Below are positions 1 to 64,000 of a DNA stretch of 64,000 nucleotides, one piece after another (position 1 is the stretch's first letter; each line of letters opens with the position of its first letter). Source of the DNA: Sedimentisphaerales bacterium (GTDB lineage: Bacteria; Planctomycetota; Phycisphaerae; Sedimentisphaerales; SM23-30). The DNA lies in assembly GCA_963666285.1 (NCBI GenBank), contig OY762711.1. One strand, given 5' to 3'. The notes below the pieces were generated by a model. That model was not told the DNA's origin, ran no database searches, and saw only the letters and a list, made by a program, of their open reading frames with translations. The translations under genes and the position numbers were made by a program.

Positions 1-1236
1 AGGGAAAAGTTTGAGATATAGACTCGCCAGCTGCCCGGCGGCACCGGCTGCACCAGGTGCTGCTAGACTGGTACCGTTAGAAGTTGTGTAAGAAGAATCA
101 TTTGAATAAGAACAGGTGTAAACAAGGTATCCATTTGCGACTACATCAGGTTTGATCCTGCCGTCGTCGGTCGGCCCCCAGGCACTGTGAGTAGCCATAT
201 TGGCATTTGCAATGTTTCTGACAAGTTCACCGTCAACTGTAGCAACAGCATCTGTAACCGAGCCAACAGTAAGAATATTTTTGGCACAGGCGAAAGTATC
301 GACTGTATCAAAACCGCCATTATCCCAGTTGTCAGCCTTGGGACCAGACGAAGCGTCATAGGTCATCGGATTTTCGAGGTCAAAATCACCATACTCATAA
401 TAAGTAGCTCCGTCAGATGGCTTACCGTCAGACCTGTCGTTACCGGCAGCCCATACCGGTAGATAATATGGTGAATCGTTGCAAATAACATCAAATGGAT
501 AGGAATAATAGTAATTCCCGAAATAAGCGCATTCATCCTGACCAGAAATCCCACTCCAATACCAGATTCCATCCAGGCTTACCCAGCCGTTAACGACACC
601 ATATGAATGATTTGAGATTGAAACTTTCCCAACCTGCCCGGAAGTAGCCATGGCATAATCTGCCATTTCCAGGTCGTCATCAGTCCAGTCAAAACAATTG
701 AGCATTGCAGCAGGCAGCATCCCTTTAACGCGTTCATTAACACCACTGGCAGCCAATACACCTGCAACCATTGTAGAATGATAATGAACCGTTGCACCAT
801 CGCTAGAAGAAACACGTCCTGTTAATTCCTGGTGAGTTTCTCTCGGCATGCCGGCATCCCACATGCCAACAGTAATACCATCACCATCTGCAAGGAAATA
901 TGAGTTATCACGAGTTTCAGCTCCATTGATTGACATAACAGCATCAACAGTATGGGCATGATTAACAATAAAATGCCCGTTATGAATCTCTCTAAGCTGA
1001 AAATCGAACTTAGTAAAAAGATCAGCTGCCCGGCTATTATTATTGAGAAAATCACTTGCCGCCTTGCGTGCATTTACCCGATTTGATGACCAATTAGAAT
1101 TGAACCCTCTATTTTCGTACATTTGCCGTGTTGGAAACTCCAGATTATCATCCACCTGAGCAAATATATTAATTGGAATGCTCAAAACTGTTAAAATAGA
1201 TAAACAGATTCCTCTTTGCCTCAAATATCTCAACAT
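1..1236 (-). CDS. Secreted subtilisin-like (S8) serine peptidase, 3' end runs off the window edge
   Basis: Not in the ORF track because no stop falls in the window. Manual translation from ATG at 1236 gives MLRYLRQRGICLSILTVLSIPINIFAQ (signal peptide), GDGITVGMWDAG (Asp), HSTMVAG (His), SNHSYG, WGPTDDGRIKPDVVANG and NGTSLAAPG (Ser). Confidence 0.9.
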   Translation of the reverse strand, partial: MLRYLRQRGICLSILTVLSIPINIFAQVDDNLEFPTRQMYENRGFNSNWSSNRVNARKAASDFLNNNSRAADLFTKFDFQLREIHNGHFIVNHAHTVDAVMSINGAETRDNSYFLADGDGITVGMWDAGMPRETHQELTGRVSSSDGATVHYHSTMVAGVLAASGVNERVKGMLPAAMLNCFDWTDDDLEMADYAMATSGQVGKVSISNHSYGVVNGWVSLDGIWYWSGISGQDECAYFGNYYYSYPFDVICNDSPYYLPVWAAGNDRSDGKPSDGATYYEYGDFDLENPMTYDASSGPKADNWDNGGFDTVDTFACAKNILTVGSVTDAVATVDGELVRNIANANMATHSAWGPTDDGRIKPDVVANGYLVYTCSYSNDSSYTTSNGTSLAAPGAAGAAGQLASLYLKLFP

Positions 1237-1603
1237 TATTTTTCTCGCCCTGTTATTTTGAGTAATTAAAACTTTATAAAGTAAGTAGTATTTTAGCAAA
1301 ACATTGCCAGAAACTGCAATAGCTTTATTGGCAACCTAAAAGAATACAACTTACACCACCACATAGTACTACCCATAAGACACTACAAACCAAATAGTTA
1401 TACCAAAAAACACCACATACAACAGAAAATAAACTGATACTGACTGTAAATTTATATTTAAATACGAATCAAGAAATCTCTATCCAATTAGCCCTATACT
1501 CTGTAAAACGTCATTGCCACAATAAACCATTTGGTTTAAATTAAATATAAGAAAAATTAACTTCCTTAAAAATCAGGAACTCCAAACAGAGAATAGAAAC
1601 AAC

Positions 1604-2971
1604 ATGAAACGAAGATATTCAATACTGTTAATGTTTGCCGCCGCTGTCTTTTTCTATTCAGAATGTCATGCAGGCGAAATAACCGTTCCGCCAGAAGGAT
1701 ATGACAGCTTCTATAAAAAATACCTCGATTGCGACGGTATTCCGGTAATCAGTTCTGAAAAAGTTGATGACCGGGCATTCTACAGGCTCAGGCTATTACT
1801 GGATAAAGTATTAGAGAATCGGCCGGACGTCAAGCAAGCTCTTATAGATGAAGGTTTTAAGTATATCATAATCGCCCAGGAAGAAGAAGTAACCGATGTA
1901 CCCGAATACGCTTATATGGAGCCAAAGGATTACTGGAATAAACGCGCGAGAGGGTTCGGCGGTAAAACCACCAGCTGCGGCGAAGAAAACCTGCTGATGC
2001 TGCCGGGCGACAGATATTTTAATGAAAGTATATTTATCCATGAGCTGGCCCACGGAGTACATTTGACGGGGCTGGTAAAATGCGAGCCCGGATTTCAGGC
2101 AGAACTGGACAGGCTGTATAAAAGTGCAATAGATAAGGGTCTGTATAAAGAGGATTATGCGGCAACAAATGCCGAAGAATACTGGGCGGAATCATTCCAG
2201 GCATTTTATGACTGTGATGCCGAAAACAATTTTGTACACAACCATGTAAACACCAGGGAAGAACTGATTGAATACGATAAAGATATATCGGATTTCATCG
2301 CAAAGGTAATGCGAATTAACAAAGACAATGACTGGCGTTATTATACGCTGATTGATGCAAACACTATTGAAACAGCCCCGGCAGAACTAAGTCAGAATGG
2401 CCAGTTCACCAGGTACATCTGGTGTGCAGGCTTTCCGATACTGGGAACCAGCGATGTTAATAATGACGAAATGCTGCTGATAAACAATCTGATAAGAAAT
2501 CTGTTTTACTACAGGCAAGATATCCTGGAGAAGATGACTGCTGCCGGTTATGCGATTATGATTAGCAGCCATGATGATGATAACATAATCAGTAAAGATG
2601 GAAACCATATTAAGATTAAGGCCGGCACATTACTGAGTACCAATGAAACCCTGAATGGCAACCCTGGAAAAGTAATTTACGAACTGGCGATGTCGGGGGC
2701 TGATTGCATTGAAGATAAAGGTTTTATGGAAAAGCTCAAAATCACATTCGATAATAACAAAGAAAAATGGTCTGAAAATTCTCAAAGGAATTTGAGTAAT
2801 GAAAAGATATATTTTGCAACCGGAGTACAGTTGTATTTTGATGCCGGAACCATATTGAATGTCAACAGTCGGGAAAAACTAAAGGAGTTCGATCCTGAAC
2901 TGGCAAAACTGGTCGAACAGGTATTCAAATATCCGAATAAGAAAAAATGGCGACTTTGCAATAGCAGATAA
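1604..2971 (+). CDS. Secreted HExxH zinc-metallopeptidase-like protein (ATLF/PPEP-like) with an internally duplicated domain
   Basis: Signal peptide; IHELAH motif followed by EYWAE; the second half repeats the first without HExxH. Confidence 0.65.
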   Translation: MKRRYSILLMFAAAVFFYSECHAGEITVPPEGYDSFYKKYLDCDGIPVISSEKVDDRAFYRLRLLLDKVLENRPDVKQALIDEGFKYIIIAQEEEVTDVPEYAYMEPKDYWNKRARGFGGKTTSCGEENLLMLPGDRYFNESIFIHELAHGVHLTGLVKCEPGFQAELDRLYKSAIDKGLYKEDYAATNAEEYWAESFQAFYDCDAENNFVHNHVNTREELIEYDKDISDFIAKVMRINKDNDWRYYTLIDANTIETAPAELSQNGQFTRYIWCAGFPILGTSDVNNDEMLLINNLIRNLFYYRQDILEKMTAAGYAIMISSHDDDNIISKDGNHIKIKAGTLLSTNETLNGNPGKVIYELAMSGADCIEDKGFMEKLKITFDNNKEKWSENSQRNLSNEKIYFATGVQLYFDAGTILNVNSREKLKEFDPELAKLVEQVFKYPNKKKWRLCNSR

Positions 2972-3017
2972 TAATATACGCTCCTGCAATGAAAGACGAA
3001 GTTTAAGTTTCAAGTAT

Positions 3018-3497
3018 TTACATATCGAACGGCTTGATAATATCATTAATAGCAAACTGACTGACAGCAGGCTGCGTTTCCGCAAACTTCACAATTTTAT
3101 TATCTTCAATTGTGATATGTTCAGACAGCCACATATTAATCAAAGCCAAAAGTTCATTTATTTCTGCCTTTTCATTATTCAACTTATCCAGCAAATCGTC
3201 AATCGAATCACACATTTGCTCATGTAATCGTTTATGTTCAAATATCTCTGGATAATCAATATAAAACATATAGTTTTCTTCACACTCAAAGTGTTTTTCT
3301 ACAAAAAATTTAAATTTCAGGAGAATCTCATAGGCAGACTCATAATTAAATGAATCACCTGTTATATGATGATAGAACTCATTAAGATCTTTAATTATTT
3401 CTTTATGCTGGTCATCAATTTCAGCTAAGCCAACCGAAAGCTTGTCATCCCATTCAAATACAGGCTGTTTTTGTTTTGTATTAATATTTTCTACCAT
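3018..3497 (-). CDS. Bacteriohemerythrin (single domain)
   Basis: W..LSVG..EIDDQH, HFECEE, HKRLH and WL.EHI..ED iron-ligand pattern. Confidence 0.9.
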   Translation of the reverse strand: MVENINTKQKQPVFEWDDKLSVGLAEIDDQHKEIIKDLNEFYHHITGDSFNYESAYEILLKFKFFVEKHFECEENYMFYIDYPEIFEHKRLHEQMCDSIDDLLDKLNNEKAEINELLALINMWLSEHITIEDNKIVKFAETQPAVSQFAINDIIKPFDM

Positions 3498-4146
3498 AAT
3501 TATGCTATATACTGATTTTTAATAGCACCCATTATTAATTACCCATATATATTGTCCACTAGCCCATACCTCGTATATAAACCGATTTAGCTTGAATAAA
3601 TCACTTAATGACATATTTCCCATAACTTCAATGCTAAAAAAATATATTTTTTTATAGGCAAACCACAATAAACGCATAATTGACATATAAAGCTAAACTG
3701 TCAGGACCACCCTTGGAACAGGGATTATTAGTTACTACAATAAAGCCAGTTACAATTCAGAATTATAACCAACTTTATAATGCCAAACACACTTTATCCT
3801 TAAATTAATTCATAACAATTTGCACAAAATAATAAATAACAGGATTCAAAAAACATCATATCATTATTAAGAATTTCCAATATTATAGGACGTAGTATCA
3901 GAGATTGAACCATATTGGAGTTCAAATGCAGTAGAACAAATAGCGGGCAAAGCTTAATCCGTAAATTGGTTCAAGGGTACATCTGAAAAAAACAAAGACA
4001 AACAAGATACAAATCTTTGACAATGCTGGTTTTTTATTGATATTATTAAACCATAAGGTTAATATATATCGAGTATAATTGCGGATGGGCCTACCATAGC
4101 CGCCCTACCTGGATAAACCATATAACGCATTATTTGATAACGGTTT

Positions 4147-4425
4147 ATGTCGCTAGAAAGTAATAATAACACTACAGAAGCGCGAGTAACAGATTTTGTC
4201 TCCCGATTAAGCGGTGAAGAGGCTATGCTGGTCACACTCAAGAGAGAGCTGTACGAAGGCTGCTGGACTACAATGTTAAGGGATTTGCAGAACCGGCTGG
4301 AAGGCAAGCCGTACATTTTTAAACTGGCGAACCGCATTATGGATGATATCAAGCGAATTGAAAAGTTAAAGACCTTTGAAGATGAGCTACAGATAGATCT
4401 CGGCGACTTCGTAAAACGACAATAG
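4147..4425 (+). CDS. Small hypothetical helical protein (92 aa)
   Basis: Clean ATG-started ORF with protein-like composition; TATAAT at 4074-4079 upstream. Confidence 0.7.
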   Translation: MSLESNNNTTEARVTDFVSRLSGEEAMLVTLKRELYEGCWTTMLRDLQNRLEGKPYIFKLANRIMDDIKRIEKLKTFEDELQIDLGDFVKRQ

Positions 4426-4431
4426 TATTTT

Positions 4432-4617
4432 AAGTGCGGTATCGCGCTTTTGACTGCTCAATATTACACGCAAAGGCCGGAACAGGCCATGTAAATAAAA
4501 GACATTACATTTTATTGTATTTCCGAGTTAATTCTCGAAAGTAAATTTAATTCAAAGCGTTGCAGGAAGGCCTTTAAGGCGATTTTTGCAACTTAAAACT
4601 GCGAAAGTAAACATATA
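4432..4617 (+). repeat. Dispersed ~190-bp structured repeat, copy 1 (short-loop allele)
   Basis: Aligns end to end with 5942-6129 and with the reverse complement of 44954-45152. Confidence 0.92.
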
Positions 4618-4655
4618 ACAATCCGAAAATAATAATGGAATTTAAGGAAGTGGTA

Positions 4656-5831
4656 ATGAAAAACACAAGCAAGGCGATATGTATCCTGTCAGCTTTTACT
4701 TTTTTGATTTCTTTATGCAGCTGCGGCTTACTGCCAAGCAAAAAGCCAGAAGTTGTAAACAAGGATATCAGGCTGTCATCAGATATACTTGATAAAATAG
4801 GATTGGAAGAGAAATGGGTCATACAGGATCTTGGCGGTCCTCAGACCACAATCAAAGCCATGTTGAAAAAAGGTTCTGCACTGTACATATTCAACAGTAA
4901 CAGTTCATTTTACTGTATCAACATGCTGACAGGCGGAGTCAACTGGGAGGCTCGCTTTCCTCAAAAGCTCGGCAACCTTGCACAATTGAGCACATACAAC
5001 AACCGTGTACTGATAGCTCTGAGTAACGAGATTTTTGAGCTTAATGTTGAAAATGGCAATGAAACCAACCACTGGGTACTGCCATTTACCCCTACCACTT
5101 CTATTGCCCGCGATGAAGAGCTTCTTTTTGCCGGTGCCAGTGACGACAGATTCTACTGTATGAAACTTCCCCTTTTGACAACTGTATGGAAGAGTCTGCA
5201 GACAGAACAACCTAAAGATGTTATCTGGCTGGATACCCGTGAAGAAAAAGGCAAACGTGTCGGTAATGTATTCTTCACTTGTGATAACGGTACAATGTAT
5301 GCGGCAAAATACGATAAACGCCAGCTGGTATGGGAGTTGAAAACCTCGGGGTCAATTCCTGGCAGCGTATTTGATAAAGATCAATGTTTTGTACCATCTA
5401 CAGACACCGCTCTTTATTGTGTGAATAAAGAAAATGGAAATATTTTCTGGAAATATCTTGCCGGCGGCAAGCTATATGAAGTTCCAGCGGTAACAGAAAA
5501 ATTTGTATATCAGCCGATTTTGAACAAGTCCCTGGTATGTCTGGAAAGATATCCTGAAGGCAAAACTCCGGCAGAAGGCCATGAAAGACTTATCCCTAAG
5601 GTAAGATGGGAACTTAAAACAGGCACAAAAATGTTGAGCGAAGTCGGCGATAGAGTATTTACAGTAAATGAAGCCGGCCAGATGGTTGTAATGAACAATA
5701 AAACGGGTCAGAAAGAATACGCGTTTTATATGCCTAATGTTGATACCTTCTGTAGTAATACCGAAGATGATTTGCTGTTACTGGCAAATAAAACCGGTGA
5801 TATACTGGTATTACAGACCACTCAATACTAA
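4656..5831 (+). CDS. PQQ-like beta-propeller lipoprotein (BamB-like)
   Basis: Lipoprotein-type signal (ISLCSC) and repeated G..W propeller blades. Start placed at 4656 after an AAGGAAG ribosome-binding site; the ORF is open from 4635. Confidence 0.75.
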   Translation: MKNTSKAICILSAFTFLISLCSCGLLPSKKPEVVNKDIRLSSDILDKIGLEEKWVIQDLGGPQTTIKAMLKKGSALYIFNSNSSFYCINMLTGGVNWEARFPQKLGNLAQLSTYNNRVLIALSNEIFELNVENGNETNHWVLPFTPTTSIARDEELLFAGASDDRFYCMKLPLLTTVWKSLQTEQPKDVIWLDTREEKGKRVGNVFFTCDNGTMYAAKYDKRQLVWELKTSGSIPGSVFDKDQCFVPSTDTALYCVNKENGNIFWKYLAGGKLYEVPAVTEKFVYQPILNKSLVCLERYPEGKTPAEGHERLIPKVRWELKTGTKMLSEVGDRVFTVNEAGQMVVMNNKTGQKEYAFYMPNVDTFCSNTEDDLLLLANKTGDILVLQTTQY

Positions 5832-5837
5832 AAGATT

Positions 5838-5871
5838 AAAGCTCTATAAGATAAACTTATAGAGCTTTTTT
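5838..5871 (+). terminator. Rho-independent terminator
   Basis: AAAGCTCTATAAG-ataaa-CTTATAGAGCTTT perfect stem followed by a T tract. Confidence 0.85.
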
Positions 5872-5941
5872 ATTCTAAATTATGTTTTTAGCAGGTATGG
5901 GGAAAAAGGGGAATATGCATTCAGCATAATCAAGACTGATA

Positions 5942-6129
5942 AAGTGCGGTATCGCACTTTTGACTGTTCAACATTATACGCAAAGGCCGGAACAGGGGCC
6001 TTGTGAATGAAAACTTTACTTTTAATTGTATTTTCGAGTTAATTCTCGAATGTAAATTTAATTCATAGTGTTGCAGGAAGGCCCTTTTGGCGATTTTTGC
6101 AACATAAAAACAGCGAAAGCTAACATATA
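5942..6129 (+). repeat. Dispersed ~190-bp structured repeat, copy 2 (short-loop allele)
   Basis: AAGTGCGGTATCGCACTT...TTCGAGTTAATTCTCGAA...GTTGCAGGAAGGCC...TTTTTGCAAC...AGCGAAAGCT, homologous to copy 1. Confidence 0.92.
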
Positions 6130-6167
6130 GAGAGTTTGTTTTTAATTTAATTCAATGACAGGAGCTA

Positions 6168-7790
6168 ATGAGTATGTCATCAATCAAGAGAGCACTTGTT
6201 TCGGTTTCGGACAAGAGCGGTATAGTAGAATTTGCCCGTGCACTAAGCAGCATGGAAGTTGAAATCATAAGTACCGGCGGCACAGCAAAGGCTTTGAAAG
6301 ATGCCGGGGTTAAAGTAATCAATATAGATGATGTAACCGGTTTTCCGGAGATGATGAACGGCCGAGTAAAAACACTCCACCCGAAAATTCACGGCGGATT
6401 ACTGGCTTTACGAGACAATACTGAACATGTCAAGGCAATGGAAGAAAACGGAATTAATGCTATCGACCTGGTATGTGTAAACCTGTATCCATTTGAACAA
6501 ACAGTAGCCAAGCCAGATTGCAGTTTTGAAGATGCAATCGAAAACATCGATATCGGCGGCCCGAGCATGGTGCGATCAGCAGCAAAAAATCACAAATTTG
6601 TTGCCATTGTAACATCTCCTGATCAATACGATACAATTATCGAAGAGATGAAGGCAAATGACGGAGCAGTAACAGATCAGACGAAACGAGAACTGGCAAG
6701 AAAGGCCTTTTCACTGACAGCGGCTTATGATTCTGCTATCAGTAACTGGCTAAACGGCCAGGCGGAAGATAATCTGCCGGAGAAAAAAACCATATCCCTT
6801 GTCCGCAGCAGCGAACTTCGCTACGGCGAGAACCCCCATCAACAGGCCGCGTTCTACCAGCTGGCAAGAAACAGCGGTGAACCTTGTGTCGCTAACGCCA
6901 GGCAACTGGAAGGCGGCAAGCAAATCAGCTTCAATAACCTTATGGATACAAACGCTGCCTTTGAGCTGGTCAAGGAATTTGATATGCCCGCGTCAGTAGT
7001 CGTAAAACACATGAACCCATGCGGCTGTGCGATAGACTCGGACAATATTGTAGAAGCATATCGAAAAGCATATTGTGCAGATGTAACCAGCGCATTCGGC
7101 GGTATCCTGGCATTTAACAGGCCGGTAACAGCTGAGCTGGCAGATGCCATATGCGAAAGCTACGGACGCTGGGGCAAAGATCTTGGCGCTGCCGGATTCT
7201 TTGCTGAAGTTATCATAGCGCCCGCATTTGATGCCGAAGCAGTTGAAATTATCCGTACCCGCAAACGCTGGGGACGTGAAGATGCCAGACTCCTGGAAAC
7301 CGGCCCTATCGATCGCAGCCTTATTGATTGCTGCGAACATGATGTAAGATGCATTGCCGGCGGTATATTATTACAGGAGCGTGACCTGATCGGCTGGGAA
7401 GAAGATCAGATAAAATGTGTTACCAAACGGCAGCCGGACGATCAGGAGCTAATCGACCTGAAACTGGCATGGATAGTAGCCAAGCATGTCAAGAGCAATA
7501 CAATTGTTCTGGCTAAGGATAATGCCGCGGTAGGAGTAGGAGCCGGCCAGATGAACCGGGTTGATTCCGGCATGCTGGCAATTCGTCAGGCAGGTGATAA
7601 GTCCCAGGGTTCGGTAATGGCATCAGATGCATTTTTCCCATTCCCGGACAATGTAACACAGGCAGCCAAAGCCGGCATAACCGCAATTGTTCAACCGGGC
7701 GGCTCGAAAAATGATCAGCTAAGTATTGATGAATGCGATAACCACGATATGGCAATGGTATTTACAGGTAAGAGACACTTTAAACACTGA
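6168..7790 (+). CDS. purH: Bifunctional AICAR transformylase/IMP cyclohydrolase
   Basis: RALVSVSDK, GRVKTLHP, IDIGGPSM, LRYGENPHQ and ASDAFFPF motifs. Confidence 0.98.
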   Translation: MSMSSIKRALVSVSDKSGIVEFARALSSMEVEIISTGGTAKALKDAGVKVINIDDVTGFPEMMNGRVKTLHPKIHGGLLALRDNTEHVKAMEENGINAIDLVCVNLYPFEQTVAKPDCSFEDAIENIDIGGPSMVRSAAKNHKFVAIVTSPDQYDTIIEEMKANDGAVTDQTKRELARKAFSLTAAYDSAISNWLNGQAEDNLPEKKTISLVRSSELRYGENPHQQAAFYQLARNSGEPCVANARQLEGGKQISFNNLMDTNAAFELVKEFDMPASVVVKHMNPCGCAIDSDNIVEAYRKAYCADVTSAFGGILAFNRPVTAELADAICESYGRWGKDLGAAGFFAEVIIAPAFDAEAVEIIRTRKRWGREDARLLETGPIDRSLIDCCEHDVRCIAGGILLQERDLIGWEEDQIKCVTKRQPDDQELIDLKLAWIVAKHVKSNTIVLAKDNAAVGVGAGQMNRVDSGMLAIRQAGDKSQGSVMASDAFFPFPDNVTQAAKAGITAIVQPGGSKNDQLSIDECDNHDMAMVFTGKRHFKH

Positions 7791-7852
7791 TCAGACAGGA
7801 CCTAATAACATTGGTATTACCATAATCAAGACTTTTAGGATAAACAAATAAA

Positions 7853-9766
7853 TTGGCTAAGACAGAAAACAAAACCGAACAAAACCGCCGCAGTTTATCT
7901 GCTGATGGTTTGATAAACTTTTCCGCCAGCAGATTATGGCTTACCGATGGTGCCCTTATGGTACACGATCGAGGGGTGTGTCTGCTCAGCTGGCTGTTTA
8001 ATATTGCCTTGTACCTGATATTGTGCAGTTTTTACAACCGCATAATGACCGGGCAATTCTGGATCGCCGGAGTAAACGCAGAGATAAGGTATATCATCCC
8101 CAATTTCCTGTCTCCGATCAACATATTTGAATTTCCGGCCTATATCCTGCTCTTTGGCGCATTTATGGCAATGATTATAGCGATTCCAATGCTGGTTTCT
8201 CAGCTGTATAACCTGTTTTATGCCCTGCCACTGGTTCTAGTCGGTCTGCTATTATGCCATGACCTGCCAATGTCTCTAAGCATATTTTTTGCCTGCGCGG
8301 CAGTAAGTTTCGATCCGCTACGTTTCAAATCCAAATTTGTCGCGGCGGTCTTATGTATGGCACCTGTCGTTTTTTACTGGGTCGTTTTTGCCGGGCCAAA
8401 TCCCTGGCAGGACAGCGATGCGTTAAGGTGGGCAATTGCTTACAGTCCCCTGGCATTTGCATATTTGAACTGCATACTGATATTTGGCATTACCTTGCTT
8501 ATCGGGCACTTTACCCGTTACAAACCATTTCTGATAGTGCTGGTTTTTCTGGCAACGCTGGGAGTTTCCATATGGCAGTTCTGTGATCGAATAGGCATTA
8601 ATGAACGTGATTTTCGTGCCGAGGTTGTTTCATTCAGTCCCAAGAACATGTCTGAGTTTCAAGACAGAAGCATCGTGCCTTTGATAGAAAAAGAGCGGGC
8701 TGCAATCAAACAGGAACAGCCATATCTAAGTGATGAAGCAATTGACAGCAAAATCAAATTCAGGTGGCGTTGGGCGTTTGCCCTGGAGCCAACTAATGTT
8801 ACGCCGGACTCAGAGGCCGCCAGGATAAGGATTAATATAGCAACAGCCAAAGAGCGGGCAATTGATTCGTTTAAGGGTTTTGTGGAACGTCATCCAAACA
8901 GTAAAAGGCTGGCTGAAGTGCTATACTATCGCGCCTTGACTATCGATATGATAGTTGACCAGCGAGCACTTCGATTTGAAGATTCCCTGAGGTTCACATC
9001 AGAATATACCTCTGAAGAATCTGAATTCCTGTGGCGGGCAATAAAAGAAAAATTCCCTGACAGCATATTTGCGATAGAAGCCAGACTCAGACTGGCACAT
9101 CTGCTGGCAGGTAAAAAACCAACTAATGTAACCGGCACATATAATTTCGACCAGGCAATACTGCTGCTGAAAGACAACCTGGAAACATGCAAAAACAGGA
9201 TAGAACTGATGCGAGCTGAGAGCGGTAAAGATCAACCGCTAGCCGAAACAATAGACGCAATCTTTTTGAAGCCGGAACCAGCTATTACACTGGCCGAGGC
9301 AGAGCAGCTGCAGAAAAGAATTGAAAAGCTAATCTCCCTGATCAGCCTGGAAAACCGGGCCGGCAACCTGAGACATGAGAAACGCCTGGCAGATTTTATC
9401 ATGCTGAACCCCAGTCAGCTGGGGTATGAAGATAAACTGAAAGAGCTGCTGCTGGATAGTCCCAAACCAGACCCACTCATTGACAATATCGAACTGGAGC
9501 TTGCCAGGATAACGCAGAATATCGATGAAAAAGATATCAAGCTAATGAATATTGTTAAGGAATACCCTGAAACTGACGGCGGTATTGCCGCAATGGTAGA
9601 ACTGTCTGACCTGCTGACAAAAAAGATATCACGGACTGACAAACCAGGCGAAAAAGAGATATACAGCAAACAGATAATAGAGCTGTTAAACAAAGTTATA
9701 AGTACGAGAGGTGACAGCTACCTGGCACGCCAAGCCCAAAAAATGCTGGAAACAATGAATAACTAA
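7853..9766 (+). CDS. Multi-TM membrane protein with a C-terminal TPR-like helical domain
   Basis: About 7-8 hydrophobic segments in the N-terminal 245 aa, then TPR-like turns (FVERHPNS, KEKFPDS, VKEYPET). TTG start is uncertain. Confidence 0.7.
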   Translation: MAKTENKTEQNRRSLSADGLINFSASRLWLTDGALMVHDRGVCLLSWLFNIALYLILCSFYNRIMTGQFWIAGVNAEIRYIIPNFLSPINIFEFPAYILLFGAFMAMIIAIPMLVSQLYNLFYALPLVLVGLLLCHDLPMSLSIFFACAAVSFDPLRFKSKFVAAVLCMAPVVFYWVVFAGPNPWQDSDALRWAIAYSPLAFAYLNCILIFGITLLIGHFTRYKPFLIVLVFLATLGVSIWQFCDRIGINERDFRAEVVSFSPKNMSEFQDRSIVPLIEKERAAIKQEQPYLSDEAIDSKIKFRWRWAFALEPTNVTPDSEAARIRINIATAKERAIDSFKGFVERHPNSKRLAEVLYYRALTIDMIVDQRALRFEDSLRFTSEYTSEESEFLWRAIKEKFPDSIFAIEARLRLAHLLAGKKPTNVTGTYNFDQAILLLKDNLETCKNRIELMRAESGKDQPLAETIDAIFLKPEPAITLAEAEQLQKRIEKLISLISLENRAGNLRHEKRLADFIMLNPSQLGYEDKLKELLLDSPKPDPLIDNIELELARITQNIDEKDIKLMNIVKEYPETDGGIAAMVELSDLLTKKISRTDKPGEKEIYSKQIIELLNKVISTRGDSYLARQAQKMLETMNN

Positions 9767-9841
9767 TATGCCGACAATAGTTGTAACGCAACAGCAGTTC
9801 ATCTAAACATGCCATTTCCAATTTTATTATCTAATCTTTTC

Positions 9842-9894
9842 TAAGTGCGATTTATGCTGCGTATCATATGCATGGCGCACTTTTGCATGTTCAA
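9842..9894 (+). repeat. Partial copy of the dispersed repeat (5' hairpin only, long-loop allele)
   Basis: TAAGTGCGATTTATGCTGCGTATCATATGCATGGCGCACTTTTGCATGTTCAA matches the reverse complement of 42605-42656 and of the 5' hairpin end of the 44954-45152 copy. Confidence 0.85.
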
Positions 9895-10158
9895 GGGATC
9901 CGCAATAATGAAATCTGTTTAATAATTTCATTTATAAAAGATTTTGTCATTTTTGATGAAGTATTGAATAAGCTGCAAAAAAGAACCGTAGAAAATATAG
10001 AGCATTGTCAGAATTGCTTCTGCAAATATCATTGTGCCGGGGATTGCCTTACCAGGTCAACAGTTGGAATTACGTTGGATGTAATAACAGACAATACGCG
10101 ATGTATAATTAATCAATCTTTGACACTAGATAAAACTGTCGAGCAATTAGAAGAATAG
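9868..10158 (+). pseudogene. C-terminal SPASM-domain remnant of a radical SAM protein
   Basis: CQNCFCKYHCAGDC...RC fits the SPASM CxxCx5Cx3C...C pattern. The radical SAM core is absent and the ATG comes from the repeat. Confidence 0.7.
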
Positions 10159-10225
10159 TTTATATCTCAAATTAATTGATCTGGATAAAATAACCTGTTT
10201 CAAAACAATTCGTGCAAAATAAGTA

Positions 10226-10795
10226 TCAAAGCCTGGCAGGAAGATCTGAGCGGAAAGGACATCCTTTTCTCGGTTTTGCCTCGGCATTGACAAGGTCATC
10301 AGCCATTTTTTGAGTTAACCGCCATTCATCCTCAGAAATTCGGCTTTTTCTATTTTCGATAATGCCAATATCATCAGAAAGAAACTCGGCAATCAGAGGC
10401 CGAAAATTTGAATATTGTCTATAACTGCAAGGTCCCTGAATTATATCCCGAACAACTTCACTGCCAACAAAATAGGTGTTAACAGTTAAAAGTCTGGATC
10501 CTTTTGACAGTTCATAATCCCTAACAAAACGTTTAGGAAACTTCATATTGACAACGCAATCCAATTCGTCTGTATACGCTGCAACAATCAGGTCTGGCCG
10601 GGTACGGATTACAATTGCGGCCCTACTATCGCCATACAGTAAATGTTCATCAAAATATTCTTCAGGAATTCTATAGCGAATACTAAAAAAACTCCACCAG
10701 GGAAATTTTTTCCTGAAGATATCCAGCTTTTTCCTGCTAAGCCTTACTCCAACTGGGTCACTAGCTTTAGAATTATGGTCCAGATACTTTGCCAT
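10226..10795 (-). CDS. Hypothetical protein
   Basis: 189-aa ORF starting 5 bp after the metG stop, probably co-transcribed. Confidence 0.7.
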   Translation of the reverse strand: MAKYLDHNSKASDPVGVRLSRKKLDIFRKKFPWWSFFSIRYRIPEEYFDEHLLYGDSRAAIVIRTRPDLIVAAYTDELDCVVNMKFPKRFVRDYELSKGSRLLTVNTYFVGSEVVRDIIQGPCSYRQYSNFRPLIAEFLSDDIGIIENRKSRISEDEWRLTQKMADDLVNAEAKPRKGCPFRSDLPARL

Positions 10796-10800
10796 TATAT

Positions 10801-12792
10801 CTATAATTTCTCAGATACTTCCTTTTCGAAGAAGTCGAATTTAGGCGGTACCTCGATGAACTTATGCGATTGAAGGTCATTGACATAATCCTGAACCGGC
10901 GAGAAGATCATTTCCCAGTTCCAGAGCGATTTATCCAGATTGAGATATTCAGCGATGATCTCAGTACCCTTCGGAGCTATCGGATGCAGCAGTTTGGTCG
11001 CAACCAGTACCATATGGAAGACATCTGCCAGGGTCTGCTGACGCAGTTCTTCCTCGCAGCTGTCGTAGAACGGATTGGCGGCCGACCATCGTTTGTTCAT
11101 CTCGCGGATAAAGTTTGTCAGGAGCATAGTGGTCTTGTGGAACTCATGGCTCTGCATGTCGCGTTCGAACTGCAGGATAGTATCGTTACAGATAGTCATA
11201 ACTTCATCGGAAATTTCAGATGCCGGTAATTGGCAATCGTAGAATTTCTGCGAGGTATAGAAGCATGATCGAACGGCCTTATTGAAGGCATTACATAGCA
11301 GGTTGCCTTCCTTGAGGACAGGGTCGGGATCACGTTCGGTAGCTTTCGGGTTGTATGGTTTCGGCTGGAAACTGACGTTTTTCATGCCGAGGCCGAGGCT
11401 GTTGAAGTGCATACGAAGCTGATCGGAGGTATAATGCTCCAGCAGCTCAAAGGCCAGCGGAGGTTTGACCTTACTGGAAGAGCTGGCCTTGATATTCATA
11501 AACAGCAGATGATGGTTGGCAATAAGGGTCGGCAGCTGCAGCTGGCCTTCGACCGGCATCTGCGGATTCGGCCCTTGTGTACCAGTAAAAATGGCAAGTT
11601 CGGGCAGAGCATAGAAATAGATATTATCTTCGCCGATAAACTGATAGATAGCGGTATCAGGCGAGCACCACCAGTCCTGCCATTTATTATTATCTTTATG
11701 GGTATCGGTGTTTTCGAGGAATGTTTTGGTAAATGAGATCGGTGCCCAGAGCGATTCTGGCCATACCCAGAAAGTTAGTCCTGAAAGCGAGTCAATTTCC
11801 GGGACGGGCAGTCCCCAATCGAGATTACCTGTCAGGCGAAACGGTACGAGGCATTTTTCGCTGCGATATAGGACATCGTTATCTCGCAAAACGATTTTTG
11901 CGGTATCCCTGTCGGCGAGGTTATTGAAAAGCAGCCGCACTGAAGGTTTACCATCATCAATATATTCGTGCTCGGGCAATTTAGACAGAACCGGCTGTAG
12001 ATTTTCGACCTGCTTACGAGTGATATGCAGGGTCGGTTTGACCAGATACTCTTTAATAGTGCGAATAACGACTTCTCGGCATTTACCAGAGTTTTCCAGA
12101 TCACTAACCCATTGAGCAATAAGTTTCTCGAACTCCGGGGTTTTGATATACCAGTTAGTAACATCTTTCATAACCGGAGTTTCGCCGGTCACAGCACTTT
12201 TAGGAGCGATGAGGTCTTCCGGTTCATACTGATGACCGAGAGAACATTCATCGGCATAGGCATTTTCAGATTTACAGCCGTAAACCGGGCAGCGGCCAAT
12301 CACCTGGCGACCGTTAAGGAAAGTATCACTTTCGGGGTCGTAGAACTGCTTGGTAGTAAGCTTTTCCAGGTGGCCGTTTTCGTAGAGGGTCTTGATCAGA
12401 TACTCTGCGATGTCCTTATGGTTGGCATATGCCGGGTCGAGACTGGAGGCAGCAAACAAATTCAATTTGACATTATAATCAGAAATTGTTTCGCGCTGCT
12501 TTTTGTGGTTGCGTTTGATATAGTCATCTAGCGAACCCTGGAAGCTGCCGTCGGCGACGACCTTGTTGTAGTCATTAACAATCGGCGAGCCAAAACAGTC
12601 GGTACCGGAGACAAAGACAACATTGTCATATCCGATCCGGTCGCGTAGAAAGCGGGCATAGATATCAGCAGGGATAAAAACACCGCCGATATGTCCGAAA
12701 TGGAGGTCTTTGTTGCCGTATGGCATGCCTGCTGTTATAACTGCACGTTTAGGAAACTGTGGTCTGTTTGTATTATCAATTTTAACTGACAT
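10801..12792 (-). CDS. metG: Methionine--tRNA ligase (class I)
   Basis: TAGMPYGN..LHFGH (HIGH), FVSGTD, zinc-knuckle Cys residues, WGLPVP, FIGEDN; KASSS at the KMSKS position. Confidence 0.9.
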   Translation of the reverse strand: MSVKIDNTNRPQFPKRAVITAGMPYGNKDLHFGHIGGVFIPADIYARFLRDRIGYDNVVFVSGTDCFGSPIVNDYNKVVADGSFQGSLDDYIKRNHKKQRETISDYNVKLNLFAASSLDPAYANHKDIAEYLIKTLYENGHLEKLTTKQFYDPESDTFLNGRQVIGRCPVYGCKSENAYADECSLGHQYEPEDLIAPKSAVTGETPVMKDVTNWYIKTPEFEKLIAQWVSDLENSGKCREVVIRTIKEYLVKPTLHITRKQVENLQPVLSKLPEHEYIDDGKPSVRLLFNNLADRDTAKIVLRDNDVLYRSEKCLVPFRLTGNLDWGLPVPEIDSLSGLTFWVWPESLWAPISFTKTFLENTDTHKDNNKWQDWWCSPDTAIYQFIGEDNIYFYALPELAIFTGTQGPNPQMPVEGQLQLPTLIANHHLLFMNIKASSSSKVKPPLAFELLEHYTSDQLRMHFNSLGLGMKNVSFQPKPYNPKATERDPDPVLKEGNLLCNAFNKAVRSCFYTSQKFYDCQLPASEISDEVMTICNDTILQFERDMQSHEFHKTTMLLTNFIREMNKRWSAANPFYDSCEEELRQQTLADVFHMVLVATKLLHPIAPKGTEIIAEYLNLDKSLWNWEMIFSPVQDYVNDLQSHKFIEVPPKFDFFEKEVSEKL

Positions 12793-12822
12793 ACTTATTT
12801 CTCTTCAATTTAGAATGTGTAT

Positions 12823-14970
12823 TTATTCATTTTCTTTTTCAGCGTGGGCTCCGAACTGCATCTGGTACAGCTGTTTGTACAAAGGAGATTTCTCGAGCAG
12901 CTCGGTATGTGATCCGGTCGCGACAATACGTCCTTTTTCCATAACAACAATCACATCGGCATCAAGAATTGTACTAAGCCTGTGAGCGATAATAAACGAA
13001 GTACGGCCCTGGGAGAATTCTCTTAGAGCTGCCTGGATCTTGGCCTCACTGTCAGAATCGATCTGGCTGGTAGCCTCGTCGAAAATCAGGATAGCCGGAT
13101 CACGCAGAATGGCACGGGCAATCGCCAGACGCTGCAGCTGGCCGCCGGAAAGGGTTGAGCCCTGTTCGCCGATCATCTCATCATAGCGGTTAGCCTTTTC
13201 ATTTATAAATTCATCAGCGTAGGCATGTTTTGCCGCTTCCTGAATCTTTTCCAGCGGAGCATCGGGCATGCCGTAAGCAATATTGTTGGCAATAGTATCG
13301 TTAAATATAACCGTATTCTGGGTGACGATTCCAAGCTGGCCTCGAAGCGAGCTGAGGGTAGCTTTTGTAATATCGACGCCATCAATCATTATTCTACCGC
13401 TGTTAAGAGAAAAGAACCGTGGAATCATGCTAAGCAGCGTAGTCTTGCCGGAGCCGTTTGGCCCGACAACAGCAATAGTCTGACCTGCTTTAACAGAAAG
13501 GTTAATATCAACCAGGTTAGGCTCAGGGCTGCCGGGGTAAGTAAAGCTTACATCACGGAACTCGATCGATTCCCGGACAGGCGGGATCTCAACGGCATCC
13601 GGGTCGTCCTGCTCAATTTCCCTGTCAAATAGTTCATAAACCCGCTGGGCCGAGGCATTGGCTTCCTGGATAGAAGGGATAACATCGCCAAGCTTACGGC
13701 CGCTTTCACCTGCGGTAGCTAAAAGAGCTATCAAAGTGATAAAATTTTCAATTGTCATTTCGCTGCCTTCAAGCATACGAAGGGCAAAGAACATACCGAT
13801 GCAACCACCTGCAAAGGCAAGAGCTTCAATAGTCGGACTTGAAGAAGCCTCAACCTTGGCCTTTTTGAGCTGTTTTTTGAGGAGATTATTGTTAACTTTG
13901 ACAAAACGCTCGGTTTCCCACTCTTCCCGATGGTAGCCCTTGACAACTTTTATGCCAAAGAAAGCTTCCTGGAGTTTGCCGAGGAGTAAGGACCATCGCT
14001 TTAATGTCCTGGTAGTCGCTTTTTTGCTTTTTTTGCCAATTCGACCAATGACAATTAAAATAATCGGTCCGGCACACGCAGTAATAAGCGTTATCTTTGG
14101 CTCAATCTGGTAAGCCCCGATAAACAGAGCAATAACAGTCAGAGGTTCGCGGACAGCTTTACCAAACAAAATGGAAATACCACGCCTGACACGGTTACTA
14201 TCCTGGATAAAACGGCTGATAGTATCGCTAACACCTTCGTTGGTATAAAAACTGAGCGGCATACGAATAGTACGAGTAAAAGTTTCATTTCGTAAATTCT
14301 GTATAGCCACCAATGATATTTTCTTCACTATATACTCATGGGAAAATCTGGCAACACACCTGATAATAGCAATAACAAGTATGGTCCAAATGCAAACAGC
14401 TATACACCGGTACTTATAATCCTTACCAATACCTCGCGGAATTTTATCTACGACATATTTAGCTATATTAGAAAAACTAATTACCTTTTTGGCTTCTGGT
14501 TCGAGCTCGACAAGCTCTTCCGAACGATCACGATGCCTGACGAATACAAATACCTTTTCATCAGAATTGGCAATAGCGGCAATTGTATCAAGCGGATTTT
14601 TAACGGCAGGCTTATATGAATCCTGAGGAGCTTCAGTTAAAACTTCAAGAATTTCATCGCCAACCTTTAGATTATTATCTTCATCGTTCACTTCCAGCTT
14701 GGTAACCATAGGCGGGATGAAGCGAGAAATATTACCGTCACCAAACTCTTTCGGCTCTTCAATAAGTAAAGTGACACCGGTACGATCTTTAACAACAAAA
14801 CTGTCAACCCAGCCATGAAGCCCCTGATCGCTAAGCATCATTTTAAAAACAGGCAACATCATCGAGATATTTATTGCCATAAGGATACTTACAACAAAAG
14901 CCAGAATTACTGACGGGACCAGTAGTCCCTTTTGCTGGAAGACGTATTTTAGTATGCGTTTGAAATACAT
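12823..14970 (-). CDS. MsbA-like ABC exporter (TMD + NBD) with a large periplasmic insertion
   Basis: GPNGSGKT, LSGGQ, ILIFDEATS and IAHRL motifs; about 140-aa insert after TM1. Confidence 0.9.
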   Translation of the reverse strand: MYFKRILKYVFQQKGLLVPSVILAFVVSILMAINISMMLPVFKMMLSDQGLHGWVDSFVVKDRTGVTLLIEEPKEFGDGNISRFIPPMVTKLEVNDEDNNLKVGDEILEVLTEAPQDSYKPAVKNPLDTIAAIANSDEKVFVFVRHRDRSEELVELEPEAKKVISFSNIAKYVVDKIPRGIGKDYKYRCIAVCIWTILVIAIIRCVARFSHEYIVKKISLVAIQNLRNETFTRTIRMPLSFYTNEGVSDTISRFIQDSNRVRRGISILFGKAVREPLTVIALFIGAYQIEPKITLITACAGPIILIVIGRIGKKSKKATTRTLKRWSLLLGKLQEAFFGIKVVKGYHREEWETERFVKVNNNLLKKQLKKAKVEASSSPTIEALAFAGGCIGMFFALRMLEGSEMTIENFITLIALLATAGESGRKLGDVIPSIQEANASAQRVYELFDREIEQDDPDAVEIPPVRESIEFRDVSFTYPGSPEPNLVDINLSVKAGQTIAVVGPNGSGKTTLLSMIPRFFSLNSGRIMIDGVDITKATLSSLRGQLGIVTQNTVIFNDTIANNIAYGMPDAPLEKIQEAAKHAYADEFINEKANRYDEMIGEQGSTLSGGQLQRLAIARAILRDPAILIFDEATSQIDSDSEAKIQAALREFSQGRTSFIIAHRLSTILDADVIVVMEKGRIVATGSHTELLEKSPLYKQLYQMQFGAHAEKENE

Positions 14971-15042
14971 ATATTGTTCAACTGACAGCTAATAGTTTAT
15001 AACTAATAGCTAAGGTGTCGCTGTGCGACGGTTTTAATAATC

Positions 15043-15087
15043 AGCGTGGGTATTTGTATGCTTTCGGTGCAAAACTTACCACACTAC
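15043..15087 (-). repeat. GTAG-type REP-like palindrome
   Basis: Minus strand reads GTAGTGTGGTAAG-TTTTGCACCGAAAGCATACAAA-TACCCACGCT: a GTAG tetranucleotide followed by an imperfect hairpin. Confidence 0.4.
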
Positions 15088-15112
15088 ATATTTACAAGCC
15101 ACACAAATAAAC

Positions 15113-16240
15113 TTATGGCAGGAATTTTTTTATGTCTTTAAGTTTGTCCGGCAGATATTGCTTAACAACAAAATCGAGGCCATGCTTGGCAAATGCCTGC
15201 TGTTCGACACGGACGCCGGCCTTAAGCATCTGAGTAATAGCTTTCTGCCATAGCTTATGATGATGAACAAAGGGGTCGTTCTTCATAGCATCCTTGGCAC
15301 GTTTGATATCGACATCTTTGAGCTTATGGGTCGGCAGCTCATAATCGATAACATCCTGAGGAGTAACGCCGAGGAACCTGGCCTGGGGTACACAGAAAAA
15401 CTCATTAAGGTGAGCGGCATTACCGGAACCAACCTTTAACGTACGGTAAATATTGAAATAACCGTAAGGATCGCCATCGACAAAGGCATATACAGGGATT
15501 TTCAACTCATCACTAAGCCGACGGATAAAACGACGGCAGGCACGAGTCGGTACGCCCCCCATACTGACAAGAATACACTGGGCGGAATCCCAATAGCCGT
15601 ATTTAACCAGACGCTGGAACATACCGGCGGTTTCGATAGCAAGTATGAATTTCGCCTTGCTGCGGAATTCCAGGTGTTCAACATCAATAGGAATAGAATA
15701 TGAACCGGAGCCAAACTTTGTGCAATCGATTCTCAGTCGTTTGCCGTCAAGGTCGCGGTCAATAACTTCAAGACGACCGGCAACTTCTCCGCCCTTTTCT
15801 TCCGGTATGAATTTCAGTTTTTCCCGGATAACACCAAACATGGCTTCAATATCTTCCATGACGGTATCAGACTCGGGCTGTTCCTTAAAGGCGGCATCTT
15901 CCCAGTTTTTACTGATATAATATGCTTCCCTCTTGGTAGCCATATCGTCCATTTCGATAAGCTCTTTACTGAGAGCCATCATTTTCATAGTCTGGGCGAA
16001 AGTTTTGACCGTATTAACTGTGAAATTACGTTCCTTAACATTCCCTTTAAGCTCGAAACATCCTTTTCTTTCATCATAGGAAACATTTGTCAACGATCTG
16101 ACCGGAATCCTCATATTCGGGATAGCCAGCCGATTTATCTTGGAATGGATATCCTTAGCGGATTCCTTGATCATTTTGATCACATCGATCTTATTTGCAC
16201 TGGAAGTTTTTTTGGTAGTTTTAGCTTCGGCCTTTGCCAT
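15113..16240 (-). CDS. top6A: DNA topoisomerase VI subunit A (Spo11-like)
   Basis: TKREAYY (catalytic Tyr), F.EQ.ESD, TOPRIM AIETAG and VDGDPYG, G.P.RA.RRF. Start placed at ATG 16240 after a GGAG ribosome-binding site. Confidence 0.93.
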   Translation of the reverse strand: MAKAEAKTTKKTSSANKIDVIKMIKESAKDIHSKINRLAIPNMRIPVRSLTNVSYDERKGCFELKGNVKERNFTVNTVKTFAQTMKMMALSKELIEMDDMATKREAYYISKNWEDAAFKEQPESDTVMEDIEAMFGVIREKLKFIPEEKGGEVAGRLEVIDRDLDGKRLRIDCTKFGSGSYSIPIDVEHLEFRSKAKFILAIETAGMFQRLVKYGYWDSAQCILVSMGGVPTRACRRFIRRLSDELKIPVYAFVDGDPYGYFNIYRTLKVGSGNAAHLNEFFCVPQARFLGVTPQDVIDYELPTHKLKDVDIKRAKDAMKNDPFVHHHKLWQKAITQMLKAGVRVEQQAFAKHGLDFVVKQYLPDKLKDIKKFLP

Positions 16241-16984
16241 ATATTGCTCCATCAATAAAATATAGAGAAACCTCAAGAAGCCGGCGACTTTCAGGCAGTC
16301 TAACTTAGGCTTCCAAAATCATTTCTCTCATTCCGGCAAACCAAAAAATATTGATCTATGCCAGAACATGTTAATCCTTTATATATAATAAAATCTACAT
16401 ATATTATTGTCATAAAGGTATCTTTTTCAAGCGTTTATGCAAATAATACAACATAAACTTTATTATTATCGGACATTTTGCTCTAAATGCCACAATAATA
16501 AAACGAAATATGATAACCTCCGGGCAGTCATGCCGCAACCAAAAAAGCAACCTGCATAAAGATGCGAGTGACCGAATACAGAAGAAAAAGTATTTTGAGT
16601 GATGATATCAAAATCAAATCTAACAACAACATTAAGCTATATAGATTTGGGCCTACCACACATCAATTAAGTCATTTTAAGTCAAATCAGGGTTAATAGA
16701 TACGCATTGTCCATTTAAATTAGTATAGATAAGCAAACAAGGGCATAAAAATATTGATGAAAATGCAAAAAAACTATATAATGGCTATTCTGACTTAAAG
16801 AAAGGCTGTAAATGATATTAACCTGATAATTACATATAGCTAAAGTAATTATTTACAGTGAGTTATAACAATATTTAGCAATAAGCCCACCAAAGATAGT
16901 TTATTCAGATATAAATGGTATTACCATGTTTCGCAAACAAGCATGAATCCCTATTTATCTATTGAAATAAGTTGAGACAATTAT

Positions 16985-17767
16985 ATGCTGGCAAAAAGAA
17001 TAATCCCCTGCCTGGATGTAGATAAAGGACGAGTAGTAAAAGGCGTAAAGTTTTTTGACCATGTTGATGCAGGCTCTGTATCAGAATGTGCAATACGCTA
17101 CGAACAGCAGGGAGCCGACGAGCTGGTGTTTTATGACATAACAGCCAGTCATGAGAAACGGGATTTGACCCTTGATGTTTTACGTGATGTTTCCGAGAAG
17201 GTATTTATGCCTTTGACAGTCGGAGGCGGCATAAGGACCATTGATGATGTTCGCATAATGTTAAACAATGGTGCAGATAAAGTCAGTATTAATTCAGCAG
17301 CGGTCCTCGATAAATCATTAATCAAAGAATCAGCCCTTCGTTTCGGCAGCCAGTGCATCGTTTTGGCTATTGATGCCAACCGGGTTATGAAAGACGGTAA
17401 AGAATTCTGGGAAGTATTTATTAACGGCGGTCGTAAAGGAACCGGAATAGGTGTTATGGAATGGGTACGCAAAGGTTATGCAGACGGAGCAGGAGAGATC
17501 GTTCTGAATGTTATGAACTCTGACGGAACCAAAGCGGGATATGACCTGGAAATGACCTCGGCAGTAGCCGAAGAAGTAAACATACCAGTAGTCGCCAGCG
17601 GCGGGGCCGGAACACTGGAGGACATGTACAAAGTATTAACAGAAGGCAAAGCCGAAGCTGCCCTGGCAGCAAGTATTTTCCACTTTGGCAACTATACGAT
17701 CCAGGAAGTAAAAGATTATTTAAGCGAAAAGGGAATAGTGGTGAGAAATATTGCAGCCATTTCCTGA
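16985..17767 (+). CDS. hisF: Imidazole glycerol phosphate synthase cyclase subunit
   Basis: [41 protein letters not shown] and ALAASIFH motifs. Confidence 0.98.
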
Positions 17768-17824
17768 TTCATTATAATATTATTATATCTTGTTTTTATT
17801 GCAATTTAGTAGGAGTAATAAGTT

Positions 17825-18958
17825 TTGAAAGGCCAACCAATATCCAAGCAACTGGCATCAGATAAGAGTCCAGCTATCGATAAATTTTTCAAGGCAGTAA
17901 TAAAAGTCCAGGGAAGTGACCTGCATTTGAAAGGTGACTGCGTTCCCAGGATACGTTCCAAAGGAGCGGTAAGAGAAACCGACTCCTCTGCTATCCCGGA
18001 AAATAAACTTGAAGAAATGATATTTGAGATTTTGAGTCCGGATCAAAAAGAATTTTTCTTACAAAACGGTGCTCTTGACTTTGCCTATGACTTTGGCGCA
18101 ACTGACCGTTTTCGTGTAAACATTTTCCGCCAGCGTGGCAAGGTTTCACTGGTAGCACGTCGTATCAGTGCCAAGATACCAAAGTTTGAAACCCTTAACC
18201 TGCATCCAACAGTTTTGAAAATTGCCGATTTACACCAGGGTCTTATCCTGGTAACCGGTGCGACAGGTTCGGGAAAAAGTACCACAATCGCGTCGATGCT
18301 GGATAGAATTCTCCGTGCCCGTCCGTGCCATGTTATCACAATTGAAGATCCAATTGAATTTATCTTTCAGGATGCGGTAGGCCTGGTAAACCAGCGAGAA
18401 GTAGGTATCGATGTACCTAACTTCGATGACGCCCTTCGTTCAATGATGCGTGAAGACCCGGACGTTATTCTTGTTGGAGAAATTCGAGATTATGTAACGC
18501 TTAACGCAGCTATCAAAGCATCTGAAACCGGCCACCAGGTATTTGGAACACTGCACAGTACAGACGCATACCAGTCAATCACCCGTATGCTCGACCTTAC
18601 ACCAGAGGTTGAGCGTCATATGGTACGCCAGGCGATCGTAGGTAACCTGCAGGCATTGATAGCTCAGCGTCTGCTCCCAACAATTCGTGACGATATCCCG
18701 CGTGTACCGGCACTGGAAATCCTGCTGGTAAACGCTTCGGCCAGAAAGCTTATAGCTGACGGGCGGGAAGTTGAGCTCCCAACGGTTATTAAGAGCTCTT
18801 ATGCAGACGGCATGATCGACTTTAATGAATCGCTGAGACGCTTTATCAAGGAAGAATTTATCGATCTCAAGACCGCATATAATTATTCACCTAACCCTGA
18901 AGAATTAAAGATGGCTATGAAGGGTATCAGATCCTCAGCCGGCGGTATCATCGGATAA
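17825..18958 (+). CDS. pilT: PilT/PilU-family type IV pilus retraction ATPase
   Basis: SDLHL, RFRVNIF.QRG, GATGSGKST, TIEDPIE, REDPDVILVGEIRD and TGHQVFGTLH are all intact. Confidence 0.9.
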   Translation: MKGQPISKQLASDKSPAIDKFFKAVIKVQGSDLHLKGDCVPRIRSKGAVRETDSSAIPENKLEEMIFEILSPDQKEFFLQNGALDFAYDFGATDRFRVNIFRQRGKVSLVARRISAKIPKFETLNLHPTVLKIADLHQGLILVTGATGSGKSTTIASMLDRILRARPCHVITIEDPIEFIFQDAVGLVNQREVGIDVPNFDDALRSMMREDPDVILVGEIRDYVTLNAAIKASETGHQVFGTLHSTDAYQSITRMLDLTPEVERHMVRQAIVGNLQALIAQRLLPTIRDDIPRVPALEILLVNASARKLIADGREVELPTVIKSSYADGMIDFNESLRRFIKEEFIDLKTAYNYSPNPEELKMAMKGIRSSAGGIIG

Positions 18959-19025
18959 TAATCAAATTCAAATACGAAATTTTAATTGTTAATAGACATA
19001 AATTAAAAAGTTACCAGGAAACACT

Positions 19026-20669
19026 ATGCTAAATCACATTTTATTGCAAACAGTTCAAGTCGGCGGTTATATTGCCGTATGGAAGGTACTGATATTTGTA
19101 TTTCTGTTTCTAATCTGGGCCGCAACAGGTCAATGGATAGACAAAGATGTTGTACAGGTAAGGAGTAACCGTACATTCTGGAACAACATATACCTGGGCT
19201 GCGGTTTGCTGATAATAATGATATGGTTTGTTCTGCCGGCCGCATTCTGGATATTACTGCTAATGTATTTCTTCGTATGGTGTACTGTAACAGTAGTATA
19301 TGTCATGCATCGTAATTCCAGAGTACCGAGCAACGAAACAATACTAACACCAGATCATATCAAATTTGTCCTGGCAAATTTATTCAGCGGTGACAAAGAG
19401 AAAAATTCAAAGCAGCGTCTGGTTTTCATATCAGTAAATGATAATGACCTGCCCGTGCCGCATAGAGAAGATGAAGAATACCTGGGCTACTCAGTCGCAG
19501 AAGATATGATCCACGATATGTGGTTCAGGCGTGTATCACATGCCGAACTGCTGCCAACCGGTCCTGAAGAATATAAGATCAAATACGTTATTGACGGTGT
19601 AGCTACAGTAGGTGACGAATTTGAAAAGGAAGATGCCCTGGAAGCAATAAAATATATCAAGGCAGTAGCCGGGCTGGACATAGGCGAACGCCGCAGACCG
19701 CAGGAAGGCAGCTTCTTTACAATTCGTACAGGAGACCATGAGACGGAATGGCGAATAACAACCAGCGGCTCCCGTCAGGGAGAACAGATAATATTCGACC
19801 GAAATGAAGAATTTGAAGATCTGCCGCTGGACGAGCTGGGCCTGCATTCAGACCAGATAAAGGTCATCCAGGAGATAATAGATAAGCCGTCCGGTGTGGT
19901 ACTGGTGGCCGGCGAACCAGGCAGCGGGGTAACATCGACACTTTACAGCCTGCTACGCAAACACGATGCTTTTATCCAGAATATATATTCATTAGAAAAA
20001 GATATAATGACAGATCTGGACAATATAACCCAGACAGAAATAGATGCATCTCCAGAGGCGCCAACACATACCCGCCAGATGCAAAGTATATTGCACTCTG
20101 ACCCTGACATTGTAATGGTTGACCCTTGTGATGAGCCGGGAATGGCCGAACTGGCAGCGAAATCATCCAAGATTGACGACAAGAAATTCTATCTTGGCAT
20201 GAAATGTGTTGACATGTTCTCAGCCTTGGAAGCATGGCTGAAATATGTTCCGGACAAGAAACTGGCAGCCCAGCAGCTGCAGGCAATAACCGGTCAGCGA
20301 CTTGTAAGAAAACTTTGCAAGGAATGTCACGAAGCTTATATCCCAGATGCAAATATCCTTAAAAAGCTGAATCTGTCAGCAGGCAAAGTTAAGCATCTAT
20401 ACAGACCGCCATCAGAAGTATTCTATGACAAGAAAGGCAACCCTATTCTTTGCGAAGACTGCCAGGGATCAGGTTACGTCGGCAGGACCGCCATATTTGA
20501 GATACTGATGGTAAGCGATGAGATTCGCAAGTTAATTGCCACCGGGGCACCGGTCAGCGAGATAAAGACTCAATGTCGCAAGGAAAAGATATTATACCTG
20601 CAGGAACAGGCTCTGCGAGCTGTTATATCAGGAGCTACAAGTATAAAAGAAGTACTAAGAGTAACCTGA
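19026..20669 (+). CDS. Membrane-anchored GspE/PilB-like protein with degenerate ATPase motifs
   Basis: Three N-terminal TM segments; ERRRPQEG and QRLVRKLCKEC...CEDC..SGY.GRTAIFE are retained; the Walker A reads GEPGSGVT. Confidence 0.85.
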   Translation: MLNHILLQTVQVGGYIAVWKVLIFVFLFLIWAATGQWIDKDVVQVRSNRTFWNNIYLGCGLLIIMIWFVLPAAFWILLLMYFFVWCTVTVVYVMHRNSRVPSNETILTPDHIKFVLANLFSGDKEKNSKQRLVFISVNDNDLPVPHREDEEYLGYSVAEDMIHDMWFRRVSHAELLPTGPEEYKIKYVIDGVATVGDEFEKEDALEAIKYIKAVAGLDIGERRRPQEGSFFTIRTGDHETEWRITTSGSRQGEQIIFDRNEEFEDLPLDELGLHSDQIKVIQEIIDKPSGVVLVAGEPGSGVTSTLYSLLRKHDAFIQNIYSLEKDIMTDLDNITQTEIDASPEAPTHTRQMQSILHSDPDIVMVDPCDEPGMAELAAKSSKIDDKKFYLGMKCVDMFSALEAWLKYVPDKKLAAQQLQAITGQRLVRKLCKECHEAYIPDANILKKLNLSAGKVKHLYRPPSEVFYDKKGNPILCEDCQGSGYVGRTAIFEILMVSDEIRKLIATGAPVSEIKTQCRKEKILYLQEQALRAVISGATSIKEVLRVT

Positions 20670-20750
20670 TAGGGATAGTTAAGTAATCAAACAACCGCGG
20701 TAACAAAAGAGATAACAAAATAAAGATATATTATTCCCGGAGAATATAAA

Positions 20751-21866
20751 ATGATAGCAATAATAGTAACAATCTTAATATTAGCCGGCCTGGTATACTT
20801 CCAGGTATTTACACAAGGCATATTCAGTTGCTTTATTATGATGGTCTGGACAATAATTTCAGCAATGGTAGCGCTGAATTATCAAGATTACCTGGCCATG
20901 CTTATGATAGATAACGGCCTGGCATTCTTTCCAAAGGCAGTTGCCCTGCTAACCCCGTTCATAATTACCCTGTTTGTCCTCAGGGAGATCTCAGACAGAT
21001 TTATCCCGGGCAATATGAAGTTCCCTGAAATAATTGACCGTCTCGGCAGCTCACTGTTTGCAATCGTAACAAGCCTGATCATAACCGGTATGGTTTCTCT
21101 TTGTTTCCAGAATCTGCCGATGCCAACCAAAATTCTTGGCTTTGAACGGGTAAGCAGCCTGGAAGACCTTGACACCCAGAATACATGGTGGCCGGGCGGC
21201 GACTCTATGGTAGTAAAAGCATTAAACCAGGCAAGTGCTTATTGCTTTGCCGGTGACAGACCATACGAGCAGGTCCATCCTGAATACCTTCGCGAACTGC
21301 ATATGAACCGGATCGTACCTGAAGGCTATGAAGGGTCAAAACAATACGCTCCTTCCGGCAGTATTACAGTTAAGGAAGCAAAAGTCAGAACCGGCTCAAT
21401 CCAACTGGTGTCAATAACACCGCCAAGCGGTCGCAACCAGCAGGAAACACGAAAACCAGTTGGCAAACTGGAAAAAGGAGCGGGAGATCTGATTGCAATA
21501 ACCATAGATATCAATGCAAGACCATCGGAAAAAGAAAAGGTAACCTGCAAAGATGTTGACGGTAAAATTCGCTTTGCTCTGTCACAATTCCGCCTGGTAG
21601 GCCACAGCGAAAACGAAGTCATCGAATGCTTCCCTTCGACCGTAATGCTGGGCAGCAGTACCGGAGAAGAGATGGGACTGGACGATGGAAAAGTCTTTGC
21701 TACTGCCGAAGAGACCGTCCTGATATTCCAATGGCCAACCAGTGTAAAGAAAGTTGCACCTGAGTTTATCGAATTCAAGAATACCTGCCGTGCGCTTATT
21801 CGTATGGAAAACCAGAACAAGCCGGAATCAGCAGAAGAGCCAGGTTCAGATCAGACCGAACTATAG
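20751..21866 (+). CDS. CvpA-like membrane protein with a C-terminal extracytoplasmic domain
   Basis: Four N-terminal TM helices with QG(I)F, A(L)NY and IDRLG, a CvpA-like pattern, then a soluble domain. Confidence 0.6.
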   Translation: MIAIIVTILILAGLVYFQVFTQGIFSCFIMMVWTIISAMVALNYQDYLAMLMIDNGLAFFPKAVALLTPFIITLFVLREISDRFIPGNMKFPEIIDRLGSSLFAIVTSLIITGMVSLCFQNLPMPTKILGFERVSSLEDLDTQNTWWPGGDSMVVKALNQASAYCFAGDRPYEQVHPEYLRELHMNRIVPEGYEGSKQYAPSGSITVKEAKVRTGSIQLVSITPPSGRNQQETRKPVGKLEKGAGDLIAITIDINARPSEKEKVTCKDVDGKIRFALSQFRLVGHSENEVIECFPSTVMLGSSTGEEMGLDDGKVFATAEETVLIFQWPTSVKKVAPEFIEFKNTCRALIRMENQNKPESAEEPGSDQTEL

Positions 21867-21893
21867 CGGTATTTGAAATAAAATCAGACTACC

Positions 21894-21929
21894 AAGCCCT
21901 TCTGCTATCCGGCAGCGGGGCTTTTTTTT
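21894..21929 (+). terminator. Rho-independent terminator
   Basis: AAGCCCTTCTGC-tatccg-GCAGCGGGGCTT followed by a T tract. Confidence 0.75.
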
Positions 21930-21940
21930 GGAGAATATAC

Positions 21941-22591
21941 ATGGAAAAAAGATCAATGTATCCGATGTTTGTTGACTTAACCGGCAAACCGGTATTGGTA
22001 GTAGGAGCAGGTAAAATAGCCGGCAGGAAAGTTGACTCGCTGCTGGAATCCGGTGCAGAGATAACAGTAGTCAGTCCGGAAGCTGACGAGCATTTGACAA
22101 AGCTTGGTGAAAGCGGTGTCATTAAGCTTGTTTCTGGCTGTTTCGATGAGCGATACCTGGACGATAAATGGCTGGTGATTGCAGCAACTGACGACTGCAA
22201 AGTCAACAAGATGGTATTTGACTGCTGCGAAGAGAGAAGGATATTCTGCAATGTCGTTGACGTGCCGGAATATTGCAGGTTTCATGTGCCGGCAAGAGTA
22301 CAGAGAGGCGGACTACAGATTGCGGTTTCGACCTCAGGTAAAAGCCCTGCCCTGGCGAAAAAAATCAAAAAAGAATTAGCGGATCAGTACGGACCTGAAT
22401 ACGAAAACCTGCTGGAAGTTTTAGACTATATACGCAACCGGATAAAAGAGCTTAAGCCGATATGCCAGTGCAGCAGAGCGGAACTGAACCAGAAAGTACT
22501 GGAATCGCCTAAACTCGATAGCTTAAAAATCGAAAACACTGACGGAATAGAATATTTTATAAACAGATTATTAACTCAAGCTGAAAGATAA
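21941..22591 (+). CDS. Precorrin-2 dehydrogenase / sirohydrochlorin ferrochelatase (SirC/CysG N-terminal type)
   Basis: YPMFVDL..K.VLVVGAGKIA.RK, NVVD.P..C.F..PA and IAVSTSGKSPALA motifs. Confidence 0.92.
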   Translation: MEKRSMYPMFVDLTGKPVLVVGAGKIAGRKVDSLLESGAEITVVSPEADEHLTKLGESGVIKLVSGCFDERYLDDKWLVIAATDDCKVNKMVFDCCEERRIFCNVVDVPEYCRFHVPARVQRGGLQIAVSTSGKSPALAKKIKKELADQYGPEYENLLEVLDYIRNRIKELKPICQCSRAELNQKVLESPKLDSLKIENTDGIEYFINRLLTQAER

Positions 22592-22652
22592 AAAATTTGA
22601 CAGGTATAAGAAGCTGAGCATAAGATAATATTTTTTCAACAGCAGCACAAAG

Positions 22653-23042
22653 CTAACCAACAAGTTCTATCTGGTTGCCATCGGGGTCGAGAATAACACT
22701 TTCATAGAAGCCGTCGCCGGTTCTGCGCGGCTCACCCGCAATCGTAACACCATGTTTTTTTAGCAATTGGGTAAGCTCATCTACCTGCTGCTCTGAATCG
22801 AGTTTGAATGCGAAATGAGTTATACCTATATACTGATCGCCCGGATTGCCTGTGCGAGAGGAGATATCGGTTCTCTGCATGATTTCGAGCTGGGCACCGG
22901 AAGAAAAAGTCAGGAAATAAGATTCGAATCCCTTTTGAGAATTTATGTACTTATCGTTTGCCTTTGCCTCAAAAAAACGAATATAAAAGTCCTTGAGAAC
23001 CTCGATATCTTCCGACCATACTGCAATGTGATCAATTATCAT
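22653..23042 (-). CDS. VOC/glyoxalase family protein
   Basis: IDHIAVW, G.THFAF and PRRTGDGFYESVILDPDGN.IE motifs. Confidence 0.9.
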   Translation of the reverse strand: MIIDHIAVWSEDIEVLKDFYIRFFEAKANDKYINSQKGFESYFLTFSSGAQLEIMQRTDISSRTGNPGDQYIGITHFAFKLDSEQQVDELTQLLKKHGVTIAGEPRRTGDGFYESVILDPDGNQIELVG

Positions 23043-23046
23043 ATAT

Positions 23047-23463
23047 CTATTCCTGTAGAGCTTTTACAATATTGTCGGCAACCTGCTGCATTTTACCGTC
23101 GGGATACGGCAGCTGCTTGCCAAGCCGGATAATGGCATCATCTTCGGTCCTGGGAACGATATGATAATGAACATGGTCAACCAGCTGACCGGCAGGTCTG
23201 CCGTTATTCTGGAAGATGTTAAACGCGGCCTTGCCGGTCGCCTTACATATTGCTTTTGAAATTAATGGGAAGACTTCGGCTATTTTGGCAGAAATATCAG
23301 GAGTGACCTGATCCATGGTCTCAAAATGTTTTTTTGGAATTACCAGGGTATGGCCCTCGGCAAGCGGCGCGATGTCCAGAAATGCAAGCACATCATCATT
23401 TTCAAAGACTTTTGAACAAGGTATTTCACCTTTAACAATTTTACAGAAAATACAATCATTCAT
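23047..23463 (-). CDS. HIT family hydrolase
   Basis: DCIFCKI start, AFLDI.P...GHTLVIPK.H and the HVHYH triad. Confidence 0.93.
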   Translation of the reverse strand: MNDCIFCKIVKGEIPCSKVFENDDVLAFLDIAPLAEGHTLVIPKKHFETMDQVTPDISAKIAEVFPLISKAICKATGKAAFNIFQNNGRPAGQLVDHVHYHIVPRTEDDAIIRLGKQLPYPDGKMQQVADNIVKALQE

Positions 23464-23532
23464 ATTACTTCCCTCGTAAAACAGACGTTTCGATACTTGC
23501 AAAAAGTACAAATATTACACGGCGGCAAAGAG

Positions 23533-24519
23533 TTAATCAGATACTTTGTACTGATTATGCTTCTTGTAAACCGGACCGTCAAGAGCCTTGACAAAATTGG
23601 TCCAGTCGCTGCTATTGGTGTCTCGGGCAATTTCATCACGGGTAAGCTGAATCTTGGCATCGATATTATCGATATAATGTACCAGAAACGCTTCCGGAGT
23701 GGACGGCATAACCGGGCAGCCAAATTCACGCTGACCATGATGCGATACGATAATATGCTGCAAAACCTCGACAAGTCCATGAGGGATATCAATGCCATCT
23801 TTGACAAGTTTGTTGTACTTCTCCTCGATCATCATGGCACCTTTTACCAAATGCCCTATCATCCGTCCTTCATCGGTATATTTGAAGCTGATATCGTACG
23901 CAAGTTCAACGGTCTTGCCGATATCATGCAGGAACAGCCCGGCAAGGACGACATCATGGTCGAGGTCCTGATAAAGTGGCAGGATAACATTCCCCAGTCT
24001 CATCAGCCCGAGAGTATGTTCCAGCAGCCCGCCGATCCAGGCGTGATGCAGCATTGCAGCAGCCGGAGCAGTACAGAACTTATTCATTAGAGCTTCATCA
24101 TCGATAAAGGCCTTAATAATTTGACGCATGGCAGGATTTTTTATCTGGCGGAGAATCTCTTTGACTTCCTCAAACATCTCAGCAATATCATACTGCGAGG
24201 CAGGCAGAAACTCTTCCAGGTTAACTTTGTCTTCATCGATAGGTCGAATCTCTTCGACAACAATCTGCATATTGTTCTGATACATTTCAGAACGACCGCG
24301 AACAAAAACGAAACCTTCCTGCGGCAGAGAATTATAAACCGTTTCGGTAGCCTGCCACATCCGGGAATTTGCTTTCCCGGTTTTGTCGCTGAGAAAGGCT
24401 GCAATATATTTACTGCCGTTCGAGGTAGCACGCAGCTGCGGCTGAGAGATTAAGAAAACCTGAGACAGATTCTGTGCAGGCTGAAGTTCACTTATCGATA
24501 TCCTTTGTGATGATGACAT
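23533..24519 (-). CDS. YhaM/Cbf-family 3'-5' exoribonuclease (OB + HD domain)
   Basis: L.DKTG OB fold, PAA...HHA..GGLLEH, LHDIGK and SHHG..EFG.P motifs. Confidence 0.9.
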   Translation of the reverse strand: MSSSQRISISELQPAQNLSQVFLISQPQLRATSNGSKYIAAFLSDKTGKANSRMWQATETVYNSLPQEGFVFVRGRSEMYQNNMQIVVEEIRPIDEDKVNLEEFLPASQYDIAEMFEEVKEILRQIKNPAMRQIIKAFIDDEALMNKFCTAPAAAMLHHAWIGGLLEHTLGLMRLGNVILPLYQDLDHDVVLAGLFLHDIGKTVELAYDISFKYTDEGRMIGHLVKGAMMIEEKYNKLVKDGIDIPHGLVEVLQHIIVSHHGQREFGCPVMPSTPEAFLVHYIDNIDAKIQLTRDEIARDTNSSDWTNFVKALDGPVYKKHNQYKVSD

Positions 24520-24559
24520 TTTAACTTACTTTCTATTGTATTCTATCTTATTTGCTTAA

Positions 24560-25342
24560 TTATCCAAAATAGCGAACGGCATTATCAAATATAGTCATGC
24601 CGTCAGGATCGGTGATATTATCACGAGTCCACCTGGGATGATGGGTCTTATGGACAAATCTTTCCGGGTGAGGCATAAGTCCGAGTACCCTGCCGGTATC
24701 ATCGGTAAGCCCGGCGATATGGTCGGTCGAACCGTTCGGATTGACAGGGAAACCGCCAAAATTACCGTCGGCATCAACGTATCTGAACGCCACATATCCA
24801 TTGTCAAGCACAGACTTTTGCACCTGGTCGTCCATAAAGCATACCTTGCCCTCGCCATGAGCAATCGGGAGGTACAATCTGCGTTCCGGATCGACAAATA
24901 CACATTTACTGGTACCCGGTTCAAGGTAAATCCAGCGATCTTCAAACTTACCGCAGTCATTATGAGTGATGGTAACCTGCTGAACACCACAGTTAGGAGT
25001 TTCGACAGATTTACCAGGCAGCAAACCGGTCTTTACCAGAACCTGGAAACCGTTACATATGCCGATAACCAGCTTATCAGAATCGATAAACTTCCTGACA
25101 TTGTCACTAAAATGATGCAGCAGCTGGTTCGCCAGTATCTTACCGGCAGCAATATCATCACCATAACTGAAACCGCCGGGTAATGCCAAAACCTGATAAT
25201 CTTCCAGCAAAGCCGGATTTTCAATCAGGCGGTTGACATGCAGCTTCTCAGTAACAGCCCCAGCCAGTTCAAAAGCGTGGCAGGTCTCCTGGTCGCAGTT
25301 AGTACCTGCCGTTCTCAAAACTAAAACTTTTATTTTTGCCAT
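24560..25342 (-). CDS. purQ: FGAM synthase glutaminase subunit
   Basis: GTNCD.E, PGGFSYGD, GICNGFQ, IAHGEG, NPNGS and MPHPER motifs. Confidence 0.97.
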   Translation of the reverse strand: MAKIKVLVLRTAGTNCDQETCHAFELAGAVTEKLHVNRLIENPALLEDYQVLALPGGFSYGDDIAAGKILANQLLHHFSDNVRKFIDSDKLVIGICNGFQVLVKTGLLPGKSVETPNCGVQQVTITHNDCGKFEDRWIYLEPGTSKCVFVDPERRLYLPIAHGEGKVCFMDDQVQKSVLDNGYVAFRYVDADGNFGGFPVNPNGSTDHIAGLTDDTGRVLGLMPHPERFVHKTHHPRWTRDNITDPDGMTIFDNAVRYFG

Positions 25343-25406
25343 TTTGTTTCTCTTATATAGAAAATTAAACTTATATATCTTATTATTTAATGATTGCAGC
25401 CAAAAC

Positions 25407-28304
25407 TTACCATTTGAGCGGTTTCTGCCAGCTTTCTTTCAGACTTGAAGCTTCAACATTAACAACCTCAGAGCCATCCAAACCATTGATAACAACCCTG
25501 CCTGTATCAGTTACCTTGCCAATCTCGGCAAAAACAACATTTTTAAGAGCAGATTTAAGTTCAGCCAGCTTGCCAGGTTCAACTTCAAGAATATAGCGTG
25601 AAGGCGTCTCACTGAAGAGAGCCTGATCATTGCGATTAACATCTGCAGCTTTAGCAACCAGGCCAAGGTCAACACTTATACCAAGAGCTCCGGCAAAAGC
25701 CATCTCAGACAGAGCGACAGCCAGGCCGCCTTCGGAACAGTCATGACAAGACTTCACCAGCCCGCTGCTGATAGCCGAAGCTACGGCATTAGCATTGGCA
25801 GGCCCCTGCTTGAGGTCTACCTTAGGAACATTGCTGCCTGTCTGGCCGTTAATTTTGTATAGCAGACCGGCACCAAGTTCATCACGGGTTTCACCGACAA
25901 CGACAAGAGTATTACCGGCAGATTTCAGATCCATAGTAATACAGCCGGTAACATCATCTACAAGAGTCATTGCACTGATAAGCAACGTTCCCGGAATATT
26001 AATAGTTTCGCCGGTATCGGTCTGGAACTCATTATTCAAAGAATCCTTTCCGCTGATAAAAGGAGCCTGATAGGCAATAGCACCATCGTAGCAGCCCCTG
26101 GTAGCCAGTACCAGTCCGCCAAGACGGTCTGGCTTATTGCAGTTACCCCAGCAGAAATTATCCAGCAGAGCAACACGGTCCGGGCGGCCGCCGACAGAAA
26201 TAACATTTCGGACAGCTTCATCAATAGCCGCCAGTGACATCCAGTATGGGTCTATATCGCTATACTGCGGGCATATGCCGCAACCGATAGCAACACCTTT
26301 ATCTTTATCAAGTCGCGGACGAACAACCGAGGCATCACCGGGTGCATCGTTAGCAACACCAACCAAAGGCTTAACGGCAGAACCGCCCTGCACTTCATGG
26401 TCATACTGACGAATTACCCATTCCTTACTGGCAACATTATAATCGCCGAACATGGCGGTGAGTTCTTCGTTATAATTCTGCTTCTGAGCAAGTTCCGGTT
26501 CTTTATTGTCTGGAATCTGCCAGACTGCCTGGCGGGTATATTTCGGCAGGCCGTCATGCAGGAACTCCATATCAAGCTCACCGACGACAGTGCCATCATA
26601 TCGCAGTTCAAGCTTGCCGTTGTTACCAAAGGTTCCAATCACAACCGCCTCAACATTTTCACCAGAAAATATTTCCATGGCCCGGTCGATATTTTGGGGC
26701 GGTACGGCAAATACCATACGCTCCTGCGCTTCGGAGATCCACATTTCAGTATAAGTGAGTCCACCATATTTTAGCGGTATCTTTTCCAGGTCAACAATTA
26801 CACCTAGTTTTTCACCCATTTCGCCAACGGCACTGCTAAGACCACCGGCACCACAGTCGGTAACGGCAGTATAAAGCTCTTCATCACGAGCCTGCAGCAT
26901 AGTATCCAGTACTTTTTTCTCGGTAATCGCATTACCAATCTGAACGGCATGGCTGAACAGATCTTCATGCTCATGGGTCATCTCGCCACTGCTGAAAGTA
27001 GCACCGTGGATACCGTCACGACCGGTACGACCACCTACAACCAGCACAAGGTCACCGGGTTCAGCTGCACCAAAACATTTATCCTTAGGAATAATACCTA
27101 TATTACCGCAGAATACCAGCGGGTTACCAAGATAACGTTTATCAAAATGGATAGCACCATTCACAGTCGGAATACCCATCCTGTTGCCATAGTCACGAAC
27201 TCCGCCGACAACACCTTTCATAACGCGCCTTGGGTGCAAAACGCCGGCAGGCAGTTCTTCGAGCTTCATATCAGGTTCAGCAAAACAGAATACATCTGTA
27301 TTAGCGATAGGCTTGGCACCTTTGCCGGTACCCATCGGATCACGAATACATCCGCCAATACCTGTTGCCGCCCCGCCATAAGGCTCGATAGCTGAAGGAT
27401 GGTTATGGGTTTCAACCTTGAAACACACACCATATTCATCATCAAATTCAACAACACCGGAATTATCAACAAAAACTGAGATACACCATGGCTTGGCTAA
27501 TTCATTAGTAGCTTTGGCCAGGTAAGATTTCATCATATTTTCGATTACAGTTTTATTGAGCTCTTTACCATCGGCATCTTTTTCGGTAAGTTCGATTGTG
27601 CCGCGGAATGTTTTATGTACGCAATGTTCGGACCAGGTCTGGGCAATCATTTCCAGTTCGATATCGGTTGGATCTCGATCTATCGCCTTATAATAATCCT
27701 GGATGGTAAGCATTTCCCGCTCATCGAGAAACAGGTCGCTGCTTTTACTGAGTTCGACCAGCTCATCAGGTGAAAGATTACATAATGGAACTGTAATCTT
27801 TTCCAGTTTGTATGGTTCAACGTGCGGGCAAGGCGGCTCTTCTGAGTTATCGTAAATAACTTTTTCGATACAGTCATTAGCCAAAATACGCTGAGCAATG
27901 GTCTGCACTTCAGTACAAGAGAGACTGCCGCAGATAAAATATTTCCTGCCGGTACGCACGCTGCTAACATCCAGGTTCATATCCCTGATAGCCATCATAG
28001 CCGAAGAGGCAACCGGGTCGGTTACACCTGGCTGCAGGTGAACTTCAATTATCTTGACCGGTTGATCAGAAGAAGGCTTGTCAGAATTGCCTATATAATA
28101 CTGTTCGGTTACCGGATCAGTCAGCAGCTCCTTAGCAATTCGATCGAGATCAGCATTTTCAAGTTCAGACTCGATAAGAAACACTCGCATCGACTTCACT
28201 GATGCAGCTGAATCTATGCCAAGCTGTTTGATGTCGGCAAGTACCTCGCCGGCGTTAACATCCGGAAACTCCGGCTTGCTGAACACTTCTATCCTGTTTA
28301 TCAT
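25407..28304 (-). CDS. purL: FGAM synthase subunit PurL with an N-terminal PurS-like extension
   Basis: WSEHCVHK, KVETHNHPSAIEPYGGAATG, DCGAGG, SEAQERM and QYDHEV motifs. Confidence 0.96.
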   Translation of the reverse strand: MINRIEVFSKPEFPDVNAGEVLADIKQLGIDSAASVKSMRVFLIESELENADLDRIAKELLTDPVTEQYYIGNSDKPSSDQPVKIIEVHLQPGVTDPVASSAMMAIRDMNLDVSSVRTGRKYFICGSLSCTEVQTIAQRILANDCIEKVIYDNSEEPPCPHVEPYKLEKITVPLCNLSPDELVELSKSSDLFLDEREMLTIQDYYKAIDRDPTDIELEMIAQTWSEHCVHKTFRGTIELTEKDADGKELNKTVIENMMKSYLAKATNELAKPWCISVFVDNSGVVEFDDEYGVCFKVETHNHPSAIEPYGGAATGIGGCIRDPMGTGKGAKPIANTDVFCFAEPDMKLEELPAGVLHPRRVMKGVVGGVRDYGNRMGIPTVNGAIHFDKRYLGNPLVFCGNIGIIPKDKCFGAAEPGDLVLVVGGRTGRDGIHGATFSSGEMTHEHEDLFSHAVQIGNAITEKKVLDTMLQARDEELYTAVTDCGAGGLSSAVGEMGEKLGVIVDLEKIPLKYGGLTYTEMWISEAQERMVFAVPPQNIDRAMEIFSGENVEAVVIGTFGNNGKLELRYDGTVVGELDMEFLHDGLPKYTRQAVWQIPDNKEPELAQKQNYNEELTAMFGDYNVASKEWVIRQYDHEVQGGSAVKPLVGVANDAPGDASVVRPRLDKDKGVAIGCGICPQYSDIDPYWMSLAAIDEAVRNVISVGGRPDRVALLDNFCWGNCNKPDRLGGLVLATRGCYDGAIAYQAPFISGKDSLNNEFQTDTGETINIPGTLLISAMTLVDDVTGCITMDLKSAGNTLVVVGETRDELGAGLLYKINGQTGSNVPKVDLKQGPANANAVASAISSGLVKSCHDCSEGGLAVALSEMAFAGALGISVDLGLVAKAADVNRNDQALFSETPSRYILEVEPGKLAELKSALKNVVFAEIGKVTDTGRVVINGLDGSEVVNVEASSLKESWQKPLKW

Positions 28305-29182
28305 TCGGGTAGTTCCTTACGTTGCAATTTCATTTCTACTAATTTATTTCGTTTTTGACGCGCTTCCAAGAGCTTCTTTTCGATAGCATCGGCGTCTTTT
28401 CCTTTTAATATATCACGATAATGCGACAAATCCTTGATCAGCTTATCGATAGAACGGGCCGAATTAGCCGCGTTTGTCATTAAGATATCTCTCCAGACAT
28501 TTTCCGGCCCGGAGGCAATACGGGTAGTATCAAGAAAACCCTTGCCGCAATAGACAATCTGCTCCAGGTCTGAAATATTGACAAGAGAGGCGGCCAGAAT
28601 ATGCGGCAAATGACTAATCATGGCAACTGTCTGATCGTGCTGCTGAGGAGCCATTTCGATAACCTTCATTTCCAGGGCACGCCACATCTGTTTTATGGCA
28701 GTAACAGAAGATTCCTTACTCTTGGCAGTCGGAGTAACAAAGCAGAACGCCCCATCAAATAAATCGCCCCTGGCAAACTCGATCCCCTGCTGTTCAGAAC
28801 CTGCCATGGGATGAGAACCGACAAAATCGACTCGATCGGGCAAATATTTTTTGGCCCACGAAGCAATCTGTTTTTTGGTACTACCAACATCAGTTACAAT
28901 ACACTTATCAGGTAAGAAAGGAGCGATTTGCTTTAACTGGTCAGCAAAACAGCAAATTGGACCTGCCAAAACTACGACATTTGCATCTTTTACAGCTTCT
29001 TCGGGGGTATCAAACACGAAATCGACAACAGAATTATCTTTTGCGAAGTCACGGGTACTTTGAGACCTGCTCCATCCGGTCCGGATAACTTCAATTTCAG
29101 CACTTTCCAGCGATAAAGCCAGAGAACCGCCGATAAGGCCTAAACCTAGTATGCAAACGTTGTCTAAGTTTTTTATTTTCAA
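28301..29182 (-). CDS. tyrA: Prephenate dehydrogenase
   Basis: GLGLIGGS, TDVGSTK, GSHPMAGSE, ISHLPH and DTTRIA motifs; overlaps the purL start by 4 bp. Confidence 0.93.
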   Translation of the reverse strand: MKIKNLDNVCILGLGLIGGSLALSLESAEIEVIRTGWSRSQSTRDFAKDNSVVDFVFDTPEEAVKDANVVVLAGPICCFADQLKQIAPFLPDKCIVTDVGSTKKQIASWAKKYLPDRVDFVGSHPMAGSEQQGIEFARGDLFDGAFCFVTPTAKSKESSVTAIKQMWRALEMKVIEMAPQQHDQTVAMISHLPHILAASLVNISDLEQIVYCGKGFLDTTRIASGPENVWRDILMTNAANSARSIDKLIKDLSHYRDILKGKDADAIEKKLLEARQKRNKLVEMKLQRKELPE

Positions 29183-29487
29183 AGTATTAAGTGTATTATG
29201 TTATGGGGTCATTAAAGCAGTAAGGATAGCCGAAACAGGGCCAAAAGTCAATTTTTTTCTTGCTTGAGAGGCGTTTTTAGTATATAATTCTCAGCCTGAA
29301 AAGATAAATAACATATCAGCCCCCAGTTGGTTTTTAATCTCACTGGGGACTGTTAGTATATAGACGAAACGTCTAATAATGGTATGGTAAAAATAATGAT
29401 TGCGGAATTTATCGCAAAGCAGGATTTTGGGCTTTGCGTAACAGGATAAGAGGTAGAAATAGATATTCCGCTCCACATGAGGGTTAT

Positions 29488-30573
29488 ATGAAAAAAGATA
29501 AACAAGCCAATGGAGCTCAAATAATAAGCAATGTAAGCTATCTGGAATTTGAAAAACCACTTGCCGATCTCGACAAGCAGATAAACGAGTTGAGAAGCTT
29601 ACAAAAAAATCGTCAGGATACCGACTTCGGGCCAGAAATTAGAAAACTGGAAGCTAACCTGATTGCCCTGACATCAAAAATATATCAAAATCTCTCGCCA
29701 TGGGAAACTGTTCAGGTTGCCCGCCATCCAAATCGTCCACTACTCTCAGATTACCTTGATATGATTGTGAAAGATTTCTGTGAACTGCACGGTGACCGGT
29801 TCTTTGGCGATGATAAAGCTATCGTGTCAGGCTTCGGCCACATTGGTCGAGAAAAAGTAATGGTAATCGGTCATAATAAAGGCAGAGATACCAAGGAGAA
29901 AGTAGCCTGCAATTTTGGCTGTGCCCACCCAGAAGGATATCGCAAGGCAATGAAGAAGATGAAGCTGGCAGAGAAATTCGGCTTGCCGGTAGTCTGCTTT
30001 ATCGATACGCCGGGCGCATACCCTGGTATCGGTGCAGAAGAGCGAGGTCAGGCAGAAGCAATTGCATACAACCTGATGGAAATGTCTCGTCTGCGTACCC
30101 CGGTAATCTGTATTGTAATTGGCGAAGGCGGCAGCGGCGGAGCATTAGGAATAGGTGTTGGCGACAGATATGCAATGCTGCAGTATGCGTGGTATACAGT
30201 AGCATCGCCTGAGGCTTGTGCGGCAATTCTGTTCAAAGATGGTACCCGTGCCCCGGAAGCGGCAGAAGCACTAAACCTGACTGCAAAATGCATGACAAAA
30301 CTTGGCGTGATTGATGATACAATCTCCGAGCCATTTGGCGGCGCCCACCGCAATCCTCACGAAGCTGCTCATAACCTGGAAATGTACATTACCCGTACCA
30401 TTCGCCAGCTGAAACGCCTGGATATCGATACTTTACTGAATAATCGCTATCAGAGGCTGAGCCAGATAGGCCAATACGAATATGTCACAGCTGATAATAA
30501 TGCAGAAAAAGGGCTTTCCACTATCGATATCGTTACACCTGCAGCCTTACGCGGAACAAAAGTTATAAACTAA
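29488..30573 (+). CDS. accA: Acetyl-CoA carboxylase carboxyltransferase alpha subunit
   Basis: YLEFEKP, ARHPNRP, ELHGDR, PEGYRKA, IDTPGAYPG and GEGGSGGA motifs. Start placed at ATG 29488. Confidence 0.96.
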   Translation: MKKDKQANGAQIISNVSYLEFEKPLADLDKQINELRSLQKNRQDTDFGPEIRKLEANLIALTSKIYQNLSPWETVQVARHPNRPLLSDYLDMIVKDFCELHGDRFFGDDKAIVSGFGHIGREKVMVIGHNKGRDTKEKVACNFGCAHPEGYRKAMKKMKLAEKFGLPVVCFIDTPGAYPGIGAEERGQAEAIAYNLMEMSRLRTPVICIVIGEGGSGGALGIGVGDRYAMLQYAWYTVASPEACAAILFKDGTRAPEAAEALNLTAKCMTKLGVIDDTISEPFGGAHRNPHEAAHNLEMYITRTIRQLKRLDIDTLLNNRYQRLSQIGQYEYVTADNNAEKGLSTIDIVTPAALRGTKVIN

Positions 30574-30621
30574 GACGAACTAAGGCATAAGCGATTAAAC
30601 TACAAAACAGCAAGTATATCC

Positions 30622-30658
30622 AAGCAGGTTGCGGCAGAGTCGCAATCTGCTTTTTTTT
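30622..30658 (+). terminator. Rho-independent terminator
   Basis: AAGCAGGTTGCGGC-aga-GTCGCAATCTGCTT followed by a T tract. Confidence 0.8.
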
Positions 30659-30663
30659 ATTAT

Positions 30664-31785
30664 ATGGAAATTTCAATAGATAACATAGACCTTCGCTCAC
30701 TTGATATTGACCAGCTCAACGAAGTAATAAAAGCTGCCAGAAAACAGGTCAAAAACCGCACCGGTAAGCCGGTATGCCAGGAAATATGGCCAGATAAGGA
30801 GTTGAGAGAAAAACTAGTTCACCGTAAAGGCGGGCTGGCCAGGGCCGTGTTTGAGCTGCTCCATAAAGACTTCATAGCTTCTGTAAATGATCTTGGGATT
30901 ATCCTGGAAAATGACATTATCTCAGAATTGACTAATAACGGATGTTTTGCCGCTAATCTTGCACTTGACGCAAAACTGGAAGATCCGGACGGAACTATAA
31001 AATATCGATTCAAAACATTCGACGGCCATTGCTTTGAATCTGTAATGATGTTTCTGCGTAACCGGACAACAGCATGCGTATCCAGCCAGATAGGCTGCAG
31101 AATGGGGTGTGCATTTTGTGCGACATCACATCTGAAGTTTGCCCGTAATCTAACGGCCGGAGAAATAGCCTGCCAGATATATCATTTGTCAAAAGAACAC
31201 GGAAAGATCGATAATGTGGTATATATGGGAATGGGTGAGCCGCTGGACAACTATGATGAAGTAATGAGATCGGTACAGATACTGACACATTATGCGGGGC
31301 AGTATATTCCACCCGGACGAATAACAGTATCTACGGCCGGACTGCCGGATAAGATAAGGCAGATGGCAGATGAAAACATACCGGCAAACCTGGCATTATC
31401 ACTGCACAGTGCAGACGAAAAGACACGCAGCCTGTTGATGGCATTATCGAATAAATATTCTATCAGTAAAGTAATAGAAGCTGCCCGCTATTTTTCAGAG
31501 AAATCCAATAAACGGGTATTGATAGAATACTGCATGATATCGGACATAAACGATAGCAACTCTGACTGTGAAAAGCTGCTCAAGTTACTTAATAAATCCA
31601 GGATGCAGGCAAGTGTAAACCTGATAGAGTTCAACTCACACCCGCTGTCTGATATGAAGCCATCATCACGCGAGCGAATCGATTATTTTTGCAACCAGTT
31701 AATGGAAGCCGGGATAGAAACTACAATTCGCTTCAAACGAGGAGAAAGCATAAAAGCTGCCTGCGGACAGTTGTGCAATAAATAA
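30664..31785 (+). CDS. rlmN: Dual-specificity RNA methyltransferase RlmN (radical SAM)
   Basis: CVSSQIGCRMGCAFC, MGMGEPL, SLH and AACGQL motifs. Confidence 0.9.
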   Translation: MEISIDNIDLRSLDIDQLNEVIKAARKQVKNRTGKPVCQEIWPDKELREKLVHRKGGLARAVFELLHKDFIASVNDLGIILENDIISELTNNGCFAANLALDAKLEDPDGTIKYRFKTFDGHCFESVMMFLRNRTTACVSSQIGCRMGCAFCATSHLKFARNLTAGEIACQIYHLSKEHGKIDNVVYMGMGEPLDNYDEVMRSVQILTHYAGQYIPPGRITVSTAGLPDKIRQMADENIPANLALSLHSADEKTRSLLMALSNKYSISKVIEAARYFSEKSNKRVLIEYCMISDINDSNSDCEKLLKLLNKSRMQASVNLIEFNSHPLSDMKPSSRERIDYFCNQLMEAGIETTIRFKRGESIKAACGQLCNK

Positions 31786-31786
31786 A

Positions 31787-31819
31787 AAAACACCCTGTGA
31801 ATCAATCAACAGGGTGTTT
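31787..31819. terminator. Bidirectional terminator between convergent genes
   Basis: AAACACCCTGT...ACAGGGTGTTT inverted repeat. Confidence 0.75.
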
Positions 31820-31855
31820 GAAATTCTATAGTCTCTTTAGAGCACTTCAATTCAG

Positions 31856-34057
31856 TTATTTTTGATTTTTGCTCTGGTCCAGAACCAAAGTACTTACTTT
31901 GGCACTTGGAAGTGAAAGGGAACCGTATGCCTGGCAAGCCAGATTTCTCAGCTTAGGATCAGCATCAAATGAGCTGGCTATCTTGTAAAGACCGCTAGTC
32001 TGATCTGTGTTCAGCAGATTACCAAACTGACGAGCACTGAAAGACAGGCTATCCAGAAGCATAAGGCGAATATCATATTCTGTAGCATCATTCAATGCCA
32101 TATCGGCTAATTCACGCTGTGCGTCTGTTGACTCCAATCTACCCAAAGCAATAATTGATGACTGCTGAATTTCTGCACGAGAATCCTTCAAGCCACCCAG
32201 CAGAGCACTCTGAGAATCAATTAACGGCAGAACTGAATTACGAGTAACGCAAAGTGCCTCCAGGGTCCTGGCAGCAGCTAACGCATAACCATCAGCCAGT
32301 TCAGCAGAAAATTCACGAGCATTGTTAGCCGCCATAATTTCAGATGCCACAGCAGGCATCTCAGCAGCGGTTATGCCTCTTAGCTTGATGCTGACAAAAG
32401 GATAATCTTTAACAACAGCTTTTGTAGAAGGAAGATTTTCACTGTCAGCGATCACAACTGTCGGACAGAAAGCCAGCCTGTATTGTTTGTTCATCAGCTC
32501 AAGAATTGCCGGTAAATCCAAACCGGTAACCTTATTTGAGATAACAACCAGGTCAACACTAGGCAATTCCCTGACTTTAGTAACAATATTAGCATAAGAG
32601 TCGCTGCCGATAACTCCACCGGTATATGTCTCTCTAAGGTCAGACATCATCTTGTTTCTTTGGGCATGATCCGGATCAATTACAACAGCGTATTTCTGCC
32701 CTCTCTGTTGTACTGCTTCTGACAGAATCTTAATAACCATAGGAGCGGCTTCAAATTCTTCCAGAGGCAATACCTGGCCGATAGCCAAAGCTGCACTAAA
32801 ACGAACTTCACGGTCAGGATAGCTCAAGGCATCAACCAGGGGTTTCTTGCCCATCAGTTCATAAAGCAGTGAACCCTGTCCGGCATTACGACGCATCGCC
32901 TTGATAGCCTTAAGAGCGACCGGTCTGTTACGATTATCCAGTGCACGTTTCAAAACACGGTGCAGGTATTCAGGACCGGAAGTAAGGGCATAAGTATCAG
33001 CATCGGCATGGCCCTCGCCAAAATACTGTGGCTGTTCAAAACCATTCGCTTCCAGACGGAAGAAAGCTGACAACCAGATTGCAACAGAACCGGCAAGTGA
33101 AGAATCCCTTCTAAGAGCATGTTCTGCATATCTCATAGTCATAAGCTCATCAAAAGCACCACGAGGAACTTCTTCCTTGTAAAGCCCCTTGCGATAGTCC
33201 CAAAACCAGACATTAGCAATTTCCTGGTTTTCTGGAACTTTCAAAGAATCAAGCTCATTATAATAGTCATTAGCAAGCCTCTCATATAACATAGCAGAGT
33301 TAACACCATTAGGAAGGGAGTTAACTGTAGTAATTTTCTCGATCGCTTCTTCTGCTACACTTCTTAAATCTGAGACAGTATTTTCATCTTCGACTATTTC
33401 CTGCAGATAAGGCAGAGCCTTGTGATAACCAATCTCTCCGAGCACATCTGCAATAATAAGTTTTAAGTTCAGATCTTTGCAGTACAACATAGCAACAGCT
33501 AACGGATTAACGGCATCACGGCCAAGCTTAGGTAAAGCACGCTTGATAACTTCCAGTTCATCACGACGATTAGAATCCCGCAAAGCGTTTACTATCTGCG
33601 GTACAGCCCATTCGCCCGAATCCTTAAGACGGCTAACGGCAAGCATATGACCGCGTGTTGTGCTGGACAAACGTTTGATTTCATCTTCAATTCTTTTCGG
33701 GTTTTTTCGGCGAAGATAACGCCCTTCTTCAACGATCTGGACAATACTTTTGGCAACATCACGAAGTTCCTGAGTATTTTCCTGCATCAAAGACAGGTTG
33801 CGATAAGCATCGGCATAACGAGAATTTTCAGCAAGGTCCAAAACCTGTACCGGGTCCGGGTCAGACTGGATAAGCTTATTTGCATTATCCTTAGCCAATT
33901 CAAAGTTTCCGATCAAGGCATAATGCATAAAATCTGCCCAGTATTTTTGTGTTTGTTCGGCTTTTGCATCAGCAGCATCTTGTGCCGACGCCGATGTTGA
34001 CAACAAAATCAGTGACGCCAGAACAAAGAATAGTGATCTCTTAAAAATCTTGGCCAT
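31856..34057 (-). CDS. Exported HEAT-repeat protein with a receiver-like insertion
   Basis: Signal peptide (..SASA-Q), multiple HEAT repeats (e.g. EVRFSAALAIG) and a CheY-like segment. Confidence 0.75.
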   Translation of the reverse strand: MAKIFKRSLFFVLASLILLSTSASAQDAADAKAEQTQKYWADFMHYALIGNFELAKDNANKLIQSDPDPVQVLDLAENSRYADAYRNLSLMQENTQELRDVAKSIVQIVEEGRYLRRKNPKRIEDEIKRLSSTTRGHMLAVSRLKDSGEWAVPQIVNALRDSNRRDELEVIKRALPKLGRDAVNPLAVAMLYCKDLNLKLIIADVLGEIGYHKALPYLQEIVEDENTVSDLRSVAEEAIEKITTVNSLPNGVNSAMLYERLANDYYNELDSLKVPENQEIANVWFWDYRKGLYKEEVPRGAFDELMTMRYAEHALRRDSSLAGSVAIWLSAFFRLEANGFEQPQYFGEGHADADTYALTSGPEYLHRVLKRALDNRNRPVALKAIKAMRRNAGQGSLLYELMGKKPLVDALSYPDREVRFSAALAIGQVLPLEEFEAAPMVIKILSEAVQQRGQKYAVVIDPDHAQRNKMMSDLRETYTGGVIGSDSYANIVTKVRELPSVDLVVISNKVTGLDLPAILELMNKQYRLAFCPTVVIADSENLPSTKAVVKDYPFVSIKLRGITAAEMPAVASEIMAANNAREFSAELADGYALAAARTLEALCVTRNSVLPLIDSQSALLGGLKDSRAEIQQSSIIALGRLESTDAQRELADMALNDATEYDIRLMLLDSLSFSARQFGNLLNTDQTSGLYKIASSFDADPKLRNLACQAYGSLSLPSAKVSTLVLDQSKNQK

Positions 34058-34532
34058 TTCAATAGTCTCCAGTCTGTATTATGTTATGCAAAAAATATAA
34101 TTTTTCTATATTGTGCGGTCAGTAGGACAAAGTTTTGGGCCTCCCAGAAATCAGGCTTGTCGAGGCCATTCATGTCCCTTAGCAAGGAGTGCTTGTTGGC
34201 AGGTTTGAGCTCAATTGCTATAAACTGTTTTTTCACAAGCTTTTATGGCTTACAGTGAAGCAACTCAATTATAAGGTAACTATTTAAAAAGGTCAACCAA
34301 AAATTATATTTTGTTTACCCATGAATTCCGCAGGGCCTTCCATTAAAAACGTCTAATAAATATAAAAATACTATGAGTATCCGGATAGAAGAAAATAGAA
34401 GGGTATTTATAAATTTTTAACCTTCAAAAAAATCAAAACACACACGCGTACCCATTGCAAACTAACGTAAAACCTTACTAAATATAGCGTTATAACAAAT
34501 ACATGCAAATTTGTTTTTTTATTATTTTTTGT

Positions 34533-34560
34533 TAAAGAAAAATAATTTAATGTCCGATAA
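34533..34560 (+). promoter_or_regulatory. Sigma-28 (FliA/SigD)-type promoter of fliD
   Basis: TAAA-N16-TCCGATAA versus consensus TAAA-N15/16-GCCGATAA, 110 nt upstream of a flagellar gene. Confidence 0.7.
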
Positions 34561-34670
34561 TTACGATTGATACGGTGTGTACCTTTATGGAGAAGGTATG
34601 CCTAATCAAAGAGTTCCTGTCTTGAAGGAGTTTGCGGAGCGAACTTTTACAGGAGAAAGGCTGGTACAAA

Positions 34671-37600
34671 ATGGGTACATTTAGCAGTGGCACCGGCTTG
34701 ATTTCCGGATTTGACATAGAAGGCTATGTCACACAGATCATGGAAATTGAAGGTGCAAACAGAGATAATTATGTAGAAAGAGTAGAGGATAACACCCTCG
34801 AGCAAGAGACCCTTGAAGCAATACAGTCCAAAATAATGACTGTCCAGCTAAAGGCTGCCAATTTTAACACTTATAATACGTTTGAAAACAAAATAGCTTC
34901 ATCTTCAGACGAAGATGTTCTAACCGCTTCCGCTCAAAACTGGGCCACCAGAGGCACATATCAATTTGTAGTCAAATCGTTAGCGACCAACCATCAGATC
35001 GTAACTCGAAACTCTTTTTCGAGCAGAGATGAAACAGTTGGAACCGGCACCATATCACTAGAAGTAGGTCAAGGCCAACTAGCCCGCGATATGGATGTCA
35101 CTCAGCTCAACGGTCGTACCGGAATCCAAAGAGGTACAATTGAAATTACGGACAAATCCGGCACTACTGCAACCATTGACCTGACCACTGTCCTAACGGT
35201 CAATGACATACTTAAAGCAATCAATTCAAGCGAAGCCGATGTAAAAGCCTCGGTATCCGGTGATGGGATAGTAATTGAAGATTTATCCGGTGGAACAGGC
35301 GATCTTATTGTAGCCGATATCGGTGACGGTCAGACGGCCGAGGACCTTGGTATACTGCAAAGTACATCAGAATCCAAAATTACCGGCGAAGACATAGTAA
35401 GCATTTCACGGTACACACTTCTAAAAGAGCTTAATGACGGAAACGGCGTAAGAGATATTACTTCCGGATCATTCAACATACAAGCCTCCGGCACTCCGGA
35501 AGGTGGAATAGATATTAACCTGTCAGATACTCTTACCAGTGAAAATACCATCCAATCACTAAACAGTGGTGCAGGTGTACGCCTGGGTACATTTAAAATT
35601 ACCGACCGAAATAATAACTCAGTTGTCATTGATTTGTCTGACTTAAATAGTTCTGACTCGGTATCTGTCATCAAGGAAGAAATCGAGGAAGCGGCAGAAG
35701 AAGCCGGCCTATCTATTGAAGTCAATATAGAAAATCGAAATGATATTCAAATTGTCGATAACAGTGAAGCACTCACCACAGATGAAGATGGCGAACGAAG
35801 AAGCAACTTCATTATCGAAGACCTCGAAGGCGGATCAACTGCAGCTGACCTTGGCATCGAAGGAGACACTTCGGGAGCAACTATTACCGGCGATACAATC
35901 TGGAAAATGGAAACTCTGGCAGATGCCATGGCTGCCATAAATTACAGCACTAATAATTACACTGCAAGCGGTTCATATGTCTCTGTTTCAATCGATGCAG
36001 GCAGTAACCAGCTTAAGGTTGTAGATAATAGCGGCGGAATATTTACCACAGATGAAAAGATTATTATTACTGCCGGTGAAGATGATGGAATGGCCGCTTA
36101 CGACCTGGGAATATTGACCGGCGAAGATGGCATCGAAGGAACTGAGTTTCAAGGCGCAGCTCTTATTGCCGGGCTTAACACTGTTCTACTAAGCAGTCTG
36201 AACGGCGGTTCCGGAGGAAATCCTGAAGACGAAAACTATGGTGAAAACAGGATAACATCCGGCGGCGTAATCAGTATAAAAGACGGTGCCAGCAGTACCG
36301 CAGTTGAAGTTGACCTTACCGACGCTATCAGCGTACAAGACGTTATAGACGCTATCAATAACGCCGGCACAAACATAACCGCGGAATTAAACTCTGTAGG
36401 TAACGGCATAACATTGACAGATAGTTCCGGAACCGGCCAGATGGAAATTGCCGACGTTAGCGGCACCCTGGCTGAAAAGCTGAATCTGGCTGGGACAGCA
36501 TCAGACGAGATCAACAGCGGCAACCTGCAATTGCAATATATTTCAGAAGCCACTCTACTGGACGACTTAAGAAACGGTGAAGGAATAACTCGCGGTACTT
36601 TTACAGTCACCGACAGCAATGGTAACAGTACTGAAATAGATTTGACTCAAGACAGTATTCAAACTGTCGGAGATGTAATTGACCTGTTTTATGAAAAGAG
36701 CGGTCAAAATGTTCGTGCAAGAATTAACGACACAGGTGACGGTATTATATTATTTGACGATCTGAGTACCGGAACACTTTCTGCGATAGAGGTAACTGAC
36801 AACAGTGCCGGTACTGCCGCAGACCTTGGCTTCATGGCACGCGACTCAGTCAAAGACGAAAACGGCAACTATTATCTTGACGGTTCTTACGAACTAACCC
36901 TCAACCTGGGCGGATCTGATAGTTTGAACGATATTTCCAGCATGGTTAATGAAGCGGGACTTGGCATCGACGCCACAGTCGTTTTTGACGGTGTCGGCTA
37001 CCACCTAAGCTTTACCAGCGAAGTCAGCGGTCGGAAAGGAACCATATACTTCGATGCCGGTGATACTGAAATGGCCGTAGACAATATCACATCCGCTAAA
37101 GATGCTATAATTCTGCTTGGTGACGGTACCGAAGATCACCCAATGCTGATATCAAATAATACTAATAGCATAAAAGATGCAATACTTGGTACTACACTAG
37201 AGCTTCAGAAAGTTTCCGACGAAGCAATAACGATAACAATTGGTGATGACGTTGATAATATGGTTGAAGAGCTGACCTCATTTATTGACTCTTACAATGA
37301 AGTTCTTAACCTTATCGCGGAAAATACTCAGTTTGACACCGAAACGTACGAAAAAGGGGTTTTATTCTCTGACTACACAACAAGTACGGTTAAAAATCAG
37401 CTATTGTCGCTTATCCAGCAAACATTTACCGAATTATCCGGAAATTACAGATCCTTTGCCTCTATCGGCATATCACTTACCCAGGTAGAAGCTGAAACCA
37501 CATACGATGATGAAGGTAATGAGATCATTACAGTTGAAGCTCTCAACGTTGAGCTGGATGAAGACGTTTTCAGAGCAGCATTCGAAGAAGATCCAGATTC

Positions 37601-37883
37601 CGTAACTGCATTATTTAGCACAGCAGACTACGGTATATCAGATTATGTTTCTGATCTGCTGGAGAACCTGGCAAGCTCTAGTGTTGACAATTCTACCATG
37701 CAAAATCGTATTGACGCCATTGCAAGCGAAAATGATTTGCTGGAAGAGAGAATAGAAGACCTGGAAGAACGCCTGGCTGAAAAGGAAGAAAGACTGTATA
37801 ACGATTTCTATGCAATGGAAGAAACACTTGCTAACCTGCAATCACAACAATCTGCGATAGAAAGCATGAGTAGCTCATCGTAA
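34671..37883 (+). CDS. fliD: Flagellar filament cap protein, extended form (~1070 aa)
   Basis: N-terminal GLISGFD and SSDEDVLTASA...GTY.F.VKSLA; C-terminal N.IKDAI.G.TL.L, FIDSYN and F.AMEE.LA.LQSQ; large internal repeat insertion. Confidence 0.9.
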   Translation: MGTFSSGTGLISGFDIEGYVTQIMEIEGANRDNYVERVEDNTLEQETLEAIQSKIMTVQLKAANFNTYNTFENKIASSSDEDVLTASAQNWATRGTYQFVVKSLATNHQIVTRNSFSSRDETVGTGTISLEVGQGQLARDMDVTQLNGRTGIQRGTIEITDKSGTTATIDLTTVLTVNDILKAINSSEADVKASVSGDGIVIEDLSGGTGDLIVADIGDGQTAEDLGILQSTSESKITGEDIVSISRYTLLKELNDGNGVRDITSGSFNIQASGTPEGGIDINLSDTLTSENTIQSLNSGAGVRLGTFKITDRNNNSVVIDLSDLNSSDSVSVIKEEIEEAAEEAGLSIEVNIENRNDIQIVDNSEALTTDEDGERRSNFIIEDLEGGSTAADLGIEGDTSGATITGDTIWKMETLADAMAAINYSTNNYTASGSYVSVSIDAGSNQLKVVDNSGGIFTTDEKIIITAGEDDGMAAYDLGILTGEDGIEGTEFQGAALIAGLNTVLLSSLNGGSGGNPEDENYGENRITSGGVISIKDGASSTAVEVDLTDAISVQDVIDAINNAGTNITAELNSVGNGITLTDSSGTGQMEIADVSGTLAEKLNLAGTASDEINSGNLQLQYISEATLLDDLRNGEGITRGTFTVTDSNGNSTEIDLTQDSIQTVGDVIDLFYEKSGQNVRARINDTGDGIILFDDLSTGTLSAIEVTDNSAGTAADLGFMARDSVKDENGNYYLDGSYELTLNLGGSDSLNDISSMVNEAGLGIDATVVFDGVGYHLSFTSEVSGRKGTIYFDAGDTEMAVDNITSAKDAIILLGDGTEDHPMLISNNTNSIKDAILGTTLELQKVSDEAITITIGDDVDNMVEELTSFIDSYNEVLNLIAENTQFDTETYEKGVLFSDYTTSTVKNQLLSLIQQTFTELSGNYRSFASIGISLTQVEAETTYDDEGNEIITVEALNVELDEDVFRAAFEEDPDSVTALFSTADYGISDYVSDLLENLASSSVDNSTMQNRIDAIASENDLLEERIEDLEERLAEKEERLYNDFYAMEETLANLQSQQSAIESMSSSS

Positions 37884-37944
37884 AAATTTCACGACTTGAA
37901 TAATTGAGATGACTTAACGCTATAACGTCACCCTTAATAAAAAC

Positions 37945-37983
37945 AAATGGGCCCCCTGGAATTTTCCAAAGGTCCCATTTTTT
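37945..37983. terminator. Terminator between convergent fliD and dnaK
   Basis: AAATGGG.CC...GG.CCCATTT imperfect stem flanked by A and T tracts. Confidence 0.6.
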
Positions 37984-38004
37984 ATTGTATATTTAGACTT
38001 AAAT

Positions 38005-39918
38005 TTATTCTTTAACTTCAAATTCTGCATCGACTACATCATCATCGCCTTTATTATCATCTGACGGTGCAGAAGCATCGGCACCTGGAGCACCGGCAGC
38101 TGCCTGCTGTTTAGCAGCTTCTTCATAGATGATCTTACCAAGTGTCTGGCTGGCTGTAGTAACTGACTCCATCGCCTTCTTGATAGCTTCAAGATCGTCA
38201 TTCTTAATAACCTCTTTCAGGTTATTTATCGCAGATTCCACATTGCCGCGTTCTTCTGCAGGAATCTTTTCGCCATGTTCCTTCATTGTATTTTCGGTCT
38301 GGAAAATCAGCTGATCAGCCTGGTTCTTCAAATCTACAACCTCACGACGTTTCTTGTCTTCTTCGGCATGAGCTTCTGCATCTTTAACCATACGATCAAT
38401 CTCACCATCGTCCAAACCGCTTGAACCCTTGATTTCGATCTTCTGCTCTTTACCGGTGCCAAGGTCTTTAGCTGACACATTCAGGATACCGTCAGCATTG
38501 ATATCAAAAGTTACTTCAATCTGAGGAACACCACGCGGGGCCGGTGGAATACCGGTAAGCTGGAAGCGTCCAAGGGTTCTATTGTCAGATGCCATCTCTC
38601 GCTCACCCTGCAGAACATGAATATCAACCGAAGGCTGGCTATCGGCTGCAGTTGAAAAAACTTCTCTCTTCGATGTTGGTATAGTTGTATTCCGCTCGAT
38701 CAGCTTGGTCATAACACCGCCAAGAGTTTCAACACCCAGGCTCAACGGGGTAACATCCAGCAGCAGAATGTCTTTGACGCTTGAATCGCCAGAGAGTACG
38801 CCGCCCTGAATCGCAGCACCAATAGCCACAACTTCATCCGGGTTGATGCTCTTGTTAGCTTCTTTGCCAAATACTTCTTTTACAACATCATGTACCTTAG
38901 GGATACGAGTAGAACCACCTACCAGCACAACTTCAGAAATATCAGAAGTTGACAAGCCGGCATCAGCAATCGCTTTTCGGCATGGTTCTTTCAGCCTGTC
39001 CAAAATAGTAGAAATCAGCTGTTCAAAAGTACTGCGGTTGATAGTCATCTGTAAATGTTTTGGACCGGAAGCGTCTGCTGTAATAAATGGAAGGTTAATT
39101 GTGCTTTCCATCGCAGTTGACAGCTCGCACTTGGTCTTTTCAGCTGCTTCTTTCAGTCGCTGAAGAGCCATGGCATCATTGCGAAGATCTACACCTTCAT
39201 TCTTCTTGAACTCGTCAGCAATATATCTTATCAATACTTCATCGACGTCATCACCACCAAGGTGAGTATCGCCGTTTGTACTTAAAACTTCAAATACATT
39301 GTCGCCAATATCCAGAATAGAAACGTCGAATGTACCGCCGCCAAAGTCGAACACAACAATCTTCTGATTAGCGTTCTTTTCAAGGCCGTAAGCTAGAGCA
39401 GCAGCAGTAGGTTCATTTATGATTCGTTTAACATCCAGACCGGCAATCTTACCGGCATCTTTGGTAGCCTGACGCTGAGCATCGTTGAAATATGCCGGTA
39501 CGGTGATAACAGCTTCGGTTACCTTTTCACCCAGGTAATCTTCTGCGGTCTTTTTAAGATCCTGCAGTACCATTGCTGAAATTTCAGGAGGAGTGTATTC
39601 CTTACCGCGAACATCGACTTTTACAAGTTCATCTGCCGAACCTGTAACCTTGTAAGGCACTATTTTTTCTTCCTGACCGACTTCGCTGTGGCGACGCCCC
39701 ATAAATCTCTTAATTGAATAAATAGTATTCTGAGGGTTAGTTACCTGCTGATGGCGGGCTATCTGGCCGACCAGCCTCTCGCCTTTATCTGTAAAAGCTA
39801 CCACAGAAGGAGTAAGTCTGGCTCCCTGCGAATTAACTAGTACCTTCGGTGCTGCACCTTCCAAAACGGCAACCACCGAGTTTGATGTTCCCAAATCTAT
39901 TCCAATAATCTTTGACAT
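38005..39918 (-). CDS. dnaK: Molecular chaperone DnaK
   Basis: [45 protein letters not shown] and DVTPLSLG motifs. Confidence 0.99.
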
Positions 39919-39987
39919 TTTAAAACTCCTGTTATTTCAAGGTTTCAGTTTTCATCTTTGCAAGCAAATACTCACGAAAAACTAATA

Positions 39988-40004
39988 AGCAAAGGCCATG
40001 CCAA
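39988..40004 (-). promoter_or_regulatory. Sigma-54 (-24/-12) promoter of dnaK
   Basis: Minus strand TTGGCATGGCCTTTGCT has exact GG-N10-GC spacing, 70 nt upstream of the start. Confidence 0.75.
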
Positions 40005-40202
40005 AACACAACTACAAAGTGTAATGCATTACAACATAACAACTTATCTAAAAATCAGAGTTTACTACATAATTAATATTATGCCAACCAGACAGGAAAT
40101 ACCAACCCGACCTGCCAAAAAAACAGAGACAGAGGAACCCAGGTACGTTTAAGGCCCCTCTGTCATTAATAACTTTACTCCTCGTACTATTATAGCCGGA
40201 AA

Positions 40203-40493
40203 CTAAAGCTCTTTCTGGTAATCACCACAAATACCGCTTGGACCAATACTTACAGCCGGTATTTTCCTGGCTTCCAGTTTCACTTCACAATTACTGAGAC
40301 CCTGACCTGCCGGCTCGTGCAAATAGCCTCTTTCGATCAACTCACGGGCAACCGATTCGGCCAGATAGCTGAGCATTCGATCATCCAGATCATCCAGATG
40401 GCTGTCACTTCGAAATGACAATGGCTTTTTAGACTTCGAACCATTTTTATTAGTTACAATTCTAAACCGACGATTTACATTAAAACAGTTCAT
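40203..40493 (-). CDS. Small hypothetical protein (96 aa)
   Basis: ATG at 40493 preceded by AAAGGAG; followed by the hairpin GACAGAGG/CCTCTGTC at 40128-40164. Confidence 0.55.
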   Translation of the reverse strand: MNCFNVNRRFRIVTNKNGSKSKKPLSFRSDSHLDDLDDRMLSYLAESVARELIERGYLHEPAGQGLSNCEVKLEARKIPAVSIGPSGICGDYQKEL

Positions 40494-40760
40494 AACAGCT
40501 CCTTTGGGTCTAAACAGACCTATATTGCATAAATAATTTACAGAAAAGGGCTTAGGAGGGAGATGCAATATCTATCAGAGCTCGGTTCCACCCTTGAACA
40601 CATTAGCTGTTAATATTTTCGGATAAGCTCAGCGAATTTCTTTAATTTTTATTTGAATAATAAATCATAAAGTATGTTACACTATGAATCGCACAACTTA
40701 TGCTTACTAACTAATAATTTGTAAAGCTTCAAAGTTATTTTTATATAATTATTCCCCAAA

Positions 40761-41774
40761 TTAAAGAGGAGTTTTATCAATAATATCTTTCCCGCCGGCT
40801 AACTCGATAATCATTTCATGAATAGCTTTTTCCTGCTTATCCATACTCCTTTTAGGTTCAACCTGGAAATTCATAAAAAGCTCTCCTTTTTCATTTTTGC
40901 AGACATAAACATCCACTTCCCCAGTCTTACGCGTTTTCAAGGAAAACGGATTAAGAAATAAACCCTTATTATTATCAATTGCTTCACCAAGTGATTCCAG
41001 TCCATACCTGGATTTCGCACAAATACGAACCTGCCATGGACTTATTCTGCTAACACTATCAGCCTTCATTAAGTTATTATACTTGTCGTCACTTACAACA
41101 ATAGACAATTCTGATTTCAAAATCTTATTTTGATACTTTTCCTTAAGATTACTGTATAATTTTACAATATCTTCCTTGTCAAAATATTTAAGTTGCATTA
41201 TCTTAAAATTCCGCTGGTAAAGATCTCCGGCACTTAACCATACTTTCTCATCAAAATCAGAGCATTCATGGATTGATTTCAGTACCAGTTTACCATCTTC
41301 AAATATTATATCGAGCTTATCGGTCAAATTACAAAAATCTAAAAAATCCATAAATAAACTTCTACGATAAGATAGATCCTGATACGCTTTAGAAATTCCA
41401 CCTATGTCGATTCCGGCATAATAGCCCCTCTTAAACCCTAATGAGATTTTTACATCCGTATCTTCTTCAAAATCAAAATCAACTCCTGAATCTGAAATGT
41501 CAAAACGGCAATACACAATTTCTGCATCTTTACTTAATTCTAATAACTCTGAAAAAAATTCTGAATCTATTTCATCAGGTTGAAATATGTGATCAAGTGA
41601 AACTTTTCTGTATAGGTTTGAAATTTCAAAATCAGAAAGACCTGGCAAAACTTTTGAATTAAATGTCATAAAATCGGCACTATCATTCTTTTTAAAATAC
41701 TCGGACTCCTTTGCATTATTTACGAACATCAGCAATTGGTCTTTTGTCAAATTTGTTGTGTATATTTCTAGCAT
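40761..41774 (-). CDS. Hypothetical protein in an AT-rich patch
   Basis: 337-aa ORF with a GAGG ribosome-binding site and no recognised motif. Confidence 0.7.
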   Translation of the reverse strand: MLEIYTTNLTKDQLLMFVNNAKESEYFKKNDSADFMTFNSKVLPGLSDFEISNLYRKVSLDHIFQPDEIDSEFFSELLELSKDAEIVYCRFDISDSGVDFDFEEDTDVKISLGFKRGYYAGIDIGGISKAYQDLSYRRSLFMDFLDFCNLTDKLDIIFEDGKLVLKSIHECSDFDEKVWLSAGDLYQRNFKIMQLKYFDKEDIVKLYSNLKEKYQNKILKSELSIVVSDDKYNNLMKADSVSRISPWQVRICAKSRYGLESLGEAIDNNKGLFLNPFSLKTRKTGEVDVYVCKNEKGELFMNFQVEPKRSMDKQEKAIHEMIIELAGGKDIIDKTPL

Positions 41775-41871
41775 CTAATAAAACCTCTATAAAACATCAA
41801 TAAATAACTCTAAATTAAAATCAACTACTCTATATGAGAAAATAATGGGATACTTACCCTTTATTTAACAG

Positions 41872-42312
41872 CTACCATTCACTTGGAATTTGATCTCCAT
41901 CCTTATAAAACCATAATCTAAAATAAGCTCCAACTGGTTTTGTGATATTTACCTTAACAGAGCCGGTATTGCTGTCATAGTACCATCCTCCACTACCATC
42001 TAAAGTGTGTGTTTCTTTTGAATTATTTGTGCCTTTTATACCGGATGATACACATTCACTGTAACGAAGTTTATTACCAGAAGCAATAAGTTCCTCAATT
42101 TCTAAAAGTGATTCGGGATACTTTTCATTCCGAGTATGATATATTGACAAAGTCCCTCTGTAGCGACTAAGTGCCATACGTGAACCCTTAATCCTTAAAT
42201 AATAAGTAGTAGGGCTGTTCTCACCAATATTCCAGTAACACCAAAAAGATGGAACAAATAATAATACTAATATTATAACAAATATACATAACGCTCGCTG
42301 TTTTTTAGACAT
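41872..42312 (-). CDS. Pilin/pseudopilin-like single-TM protein
   Basis: N-terminal TM, L..YR..L..Y.....YP.SL helix and GSGGWYYD; no GF(T/S)LxE prepilin site. Confidence 0.5.
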   Translation of the reverse strand: MSKKQRALCIFVIILVLLFVPSFWCYWNIGENSPTTYYLRIKGSRMALSRYRGTLSIYHTRNEKYPESLLEIEELIASGNKLRYSECVSSGIKGTNNSKETHTLDGSGGWYYDSNTGSVKVNITKPVGAYFRLWFYKDGDQIPSEW

Positions 42313-42604
42313 CAGTCACACCTTTCTTTCAACATCCACCACATAATACCCTAAAATCGAAACACTTACAACATTTTCAAAACAATCATCACTTGCGTCA
42401 GCCTTTCATTTTCGTGCTAAACAGTGATGTGAAGCATAAATTTTATATTATTGCTTCAAAACCTTTGCGAACTTTGCGGGCTCTGCGAGATACATAAATT
42501 CTGATTCTATCTGGATAATTCAAAACCCGCCGTAAGGCGATTTAAACTAGCTTTCCGCCTCTGGCGGATTACCATAGCTTATTTCTTATTACTCTTACTT
42601 TCGC

Positions 42605-42656
42605 TGAACTGTCAAAAGTACGCCATGCATATTATGCAAAACATAAACCGCACTTA
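42605..42656 (-). repeat. Partial copy of the dispersed repeat (5' hairpin, long-loop allele)
   Basis: Reverse complement TAAGTGCGGTTTATGTTTTGCATAATATGCATGGCGTACTTTTGACAGTTCA. Confidence 0.88.
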
Positions 42657-42879
42657 CATAAACACTAAAATTAAAAGGAGTTAGAAAAAACAATGCGATA
42701 TATTACATTGGCTAGATCTAACCCATAAATACTTTTGCAGCAATAATAATTGGGCTAAAAACAGCGAAAAAATCTAATTATTTGTTGAGTTTTTTGCTAA
42801 TGACCATTAAAGTTATCATTCAGAATTAAAGTTCTTTAATGTTAAACAATTTCTGAACTCATGTATAGGAGCCAAGTTT

Positions 42880-44199
42880 ATGAGAAGGTTAACGGTATTT
42901 TTTTTATTAGCATTTTTTGTCGCGAGTAATGTTTATGCGATTAACGTCAAAAGAATAGGCGATAGTGCCGGCCCTGGCGGAGCTGGTGATTATAAAGGAG
43001 AAGGTGTTCTGAAGGGCATGCCTGACCCTGCAATTATTCAGGCAAAAGATGGATCATATTATATCTTTGCCACCGGCAAAGGCCTGCCTTTCTACCATTC
43101 AACTGACCTGCTGAACTGGACTGAAATCGGACGCGTCTTCGACAAAGCAGTTCCTGACTGGTCCAAAAAGGCAATTCCCGACACAGAAGGCATCTGGGCA
43201 CCCGATATTGTCAAACTAAATAATATGTTTTATGTTTATTACTCGGTCTCTTCTTTTGGCGCTCAAAAATCTGTGATAGGTGTTGCACGCAATAAAACCC
43301 TGGACCCGAAATCTCCTGACTATAAATGGGAAGACCAGGGCTTGGTTATAAAGTCATTCGCCACAAAAGAATATGACTACAATGCCATCGACCCGGCTGC
43401 AATCCAGACATCTGACGGTAAAGCCTATATTGTATGGGGCTCTCACTGGAACGGACTAAAGTTTGCTGAACTGAACCCTGAAACGGGCAAGCTTAAAGAA
43501 GGCACAAAGATTAAAACTGTAGCAACCCGCCAGCCGGTCGGCAAGCAAGCTATCGAAGGCGGCTACCTGGTACAGTATATGGGCTACTTCTACCTGATGG
43601 TATCTTTCGACAACTGTTGTGCAGGTGCTGAAAGCACATATAAAGTAATGGTCGGACGTGCCAAAAATATTGAAGGACCTTACCTTGACTTTGACGGCAA
43701 TGATATGGCCCAGGGCGGCGGCACTCTCGTATTGGCCAATAACGATAACTGGCGTGGTCCGGGACACAATTCTGTACTAACCACAGATAAAGGCCATTGG
43801 ATTGTTCACCATACCTACGATACAAATGATATCGGTGCCCAGCGTATCGGACAGATTAGGCCAATGTACTGGACTGAAGATCTTTGGCCGGTCGTAGGAG
43901 AGCCATTGAGCGATGATAATCTGATGTGTACTAAAAAGGCAAAAGTCACTTCAAGGGATATTGAAGGCAGCTGGCGACTTTCAAACAATTATGGTCCCGA
44001 AACCATTTATGACTTCCTGCCCGATGGAGTCATCGCCGGTCATAATAATGTCAAATGGGGCATCGCCGACAATGAAATAACAATCAAATGGAATATTAAC
44101 GGCAATGAATACATTGATAAATGTATTGTTGAGCCAAACAAAGATTCATTTATTGGCAGAAATAACGATGGCGCTGTAATTCGCGGCACAAAAATATAA
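42880..44199 (+). CDS. Secreted GH43 glycoside hydrolase (endo-arabinanase-like)
   Basis: Signal peptide; DP.II, WAPD, NAIDP, IEG, YK.MVGR and GPGHNS motifs. Confidence 0.9.
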   Translation: MRRLTVFFLLAFFVASNVYAINVKRIGDSAGPGGAGDYKGEGVLKGMPDPAIIQAKDGSYYIFATGKGLPFYHSTDLLNWTEIGRVFDKAVPDWSKKAIPDTEGIWAPDIVKLNNMFYVYYSVSSFGAQKSVIGVARNKTLDPKSPDYKWEDQGLVIKSFATKEYDYNAIDPAAIQTSDGKAYIVWGSHWNGLKFAELNPETGKLKEGTKIKTVATRQPVGKQAIEGGYLVQYMGYFYLMVSFDNCCAGAESTYKVMVGRAKNIEGPYLDFDGNDMAQGGGTLVLANNDNWRGPGHNSVLTTDKGHWIVHHTYDTNDIGAQRIGQIRPMYWTEDLWPVVGEPLSDDNLMCTKKAKVTSRDIEGSWRLSNNYGPETIYDFLPDGVIAGHNNVKWGIADNEITIKWNINGNEYIDKCIVEPNKDSFIGRNNDGAVIRGTKI

Positions 44200-44220
44200 C
44201 ATTCTTTCGATATCAGAATT

Positions 44221-44260
44221 AAAAAAGGCAGGCCGGACTTAACAGTCTTTCCTGCCTTTT
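44221..44260. terminator. Bidirectional terminator
   Basis: AAAAGGCAGG...CCTGCCTTTT between convergent genes. Confidence 0.7.
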
Positions 44261-44285
44261 ACTTTAACCATAATAAACAGATCGC

Positions 44286-44807
44286 TTATCCGGCCAAAAG
44301 TATTCGACCGGCCTGTAAGATAACCCCGGCATACACGCCCGCTGCAATATCATCAAATAACACACCCCATTTGCTCTTTTGCCTGTCAAAATAACTTGCA
44401 GGCCAGATTTTTATAATATCAAATACACGGAACAGAAAAAAACCGGCTGCAAAATAGTATATTATGTGACTGGCTGGCATTTGGTCCCAACTAAGGAGCC
44501 AGAACAGGGTTATTGCCTGGCCGGAAACCTCATCTGAGACAATCATTCCGGGATCATCGCCGTAATTTTCAATCCCCTTATCACCAAAGTATATCGTAGC
44601 CCAAAAGCCATAAATAAATAGCAATACAAGAGTTAGAGCGACAATCAGAGTCGACTTAAAGATAAAGGCAACCGCAAAAGCGATCAGGGCCGTCCAAAGC
44701 GAACCCCATGTACCGGGAGCAAAAGGCATAAAGCCCATACCGAAAGCGGATAAAAAAAGTTTATACGGTTCTATTTTTTTGATTTCTTTTTCATTCATTA
44801 TCATCAA
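44286..44807 (-). CDS. pgpA: Phosphatidylglycerophosphatase A
   Basis: G..PFAPGTWGS, DP..IV.DEV.G, FR.FDI.K.WP and G...DD..AG motifs. The start may be 44804 or 44798. Confidence 0.93.
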   Translation of the reverse strand: MMIMNEKEIKKIEPYKLFLSAFGMGFMPFAPGTWGSLWTALIAFAVAFIFKSTLIVALTLVLLFIYGFWATIYFGDKGIENYGDDPGMIVSDEVSGQAITLFWLLSWDQMPASHIIYYFAAGFFLFRVFDIIKIWPASYFDRQKSKWGVLFDDIAAGVYAGVILQAGRILLAG

Positions 44808-44953
44808 CCTTAAGTATTTTTATCGCAAGCAAATGCAGTATAAGATTTTAGGTTACGGTTTACACTTGCTTTTTATCTCTATTTGGGACTATTATATTAG
44901 GGTTATAACTTGCTATTTTCAAGTTTCAATAAATATCAATTATGTATTAGTAG

Positions 44954-45152
44954 ACTTTTGCAGTTTTTAAGTTGCATAAATCGCCTAAAAGGGCCTTCCT
45001 GCAACGCTTTGAATTAAATATTCTTTCGAGAATTAGCTCGGAAATACATTTAAATATGAAGTTTTTCATTCACAAGGCCCTGTTTCGGCTTTGCGTGTAA
45101 TGTTAACAGTCAAAAGTGCGCCATGCATATGATGCAAAGCATAAACCGCACT
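44954..45152 (-). repeat. Dispersed structured repeat, copy 3 (full length, long-loop allele)
   Basis: Reverse complement aligns with copies 1 and 2 and carries a ~25-nt insertion in the first hairpin loop. Confidence 0.92.
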
Positions 45153-45201
45153 ATTATTATCTGTCTTGATATAAATAAAACTCAAGTTAGGAAACCGCTT
45201 T

Positions 45202-47022
45202 ATGGGCATAGTATCAGATAATTACGAAAAGTTAAAAAGCCAGGCAAAGATTCGCTACGATGAAATTGCCGCCAAAACAAAATACGAAATTCAGATCGGA
45301 TCAGCAACCTGCGAAAATGCTGCTGGTGCTAATGATGTCTGCCGGGAATTGACCGCCCTGGTTGAATGTAACTCTCGCGAAGACATTACTATCAAAAGAG
45401 TCGGATGCACCGGGCAATGCAGTATAGAGCCAATAGTATCGGTTATCAGTGCTGATGGCAATGCTGTAAAATACTGCAAGGTAGACGTGGATTTTGCTAA
45501 ACAAATCTATAACGACCACATTGCCGAAGGCAAAGACGTAGAAGATAACGTTGTTAAAGAAAATAAAAAACAATTGCGTCTGGCATTAAGAAACAGCGGT
45601 AAAATCGACCCGGAATGCCTGGGTGATTATGTTAAAAATAATGGATACAAAGCCCTTGCAACTGTGCTGGAAAAAAATGATTCCAACTGGGTACTCGAAC
45701 AAATAAAAATATCAAATCTGCGAGGCCGAGGCGGCGGCGGATATCCGACCGGCATGAAATGGCAGGCTGCTGCGGATCAGAAAAGTAAAATAAAATATAT
45801 AATTTGTAATGCCGACGAAGGTGATCCAGGCGCATTTATGGACCGGTCAATGCTCGAAGGCGACCCATTCAGCATCATCGAAGGTATGACTCTTGGCGCT
45901 TTTGCAATTGGAGCAACAAGCGGCTACCTGTATATTCGAGCAGAATATCCTCTGGCCATTGAGCGAATTGAAAAGGCTATTGTACAAGCTAGAGCTAATA
46001 ACCTGCTTGGCGAAAATATCCTTGGCAGCGAAATGAGCTTTGATCTCGAAGTAAGACTTGGTGCCGGAGCCTTCGTTTGCGGAGAAGAAACAGCTCTTAT
46101 CCAGAGTATTGAAGGCCGTCGCGGCCAGCCAAAAATCCGACCGCCATTTCCTTCTCAAAAAGGTCTTTGGGGATATCCAACAGTAATTAACAACGTAGAA
46201 ACCTGGACTAATATCCCGGTAATTATTAACGACGGTCCAGAGCAGTTCGCTGAGGCCGGAACCGAGCGAAGCGGTGGAACTAAAGTGTTTGCTCTTGCCG
46301 GCAAAATCAAAAATACCGGCCTTGTGGAAGTTCCAATGGGTACTACCCTGCGTGAAATTGTATATGAAGTAGGCGGCGGCGTACCTGACGGCCATGAACT
46401 AAAAGCTGTACAGACCGGCGGTCCTGCCGGCGGCTGTCTGCCAATCTCAATGATAGATACCCCGGTTGATTTTGATACGCTGCAGGCAGCAGGCTCAATC
46501 ATGGGTTCCGGCGGTATGATCATAATGGATGACACCGACTGTATGGTTGATGTTGCCAGATTCTTCCTGGAATTTACCAAAAGCGAATCCTGTGGAAAAT
46601 GTACTCCATGCCGCGAAGGAACTACCAGGATGCTGGAAATCCTTGATAAAATTACTGAAGGCAAAGCAGATACAAAAGACCTGGACAACCTCAAGAGACT
46701 GGCACTACTGGTCAAAAAAGCCTCTCTTTGCGGGTTAGGCCGCGCTGCTCCTAACCCTGTACTCAGTACACTGGAAAACTTCAAAGAAGAATACGAAGCT
46801 CATGTAATAGATAAAAAATGTCCGGCAGGCAAATGCAAAAAACTTATCAGCTATTCGATCATTGAAGACAAATGTGTTGGCTGTACAGCTTGTGCCAGGG
46901 CATGTCCCGTCAGCTGCATAAGCGGCAAAGTCAAAGAGCCGCATATTATTAATCAGGAAGAATGTATCAAGTGCGGCAGATGCTTCGATGTATGTAAGTT
47001 CGACGCTGTAGCTAAAAGCTAA
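45202..47022 (+). CDS. HydB/HndC/NuoF-type NAD(H)-binding FMN iron-sulfur subunit
   Basis: N-terminal thioredoxin-like [2Fe-2S] domain, LRGRGGGGYPTG.KW, NADEGDPGAFMDR, GAFVCGEET, ESCGKCTPCREG and two C-terminal CxxCxxCxxxC clusters. Confidence 0.92.
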   Translation: MGIVSDNYEKLKSQAKIRYDEIAAKTKYEIQIGSATCENAAGANDVCRELTALVECNSREDITIKRVGCTGQCSIEPIVSVISADGNAVKYCKVDVDFAKQIYNDHIAEGKDVEDNVVKENKKQLRLALRNSGKIDPECLGDYVKNNGYKALATVLEKNDSNWVLEQIKISNLRGRGGGGYPTGMKWQAAADQKSKIKYIICNADEGDPGAFMDRSMLEGDPFSIIEGMTLGAFAIGATSGYLYIRAEYPLAIERIEKAIVQARANNLLGENILGSEMSFDLEVRLGAGAFVCGEETALIQSIEGRRGQPKIRPPFPSQKGLWGYPTVINNVETWTNIPVIINDGPEQFAEAGTERSGGTKVFALAGKIKNTGLVEVPMGTTLREIVYEVGGGVPDGHELKAVQTGGPAGGCLPISMIDTPVDFDTLQAAGSIMGSGGMIIMDDTDCMVDVARFFLEFTKSESCGKCTPCREGTTRMLEILDKITEGKADTKDLDNLKRLALLVKKASLCGLGRAAPNPVLSTLENFKEEYEAHVIDKKCPAGKCKKLISYSIIEDKCVGCTACARACPVSCISGKVKEPHIINQEECIKCGRCFDVCKFDAVAKS

Positions 47023-47052
47023 CTATTCCTGACAAAAAAACATATATTGAAA

Positions 47053-47081
47053 AGGGCCGTAGTTAAATTAACTATGGCCCT
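47053..47081. terminator. Hairpin between convergent genes
   Basis: AGGGCCGTAGTT-aaatt-AACTATGGCCCT. Confidence 0.65.
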
Positions 47082-47132
47082 CTCTATTTCCAACGTTAAA
47101 CCGGTATGCAATAGCTCGAATAAAGATGCAAC

Positions 47133-48179
47133 CTAAGCTGAGCAGCAGTTAATATCATTTACTGCACCAATAAAGGCATTTATATTCTCCGTCGAAACAT
47201 CCATTGGCATCCCCCCACCACAAGATGCAATTATTCTCGTCGTATCTTCCAGCGTTCCGAAAGCATCTTTCACACTTTCCCGTACCTGCTGTGGAGTGCC
47301 AAGTGCCAGGACATCACGAGGAGGAATATTGCCAAGCAAAACTACTTTATTGCCTGTCCACTGTTTCATTTCTTCCATAGAATGCAAAAAACTGAAGTTA
47401 AACATATTTATACCCAAATCTGCAAGATGAGGAGAACTCGCCCTGCCGTCTGCATCATTGTGGAAAAATTTAACAGATACATCAAAACTGTCAAATATTG
47501 CTTTCAAATATGGTTTGGTAAATTCATGATAATCAGGCTCACCACAAAAACCAACAATATCATCAAGTATTAAGATACCGTCGATAGTATCAAATTCTTT
47601 TTTCTGAAGCTCAAGCCACTTAATAGTATAGTCTGTTATGATTTGAAGCAACTTATGAATTTTATCGGTATCAGTTCTTAAGGCCATCAAAAACTCTGTT
47701 GCGCCCATCAGGAAAGTTCCTATATTTAACGGTCCGCGAGCAATTGCAAATCGGATAGAATGTCCCACACTCTCAATCTTTTTACGATTGATACGAAGCC
47801 GGTTCAAGACAAACGGAGCTAAACCATCATGTTCAACTTTCGGCATCTTCATTCGATCAATATCTTCAATATCATGTATAATTCTATCTGCATGAGGCAG
47901 ATCATTTTGCTGCCAGCTGCATTTGGCGCCAAAAGCAGAAGGCTCCGTACACATTCCATACTCAGACCAGAAACCCGGCAAAAACATTACATCAGGAAAG
48001 GTCTCTATCGCCCTTTTATTTGTATCAAACCAGAGCTCATCATTAGTAAAATAATCCAAAGTGGATATCCCGGCCCAACCGGGCAGCCAAGGGCTGTCAA
48101 TGATAAAACCTGTCGGAATTTTTGTATTCTCTTTTCCAGCTATTACATCAAGCAGTAACTGCCATTGTGAGTCATTCAT
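47133..48179 (-). CDS. Uroporphyrinogen decarboxylase / MtaA-CmuA superfamily protein
   Basis: EPSAFGA, GP.....LMG, L.GNI.P...L..GTP and I.SCGGG.P...EN motifs. Confidence 0.8.
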   Translation of the reverse strand: MNDSQWQLLLDVIAGKENTKIPTGFIIDSPWLPGWAGISTLDYFTNDELWFDTNKRAIETFPDVMFLPGFWSEYGMCTEPSAFGAKCSWQQNDLPHADRIIHDIEDIDRMKMPKVEHDGLAPFVLNRLRINRKKIESVGHSIRFAIARGPLNIGTFLMGATEFLMALRTDTDKIHKLLQIITDYTIKWLELQKKEFDTIDGILILDDIVGFCGEPDYHEFTKPYLKAIFDSFDVSVKFFHNDADGRASSPHLADLGINMFNFSFLHSMEEMKQWTGNKVVLLGNIPPRDVLALGTPQQVRESVKDAFGTLEDTTRIIASCGGGMPMDVSTENINAFIGAVNDINCCSA

Positions 48180-48351
48180 TTATATTACTCCTAAAACAGA
48201 GTACGCTTACGTACTTCTGACTATTTGACACTAAAAGTAAAGTCTCTAAGGCTTTCACCAAATACACTTTGTTACAACTTGAATAGTGCAAACGTCAATA
48301 CAGATATATTTTACCATATTGTATTATATGGTATTTGTAACAACAACAAAA

Positions 48352-48380
48352 TTGACAAAAATTGCGTTTTATTGTATAAT
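48352..48380 (+). promoter_or_regulatory. Consensus sigma-70 promoter of the AraC gene
   Basis: TTGACA-N17-TATAAT exact match. Confidence 0.85.
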
Positions 48381-48387
48381 AATGACC

Positions 48388-49284
48388 ATGCATAGATATA
48401 TACGCATAAAGAAACAGGATTATTATCCCCAAACCGCAGCTATATTTCATAACTCGGAACCATATTTCCCTATCATCTGGCATACTGCCACAGACCAGGA
48501 TAAGCCCATAGGCAGCAAAAGCACTTTTTCGGAACACATCCACGATTATTATCACATTGTAATATACAGCAAAGGGAATGGTTTCTATTCAAGAGACGGC
48601 ATATTTGAAGCTGCCGAACCGGGACACTGCGTACTGACACACCCGGGCCAAAAACACGATTTTGCATCCCGGATGAAATCTGCTGTTTATTCTGAAATCA
48701 CATTTTCGTACCAGACTCCGGCAGAAAAAAACAGCAAACTGACATTTAATGAGCTTCTATCAAAATTCGCAGGAACAGAATGCTGTCTCAAAAAAACAAT
48801 TATTCTGCCAAGAGAATCACAAAACACTTTCCACAAGTATATAACACAGACAACCGACTATTTGAACAGTACACACCCAAGAGCCCTGTATTATGCCTGT
48901 TGGACTCTGGAGCATATTTTCAATTATTTAATTGATAACTGCTGTGACCAGGAACAAACATCAATCGTTGATGATAGAATCACACAAATACAAATCTGGA
49001 TCGAACAAAACTATATTGACAATCTGTCAATGGATGACCTGGCCAAAAAAGCCGGGCTAAGTAAAGGATATTTCTTTAGAGCATTTAAAAAGGCGTTCGG
49101 CATCGCCCCTCTTTCCTACCAGCAACAACTGAGAATAGAAGCCGCTAAAACATTGCTCAAAACAACTTCATTGCGATGTAACGAAATCGCTTACAGGGTA
49201 GGATTTAACGATGTCTATTTCTTCCATCGAATCTTCAAAAAACTTGTAGGGCTTACACCAAACCAATATAGAAAAACAGGCTAA
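48388..49284 (+). CDS. AraC-family transcriptional regulator
   Basis: Cupin (EHIHDYY...PGQKH) plus HTH (LAKKAGLS..YF.R.FKK..G; IA..VGF.D..FF.R.FKK..G.TP..YR). Start inferred from the promoter position. Confidence 0.9.
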   Translation: MHRYIRIKKQDYYPQTAAIFHNSEPYFPIIWHTATDQDKPIGSKSTFSEHIHDYYHIVIYSKGNGFYSRDGIFEAAEPGHCVLTHPGQKHDFASRMKSAVYSEITFSYQTPAEKNSKLTFNELLSKFAGTECCLKKTIILPRESQNTFHKYITQTTDYLNSTHPRALYYACWTLEHIFNYLIDNCCDQEQTSIVDDRITQIQIWIEQNYIDNLSMDDLAKKAGLSKGYFFRAFKKAFGIAPLSYQQQLRIEAAKTLLKTTSLRCNEIAYRVGFNDVYFFHRIFKKLVGLTPNQYRKTG

Positions 49285-49293
49285 TACGCCCCC

Positions 49294-50388
49294 CTATTTT
49301 AGCTTGGGAAGTTCTACAGTAAACTGCATATCCTTGCCCACCTTCCAGGCATTTGACTTATCCTCAGATATTCTTGCCAGATATGGAGAAAACGTTTTAA
49401 CCTTTACAGTTTTACCATCAGGCAGAAACTCCAATATGCGTATCCATCCTTCACCACCTTTTGTTGCCCATTGGGCATTAAACATCATCTGATGCACAAA
49501 CCGACCATCATCATAAGTATCTTTTCTATACCCGACAGCCAAAGCATCCCAGATTGCCTTTACATCTCCGGGATTCGGCCCGGTTTTTTCATAGGCCTTA
49601 TAATGACCATTAAAAACAAATTCAAAATTAGAATATTTAGCGACAAAATTATCCCATAATTCCCGGCCGCAGTTAGCCGAACCAACCTTGCTGACACCAT
49701 AGCTATAAGGACTGTTTTTTGTCCCTGGCGTTGTGTGAAGAGCCATGCCATTATCGTTGAACAAAGTTGACTCCTGATCAACAAACTCATGAGTAACCAA
49801 GATAAATGACTGTTTTTTATGTTGTGCCGCAATCTCATCAGCCCAGTGGACAACTTCATCTCGCGGGCCAAATTCCAGAGAAAAGATAATATAATCCCGC
49901 CCGCCATATTTGAATTTATACCAGGCATTTTCCAAATGGCCATCTTCGTAATATCCGCCAAATATTTTTTCATTTAGAGGATTATCAGATATGCTTACGT
50001 AATCATTCAGCATCGTAGAGCGATCACTGGAGTTTTTACCCAAATCGTGATTACCGACTGAAAGCACATATGGAAGCTCTCCGTCTAAAACCTTCAGGCT
50101 ATCTTTAGCACGTTCCCACTGTTCTAGCTTATTGGCATCAACAATATCACCCACATGAAGTACAAGCTGAAGATTCAATTTGTCTTTATTGTCAACAAGC
50201 CATCGTGTAATTTCAGTAAAGAGAGGTGCATTTTCTTCACTTCTGACATAATATTGCGTATCAGGAATAACTGCTATAGACCACGATCGCTGCTTAGCTG
50301 GTTGAGCCTGAGAAAAAGCTATGCAGTTACATAAAACAACAGAAACCAACAAACAATACTTCACAAACAAACGTCGCGATACAAACAT
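49294..50388 (-). CDS. Exported calcineurin-like metallophosphoesterase
   Basis: Signal peptide; PDTQ, HVGDIV, GNHD, VTH and NGH motifs. Confidence 0.88.
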   Translation of the reverse strand: MFVSRRLFVKYCLLVSVVLCNCIAFSQAQPAKQRSWSIAVIPDTQYYVRSEENAPLFTEITRWLVDNKDKLNLQLVLHVGDIVDANKLEQWERAKDSLKVLDGELPYVLSVGNHDLGKNSSDRSTMLNDYVSISDNPLNEKIFGGYYEDGHLENAWYKFKYGGRDYIIFSLEFGPRDEVVHWADEIAAQHKKQSFILVTHEFVDQESTLFNDNGMALHTTPGTKNSPYSYGVSKVGSANCGRELWDNFVAKYSNFEFVFNGHYKAYEKTGPNPGDVKAIWDALAVGYRKDTYDDGRFVHQMMFNAQWATKGGEGWIRILEFLPDGKTVKVKTFSPYLARISEDKSNAWKVGKDMQFTVELPKLK

Positions 50389-50444
50389 TTCAATACTTTC
50401 TTTCTAAATATTCTTTTTTAATACAATCAACAATTTTCAAGGGA

Positions 50445-51221
50445 TTATATAATATAATCGTCTGCATTTCCAATATCGCCGGTCACAAAACTTTGAACAA
50501 CCGGGTTGTGGCTTTCTTTTATTAGGCTGCTATCACCATCAGCGATAATATCACCTTTATCCAGCATTATTATCCGATCTGCTATTGTATAAGCACTTTT
50601 CATATCATGCGTAACCACAATAGAAGTAATATTCAGATGCTCCTGCATCCTGGCAATTAGTTTACTAATAGCATCTGTCCTTAAAGGATCAAGCCCAGTA
50701 GTCGGTTCATCGTAAAAAACTACCTCCGGTTCCAGGGAGATAGCCCGGGCTAAGGCAATTCGTTTCTGTTGGCCGCCAGAGAGTTGAGAAGGATAACGAT
50801 CCATTGTGTCGGCCAAACCAACAAGCTCAAGCTTTTCCTTGACTATTTTCATTATCTCCGTCTCAGATTTATTTGTATGCATATACAAAGGAAATGCTAC
50901 ATTATACGCTACAGACTGAGAATCAAATAAAGCGCCAGATTGAAACAAAAAACCGGTTCGTTTACGAATATCAATCAGTTTACTTTCGCTAAGATTATCA
51001 ATTCGCTCACCGTTAAACAACACTTCCCCAGAGTTCGGCCGCATCAGCGTAGTCATAATCTTAAGTGTGACAGTTTTACCGCAGCCGCTCGGACCAATAA
51101 TTACAGTGGATTTACCTCGCTCAATGTCCAGGTTAAAATCTTTTAAGATATAGTTTCGCCTATCGAAAGATTTACTAATACCTTTTAATTCAAATATTGG
51201 ATTGTCTATTTTTCTTGCCAT
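50445..51221 (-). CDS. mlaF: MlaF-like ABC ATP-binding protein
   Basis: GPSGCGKT, FQSGALFDS..V..NVAFP, LSGGQQKR and YDEPTTGLDP motifs. Confidence 0.88.
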   Translation of the reverse strand: MARKIDNPIFELKGISKSFDRRNYILKDFNLDIERGKSTVIIGPSGCGKTVTLKIMTTLMRPNSGEVLFNGERIDNLSESKLIDIRKRTGFLFQSGALFDSQSVAYNVAFPLYMHTNKSETEIMKIVKEKLELVGLADTMDRYPSQLSGGQQKRIALARAISLEPEVVFYDEPTTGLDPLRTDAISKLIARMQEHLNITSIVVTHDMKSAYTIADRIIMLDKGDIIADGDSSLIKESHNPVVQSFVTGDIGNADDYII

Positions 51222-51243
51222 AAATTACTGAAAACCAACCCTC

Positions 51244-52080
51244 TCAGATTACACTCTTTAATGTCCAGAAGCTGGAATATATAGCTCTGGAAACCAATGC
51301 TATCACAAAATTAATCGCCAAAATTGCAACAAAACTTCTTACAAATGCCTCGGTACATGCTTTGCCAACTCCGCGTGCACCCTGCCCGCAATTAAAGCCA
51401 TTATAACAGCTAATCAGTGCAATAGCAGAACCAAAAAACAGACCTTTTGAAATACCCAAACATACATCCCAGCGTTCAACTATGTCAGCACTGAACCGCC
51501 AGTACGCCTCAGAATTAATTCCATAATGATAAATACTGATAAGCGAACCACCAATTACTCCCATAAGATCGGCATAAATAGTTAACAAAGGAGTAAGCAA
51601 CACACAAGCAATCAAACGAGGCAGCACCAGATAGCAAACCGGATCAGAACCCATAGCACTTATTGCATCAATCTGTTCTGTTACTTTCATTGTTCCCAAT
51701 TCTGCTGTAAGAGCACCACCAACACGCCCGGCAAGCATAAAAGCCGTTAATACCGGGCCAAGCTCATTTACGACAGAACCATTGATCAGCCCACCCATCC
51801 TGTCTGCCAAACCAAGGTTGTGAAGTTGGGAATAACTCTGAACCGCAAGTGTCATCGCAATAAATGCACCTGTTATCATAACAACCGGCAGACTTTTTAT
51901 GCCTATATCGAACATCTGGCGGTTAAGCCTTTGCCAGGTATGCTTAAACCTGCCTTGTCGCTTATGATAAAACAAAGCAAAAAATACTTTTGCGGAAAAT
52001 CTGGAAAAACTTCCCAGATCGATCAAAAAATCTGATATAAGATATCCTATTCTGTCAACTATCATAAATTCCTGGCCCAA
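51244..52080 (-). CDS. mlaE: MlaE-like ABC permease
   Basis: ELGPVLTA..LAGRVG....AELGTMKVTEQIDA, YLV.PR and G.GA.GVG motifs. Confidence 0.92.
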   Translation of the reverse strand: MGQEFMIVDRIGYLISDFLIDLGSFSRFSAKVFFALFYHKRQGRFKHTWQRLNRQMFDIGIKSLPVVMITGAFIAMTLAVQSYSQLHNLGLADRMGGLINGSVVNELGPVLTAFMLAGRVGGALTAELGTMKVTEQIDAISAMGSDPVCYLVLPRLIACVLLTPLLTIYADLMGVIGGSLISIYHYGINSEAYWRFSADIVERWDVCLGISKGLFFGSAIALISCYNGFNCGQGARGVGKACTEAFVRSFVAILAINFVIALVSRAIYSSFWTLKSVI

Positions 52081-52264
52081 TAAATGTCAATATGATCACC
52101 AAAATTAACCTAACTTACTTAAACCACTATTGTTAAATAACTTCCAGTTGGATTAACATAACAAATAATTTTATGTCAACAATTGACTATGTCAAGGATA
52201 TCTTTTACGATATTAGTCTAACACTTTGTCATAAATCACTTTAATAAATGCAGGAAACGATATT

Positions 52265-53101
52265 ATGACCAGAACAAACTTAGCAAAATTAAAGAAAATG
52301 GTACAGCAAGGTAAGAAAATATCCATGCTGACATGCTATGACTACTCCATGGCGGTGCTGCTGCAGCGTGCCGGGGTAGACTCGTTACTGGTGGGCGATT
52401 CGCTGGCACAGGTAGTACTTGGCTACGAAAATACACTGCCGGCTGATATGGAGACCATGCTAACGCTGACAAAGGCGGTACGGCGGGGTGCCGGCAATGT
52501 GTTCCTGATGGGCGATATGCCGTTTATGAGTTATCACAGCTCGATAGAACAGGCTGTTTTGAATGCCGGAAGATTTATGGCCGAAGCAGGCTGTGATGCC
52601 GTAAAGCTAGAAGTCAGCAGTAAATACGTCAAGACCGTTGAGCGTATTGCCGATGCCGGGATACCGGTTTTTGCCCATCTTGGCTTCAAGCCACAGACGA
52701 TTGCATGTGTTGATAAAATAGTTGAAACGCGAGAAATGGCACCAGCGCTGAAGCTAATTGACGACTGCCGGACCATGATCGAAGCAGGCGCGGCGGGGTT
52801 GCTGCTGGAGTGCGTCGCAGCGGAGGTGGCAAAGGAAATAGCGGCGGCCAGCGACGTGCCAGTGATAAGCTGCGGAAGCGGACCGCACTGTCACGGACAG
52901 GTATTGGTAATGCACGAAGCGTTGGGGCTGCCCGGTGCAATCGGCCCGGTGTTTGCAAAACGGTTCGGCGAGATAGGTGAAGCAATCGAAGAAGCAGCAA
53001 AGAGGTACGCCCAGGAAGTAAGTGAGGGAACATTCCCAACCGATGAAACCTGTTATCATATGCAGCCTAAAAAAGTTGAACAGTTCAGAAAACTGTTATA
53101 A
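52265..53101 (+). CDS. panB: 3-methyl-2-oxobutanoate hydroxymethyltransferase
   Basis: MLTCYD, LLVGDSL, DMPFMSY, AVKLE, HLG..PQ and GQVLV motifs. Confidence 0.95.
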   Translation: MTRTNLAKLKKMVQQGKKISMLTCYDYSMAVLLQRAGVDSLLVGDSLAQVVLGYENTLPADMETMLTLTKAVRRGAGNVFLMGDMPFMSYHSSIEQAVLNAGRFMAEAGCDAVKLEVSSKYVKTVERIADAGIPVFAHLGFKPQTIACVDKIVETREMAPALKLIDDCRTMIEAGAAGLLLECVAAEVAKEIAAASDVPVISCGSGPHCHGQVLVMHEALGLPGAIGPVFAKRFGEIGEAIEEAAKRYAQEVSEGTFPTDETCYHMQPKKVEQFRKLL

Positions 53102-53218
53102 TTTTCGTCCCCAAATCAGTAAACTTTCATAATTAATATATTGAGAGTGAAAATATAAAAAAGTATTGTTATACCTCGTGTCCCATTGAAAAAAAAGAGA
53201 AAGGACTGTTGTAGTAAG

Positions 53219-54844
53219 ATGCATATCAAAAAAGTCTTATCACTATTGTTTCTGGTCGCAACCTTTACCTGTTCCGGTGCAAACGCATCAGATAAACCTA
53301 ATGTAATCATCATCCTGGCAGATGATATGGGTTTCTCTGATATCGGCTGCTACGGCGGCGAAATAGAAACACCGAATATCGATGCGCTAGCGGCAGGCGG
53401 CATTAAATTCACACAGTTCTATAATACAGCCCGATGCTGCCCTACCCGGGCATCTCTAATGACCGGTCTGCACCCGGCAGAAACCGGCATCGGACATATG
53501 ACCTGTGCCCCGGGCGAAGTTAAATTATATAAGGAGCCCTGCCCGGCATACCAGGGCTATTTGAATAAGAACTGTGTAACAATCGCCGAGGCATTAAAAG
53601 GCAGCGGTTATACAACTTTAATGACAGGTAAATGGCACCTTGGCTTTAACGATAAAGGTCGATGGCCATTACATCGCGGTTTTGACAAATATTTTGGCTG
53701 CGTCGCAGGAGCAACGAACTTTTTTTATCCAGAATATCCTCGCGGCATGATGTATGGTAATACCGATATCATCAAAGATCCTCAAAGCACTACCGACAGG
53801 CGATTCTATACCACAGATGCATTCACCGATTATGCGATAAGATTCATAAAGGAAGAAAAGTCCGAGAAGGACCGGCCATTTTTCCTGTACCTGGCGTTTA
53901 CTTCACCACACTGGCCGCTACAAGCTCACCAGGAAGAAGTAGCCAAGTATAAGGGCAAATATATGATGGGCTGGAACAAACTACGTGAACAGAGATACAA
54001 AAAGCAGATTGAGCTTGGGCTGATCGACCCGAAATGGAAACTAAGCGAGCAGGACGGTCCCGACTGGGATGAGATGGACGAGAACAAGAAAAAAGATATG
54101 GACCTGCGTATGGCAAATTTTGCTGCGATGGTTGACAGGATGGACCAGAATATCGGTAAGCTGGTAAGCTACCTGAAAGAAGCAGGCGAATATGAAAATA
54201 CACTAATACTATTTTTATCTGATAACGGCGGCTGCGCGGAAGGCGGGGAACTGGCCGGAAATACCGACCCGTTTGACCTTGACAAATGGGAGCACACCTA
54301 CGGTGCCGGCCCATCGTACGGTAAAGTATGGGCGAATGCCTCTAATACCCCGTTTTTGAAATACAAGCACTTCACTCATGAAGGAGGAATATCAACCCCG
54401 CTGATCGCACACTGGCCGAAAATGGTTACCAAAGCCGGTGCCTGGTATCGTGAACCGGCATACCTGATCGACCTTATGCCTACAGTGCTGGATGCGACCA
54501 ACTGGAATTATCCAACAGAATATAACGGTAATAAGATTTCACCGGCTGAAGGTGTGTCGCTGCTGCCATCACTGGGCGGCAAGAGCCTGAATCGCGGTAA
54601 GCCGATGTTCTGGGAACATGAGAACAATGCCGCCATGCTGGAAGGTGACTGGAAACTGGTAGGAACCAATGTTGCCAGGCCGAAAGGGCCGGACGCAACC
54701 AAATGGGAACTGTATAACCTGAAGGATGACCGTACCGAGCAGAATAACCTGGCGGCAAAAAAACCTAAGAAAGTTAAACAAATGGCTACCCAATGGTACG
54801 AATGGGCAAAACGTACGAAGGTATACCCAAAACCCAGGCATTAG
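53219..54844 (+). CDS. Secreted arylsulfatase (formylglycine-dependent)
   Basis: PNVIIILADD, CCPTRASL.TG, GKWHLG, SDNG and EGGI.TP motifs. Confidence 0.93.
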   Translation: MHIKKVLSLLFLVATFTCSGANASDKPNVIIILADDMGFSDIGCYGGEIETPNIDALAAGGIKFTQFYNTARCCPTRASLMTGLHPAETGIGHMTCAPGEVKLYKEPCPAYQGYLNKNCVTIAEALKGSGYTTLMTGKWHLGFNDKGRWPLHRGFDKYFGCVAGATNFFYPEYPRGMMYGNTDIIKDPQSTTDRRFYTTDAFTDYAIRFIKEEKSEKDRPFFLYLAFTSPHWPLQAHQEEVAKYKGKYMMGWNKLREQRYKKQIELGLIDPKWKLSEQDGPDWDEMDENKKKDMDLRMANFAAMVDRMDQNIGKLVSYLKEAGEYENTLILFLSDNGGCAEGGELAGNTDPFDLDKWEHTYGAGPSYGKVWANASNTPFLKYKHFTHEGGISTPLIAHWPKMVTKAGAWYREPAYLIDLMPTVLDATNWNYPTEYNGNKISPAEGVSLLPSLGGKSLNRGKPMFWEHENNAAMLEGDWKLVGTNVARPKGPDATKWELYNLKDDRTEQNNLAAKKPKKVKQMATQWYEWAKRTKVYPKPRH

Positions 54845-55006
54845 GACATTTCAAAAGATTGTCTCAAGCAGACAGACAGCCAGTTTACTAAACATATGAA
54901 AAAGAAAGCTGCAAAGTAGCTGGCTTCAACTTACCAGAAAATCTTGTAACGTGTTTTTGGCCATACAAAGATCTTTGAGTAAGGAAAAATCAACGATATT
55001 GTCACA

Positions 55007-58000
55007 TTATCTTGATTCAAGCCATTGAGCCGTAAGAGCTTGCAGGTCATTAATGTCTACATAGCCATCATTAGTAAGGTCAGCTCCGCAAATTGATTCC
55101 TTACAATCTGAACTATGCCATTGATAAGCTATTCCGGCGAAATCCGTAAGCCCCTGGTCCCCATAATACATATTTATAACTTCGATTTGCAGGGTTCCGG
55201 TAGCAGAATCTCCAGCGGAATCTATAATCTCAATCATAAACTGATTCATACCAATATCACTTGTTTCAGGGATACCTGTCGCGGTTCCATCATCGGTTAA
55301 ATTCAGCCAGGCAGAACCTGCCAACTTGGTAAAAGTAATAGTGTCATCAACATCGGGATCGGTTACACAATCCATAAGTTCGACTGAATAGCTTTTACCT
55401 TCTGCGGCATTGGCCTCAACTATTGGATTGCTGTTAAATTGTGGCGGAGTGTTGTCTTTTATCAATTCGAAGCCTGCAATATAACAATAATTTCTATTAT
55501 TTTTTTCCTGGACTACAAATTCATAAGTTTTGTCTGAACTTAGCGATACTTTCGCACTTCTTGGCAAAACATTTTTGCCATCAGTGGCAAATATAAGCAA
55601 CGAGGAACTGCTGCCTTGCTCCTGCAGCCACGCTGCTTCTGGAACACTATAAATATCATTTATCCACTGGTAGGACTTAAGGGTATAATCACCGTCCTGT
55701 ATATTGCTGAATGTCAATGTTATTTTTGCTCTGTCGGCAGAGGCCCTGACATAATCGTACAACAGGTCGCCATTTTCGCCATTAGTTTGTGTTGAAACAG
55801 AATCGGTATCAGCTGTAAGGGTAAAGTTAGCCCAGTTGACAGCAGTAGTTTCACCGAAAACCACTCTGGAAAATCCTGTTTCAACAGCAGTGGATTGCAT
55901 ACCAAAATCAAGCCTGTAACTGCTGCTAACATTGCCTGAGGCAAAATTCCAGGTTTGTCCAGGTATAACTTCTGTATCGCGAATCTCATCTATACGCCAA
56001 TAGTAATTATTACCAGGTATTAATGTCACCTCGTAGCTGTTAATACTTGTGCGGCCTTTATATTCCGGTGAATTATGATCGGCAGAATCTACGGCTTCAT
56101 AATTTTGGCCAAAATAAACGTCAAAATCATATATTGACGGCTTACCAGGCATCCAGTTTAAGTTATACTTAGATGATTCAACTTCGGAACTACTCTCAGG
56201 GTCAGGGGCTCCGGCGGGAATGTCCGGGCAGTTTGCGTACAGGTCGGCAATCTCCGTTGAGTCTAATACTTTATGATATATCCTGACATCATCAACAATA
56301 ACAGGAGAATCAGTTCCCTGGTCCTGCTGACTTTGGCTATCGAAAATAACGAGTGGGAAATGGCAGCTTATCATACCATCAGGTACGATTGAGGTCAAAG
56401 TTGAGTTATTAACTTCGGTATTATTAACCCATGCACGAATAACTTTGCTGCTACGGTCAATCACCATAACCAGATGATACCAGGTATCTGCGATGATATT
56501 CGCAGAGGATTCGCGATCGAATTTTTCACTGTTTTGCCATAAATCTCTTTGAAGGTTGCCGGCAAAACGAAATCCTCCTGACCCGAGATGCCCGATACAC
56601 CACCCCCCGCGAGGGCTGCCGAAGCGACCTGGAATTACAGCTCCGCCTTTACAAATCACTACCCCGTCAGCAGAAGGAACCTGCGGATATTTCACCCATA
56701 ACGAAACAGACAGATCTCCATCCATGGGATCACCTGTCATTGAAAAATCTGCACTGGCAGCGCTGCCGTCATCGACAGTATTTTCAAGGGCATAGCCTAT
56801 TTTACCCGTTGTTGAATTGTCAAAGGAAAGACCATCCGTAAGACTGCCATGTGCCTGGAACGGTCCTACATCATGTACGATAGAACCTTGAGTTTCATCA
56901 AAAAGAATATGAGTAGCAACATTTTCATTTTTTACATACACTTTTGCATATCCATTACGGTTGGTTAATCCGGTACTGTCGCTAACATAGTAGACAAACT
57001 CATCTACTCCGACAAACCCTGAGGCCGGAATGTAACGAACAGTACCACCGTTTACTATTTCCACCTTACCGCCATTCCTTGTTGTTTGCTGAACATATTC
57101 CAGGTTGATAGAATCTCCGTTACCATCGTAGTCATTTTCCAGCAGGTTAAAAGATACCGGCTGATCCTGATTGGTGACCGCACCGTCTTCCATGACATAA
57201 GGGCATAAAGGGGCTCCATAGATTATTGCAGGTGCTGCGGTTTCCAGAGCAACATTACTGTGGTCGATCATGCGTTGTACAGTACCGGTACCCAACGCAG
57301 AGTTAGAGCCACTCATTGTGTCGTCCCAGCTTGAATAGTGGCCAGCGCCAAACCCGTGCGCTACTTCATGGCCTAAAGATTTTGAATATTGATCTGTGCT
57401 GCCGACAGTGCAGGTATGCTGATGAAATTTGTCGTCGGCATCAAATACAATACCGGATGAACCGCCACCGCCAGAAGCTTTGAATTTTATTTTTGTATTT
57501 ACATATGCAGACTCTGAACTATACCACCATGCTGTCCAACTGTATGGTTCGCCGCCAACCCTGACCACACATTCCTGTATCTGCCAGGCCATTCCCATAT
57601 CGCGGGCATAAAAATGATCGCTGTCATTTATACGCTGTTCGGCACGAGCGACCGCTGCTTCGATGCTACCAAGGGCCAAATAATAGTCATTGGCAATATC
57701 CATACCAGCATGCATCTGACGCATGGTGTACCTGGGAATAATATATCCATGCTCAGTTGGCGAAGTTCGATCAACCTGTCGTGGAATTATAATATTGCCG
57801 GATCCTGGATCAGCTGTACCGGAAATGCCGGAAATACTAACGGCTTCACTTAGTCTTACAATAGCATCACGTCCATCGTTAAAGTTTGCCTGCAGGGTAT
57901 TGTCCGGCTCGATAGAAGCATTAACCTGAATGTCTGGGTCTTCCTCAACATAGCCGCGATAAGTACGAACTTCAGGAGCCGTAATTTGAGTGTAGCCGGC

Positions 58001-58261
58001 TACAGGATCCCAGGTGTAAATCTTATAATCAGGCGACCTTAAAGAACGTTTGGTTAAAATCAGATGATCCGCCAATCCATCACCAGTTATATCAGATATT
58101 TCCAGCGTTAGATTATCAGGCAAAACTGCATAACAGATAAGTTGAAAAGATAGAATTAGAAAAAATGTTAATTGAAACAGAGAGCCGCACCGGTTTGTGC
58201 TTATACTGATTTTGAATATTCTTTTTAAAACAGACGTACTTAACATATCATATCCTGACAT
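55007..58261 (-). CDS. Large secreted multidomain protein: metzincin-like peptidase, Ig/cadherin-like, LamG, CBM-like and dockerin-like domains
   Basis: HEVAHGFGAGH (HExxHxxGxxH), LLENDYD..GD and F.G.DEF.Y.V.D, WYHLVMV and IVDDVRIY, ADLTNDGYVDINDL. The exact start is uncertain. Confidence 0.8.
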   Translation of the reverse strand: MSGYDMLSTSVLKRIFKISISTNRCGSLFQLTFFLILSFQLICYAVLPDNLTLEISDITGDGLADHLILTKRSLRSPDYKIYTWDPVAGYTQITAPEVRTYRGYVEEDPDIQVNASIEPDNTLQANFNDGRDAIVRLSEAVSISGISGTADPGSGNIIIPRQVDRTSPTEHGYIIPRYTMRQMHAGMDIANDYYLALGSIEAAVARAEQRINDSDHFYARDMGMAWQIQECVVRVGGEPYSWTAWWYSSESAYVNTKIKFKASGGGGSSGIVFDADDKFHQHTCTVGSTDQYSKSLGHEVAHGFGAGHYSSWDDTMSGSNSALGTGTVQRMIDHSNVALETAAPAIIYGAPLCPYVMEDGAVTNQDQPVSFNLLENDYDGNGDSINLEYVQQTTRNGGKVEIVNGGTVRYIPASGFVGVDEFVYYVSDSTGLTNRNGYAKVYVKNENVATHILFDETQGSIVHDVGPFQAHGSLTDGLSFDNSTTGKIGYALENTVDDGSAASADFSMTGDPMDGDLSVSLWVKYPQVPSADGVVICKGGAVIPGRFGSPRGGWCIGHLGSGGFRFAGNLQRDLWQNSEKFDRESSANIIADTWYHLVMVIDRSSKVIRAWVNNTEVNNSTLTSIVPDGMISCHFPLVIFDSQSQQDQGTDSPVIVDDVRIYHKVLDSTEIADLYANCPDIPAGAPDPESSSEVESSKYNLNWMPGKPSIYDFDVYFGQNYEAVDSADHNSPEYKGRTSINSYEVTLIPGNNYYWRIDEIRDTEVIPGQTWNFASGNVSSSYRLDFGMQSTAVETGFSRVVFGETTAVNWANFTLTADTDSVSTQTNGENGDLLYDYVRASADRAKITLTFSNIQDGDYTLKSYQWINDIYSVPEAAWLQEQGSSSSLLIFATDGKNVLPRSAKVSLSSDKTYEFVVQEKNNRNYCYIAGFELIKDNTPPQFNSNPIVEANAAEGKSYSVELMDCVTDPDVDDTITFTKLAGSAWLNLTDDGTATGIPETSDIGMNQFMIEIIDSAGDSATGTLQIEVINMYYGDQGLTDFAGIAYQWHSSDCKESICGADLTNDGYVDINDLQALTAQWLESR

Positions 58262-58313
58262 TTTTCTTTCATAGCGGTAGGTTTTATTAGTGAAGCGTGA
58301 GAAACCATAAAAA

Positions 58314-58354
58314 GAATCCCGGCTAACTTTTAGTTAAAACCGGGATTCATTTTT
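58314..58354. terminator. Terminator-like hairpin between the two secreted-protein genes
   Basis: GAATCCCGG...CCGGGATTC flanked by A and T tracts. Confidence 0.6.
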
Positions 58355-58374
58355 ACATTATTGTATTCAAATAT

Positions 58375-60372
58375 TTAGTTTCTTGGGTCCGGCAAACAGT
58401 TTGGCACTTCGCGGCAGTTCAGCCAGTTAGATACCATGATCTGAGTAAAGTCAAACAGATCGACTATACAGTCCGGATTGCCGTCAGGACCGGTAACGTC
58501 AAATTCCAGAGTTTCACGATCCAGGCAAAGTGTAGTGTTGGCAAAGTCGTTGTATTCATAAGCAACAGCCACCTTATCTAGCGGATAGCTCCATATCTTG
58601 ACATCATCTATTATTGCATTGAACGGCCAGTAGAGACTTGGGTTAGTATCTGGCTCAGTTGCCGGAATAACATCCTGAATACCAAGAAGCAATGGCGAAG
58701 AATTCTCCAGAGGATTACCAGAAACTTCTTTCTGGCCGGTTACAAGCCCGTCAACATAAACTGTTAACAAACCGGCATCCGGATCGAAGGTTGCGGTTAT
58801 CATATGCCACAGACCGTCTCTAATAGATGTCCCGGAAGGAGAGTATATACCTCCTGCTTCACGCATGACAATACCACCTGTAGAATATTGCTGATAAAGA
58901 GCAAAACCCTGTTGAACATCTCCTGTTCTGTCATTTTTACCGAGAATACCACAATAATCATTATTAGTTGTATTTACCCAGGCACTAACAGTAAAGCCAA
59001 GCGGATAGAAGTTGAATGCTTCGACACTATCTTCCACTTCCACGTAAAAATCATTGGAAAGTGATAAAGCCTGACCATGATCAAAAATACCCGGCACATA
59101 ATCCTCTACCGGTGTTCCGGTATTAAGTACATTCGGGTCAATAAGAGTACCTGTAAAGTTGTCAACGTTATCAACCAGATCTCCATCGAAGTCCCAGTGA
59201 GCAACGAGCCTCTTGATCATCAACCGAGCAACTTCTGAAGTATCATTACCTGCACCATTGGAAGCAACAGCATAATATTTTCCTTCATCAGCTTGTGAAG
59301 CTTCAGGAATAGTAAAGCTCAATCCTATACCGACTTCTGTGTCATTAACACCATCAACATACTTATACCAGGTTACACTATCGATATTTTCACCTGCTAA
59401 TGTAAATACAGCATCAGCACCAGGCCCAACAAGCTGACCGACAGGTTCTTCGGTAATAGCCGGAGTAGCAGGCGTTGTAGTAAATGACCAGACAAAACCA
59501 TCTATATTATTAACATCTCCCGGAGGATAAACACCACCCTGGCCGTCATCTACACCTTGTTCAACTTTCCAGCTATACTGGGTATTGTATGCCAGAGATA
59601 CAGGCCCGTAAGAAGCTGTATCAGCAGACGCATCAATTTCACTGATATAATATAGATTAGGATCATCTACTCCATTGGTGAATGTGCCGTAGAGATAATA
59701 TTTTACGACATCTGCATTCGGCAGATCGTTTTCGTCTAAACCTTTTGTCCAACTGAGCATTGGAGTAGTTGAAACGAACAATTCTTTATTTGCTGGATTT
59801 GGATAGTGTGCCTGCAGAACGGTTTCGATAAGTTCAAAACCTGCAATGTAGGCATAGTTTCTGCTACTTTGTTCTGTAATAACAAATTCATATGTTGTTC
59901 CGGCATCGAGCATGACAACATATTCGTAAGGATCAACATTTTTGCTTTGTTTTCCAAAATCAATTAAAACATCCCCACCCTGCTCCTGCAAAACTGAATT
60001 TTCAGGGACGCCATACATATCACCTAACCATTGATGGAACCTAACCGTATAGATACTGCTTTTAACACCGGTGAAGGTAAGAGCTACCTGGCAGCCGCTG
60101 CCACTGGACCTGGCACAATCATAAAGCAGATCGTAATTTGAATTACCATCTATTAGACTATCGTAGTCTCCATTTGTCTGTATGGAATTAGTACCGGTTC
60201 CTGTTAAAGTAAACTCAGCACCATCAATTGCAACAGAACTGTCAAACTGAATAGAAGTGAAACCGGCTTGCACGGCACCTTCAGTATCACCAAAGTCCAA
60301 CTGATAATCTTGCCCGGCAAAAAGCGAGTGTGTTAAAAAAGCAACAATTAGAACTGCAACCAGATTTTTCAT
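58375..60372 (-). CDS. Secreted multidomain protein (CBM-like, FN3-like, Ig, LamG, dockerin-like)
   Basis: Signal peptide, VWSFTT, DEGKYYAVASN.AG, LVAHWDFDG, WHMITAT, IDDVKIW and DCIVDLFDF; GGAGG ribosome-binding site. Confidence 0.85.
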   Translation of the reverse strand: MKNLVAVLIVAFLTHSLFAGQDYQLDFGDTEGAVQAGFTSIQFDSSVAIDGAEFTLTGTGTNSIQTNGDYDSLIDGNSNYDLLYDCARSSGSGCQVALTFTGVKSSIYTVRFHQWLGDMYGVPENSVLQEQGGDVLIDFGKQSKNVDPYEYVVMLDAGTTYEFVITEQSSRNYAYIAGFELIETVLQAHYPNPANKELFVSTTPMLSWTKGLDENDLPNADVVKYYLYGTFTNGVDDPNLYYISEIDASADTASYGPVSLAYNTQYSWKVEQGVDDGQGGVYPPGDVNNIDGFVWSFTTTPATPAITEEPVGQLVGPGADAVFTLAGENIDSVTWYKYVDGVNDTEVGIGLSFTIPEASQADEGKYYAVASNGAGNDTSEVARLMIKRLVAHWDFDGDLVDNVDNFTGTLIDPNVLNTGTPVEDYVPGIFDHGQALSLSNDFYVEVEDSVEAFNFYPLGFTVSAWVNTTNNDYCGILGKNDRTGDVQQGFALYQQYSTGGIVMREAGGIYSPSGTSIRDGLWHMITATFDPDAGLLTVYVDGLVTGQKEVSGNPLENSSPLLLGIQDVIPATEPDTNPSLYWPFNAIIDDVKIWSYPLDKVAVAYEYNDFANTTLCLDRETLEFDVTGPDGNPDCIVDLFDFTQIMVSNWLNCREVPNCLPDPRN

Positions 60373-60529
60373 AGAAATTCCTCCATTTTTTACCCCTGTA
60401 TGAAATTCACATTATCCTGCCCAACAGGGAACGACAAAATAACTAACTTATAGTTTCATTATCCATATAATAGTGTATTATAAATAATTGTCATTTATTC
60501 ACAAAACAATGTTTAGCCAATTACCTGAA

Positions 60530-60571
60530 AACGTTACATATGTCCATTATAACGTTACATATATCTATTAT
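60530..60571. promoter_or_regulatory. Tandem 21-bp direct repeat, putative operator
   Basis: AACGTTACATATGTCCATTAT / AACGTTACATATATCTATTAT, 2 mismatches. Confidence 0.55.
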
Positions 60572-61314
60572 TAATAAAAACCAAATGGCACTATAATAAT
60601 GATTGTGAAAAAAATGTAAGATAATTTTAATAAGATGAATCCATATTAAAAAGTAGCTGAAGCTCGACTGGGAAAGTAGGCATTTATCTCAATAGCAAAA
60701 AATGCACATCGAGAAACAGATAGTTTTTGATGTCCAAAGAAAAAAGATAAATAATATAAAATGAGATATTACCGGTATTCATTATGTAAAATCGCCAGGT
60801 AGACCAATAGAAATGATATTCAACAAATTAGAATAAAAATTCAATCAAATCATATCACCAACTAAGCCTAATCATTATAAACTCTTTATACTAAAAGACT
60901 TAAATAAACAAGAGCGATAAACTTGCATAAACCTGACGATTTGAGCATCCCAAATATACAATATTGCATAGATTTCTAAACAAGGGGTTGTAGAGACCTA
61001 GCAAATCAGCTATAATATATCCAAATAATTAAGAATTTCTTAAAAAAGTTAGTTTTCTACTGTGATCGCCGGAATAAAGTCGATAATACAGATGCAATAT
61101 TGAAAAGAGATAGTAAAGCGTTTTCCTGCCGAATTCACGCATTAAATACAAAATACCAGCTGGGATACTATCCTGATGTTTTGTATCAGCAACATAACAA
61201 ATTAATAAAAAGTATTGTACTTCCTCAAGTTTTCTTAAGATTCTTTTAACAAGCAGTCTTGCTTTATGTATTTATTAATTGAGCAGACCGCATAGGACAA
61301 AAAGGAAAAAAGCA

Positions 61315-62697
61315 ATGGCAAGAATTTCAAGACGTCAATTTGTAAAAAGTGCTGCATTTGGTGCTGCATGTACGATGGGATTTCCCAACATTATCAGAGC
61401 GCAAGGTCTGAACGAAAAACTACAGGTAGGTTTTGTGGCTGTAGGCGGTCGTGCAAGTGCACATACCGGCGAATCACACAATGCGGGACTGCAGTGTATT
61501 ACATTTGCCGAAGTTGATAAAACAAGATGGGGCGGCGTTCTAGACAAAGAAGGCTGGTCAAAAGCTGCCGGTTATACAGACTGGCGTAAAATGTTTGAAA
61601 ACCACGGCAAGGAACTGGATGTCGTATTTGTATCGACTCCGGACCATAGCCACTTTGCCCCTTCAATGACAGCAATTAATATGGGTATTCACTGTTATAC
61701 CGAAAAACCGCTGACCTGGTCAGTTCGTGAAGCACAGCTGCTAACCGAAGCGTATAAGAAAAATCCGAAGGTTGTAACTCAGATGGGTAACCAGGGTCAC
61801 GCAGGACGCGGCTGGCGAAAAGCATATGATTATGTAAAAGGCGGTGCAATTGGCGATATAATCGAGTTCCACACCTGGACAAATCGCCCGGTATGGCCTC
61901 AAGGCGGTGACAGACCGGACTGGACCAGCCCGGTACCAGAGAGTCTCGACTGGGAAGCATGGATCGGCCCTGCCCCAATGAGACCTTTTTCCGGGCCAAA
62001 AGACGGTCAGGGTAACGGCCCATACCATGCTTTCAACTGGCGTGGTTTTGTAGATTTTGGTTCAGGAGCGCTTGGTGACATGGCATGCCATACAACCGAC
62101 GGTATATATGCTATTATGGACCCTGGTTATGCCGCAACAGCAGAACCAGTCACAATGACCGGCCCGGTAACAGACCAATGGCCGCTTGGCATGGTAGTAA
62201 AAAATACCTACCGCGCGAAAGGTGATCGCCCCGGATTTACCGCATACTGGTACGAAGGAAAAGATAAGAGCGATAAGCCATTTATGCCGGAAAACCCAGA
62301 AGAACTGGAAAAAGACGGTCGCAATCTGCCTCGTACCGGAACACTGGTAATTGGCACAAAAGGTAAGATGCTGGTCGAAGGTGACTATTGGGACAGTGCC
62401 CACCTGATACCTTATGCCAAGCACAAAGAATTTGGCAAGCCTAAGGCTCTGCTGGAGCAGTCTCCGGGCCATCATACGGAATTCTTTATGGCATGTCGTG
62501 GCGAAAAACCGCGTGAATTCAGCCAGTCTAACTTTGGCTATGCCGGACCTATGACAGCTAATATTCAGCTGGGTAACTTATGTGCCAGAGCCGGCAAAAA
62601 ACTCATCCTGAATGAGGCTGGCGAAATCACTAACGATCCGAAGATTAATGAGCTTGCCTGGCGTGAACCTCGTAAAGGCTGGGGACCAATGGCATAG
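61315..62697 (+). CDS. Tat-exported Gfo/Idh/MocA oxidoreductase
   Basis: SRRQFV Tat motif, STPDH.H, YTEKPL, TQMGNQG, W.GPAP and GALGDMACH motifs. Confidence 0.92.
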   Translation: MARISRRQFVKSAAFGAACTMGFPNIIRAQGLNEKLQVGFVAVGGRASAHTGESHNAGLQCITFAEVDKTRWGGVLDKEGWSKAAGYTDWRKMFENHGKELDVVFVSTPDHSHFAPSMTAINMGIHCYTEKPLTWSVREAQLLTEAYKKNPKVVTQMGNQGHAGRGWRKAYDYVKGGAIGDIIEFHTWTNRPVWPQGGDRPDWTSPVPESLDWEAWIGPAPMRPFSGPKDGQGNGPYHAFNWRGFVDFGSGALGDMACHTTDGIYAIMDPGYAATAEPVTMTGPVTDQWPLGMVVKNTYRAKGDRPGFTAYWYEGKDKSDKPFMPENPEELEKDGRNLPRTGTLVIGTKGKMLVEGDYWDSAHLIPYAKHKEFGKPKALLEQSPGHHTEFFMACRGEKPREFSQSNFGYAGPMTANIQLGNLCARAGKKLILNEAGEITNDPKINELAWREPRKGWGPMA

Positions 62698-62772
62698 AAC
62701 CATTCAAACAAGATACGGCTGCGAGCGTAAGAAATTGTGTAAGCAGACACTCGTTAATTACAAAAAAAGAAA

Positions 62773-62809
62773 AGACTCATCCTGAATATTCGGGGTGAGC
62801 CTTTTTTTT
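62773..62809 (+). terminator. Rho-independent terminator
   Basis: CTCATCCTGAA/TTCGGGGTGAG stem followed by a T tract. Confidence 0.75.
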
Positions 62810-62933
62810 ATACTATAATTCATCAGATAATTATGACTATTGACATTCTCTCATATATACAATAGGATAACACAAGACGTTTTGGCAATTAAAATGCAAT
62901 TTATGGATTAAATCTATTTAAGGAAACTATATT

Positions 62934-63473
62934 ATGCTCTGTCCTATATGTAAAACAGTTGCGTTAAATAACGAAGAACTACTGCCAAATTTGACAGCAA
63001 AAGCTTGTGGACAATGCGGCGGACGATGGATACAATCTTTTCAATACTGGAAATGGCTCGATACACAAAAAAATAAACTTGCCGAAAAGCCAAATGACAC
63101 AAAGGCAGATTTGCCGGTAGAAGATTCTGCCGCCGGAAAATTATGTCCGGAATGTGGTCATTTTCTTTCACATAAAAAAGTCGGCCATGGCGTTGATTTC
63201 CACCTGGACAGATGCGGCAATTGCGGCGGCATCTGGTTCGACAAGAACGAATGGGAAATTCTTCAAGGTAAGAACCTACATGACGATATACATTTTGTCT
63301 TTAGTTCCGCTTGGCAAAAACAAATTGAACAGGATGAAATTGAGCAAACACAAGAACATAGATTTGAAAAAATCCTCGGTGCAGCCGATTATCAAAAGAC
63401 AAAAGAAATCGCCGGATGGATAAAGTCACATCCAAATAAAAGTACTATATTGGGTTATATAACAGATAAATAG
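62934..63473 (+). CDS. Double zinc-ribbon (zf-TFIIB-like) protein
   Basis: CPIC...CGQCGGRW and CPEC...DRCGNCGGIWFD..E motifs. Confidence 0.85.
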   Translation: MLCPICKTVALNNEELLPNLTAKACGQCGGRWIQSFQYWKWLDTQKNKLAEKPNDTKADLPVEDSAAGKLCPECGHFLSHKKVGHGVDFHLDRCGNCGGIWFDKNEWEILQGKNLHDDIHFVFSSAWQKQIEQDEIEQTQEHRFEKILGAADYQKTKEIAGWIKSHPNKSTILGYITDK

Positions 63474-63517
63474 TTTACTGTTTTTTTATCTGATGTAAGA
63501 AGCAATTTAATTGCAAT

Positions 63518-64000
63518 TTATATCTGCCACCCTTCTCTATACTCTTTGGTCAAATACTGATTGGCCTCAGGGATATTGGAAAATTCTCTTTTTTCTGCGT
63601 CCCAGAGCAATTTCTGACGATCGAGCTTTTCTTTGAGATCAACACGCAGAGCAATATTGCCCATTAAAACAGTTTCAGTGAGCGGTCCGGCCCAATCGAA
63701 GTTAGAACCGGCAACAGAACCTCCCTTGCAGGCATTAAGCCATTCCTGATAGTGGCCTGGAGAAGATTCAATAACAGGCTGAGGCGTCTGATATTCTTTT
63801 CGACGAGATTCGGGAATGATTCTCCCATTGAAAATTTTACCATCATCACCAACATATATAGTACCGTTGGTACCCATCTGCAAGCCATCTTCCAGCTCTG
63901 CCGGACGATCAGGCTTGAGCCCGCCATCATACCATTTAAGAGTGACAGGCGGCATATCACCTCGCTGTGGAAATTCATAGGTAACAATTGAACCAGACGG
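63518..64000 (-). CDS. Gfo/Idh/MocA oxidoreductase, C-terminal part (5' end outside the window)
   Basis: LKWYDGG..P.RP.EL, SPGHY.EW..AC.G, SNFDWAGPLTE..L.GN and EYR.GW motifs; paralogous to the C-terminus of 61315-62697. Confidence 0.88.
   Translation of the reverse strand, partial: PSGSIVTYEFPQRGDMPPVTLKWYDGGLKPDRPAELEDGLQMGTNGTIYVGDDGKIFNGRIIPESRRKEYQTPQPVIESSPGHYQEWLNACKGGSVAGSNFDWAGPLTETVLMGNIALRVDLKEKLDRQKLLWDAEKREFSNIPEANQYLTKEYREGWQI

What the first reader, a model, noticed from the sequence alone, without database searches (positions are those of the whole stretch)
4432..45152. Dispersed ~190-bp highly structured non-coding repeat family (3 full and 2 partial copies in 64 kb)
Seen: full copies at 4432-4617(+), 5942-6129(+) and 44954-45152(-); 5'-only copies at 9842-9894(+) and 42605-42656(-). 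All are intergenic, have no ORF and have diverged by scattered substitutions. The full copies form a chain of stems: AAGTGCG/CGCACTT; CGCAA.GGCC/GGCCTTGTG; TTCGAG/CTCGAA; GTTGCAGGAA/TTTTTGCAAC (needs G-U pairs, so strand-specific); and a final GAAA-tetraloop stem. That last stem changes compensatorily between copy 1 (TGC-GAAA-GTA) and copy 2 (AGC-GAAA-GCT), though copy 3 is weaker. Copies 1 and 2 end ~40 nt before co-oriented starts (the BamB-like gene and purH). Copies 2 and 3 also share an upstream ATCAAGAC(T/A)GATA. I could see no terminal inverted repeats or target duplications. Inference: either an unannotated structured RNA family or a non-autonomous hairpin-ended mobile element (REP/IS200-IS605/HUH-mobilised type). 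The density suggests many copies genome-wide.
Basis: partly seen in the sequence, partly recalled or inferred. Interest (0 to 1): 0.8.

Follow-up and report, generated by a model that had tools for sequence, protein, structure and literature searches.

The report
IS701-type MITE tracking hidden strand-polarity domains
The repeat is a small non-coding jumping element with about 240 traces in this planctomycete chromosome, likely moved by an IS701-family transposase, and nine in ten copies point the way of alternating 20-340 kb strand-asymmetry domains that neither the normal two-arm replication pattern nor gene direction explains.

Summary
The repeat is real but is a MITE, not an RNA gene: 144 complete copies plus 96 orphan ends. 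The scan filed this MITE before, elsewhere in this genome (e1-9905670). New here: 219/240 loci lie on the purine-rich strand of alternating 20-340 kb skew domains (rotation null 50%, maximum 65%). This skew has the same sign in + and - genes, adds to the ordinary replichore skew, and leaves the leading-strand gene bias unchanged (62% in both domain types), so it is not inverted replichores. Two unrelated MITE families (30/30, 56/57) and heptamer arrays follow it. A separate 470-bp non-coding element (30 copies) marks domain starts: skew follows it downstream (29/30), not upstream (13/30). Domains recur in two congeners, not in an order-level control. Co-oriented MITE domains were noted in another planctomycete (e1-5251605) and ascribed to replication. 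The cause is inferred: local one-way DNA synthesis that transposases target.

The parts
4434..4612 (+). MITE copy 1 (short 5' form, middle type A, 179 bp); flanking 5-mers decayed (3 mismatches)
   Evidence: the orthologous gap has no element in G001 and G003
5944..6124 (+). MITE copy 2 (short 5' form, middle type A, 181 bp) between the PQQ/BamB-like gene and purH
   Evidence: no element in this gap in the G001, G002 and G003 loci
5939..5943 (+). left target 5-mer of copy 2 (one mismatch to 6125-6129)
6125..6129 (+). right target 5-mer of copy 2
5944..5963 (+). GTGCGG-type terminal inverted repeat, folding into a terminal hairpin (5944-5957); inferred to be the right end of the parent IS
5979..6005 (+). 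internal GC-rich hairpin; the exchangeable middle begins behind it
6070..6103 (+). sub-terminal hairpin; both-side changes between genomes, decay within this genome
6106..6124 (-). second terminal inverted repeat, most like the left ends of IS701_3-family elements
44950..45151 (-). MITE copy 3 (long 5' form with the 22-nt hairpin cassette, 202 bp)
45152..45156 (-). 5' target duplication of copy 3 (exact pair with 44945-44949)
44945..44949 (-). 3' target duplication of copy 3
9845..9905 (+). 5' part of a decayed long-form copy; a degenerate right end may lie about 140 bp from its start
42602..42653 (-). 5' part of a truncated long-form copy
1..32000 (+). stretch of a purine-rich-plus-strand skew domain (D +0.18 to +0.50 per 8 kb) holding the three + copies; both - copies sit where D drops to about -0.1 to -0.2 (40-48 kb)

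Best explanation
The repeat is a 165-250 bp MITE with terminal inverted repeats and 5-bp target duplications, likely cut and pasted in trans by an IS701-family DDE transposase, and about 90% of its copies lie on the purine-rich strand of local skew domains, likely because insertion happens on a directional, replication-like DNA synthesis process that is not the ordinary origin-to-terminus fork. Shown: ends, duplications, empty sites, a matching IS701_3 element, modular hairpin cassettes, the orientation rule, the independence of the skew domains from replichores and gene direction, and a 470-bp element X at domain starts. Inferred: that this transposase family moves the MITE; that orientation is set at insertion rather than by later loss; that the domains record local one-way DNA synthesis or single-strand exposure starting at X and at other unidentified sites. 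My odds: MITE identity about 0.95; IS701_3-family mobiliser about 0.85; orientation set at insertion by a non-replichore directional process about 0.55.
For: TSD 50/113 exact versus 1.8. Removing the copy at C1:5214283 plus one 5-mer gives a 97% match to unfilled paralogous sites without a gap at the junction; 3 of 144 copies have paralogous empty sites. Orthologous gaps are empty in congeners. TSDs are exact in 4 of 5 full congener copies inspected. A 1,427-bp IS (7 identical copies plus 1 at 89%) has TIRs sharing the MITE's inner TIR and 5-bp TSDs in 8 of 8; its 430-aa protein scores 286.5 bits on NF049999 IS701_3, cut-off 170. About 18 of 25 related loci examined carry the same TIR core. 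Two distant relatives (L059, L063) end in GTGCGGTTT at the right, as the MITE does at one end. Rival ISs leave 6-bp (IS701) or 8-bp (IS256) duplications. Orientation: 219/240 loci follow local D, rotation null mean 0.495, maximum 0.65; the majority agrees in 52 of 57 occupied domains. D correlates between + and - genes (rho 0.80, n=197). Skew classes are additive: replichore part about G +0.08, T +0.09; domain part about G +0.21, T -0.17. Genes are 62% leading in both domain classes and 1297:1243 on versus off the purine-rich strand. Target-site preference predicts only 53%. Other MITE families follow D 30/30 and 56/57; heptamer arrays 312/352. G003: 13 of 14 copies follow D. X: D positive downstream in 29/30, upstream 13/30, rotation maximum 0.80; MITE loci within 40 kb downstream of the nearest X are co-oriented 42/43.
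Against: The autonomous IS701_3 copies do not follow the rule (3 of 8 in the MITE-equivalent orientation). No exact parent was found: the IS shares only the TIRs with the MITE, and TSDs could not be confirmed for L059 or L063. G001, G002 and G003 hold the MITE but no IS701_3 match over the cut-off (0 of 3). G001 copies follow D in only 1 of 4 (baseline from four loci only). Rare substitutions in MITE copies show no strand asymmetry (G>T 9.6 versus C>A 10.6 per 1000), so an ongoing mutational bias is not demonstrated; an earlier smaller set suggested an excess in the wrong direction. X lies within 12 kb of only 6 of 16 strong domain starts. X was not found in 40 relatives by BLAST apart from one 31-bp hit, nor by profile in the G003, G001 and G025 stretches fetched. 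157 of 240 MITE loci lie over 100 kb from an upstream X, where co-orientation with it is 87:70.
Confidence: 0.6

Rival explanations
1. The domains are fossil replichores: an older G+A leading-strand skew was scrambled by many inversions after most MITEs had inserted with an ordinary replication-linked bias.
For: Replication-linked IS orientation is documented (PMC3971601). The genome is rich in repeats that could mediate inversions. Earlier notes e1-5251605 and e1-2370960 read similar patterns this way. An old skew plus a newer replichore skew would also look additive.
Against: Inverted blocks should flip the gene-strand bias, yet genes are 62% leading in both classes and unbiased relative to the purine-rich strand. 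Rising boundaries are sharp and falling ones gradual (sawtooth), whereas inversion breakpoints should be symmetric. X has skew downstream only. Most of the 11 youngest copies sit on the locally purine-rich strand. IS701 showed no bias in that survey.
Confidence: 0.15
2. MITEs insert in either direction and wrong-way copies are purged, because their hairpins or bound proteins block a polar process (long transcription or a DNA translocase) running along each domain.
For: The 7 identical, very recent IS701_3 copies are not oriented. Hairpins are kept by compensatory change between master lineages.
Against: Unrelated MITE families with no obvious shared sequence follow the rule at 98-100%. Near-identical young copies already obey it. 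Orientation is unrelated to neighbouring genes. No terminator-like hit falls inside copies 1 and 2.
Confidence: 0.15
3. The element is primarily a functional structured RNA that happens to be dispersed.
For: Folds better than shuffles. Across four sources, 6 pairs have both-side changes and 0/500 shuffles reach the covariation score, though the sequences are related. A compensatory terminal-hairpin variant occurs in 10 copies.
Against: TIRs, TSDs and empty sites. Both strands fold similarly. The sub-terminal stem is intact in 48 of 95 copies with no compensatory double change inside the genome. RNAalifold covariation term +0.19. No Rfam match. No tie to gene direction.
Confidence: 0.06
4. The element is a single-strand (HUH: RAYT, IS200/IS605, IS91) non-autonomous element.
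For: Terminal and sub-terminal hairpins and strong strand polarity.
Against: HUH transposition leaves no target duplication (established knowledge), yet variable 5-bp duplications are present. No fixed tetranucleotide target. TIRs match a DDE element.
Confidence: 0.02

Closest known systems
Prokaryotic MITEs (review PMC10969869; e.g. QMITE2 of Coxiella; Correia, RUP)
   Same: Short, AT-rich, intergenic, TIRs plus direct repeats that decay with age, stem-loops, inferred IS origin and mobilisation in trans (passages).
   Different: One TIR is rearranged into a terminal hairpin and, in 39 of 113 copies, split by a 22-nt cassette without loss of TSDs. The middle is exchangeable and carries heptamer runs and foreign hairpins. 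Orientation is fixed by skew domains; the word 'orientation' does not occur in that review.
IS701 family, NCBIfam NF049999 (transpos_IS701_3), Sedimentisphaerales clade
   Same: Shared TIR core and 5-bp A/T-rich duplication; GTGCGG right end in two distant members.
   Different: The MITE encodes nothing and shares no internal sequence with the resident IS. The resident IS is not domain-oriented.
Replication-linked IS orientation bias through the beta clamp (Gomez et al. 2014, PMC3971601)
   Same: Family-wide orientation bias tied to strand asymmetry and argued to arise at insertion.
   Different: There the reference is the oriC-ter replichore and IS701 showed little bias. Here the replichore predicts 94:50 while local domains predict 131:13 among complete copies, with dozens of polarity switches.
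Skew N-domains of mammalian genomes
   Same: Sharp upward skew jumps followed by gradual decline.
   Different: Bacterial chromosome, 20-340 kb scale, G+A rather than G+T signature, superimposed on a normal two-replichore skew.
ColE1-type R-loop-primed unidirectional origins (recalled, not tested)
   Same: X has a T-rich 5' part and a 43% G 3' part and acts one way only.
   Different: No homology, transcript or priming shown; X does not fold better than shuffles (z 0.3).

Membership tests
MITE | short, non-coding, many dispersed copies | tested here: met
   144 complete copies, mostly 165-250 bp, plus orphan ends; 7 of 144 fall inside ORFs of my simple caller
MITE | terminal inverted repeats | tested here: met
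   imperfect TIRs, consensus comparison
MITE | target-site duplication | tested here: met
   5 bp, 50/113 exact versus 1.8 shuffled
MITE | empty sites | tested here: met
   paralogous for 3 of 144 copies, one at 97%; orthologous gaps of copies 1 and 2 empty in congeners
MITE | mobilised in trans by a partner transposase | not testable with these tools
   inferred from shared TIR and TSD length
IS701_3 (NF049999) derivative | TIR and TSD length shared with an autonomous member | tested here: met
   other resident ISs leave 6- or 8-bp duplications
IS701_3 (NF049999) derivative | sub-terminal sequence shared with a parent element | tested here: inconclusive
   only 22-28 bp end matches, E 0.003-0.08, among 32 related loci; no exact parent
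IS200/IS605, REP/RAYT or IS91 (HUH) non-autonomous element | no target duplication; fixed tetranucleotide target | tested here: not met
   variable 5-bp duplication, no fixed flank
Known structured RNA family (Rfam) | match to a covariance model at the gathering score | tested here: not met
   0 matches in the window
Structured non-coding RNA (new) | strand-specific covariation maintained in all copies | tested here: inconclusive
   both-side changes between lineages, decay within the genome and no + strand G-U preference
Structured non-coding RNA (new) | discrete transcript | not testable with these tools
   no run on record as RNA
Replichore-linked orientation bias (PMC3971601) | orientation set by the oriC-ter fork direction | tested here: not met
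   runs of orientation persist within replichores (38 versus 66 expected, 0/5000); local D predicts 131:13, the replichore 94:50

The most novel reading that the evidence does not exclude
This planctomycete genus runs a second, dispersed mode of chromosomal DNA synthesis. It starts at dozens of local sites, 30 of them marked in this genome by a 470-bp non-coding element X that would act as a one-way (possibly R-loop-primed) origin, and runs for tens of kilobases. It leaves a G+A strand signature on top of the normal replichore skew and is the substrate on which unrelated transposases insert, so MITE orientation maps it.
Probability: 0.3. Interest if true: 0.88.

Novelty: new variant of a known kind. 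Interest (0 to 1): 0.62.

Why it matters
The MITE alone is ordinary. Its orientation, however, reports a chromosome-wide polarity that a single origin and gene direction do not explain. If it reflects dispersed one-way DNA synthesis or single-strand exposure, bacteria have a second layer of strand asymmetry that directs transposition and shapes silent-site composition. The finding gives concrete handles: mapped domains, a candidate start element in 30 copies, a resident transposase with a marked substrate, two congeners with the pattern and one order-level relative without it in the stretch examined.

Tried and rejected
Rfam: no match in the window; for six X loci only one chance-level hit, E 0.59. 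Group II intron reading of the GTGCG...AC ends: dropped on length and on the TSDs. Composite or cargo elements between orphan ends 5.7 and 6.4 kb apart: flanking 5-mers do not match. Local hopping as the cause of co-orientation: neighbours are not more alike (rho 0.013). Local gene direction as the cause: 64:80 at 25 kb. Target-site preference: 53%. Conjugation: no PF02534 coupling protein found in the genome (one family only). Sequencing runs: 5 listed, no RNA holder listed. Contigs of runs X1-X5 laid on two stretches showed no joint that removes a copy exactly (tables were cut and coverage by other strains was low); no conclusion drawn. Metagenome pattern scan: 1 locus, a copy beside an unrelated IS701 with different TIRs. 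Viral scan for an X motif: 0. Four G003 domain starts showed no X match and no single shared element that I could isolate. Two scripts ended in errors after printing part of their output; the missing parts were rerun. Rows dropped: 31 of 144 complete copies lacked clean ends and were left out of TSD, identity and stem counts; ORFs under 150 aa were left out of skew. Literature searches found no paper on this MITE or on such domains; the library lacks most subscription journals and no supplements were read.
Full report
Observation. The five copies are in the window, with exact ends at 4434-4612 (+), 5944-6124 (+) and 45151-44950 (-), plus 5' parts at 9845 (+) and 42653 (-). The window is C1:4320001-4384000 of a 6.35-Mb genome in four contigs. 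Named relatives of its transposase come mostly from Sedimentisphaerales and other planctomycetes. Profile searches found 183 5' ends and 200 3' ends on C1 and none in the reversed genome; 144 pairs lie within 400 bp, giving 240 loci. BLAST found the element in 3 of 3 congeners and 0 of 27 other relatives. Rfam gave nothing.

It is a MITE. Ends are sharp. In 113 of 144 copies with clean ends, the five bases before and after are identical in 50 (shuffled mean 1.8, maximum 6), and no other length stands out apart from the overlap of this signal. The two ends are imperfect inverted repeats. One copy sits inside another repeat; with the element and one 5-mer removed, the site matches unfilled paralogues at 97% with no gap at the junction, and two more copies have empty paralogues at about 75%. 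The gene order small ORF, PQQ-like gene, purH is kept in G001 and G003 with no element in either gap. Congener copies also carry 5-bp duplications, exact in 4 of 5 full copies inspected.

The likely mobiliser. Self-comparison revealed a 1,427-bp IS in 7 identical copies and one 89% copy, all 8 with 5-bp duplications and TIRs that share the MITE's inner TIR. Its 430-aa protein is an IS701-family DDE transposase (NF049999, 286.5 bits against a cut-off of 170; PF13546). Of 32 related loci, 25 near-complete ones were examined and most share the TIR core. The MITE's 3' end resembles their left ends, and two distant members have a right end beginning GTGCGGTTT like the MITE's 5' end. Limits: no exact parent, no TSD for those two distant members, and no IS701_3 over the cut-off in three congeners. 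Two other resident ISs with look-alike TIRs leave 6-bp and 8-bp duplications.

Structure. Copies are mosaics: a short or long 5' hairpin, middle type A or B (B holds heptamer runs), and optional cassettes found in 39, 37, 12, 6 and 2 of 113 copies; one cassette is mostly found outside MITEs (56 of 79 genome hits). TSD rates are similar in all forms. Folding beats shuffles on both strands. A compensatory terminal-hairpin variant occurs in 10 copies against 66 of the main form, while the sub-terminal stem is intact in 48 of 95 with no double change. Across 11 sequences from four sources, 6 pairs show both-side changes, 5 of them in that stem (related sequences, so not a probability), and the RNAalifold covariation term is +0.19. 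Hairpins are thus kept among master lineages and decay after insertion, as a MITE review describes for repeats (PMC10969869, passages). Orientation relative to the next gene is 74:70.

The orientation rule. Copies come in same-strand runs (36 runs against 73); pairs within 20 kb agree 95% of the time without being more alike. The replichore explains little (94:50). I computed codon-family-corrected G-C and T-A skew at fourfold sites and defined D as their difference. D forms domains of 20-340 kb (76 segments by my segmentation, some of them small and weak) and correlates between + and - genes (rho 0.80). Class means are additive: a replichore term (G about +0.08, T about +0.09) plus a domain term (G about +0.21, T about -0.17). 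Genes are 62% leading in both domain classes and 1297:1243 relative to the purine-rich strand. The MITE follows D at 219 of 240 loci (rotation null 0.495, maximum 0.65 in 1000), with the majority agreeing in 52 of 57 occupied segments; target preference predicts 53%. Two unrelated MITE families follow at 30/30 and 56/57, several ISs partly (9/11, 8/9, 4/4, 4/5), others not (IS701_3 3/8; another repeat 3/8; 2/4). Heptamer arrays follow at 312/352. Rising boundaries are sharp, falling ones gradual.

Other genomes. In G003, 13 of 14 copies follow D, and fetched stretches show strong domains with sharp starts. In G001, 415 kb show domains (sd 0.24; + versus - genes rho 0.77), but only 1 of 4 copies agreed. 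In G025, of the same order but another family, 400 kb show none (sd 0.06), so the signal is not a method artefact.

Element X. Two switch points shared a 470-bp non-coding sequence, which has 30 full copies, none in the window (example C1:2347214-2347668, L089). Along X, D is positive in 30/30 copies at 5-10 kb and 29/30 at 10-20 kb downstream, against 14/30 and 15/30 upstream, and fades by about 100 kb; downstream genes are not co-oriented (46-55%). MITEs, in contrast, have symmetric D on both sides, so they follow domains while X marks starts. X has no Rfam match, does not fold better than shuffles and has a 43% G 3' half. Against a general role: X is near 6 of 16 strong rising boundaries (0 of 18 falling) and was not found in relatives. 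X may be a cause or only a marker.

Mechanism. Most likely an IS701_3-family transposase acts in trans on the MITE's TIRs and makes a 5-bp staggered cut in A/T-rich DNA (inferred from family knowledge). Orientation is most likely set at insertion by a directional cue, as argued for beta-clamp-binding transposases (PMC3971601, passages and section 13). Because the cue follows D and not the replichore, I infer local one-way DNA synthesis or single-strand exposure starting at X and other sites. This last step is unproven: rare MITE substitutions show no asymmetry and the recent IS701_3 copies are unoriented.

Prior art. I reached the MITE reading before the look-up; note e1-9905670 had filed it from another window of this genome. 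After my skew analysis, one search showed e1-5251605 (another planctomycete) and e1-2370960 (Acidobacteria) with domain-wise co-oriented MITEs ascribed to replication, and archaeal notes on repeat-anchored skew; I did not test those genomes. Nine paper searches gave no description of this MITE or of such domains. Apart from the two papers above I saw listings only, and no supplements, where MITE lists could lie. N-domains, ColE1 priming and the lack of target duplication in HUH elements are recalled, not from calls.

Verdict. The element is a new member of an ordinary class, already seen by the scan (about 0.25 alone). The separation of its orientation rule from replichores, the cross-genome replication with a negative control and a candidate start element raise the interest to 0.62.

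Noticed in passing
G000 C1, e.g. L089:515-969 (C1:2347214-2347668, +): Element X: 470-bp non-coding family, 30 full copies at about 80% identity, followed by heptamer arrays; strand skew and MITE orientation follow it downstream only.
   Followed up: partly
G000 C1 whole chromosome; G003 and G001 stretches (L071-L088, L109-L148): Sawtooth G+A strand-skew domains of 20-340 kb on top of the normal replichore skew; absent from 400 kb of G025 (L149-L168).
   Followed up: yes
G000 C1, e.g. 57290-57450, 66480-66640, 485960-486120: A second MITE family of about 178 bp (56-58 copies, TIRs, T/A-rich flanks), 56 of 57 oriented with the domains; partner not sought.
   Followed up: partly
G000 C1, e.g. 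4257601-4257704: A third MITE family (about 30 copies) resembling the end of a 1.8-kb IS with a 528-aa ORF (3 copies); 30/30 and 3/3 oriented alike.
   Followed up: partly
L011:261-1550 (-): The IS701_3 transposase gene has a 450-aa open frame on the opposite strand; L014 and L065 IS701 genes also do.
   Followed up: no
L014 (C1:514321-515657 and 4 more copies): Second IS701 element (NF033540) with look-alike TIRs and apparent 6-bp duplications.
   Followed up: partly
   Followed up: no
G000 C1:6147507 and 1186136: Two dnaA homologues, neither at the cumulative GC-skew minimum near 5.69 Mb.
   Followed up: no
window 1604-2971 (+): 455-aa protein with a weak, below-cut-off Pfam ATLF (zinc metallopeptidase-like) match over residues 142-208.
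   Followed up: no
window 4147-4425 region (+), upstream of copy 1: Small conserved ORF (about 90 aa, 67-73% identical in G001 and G003) ending 8 bp before copy 1; function not examined.
   Followed up: no
window 5838-5868: Bidirectional terminator-like hairpin behind the PQQ/BamB-like gene, outside the MITE.
   Followed up: no
G000 C2-C4: Three extra contigs of 65.6-66.6 kb with no MITE or X copy.
   Followed up: no
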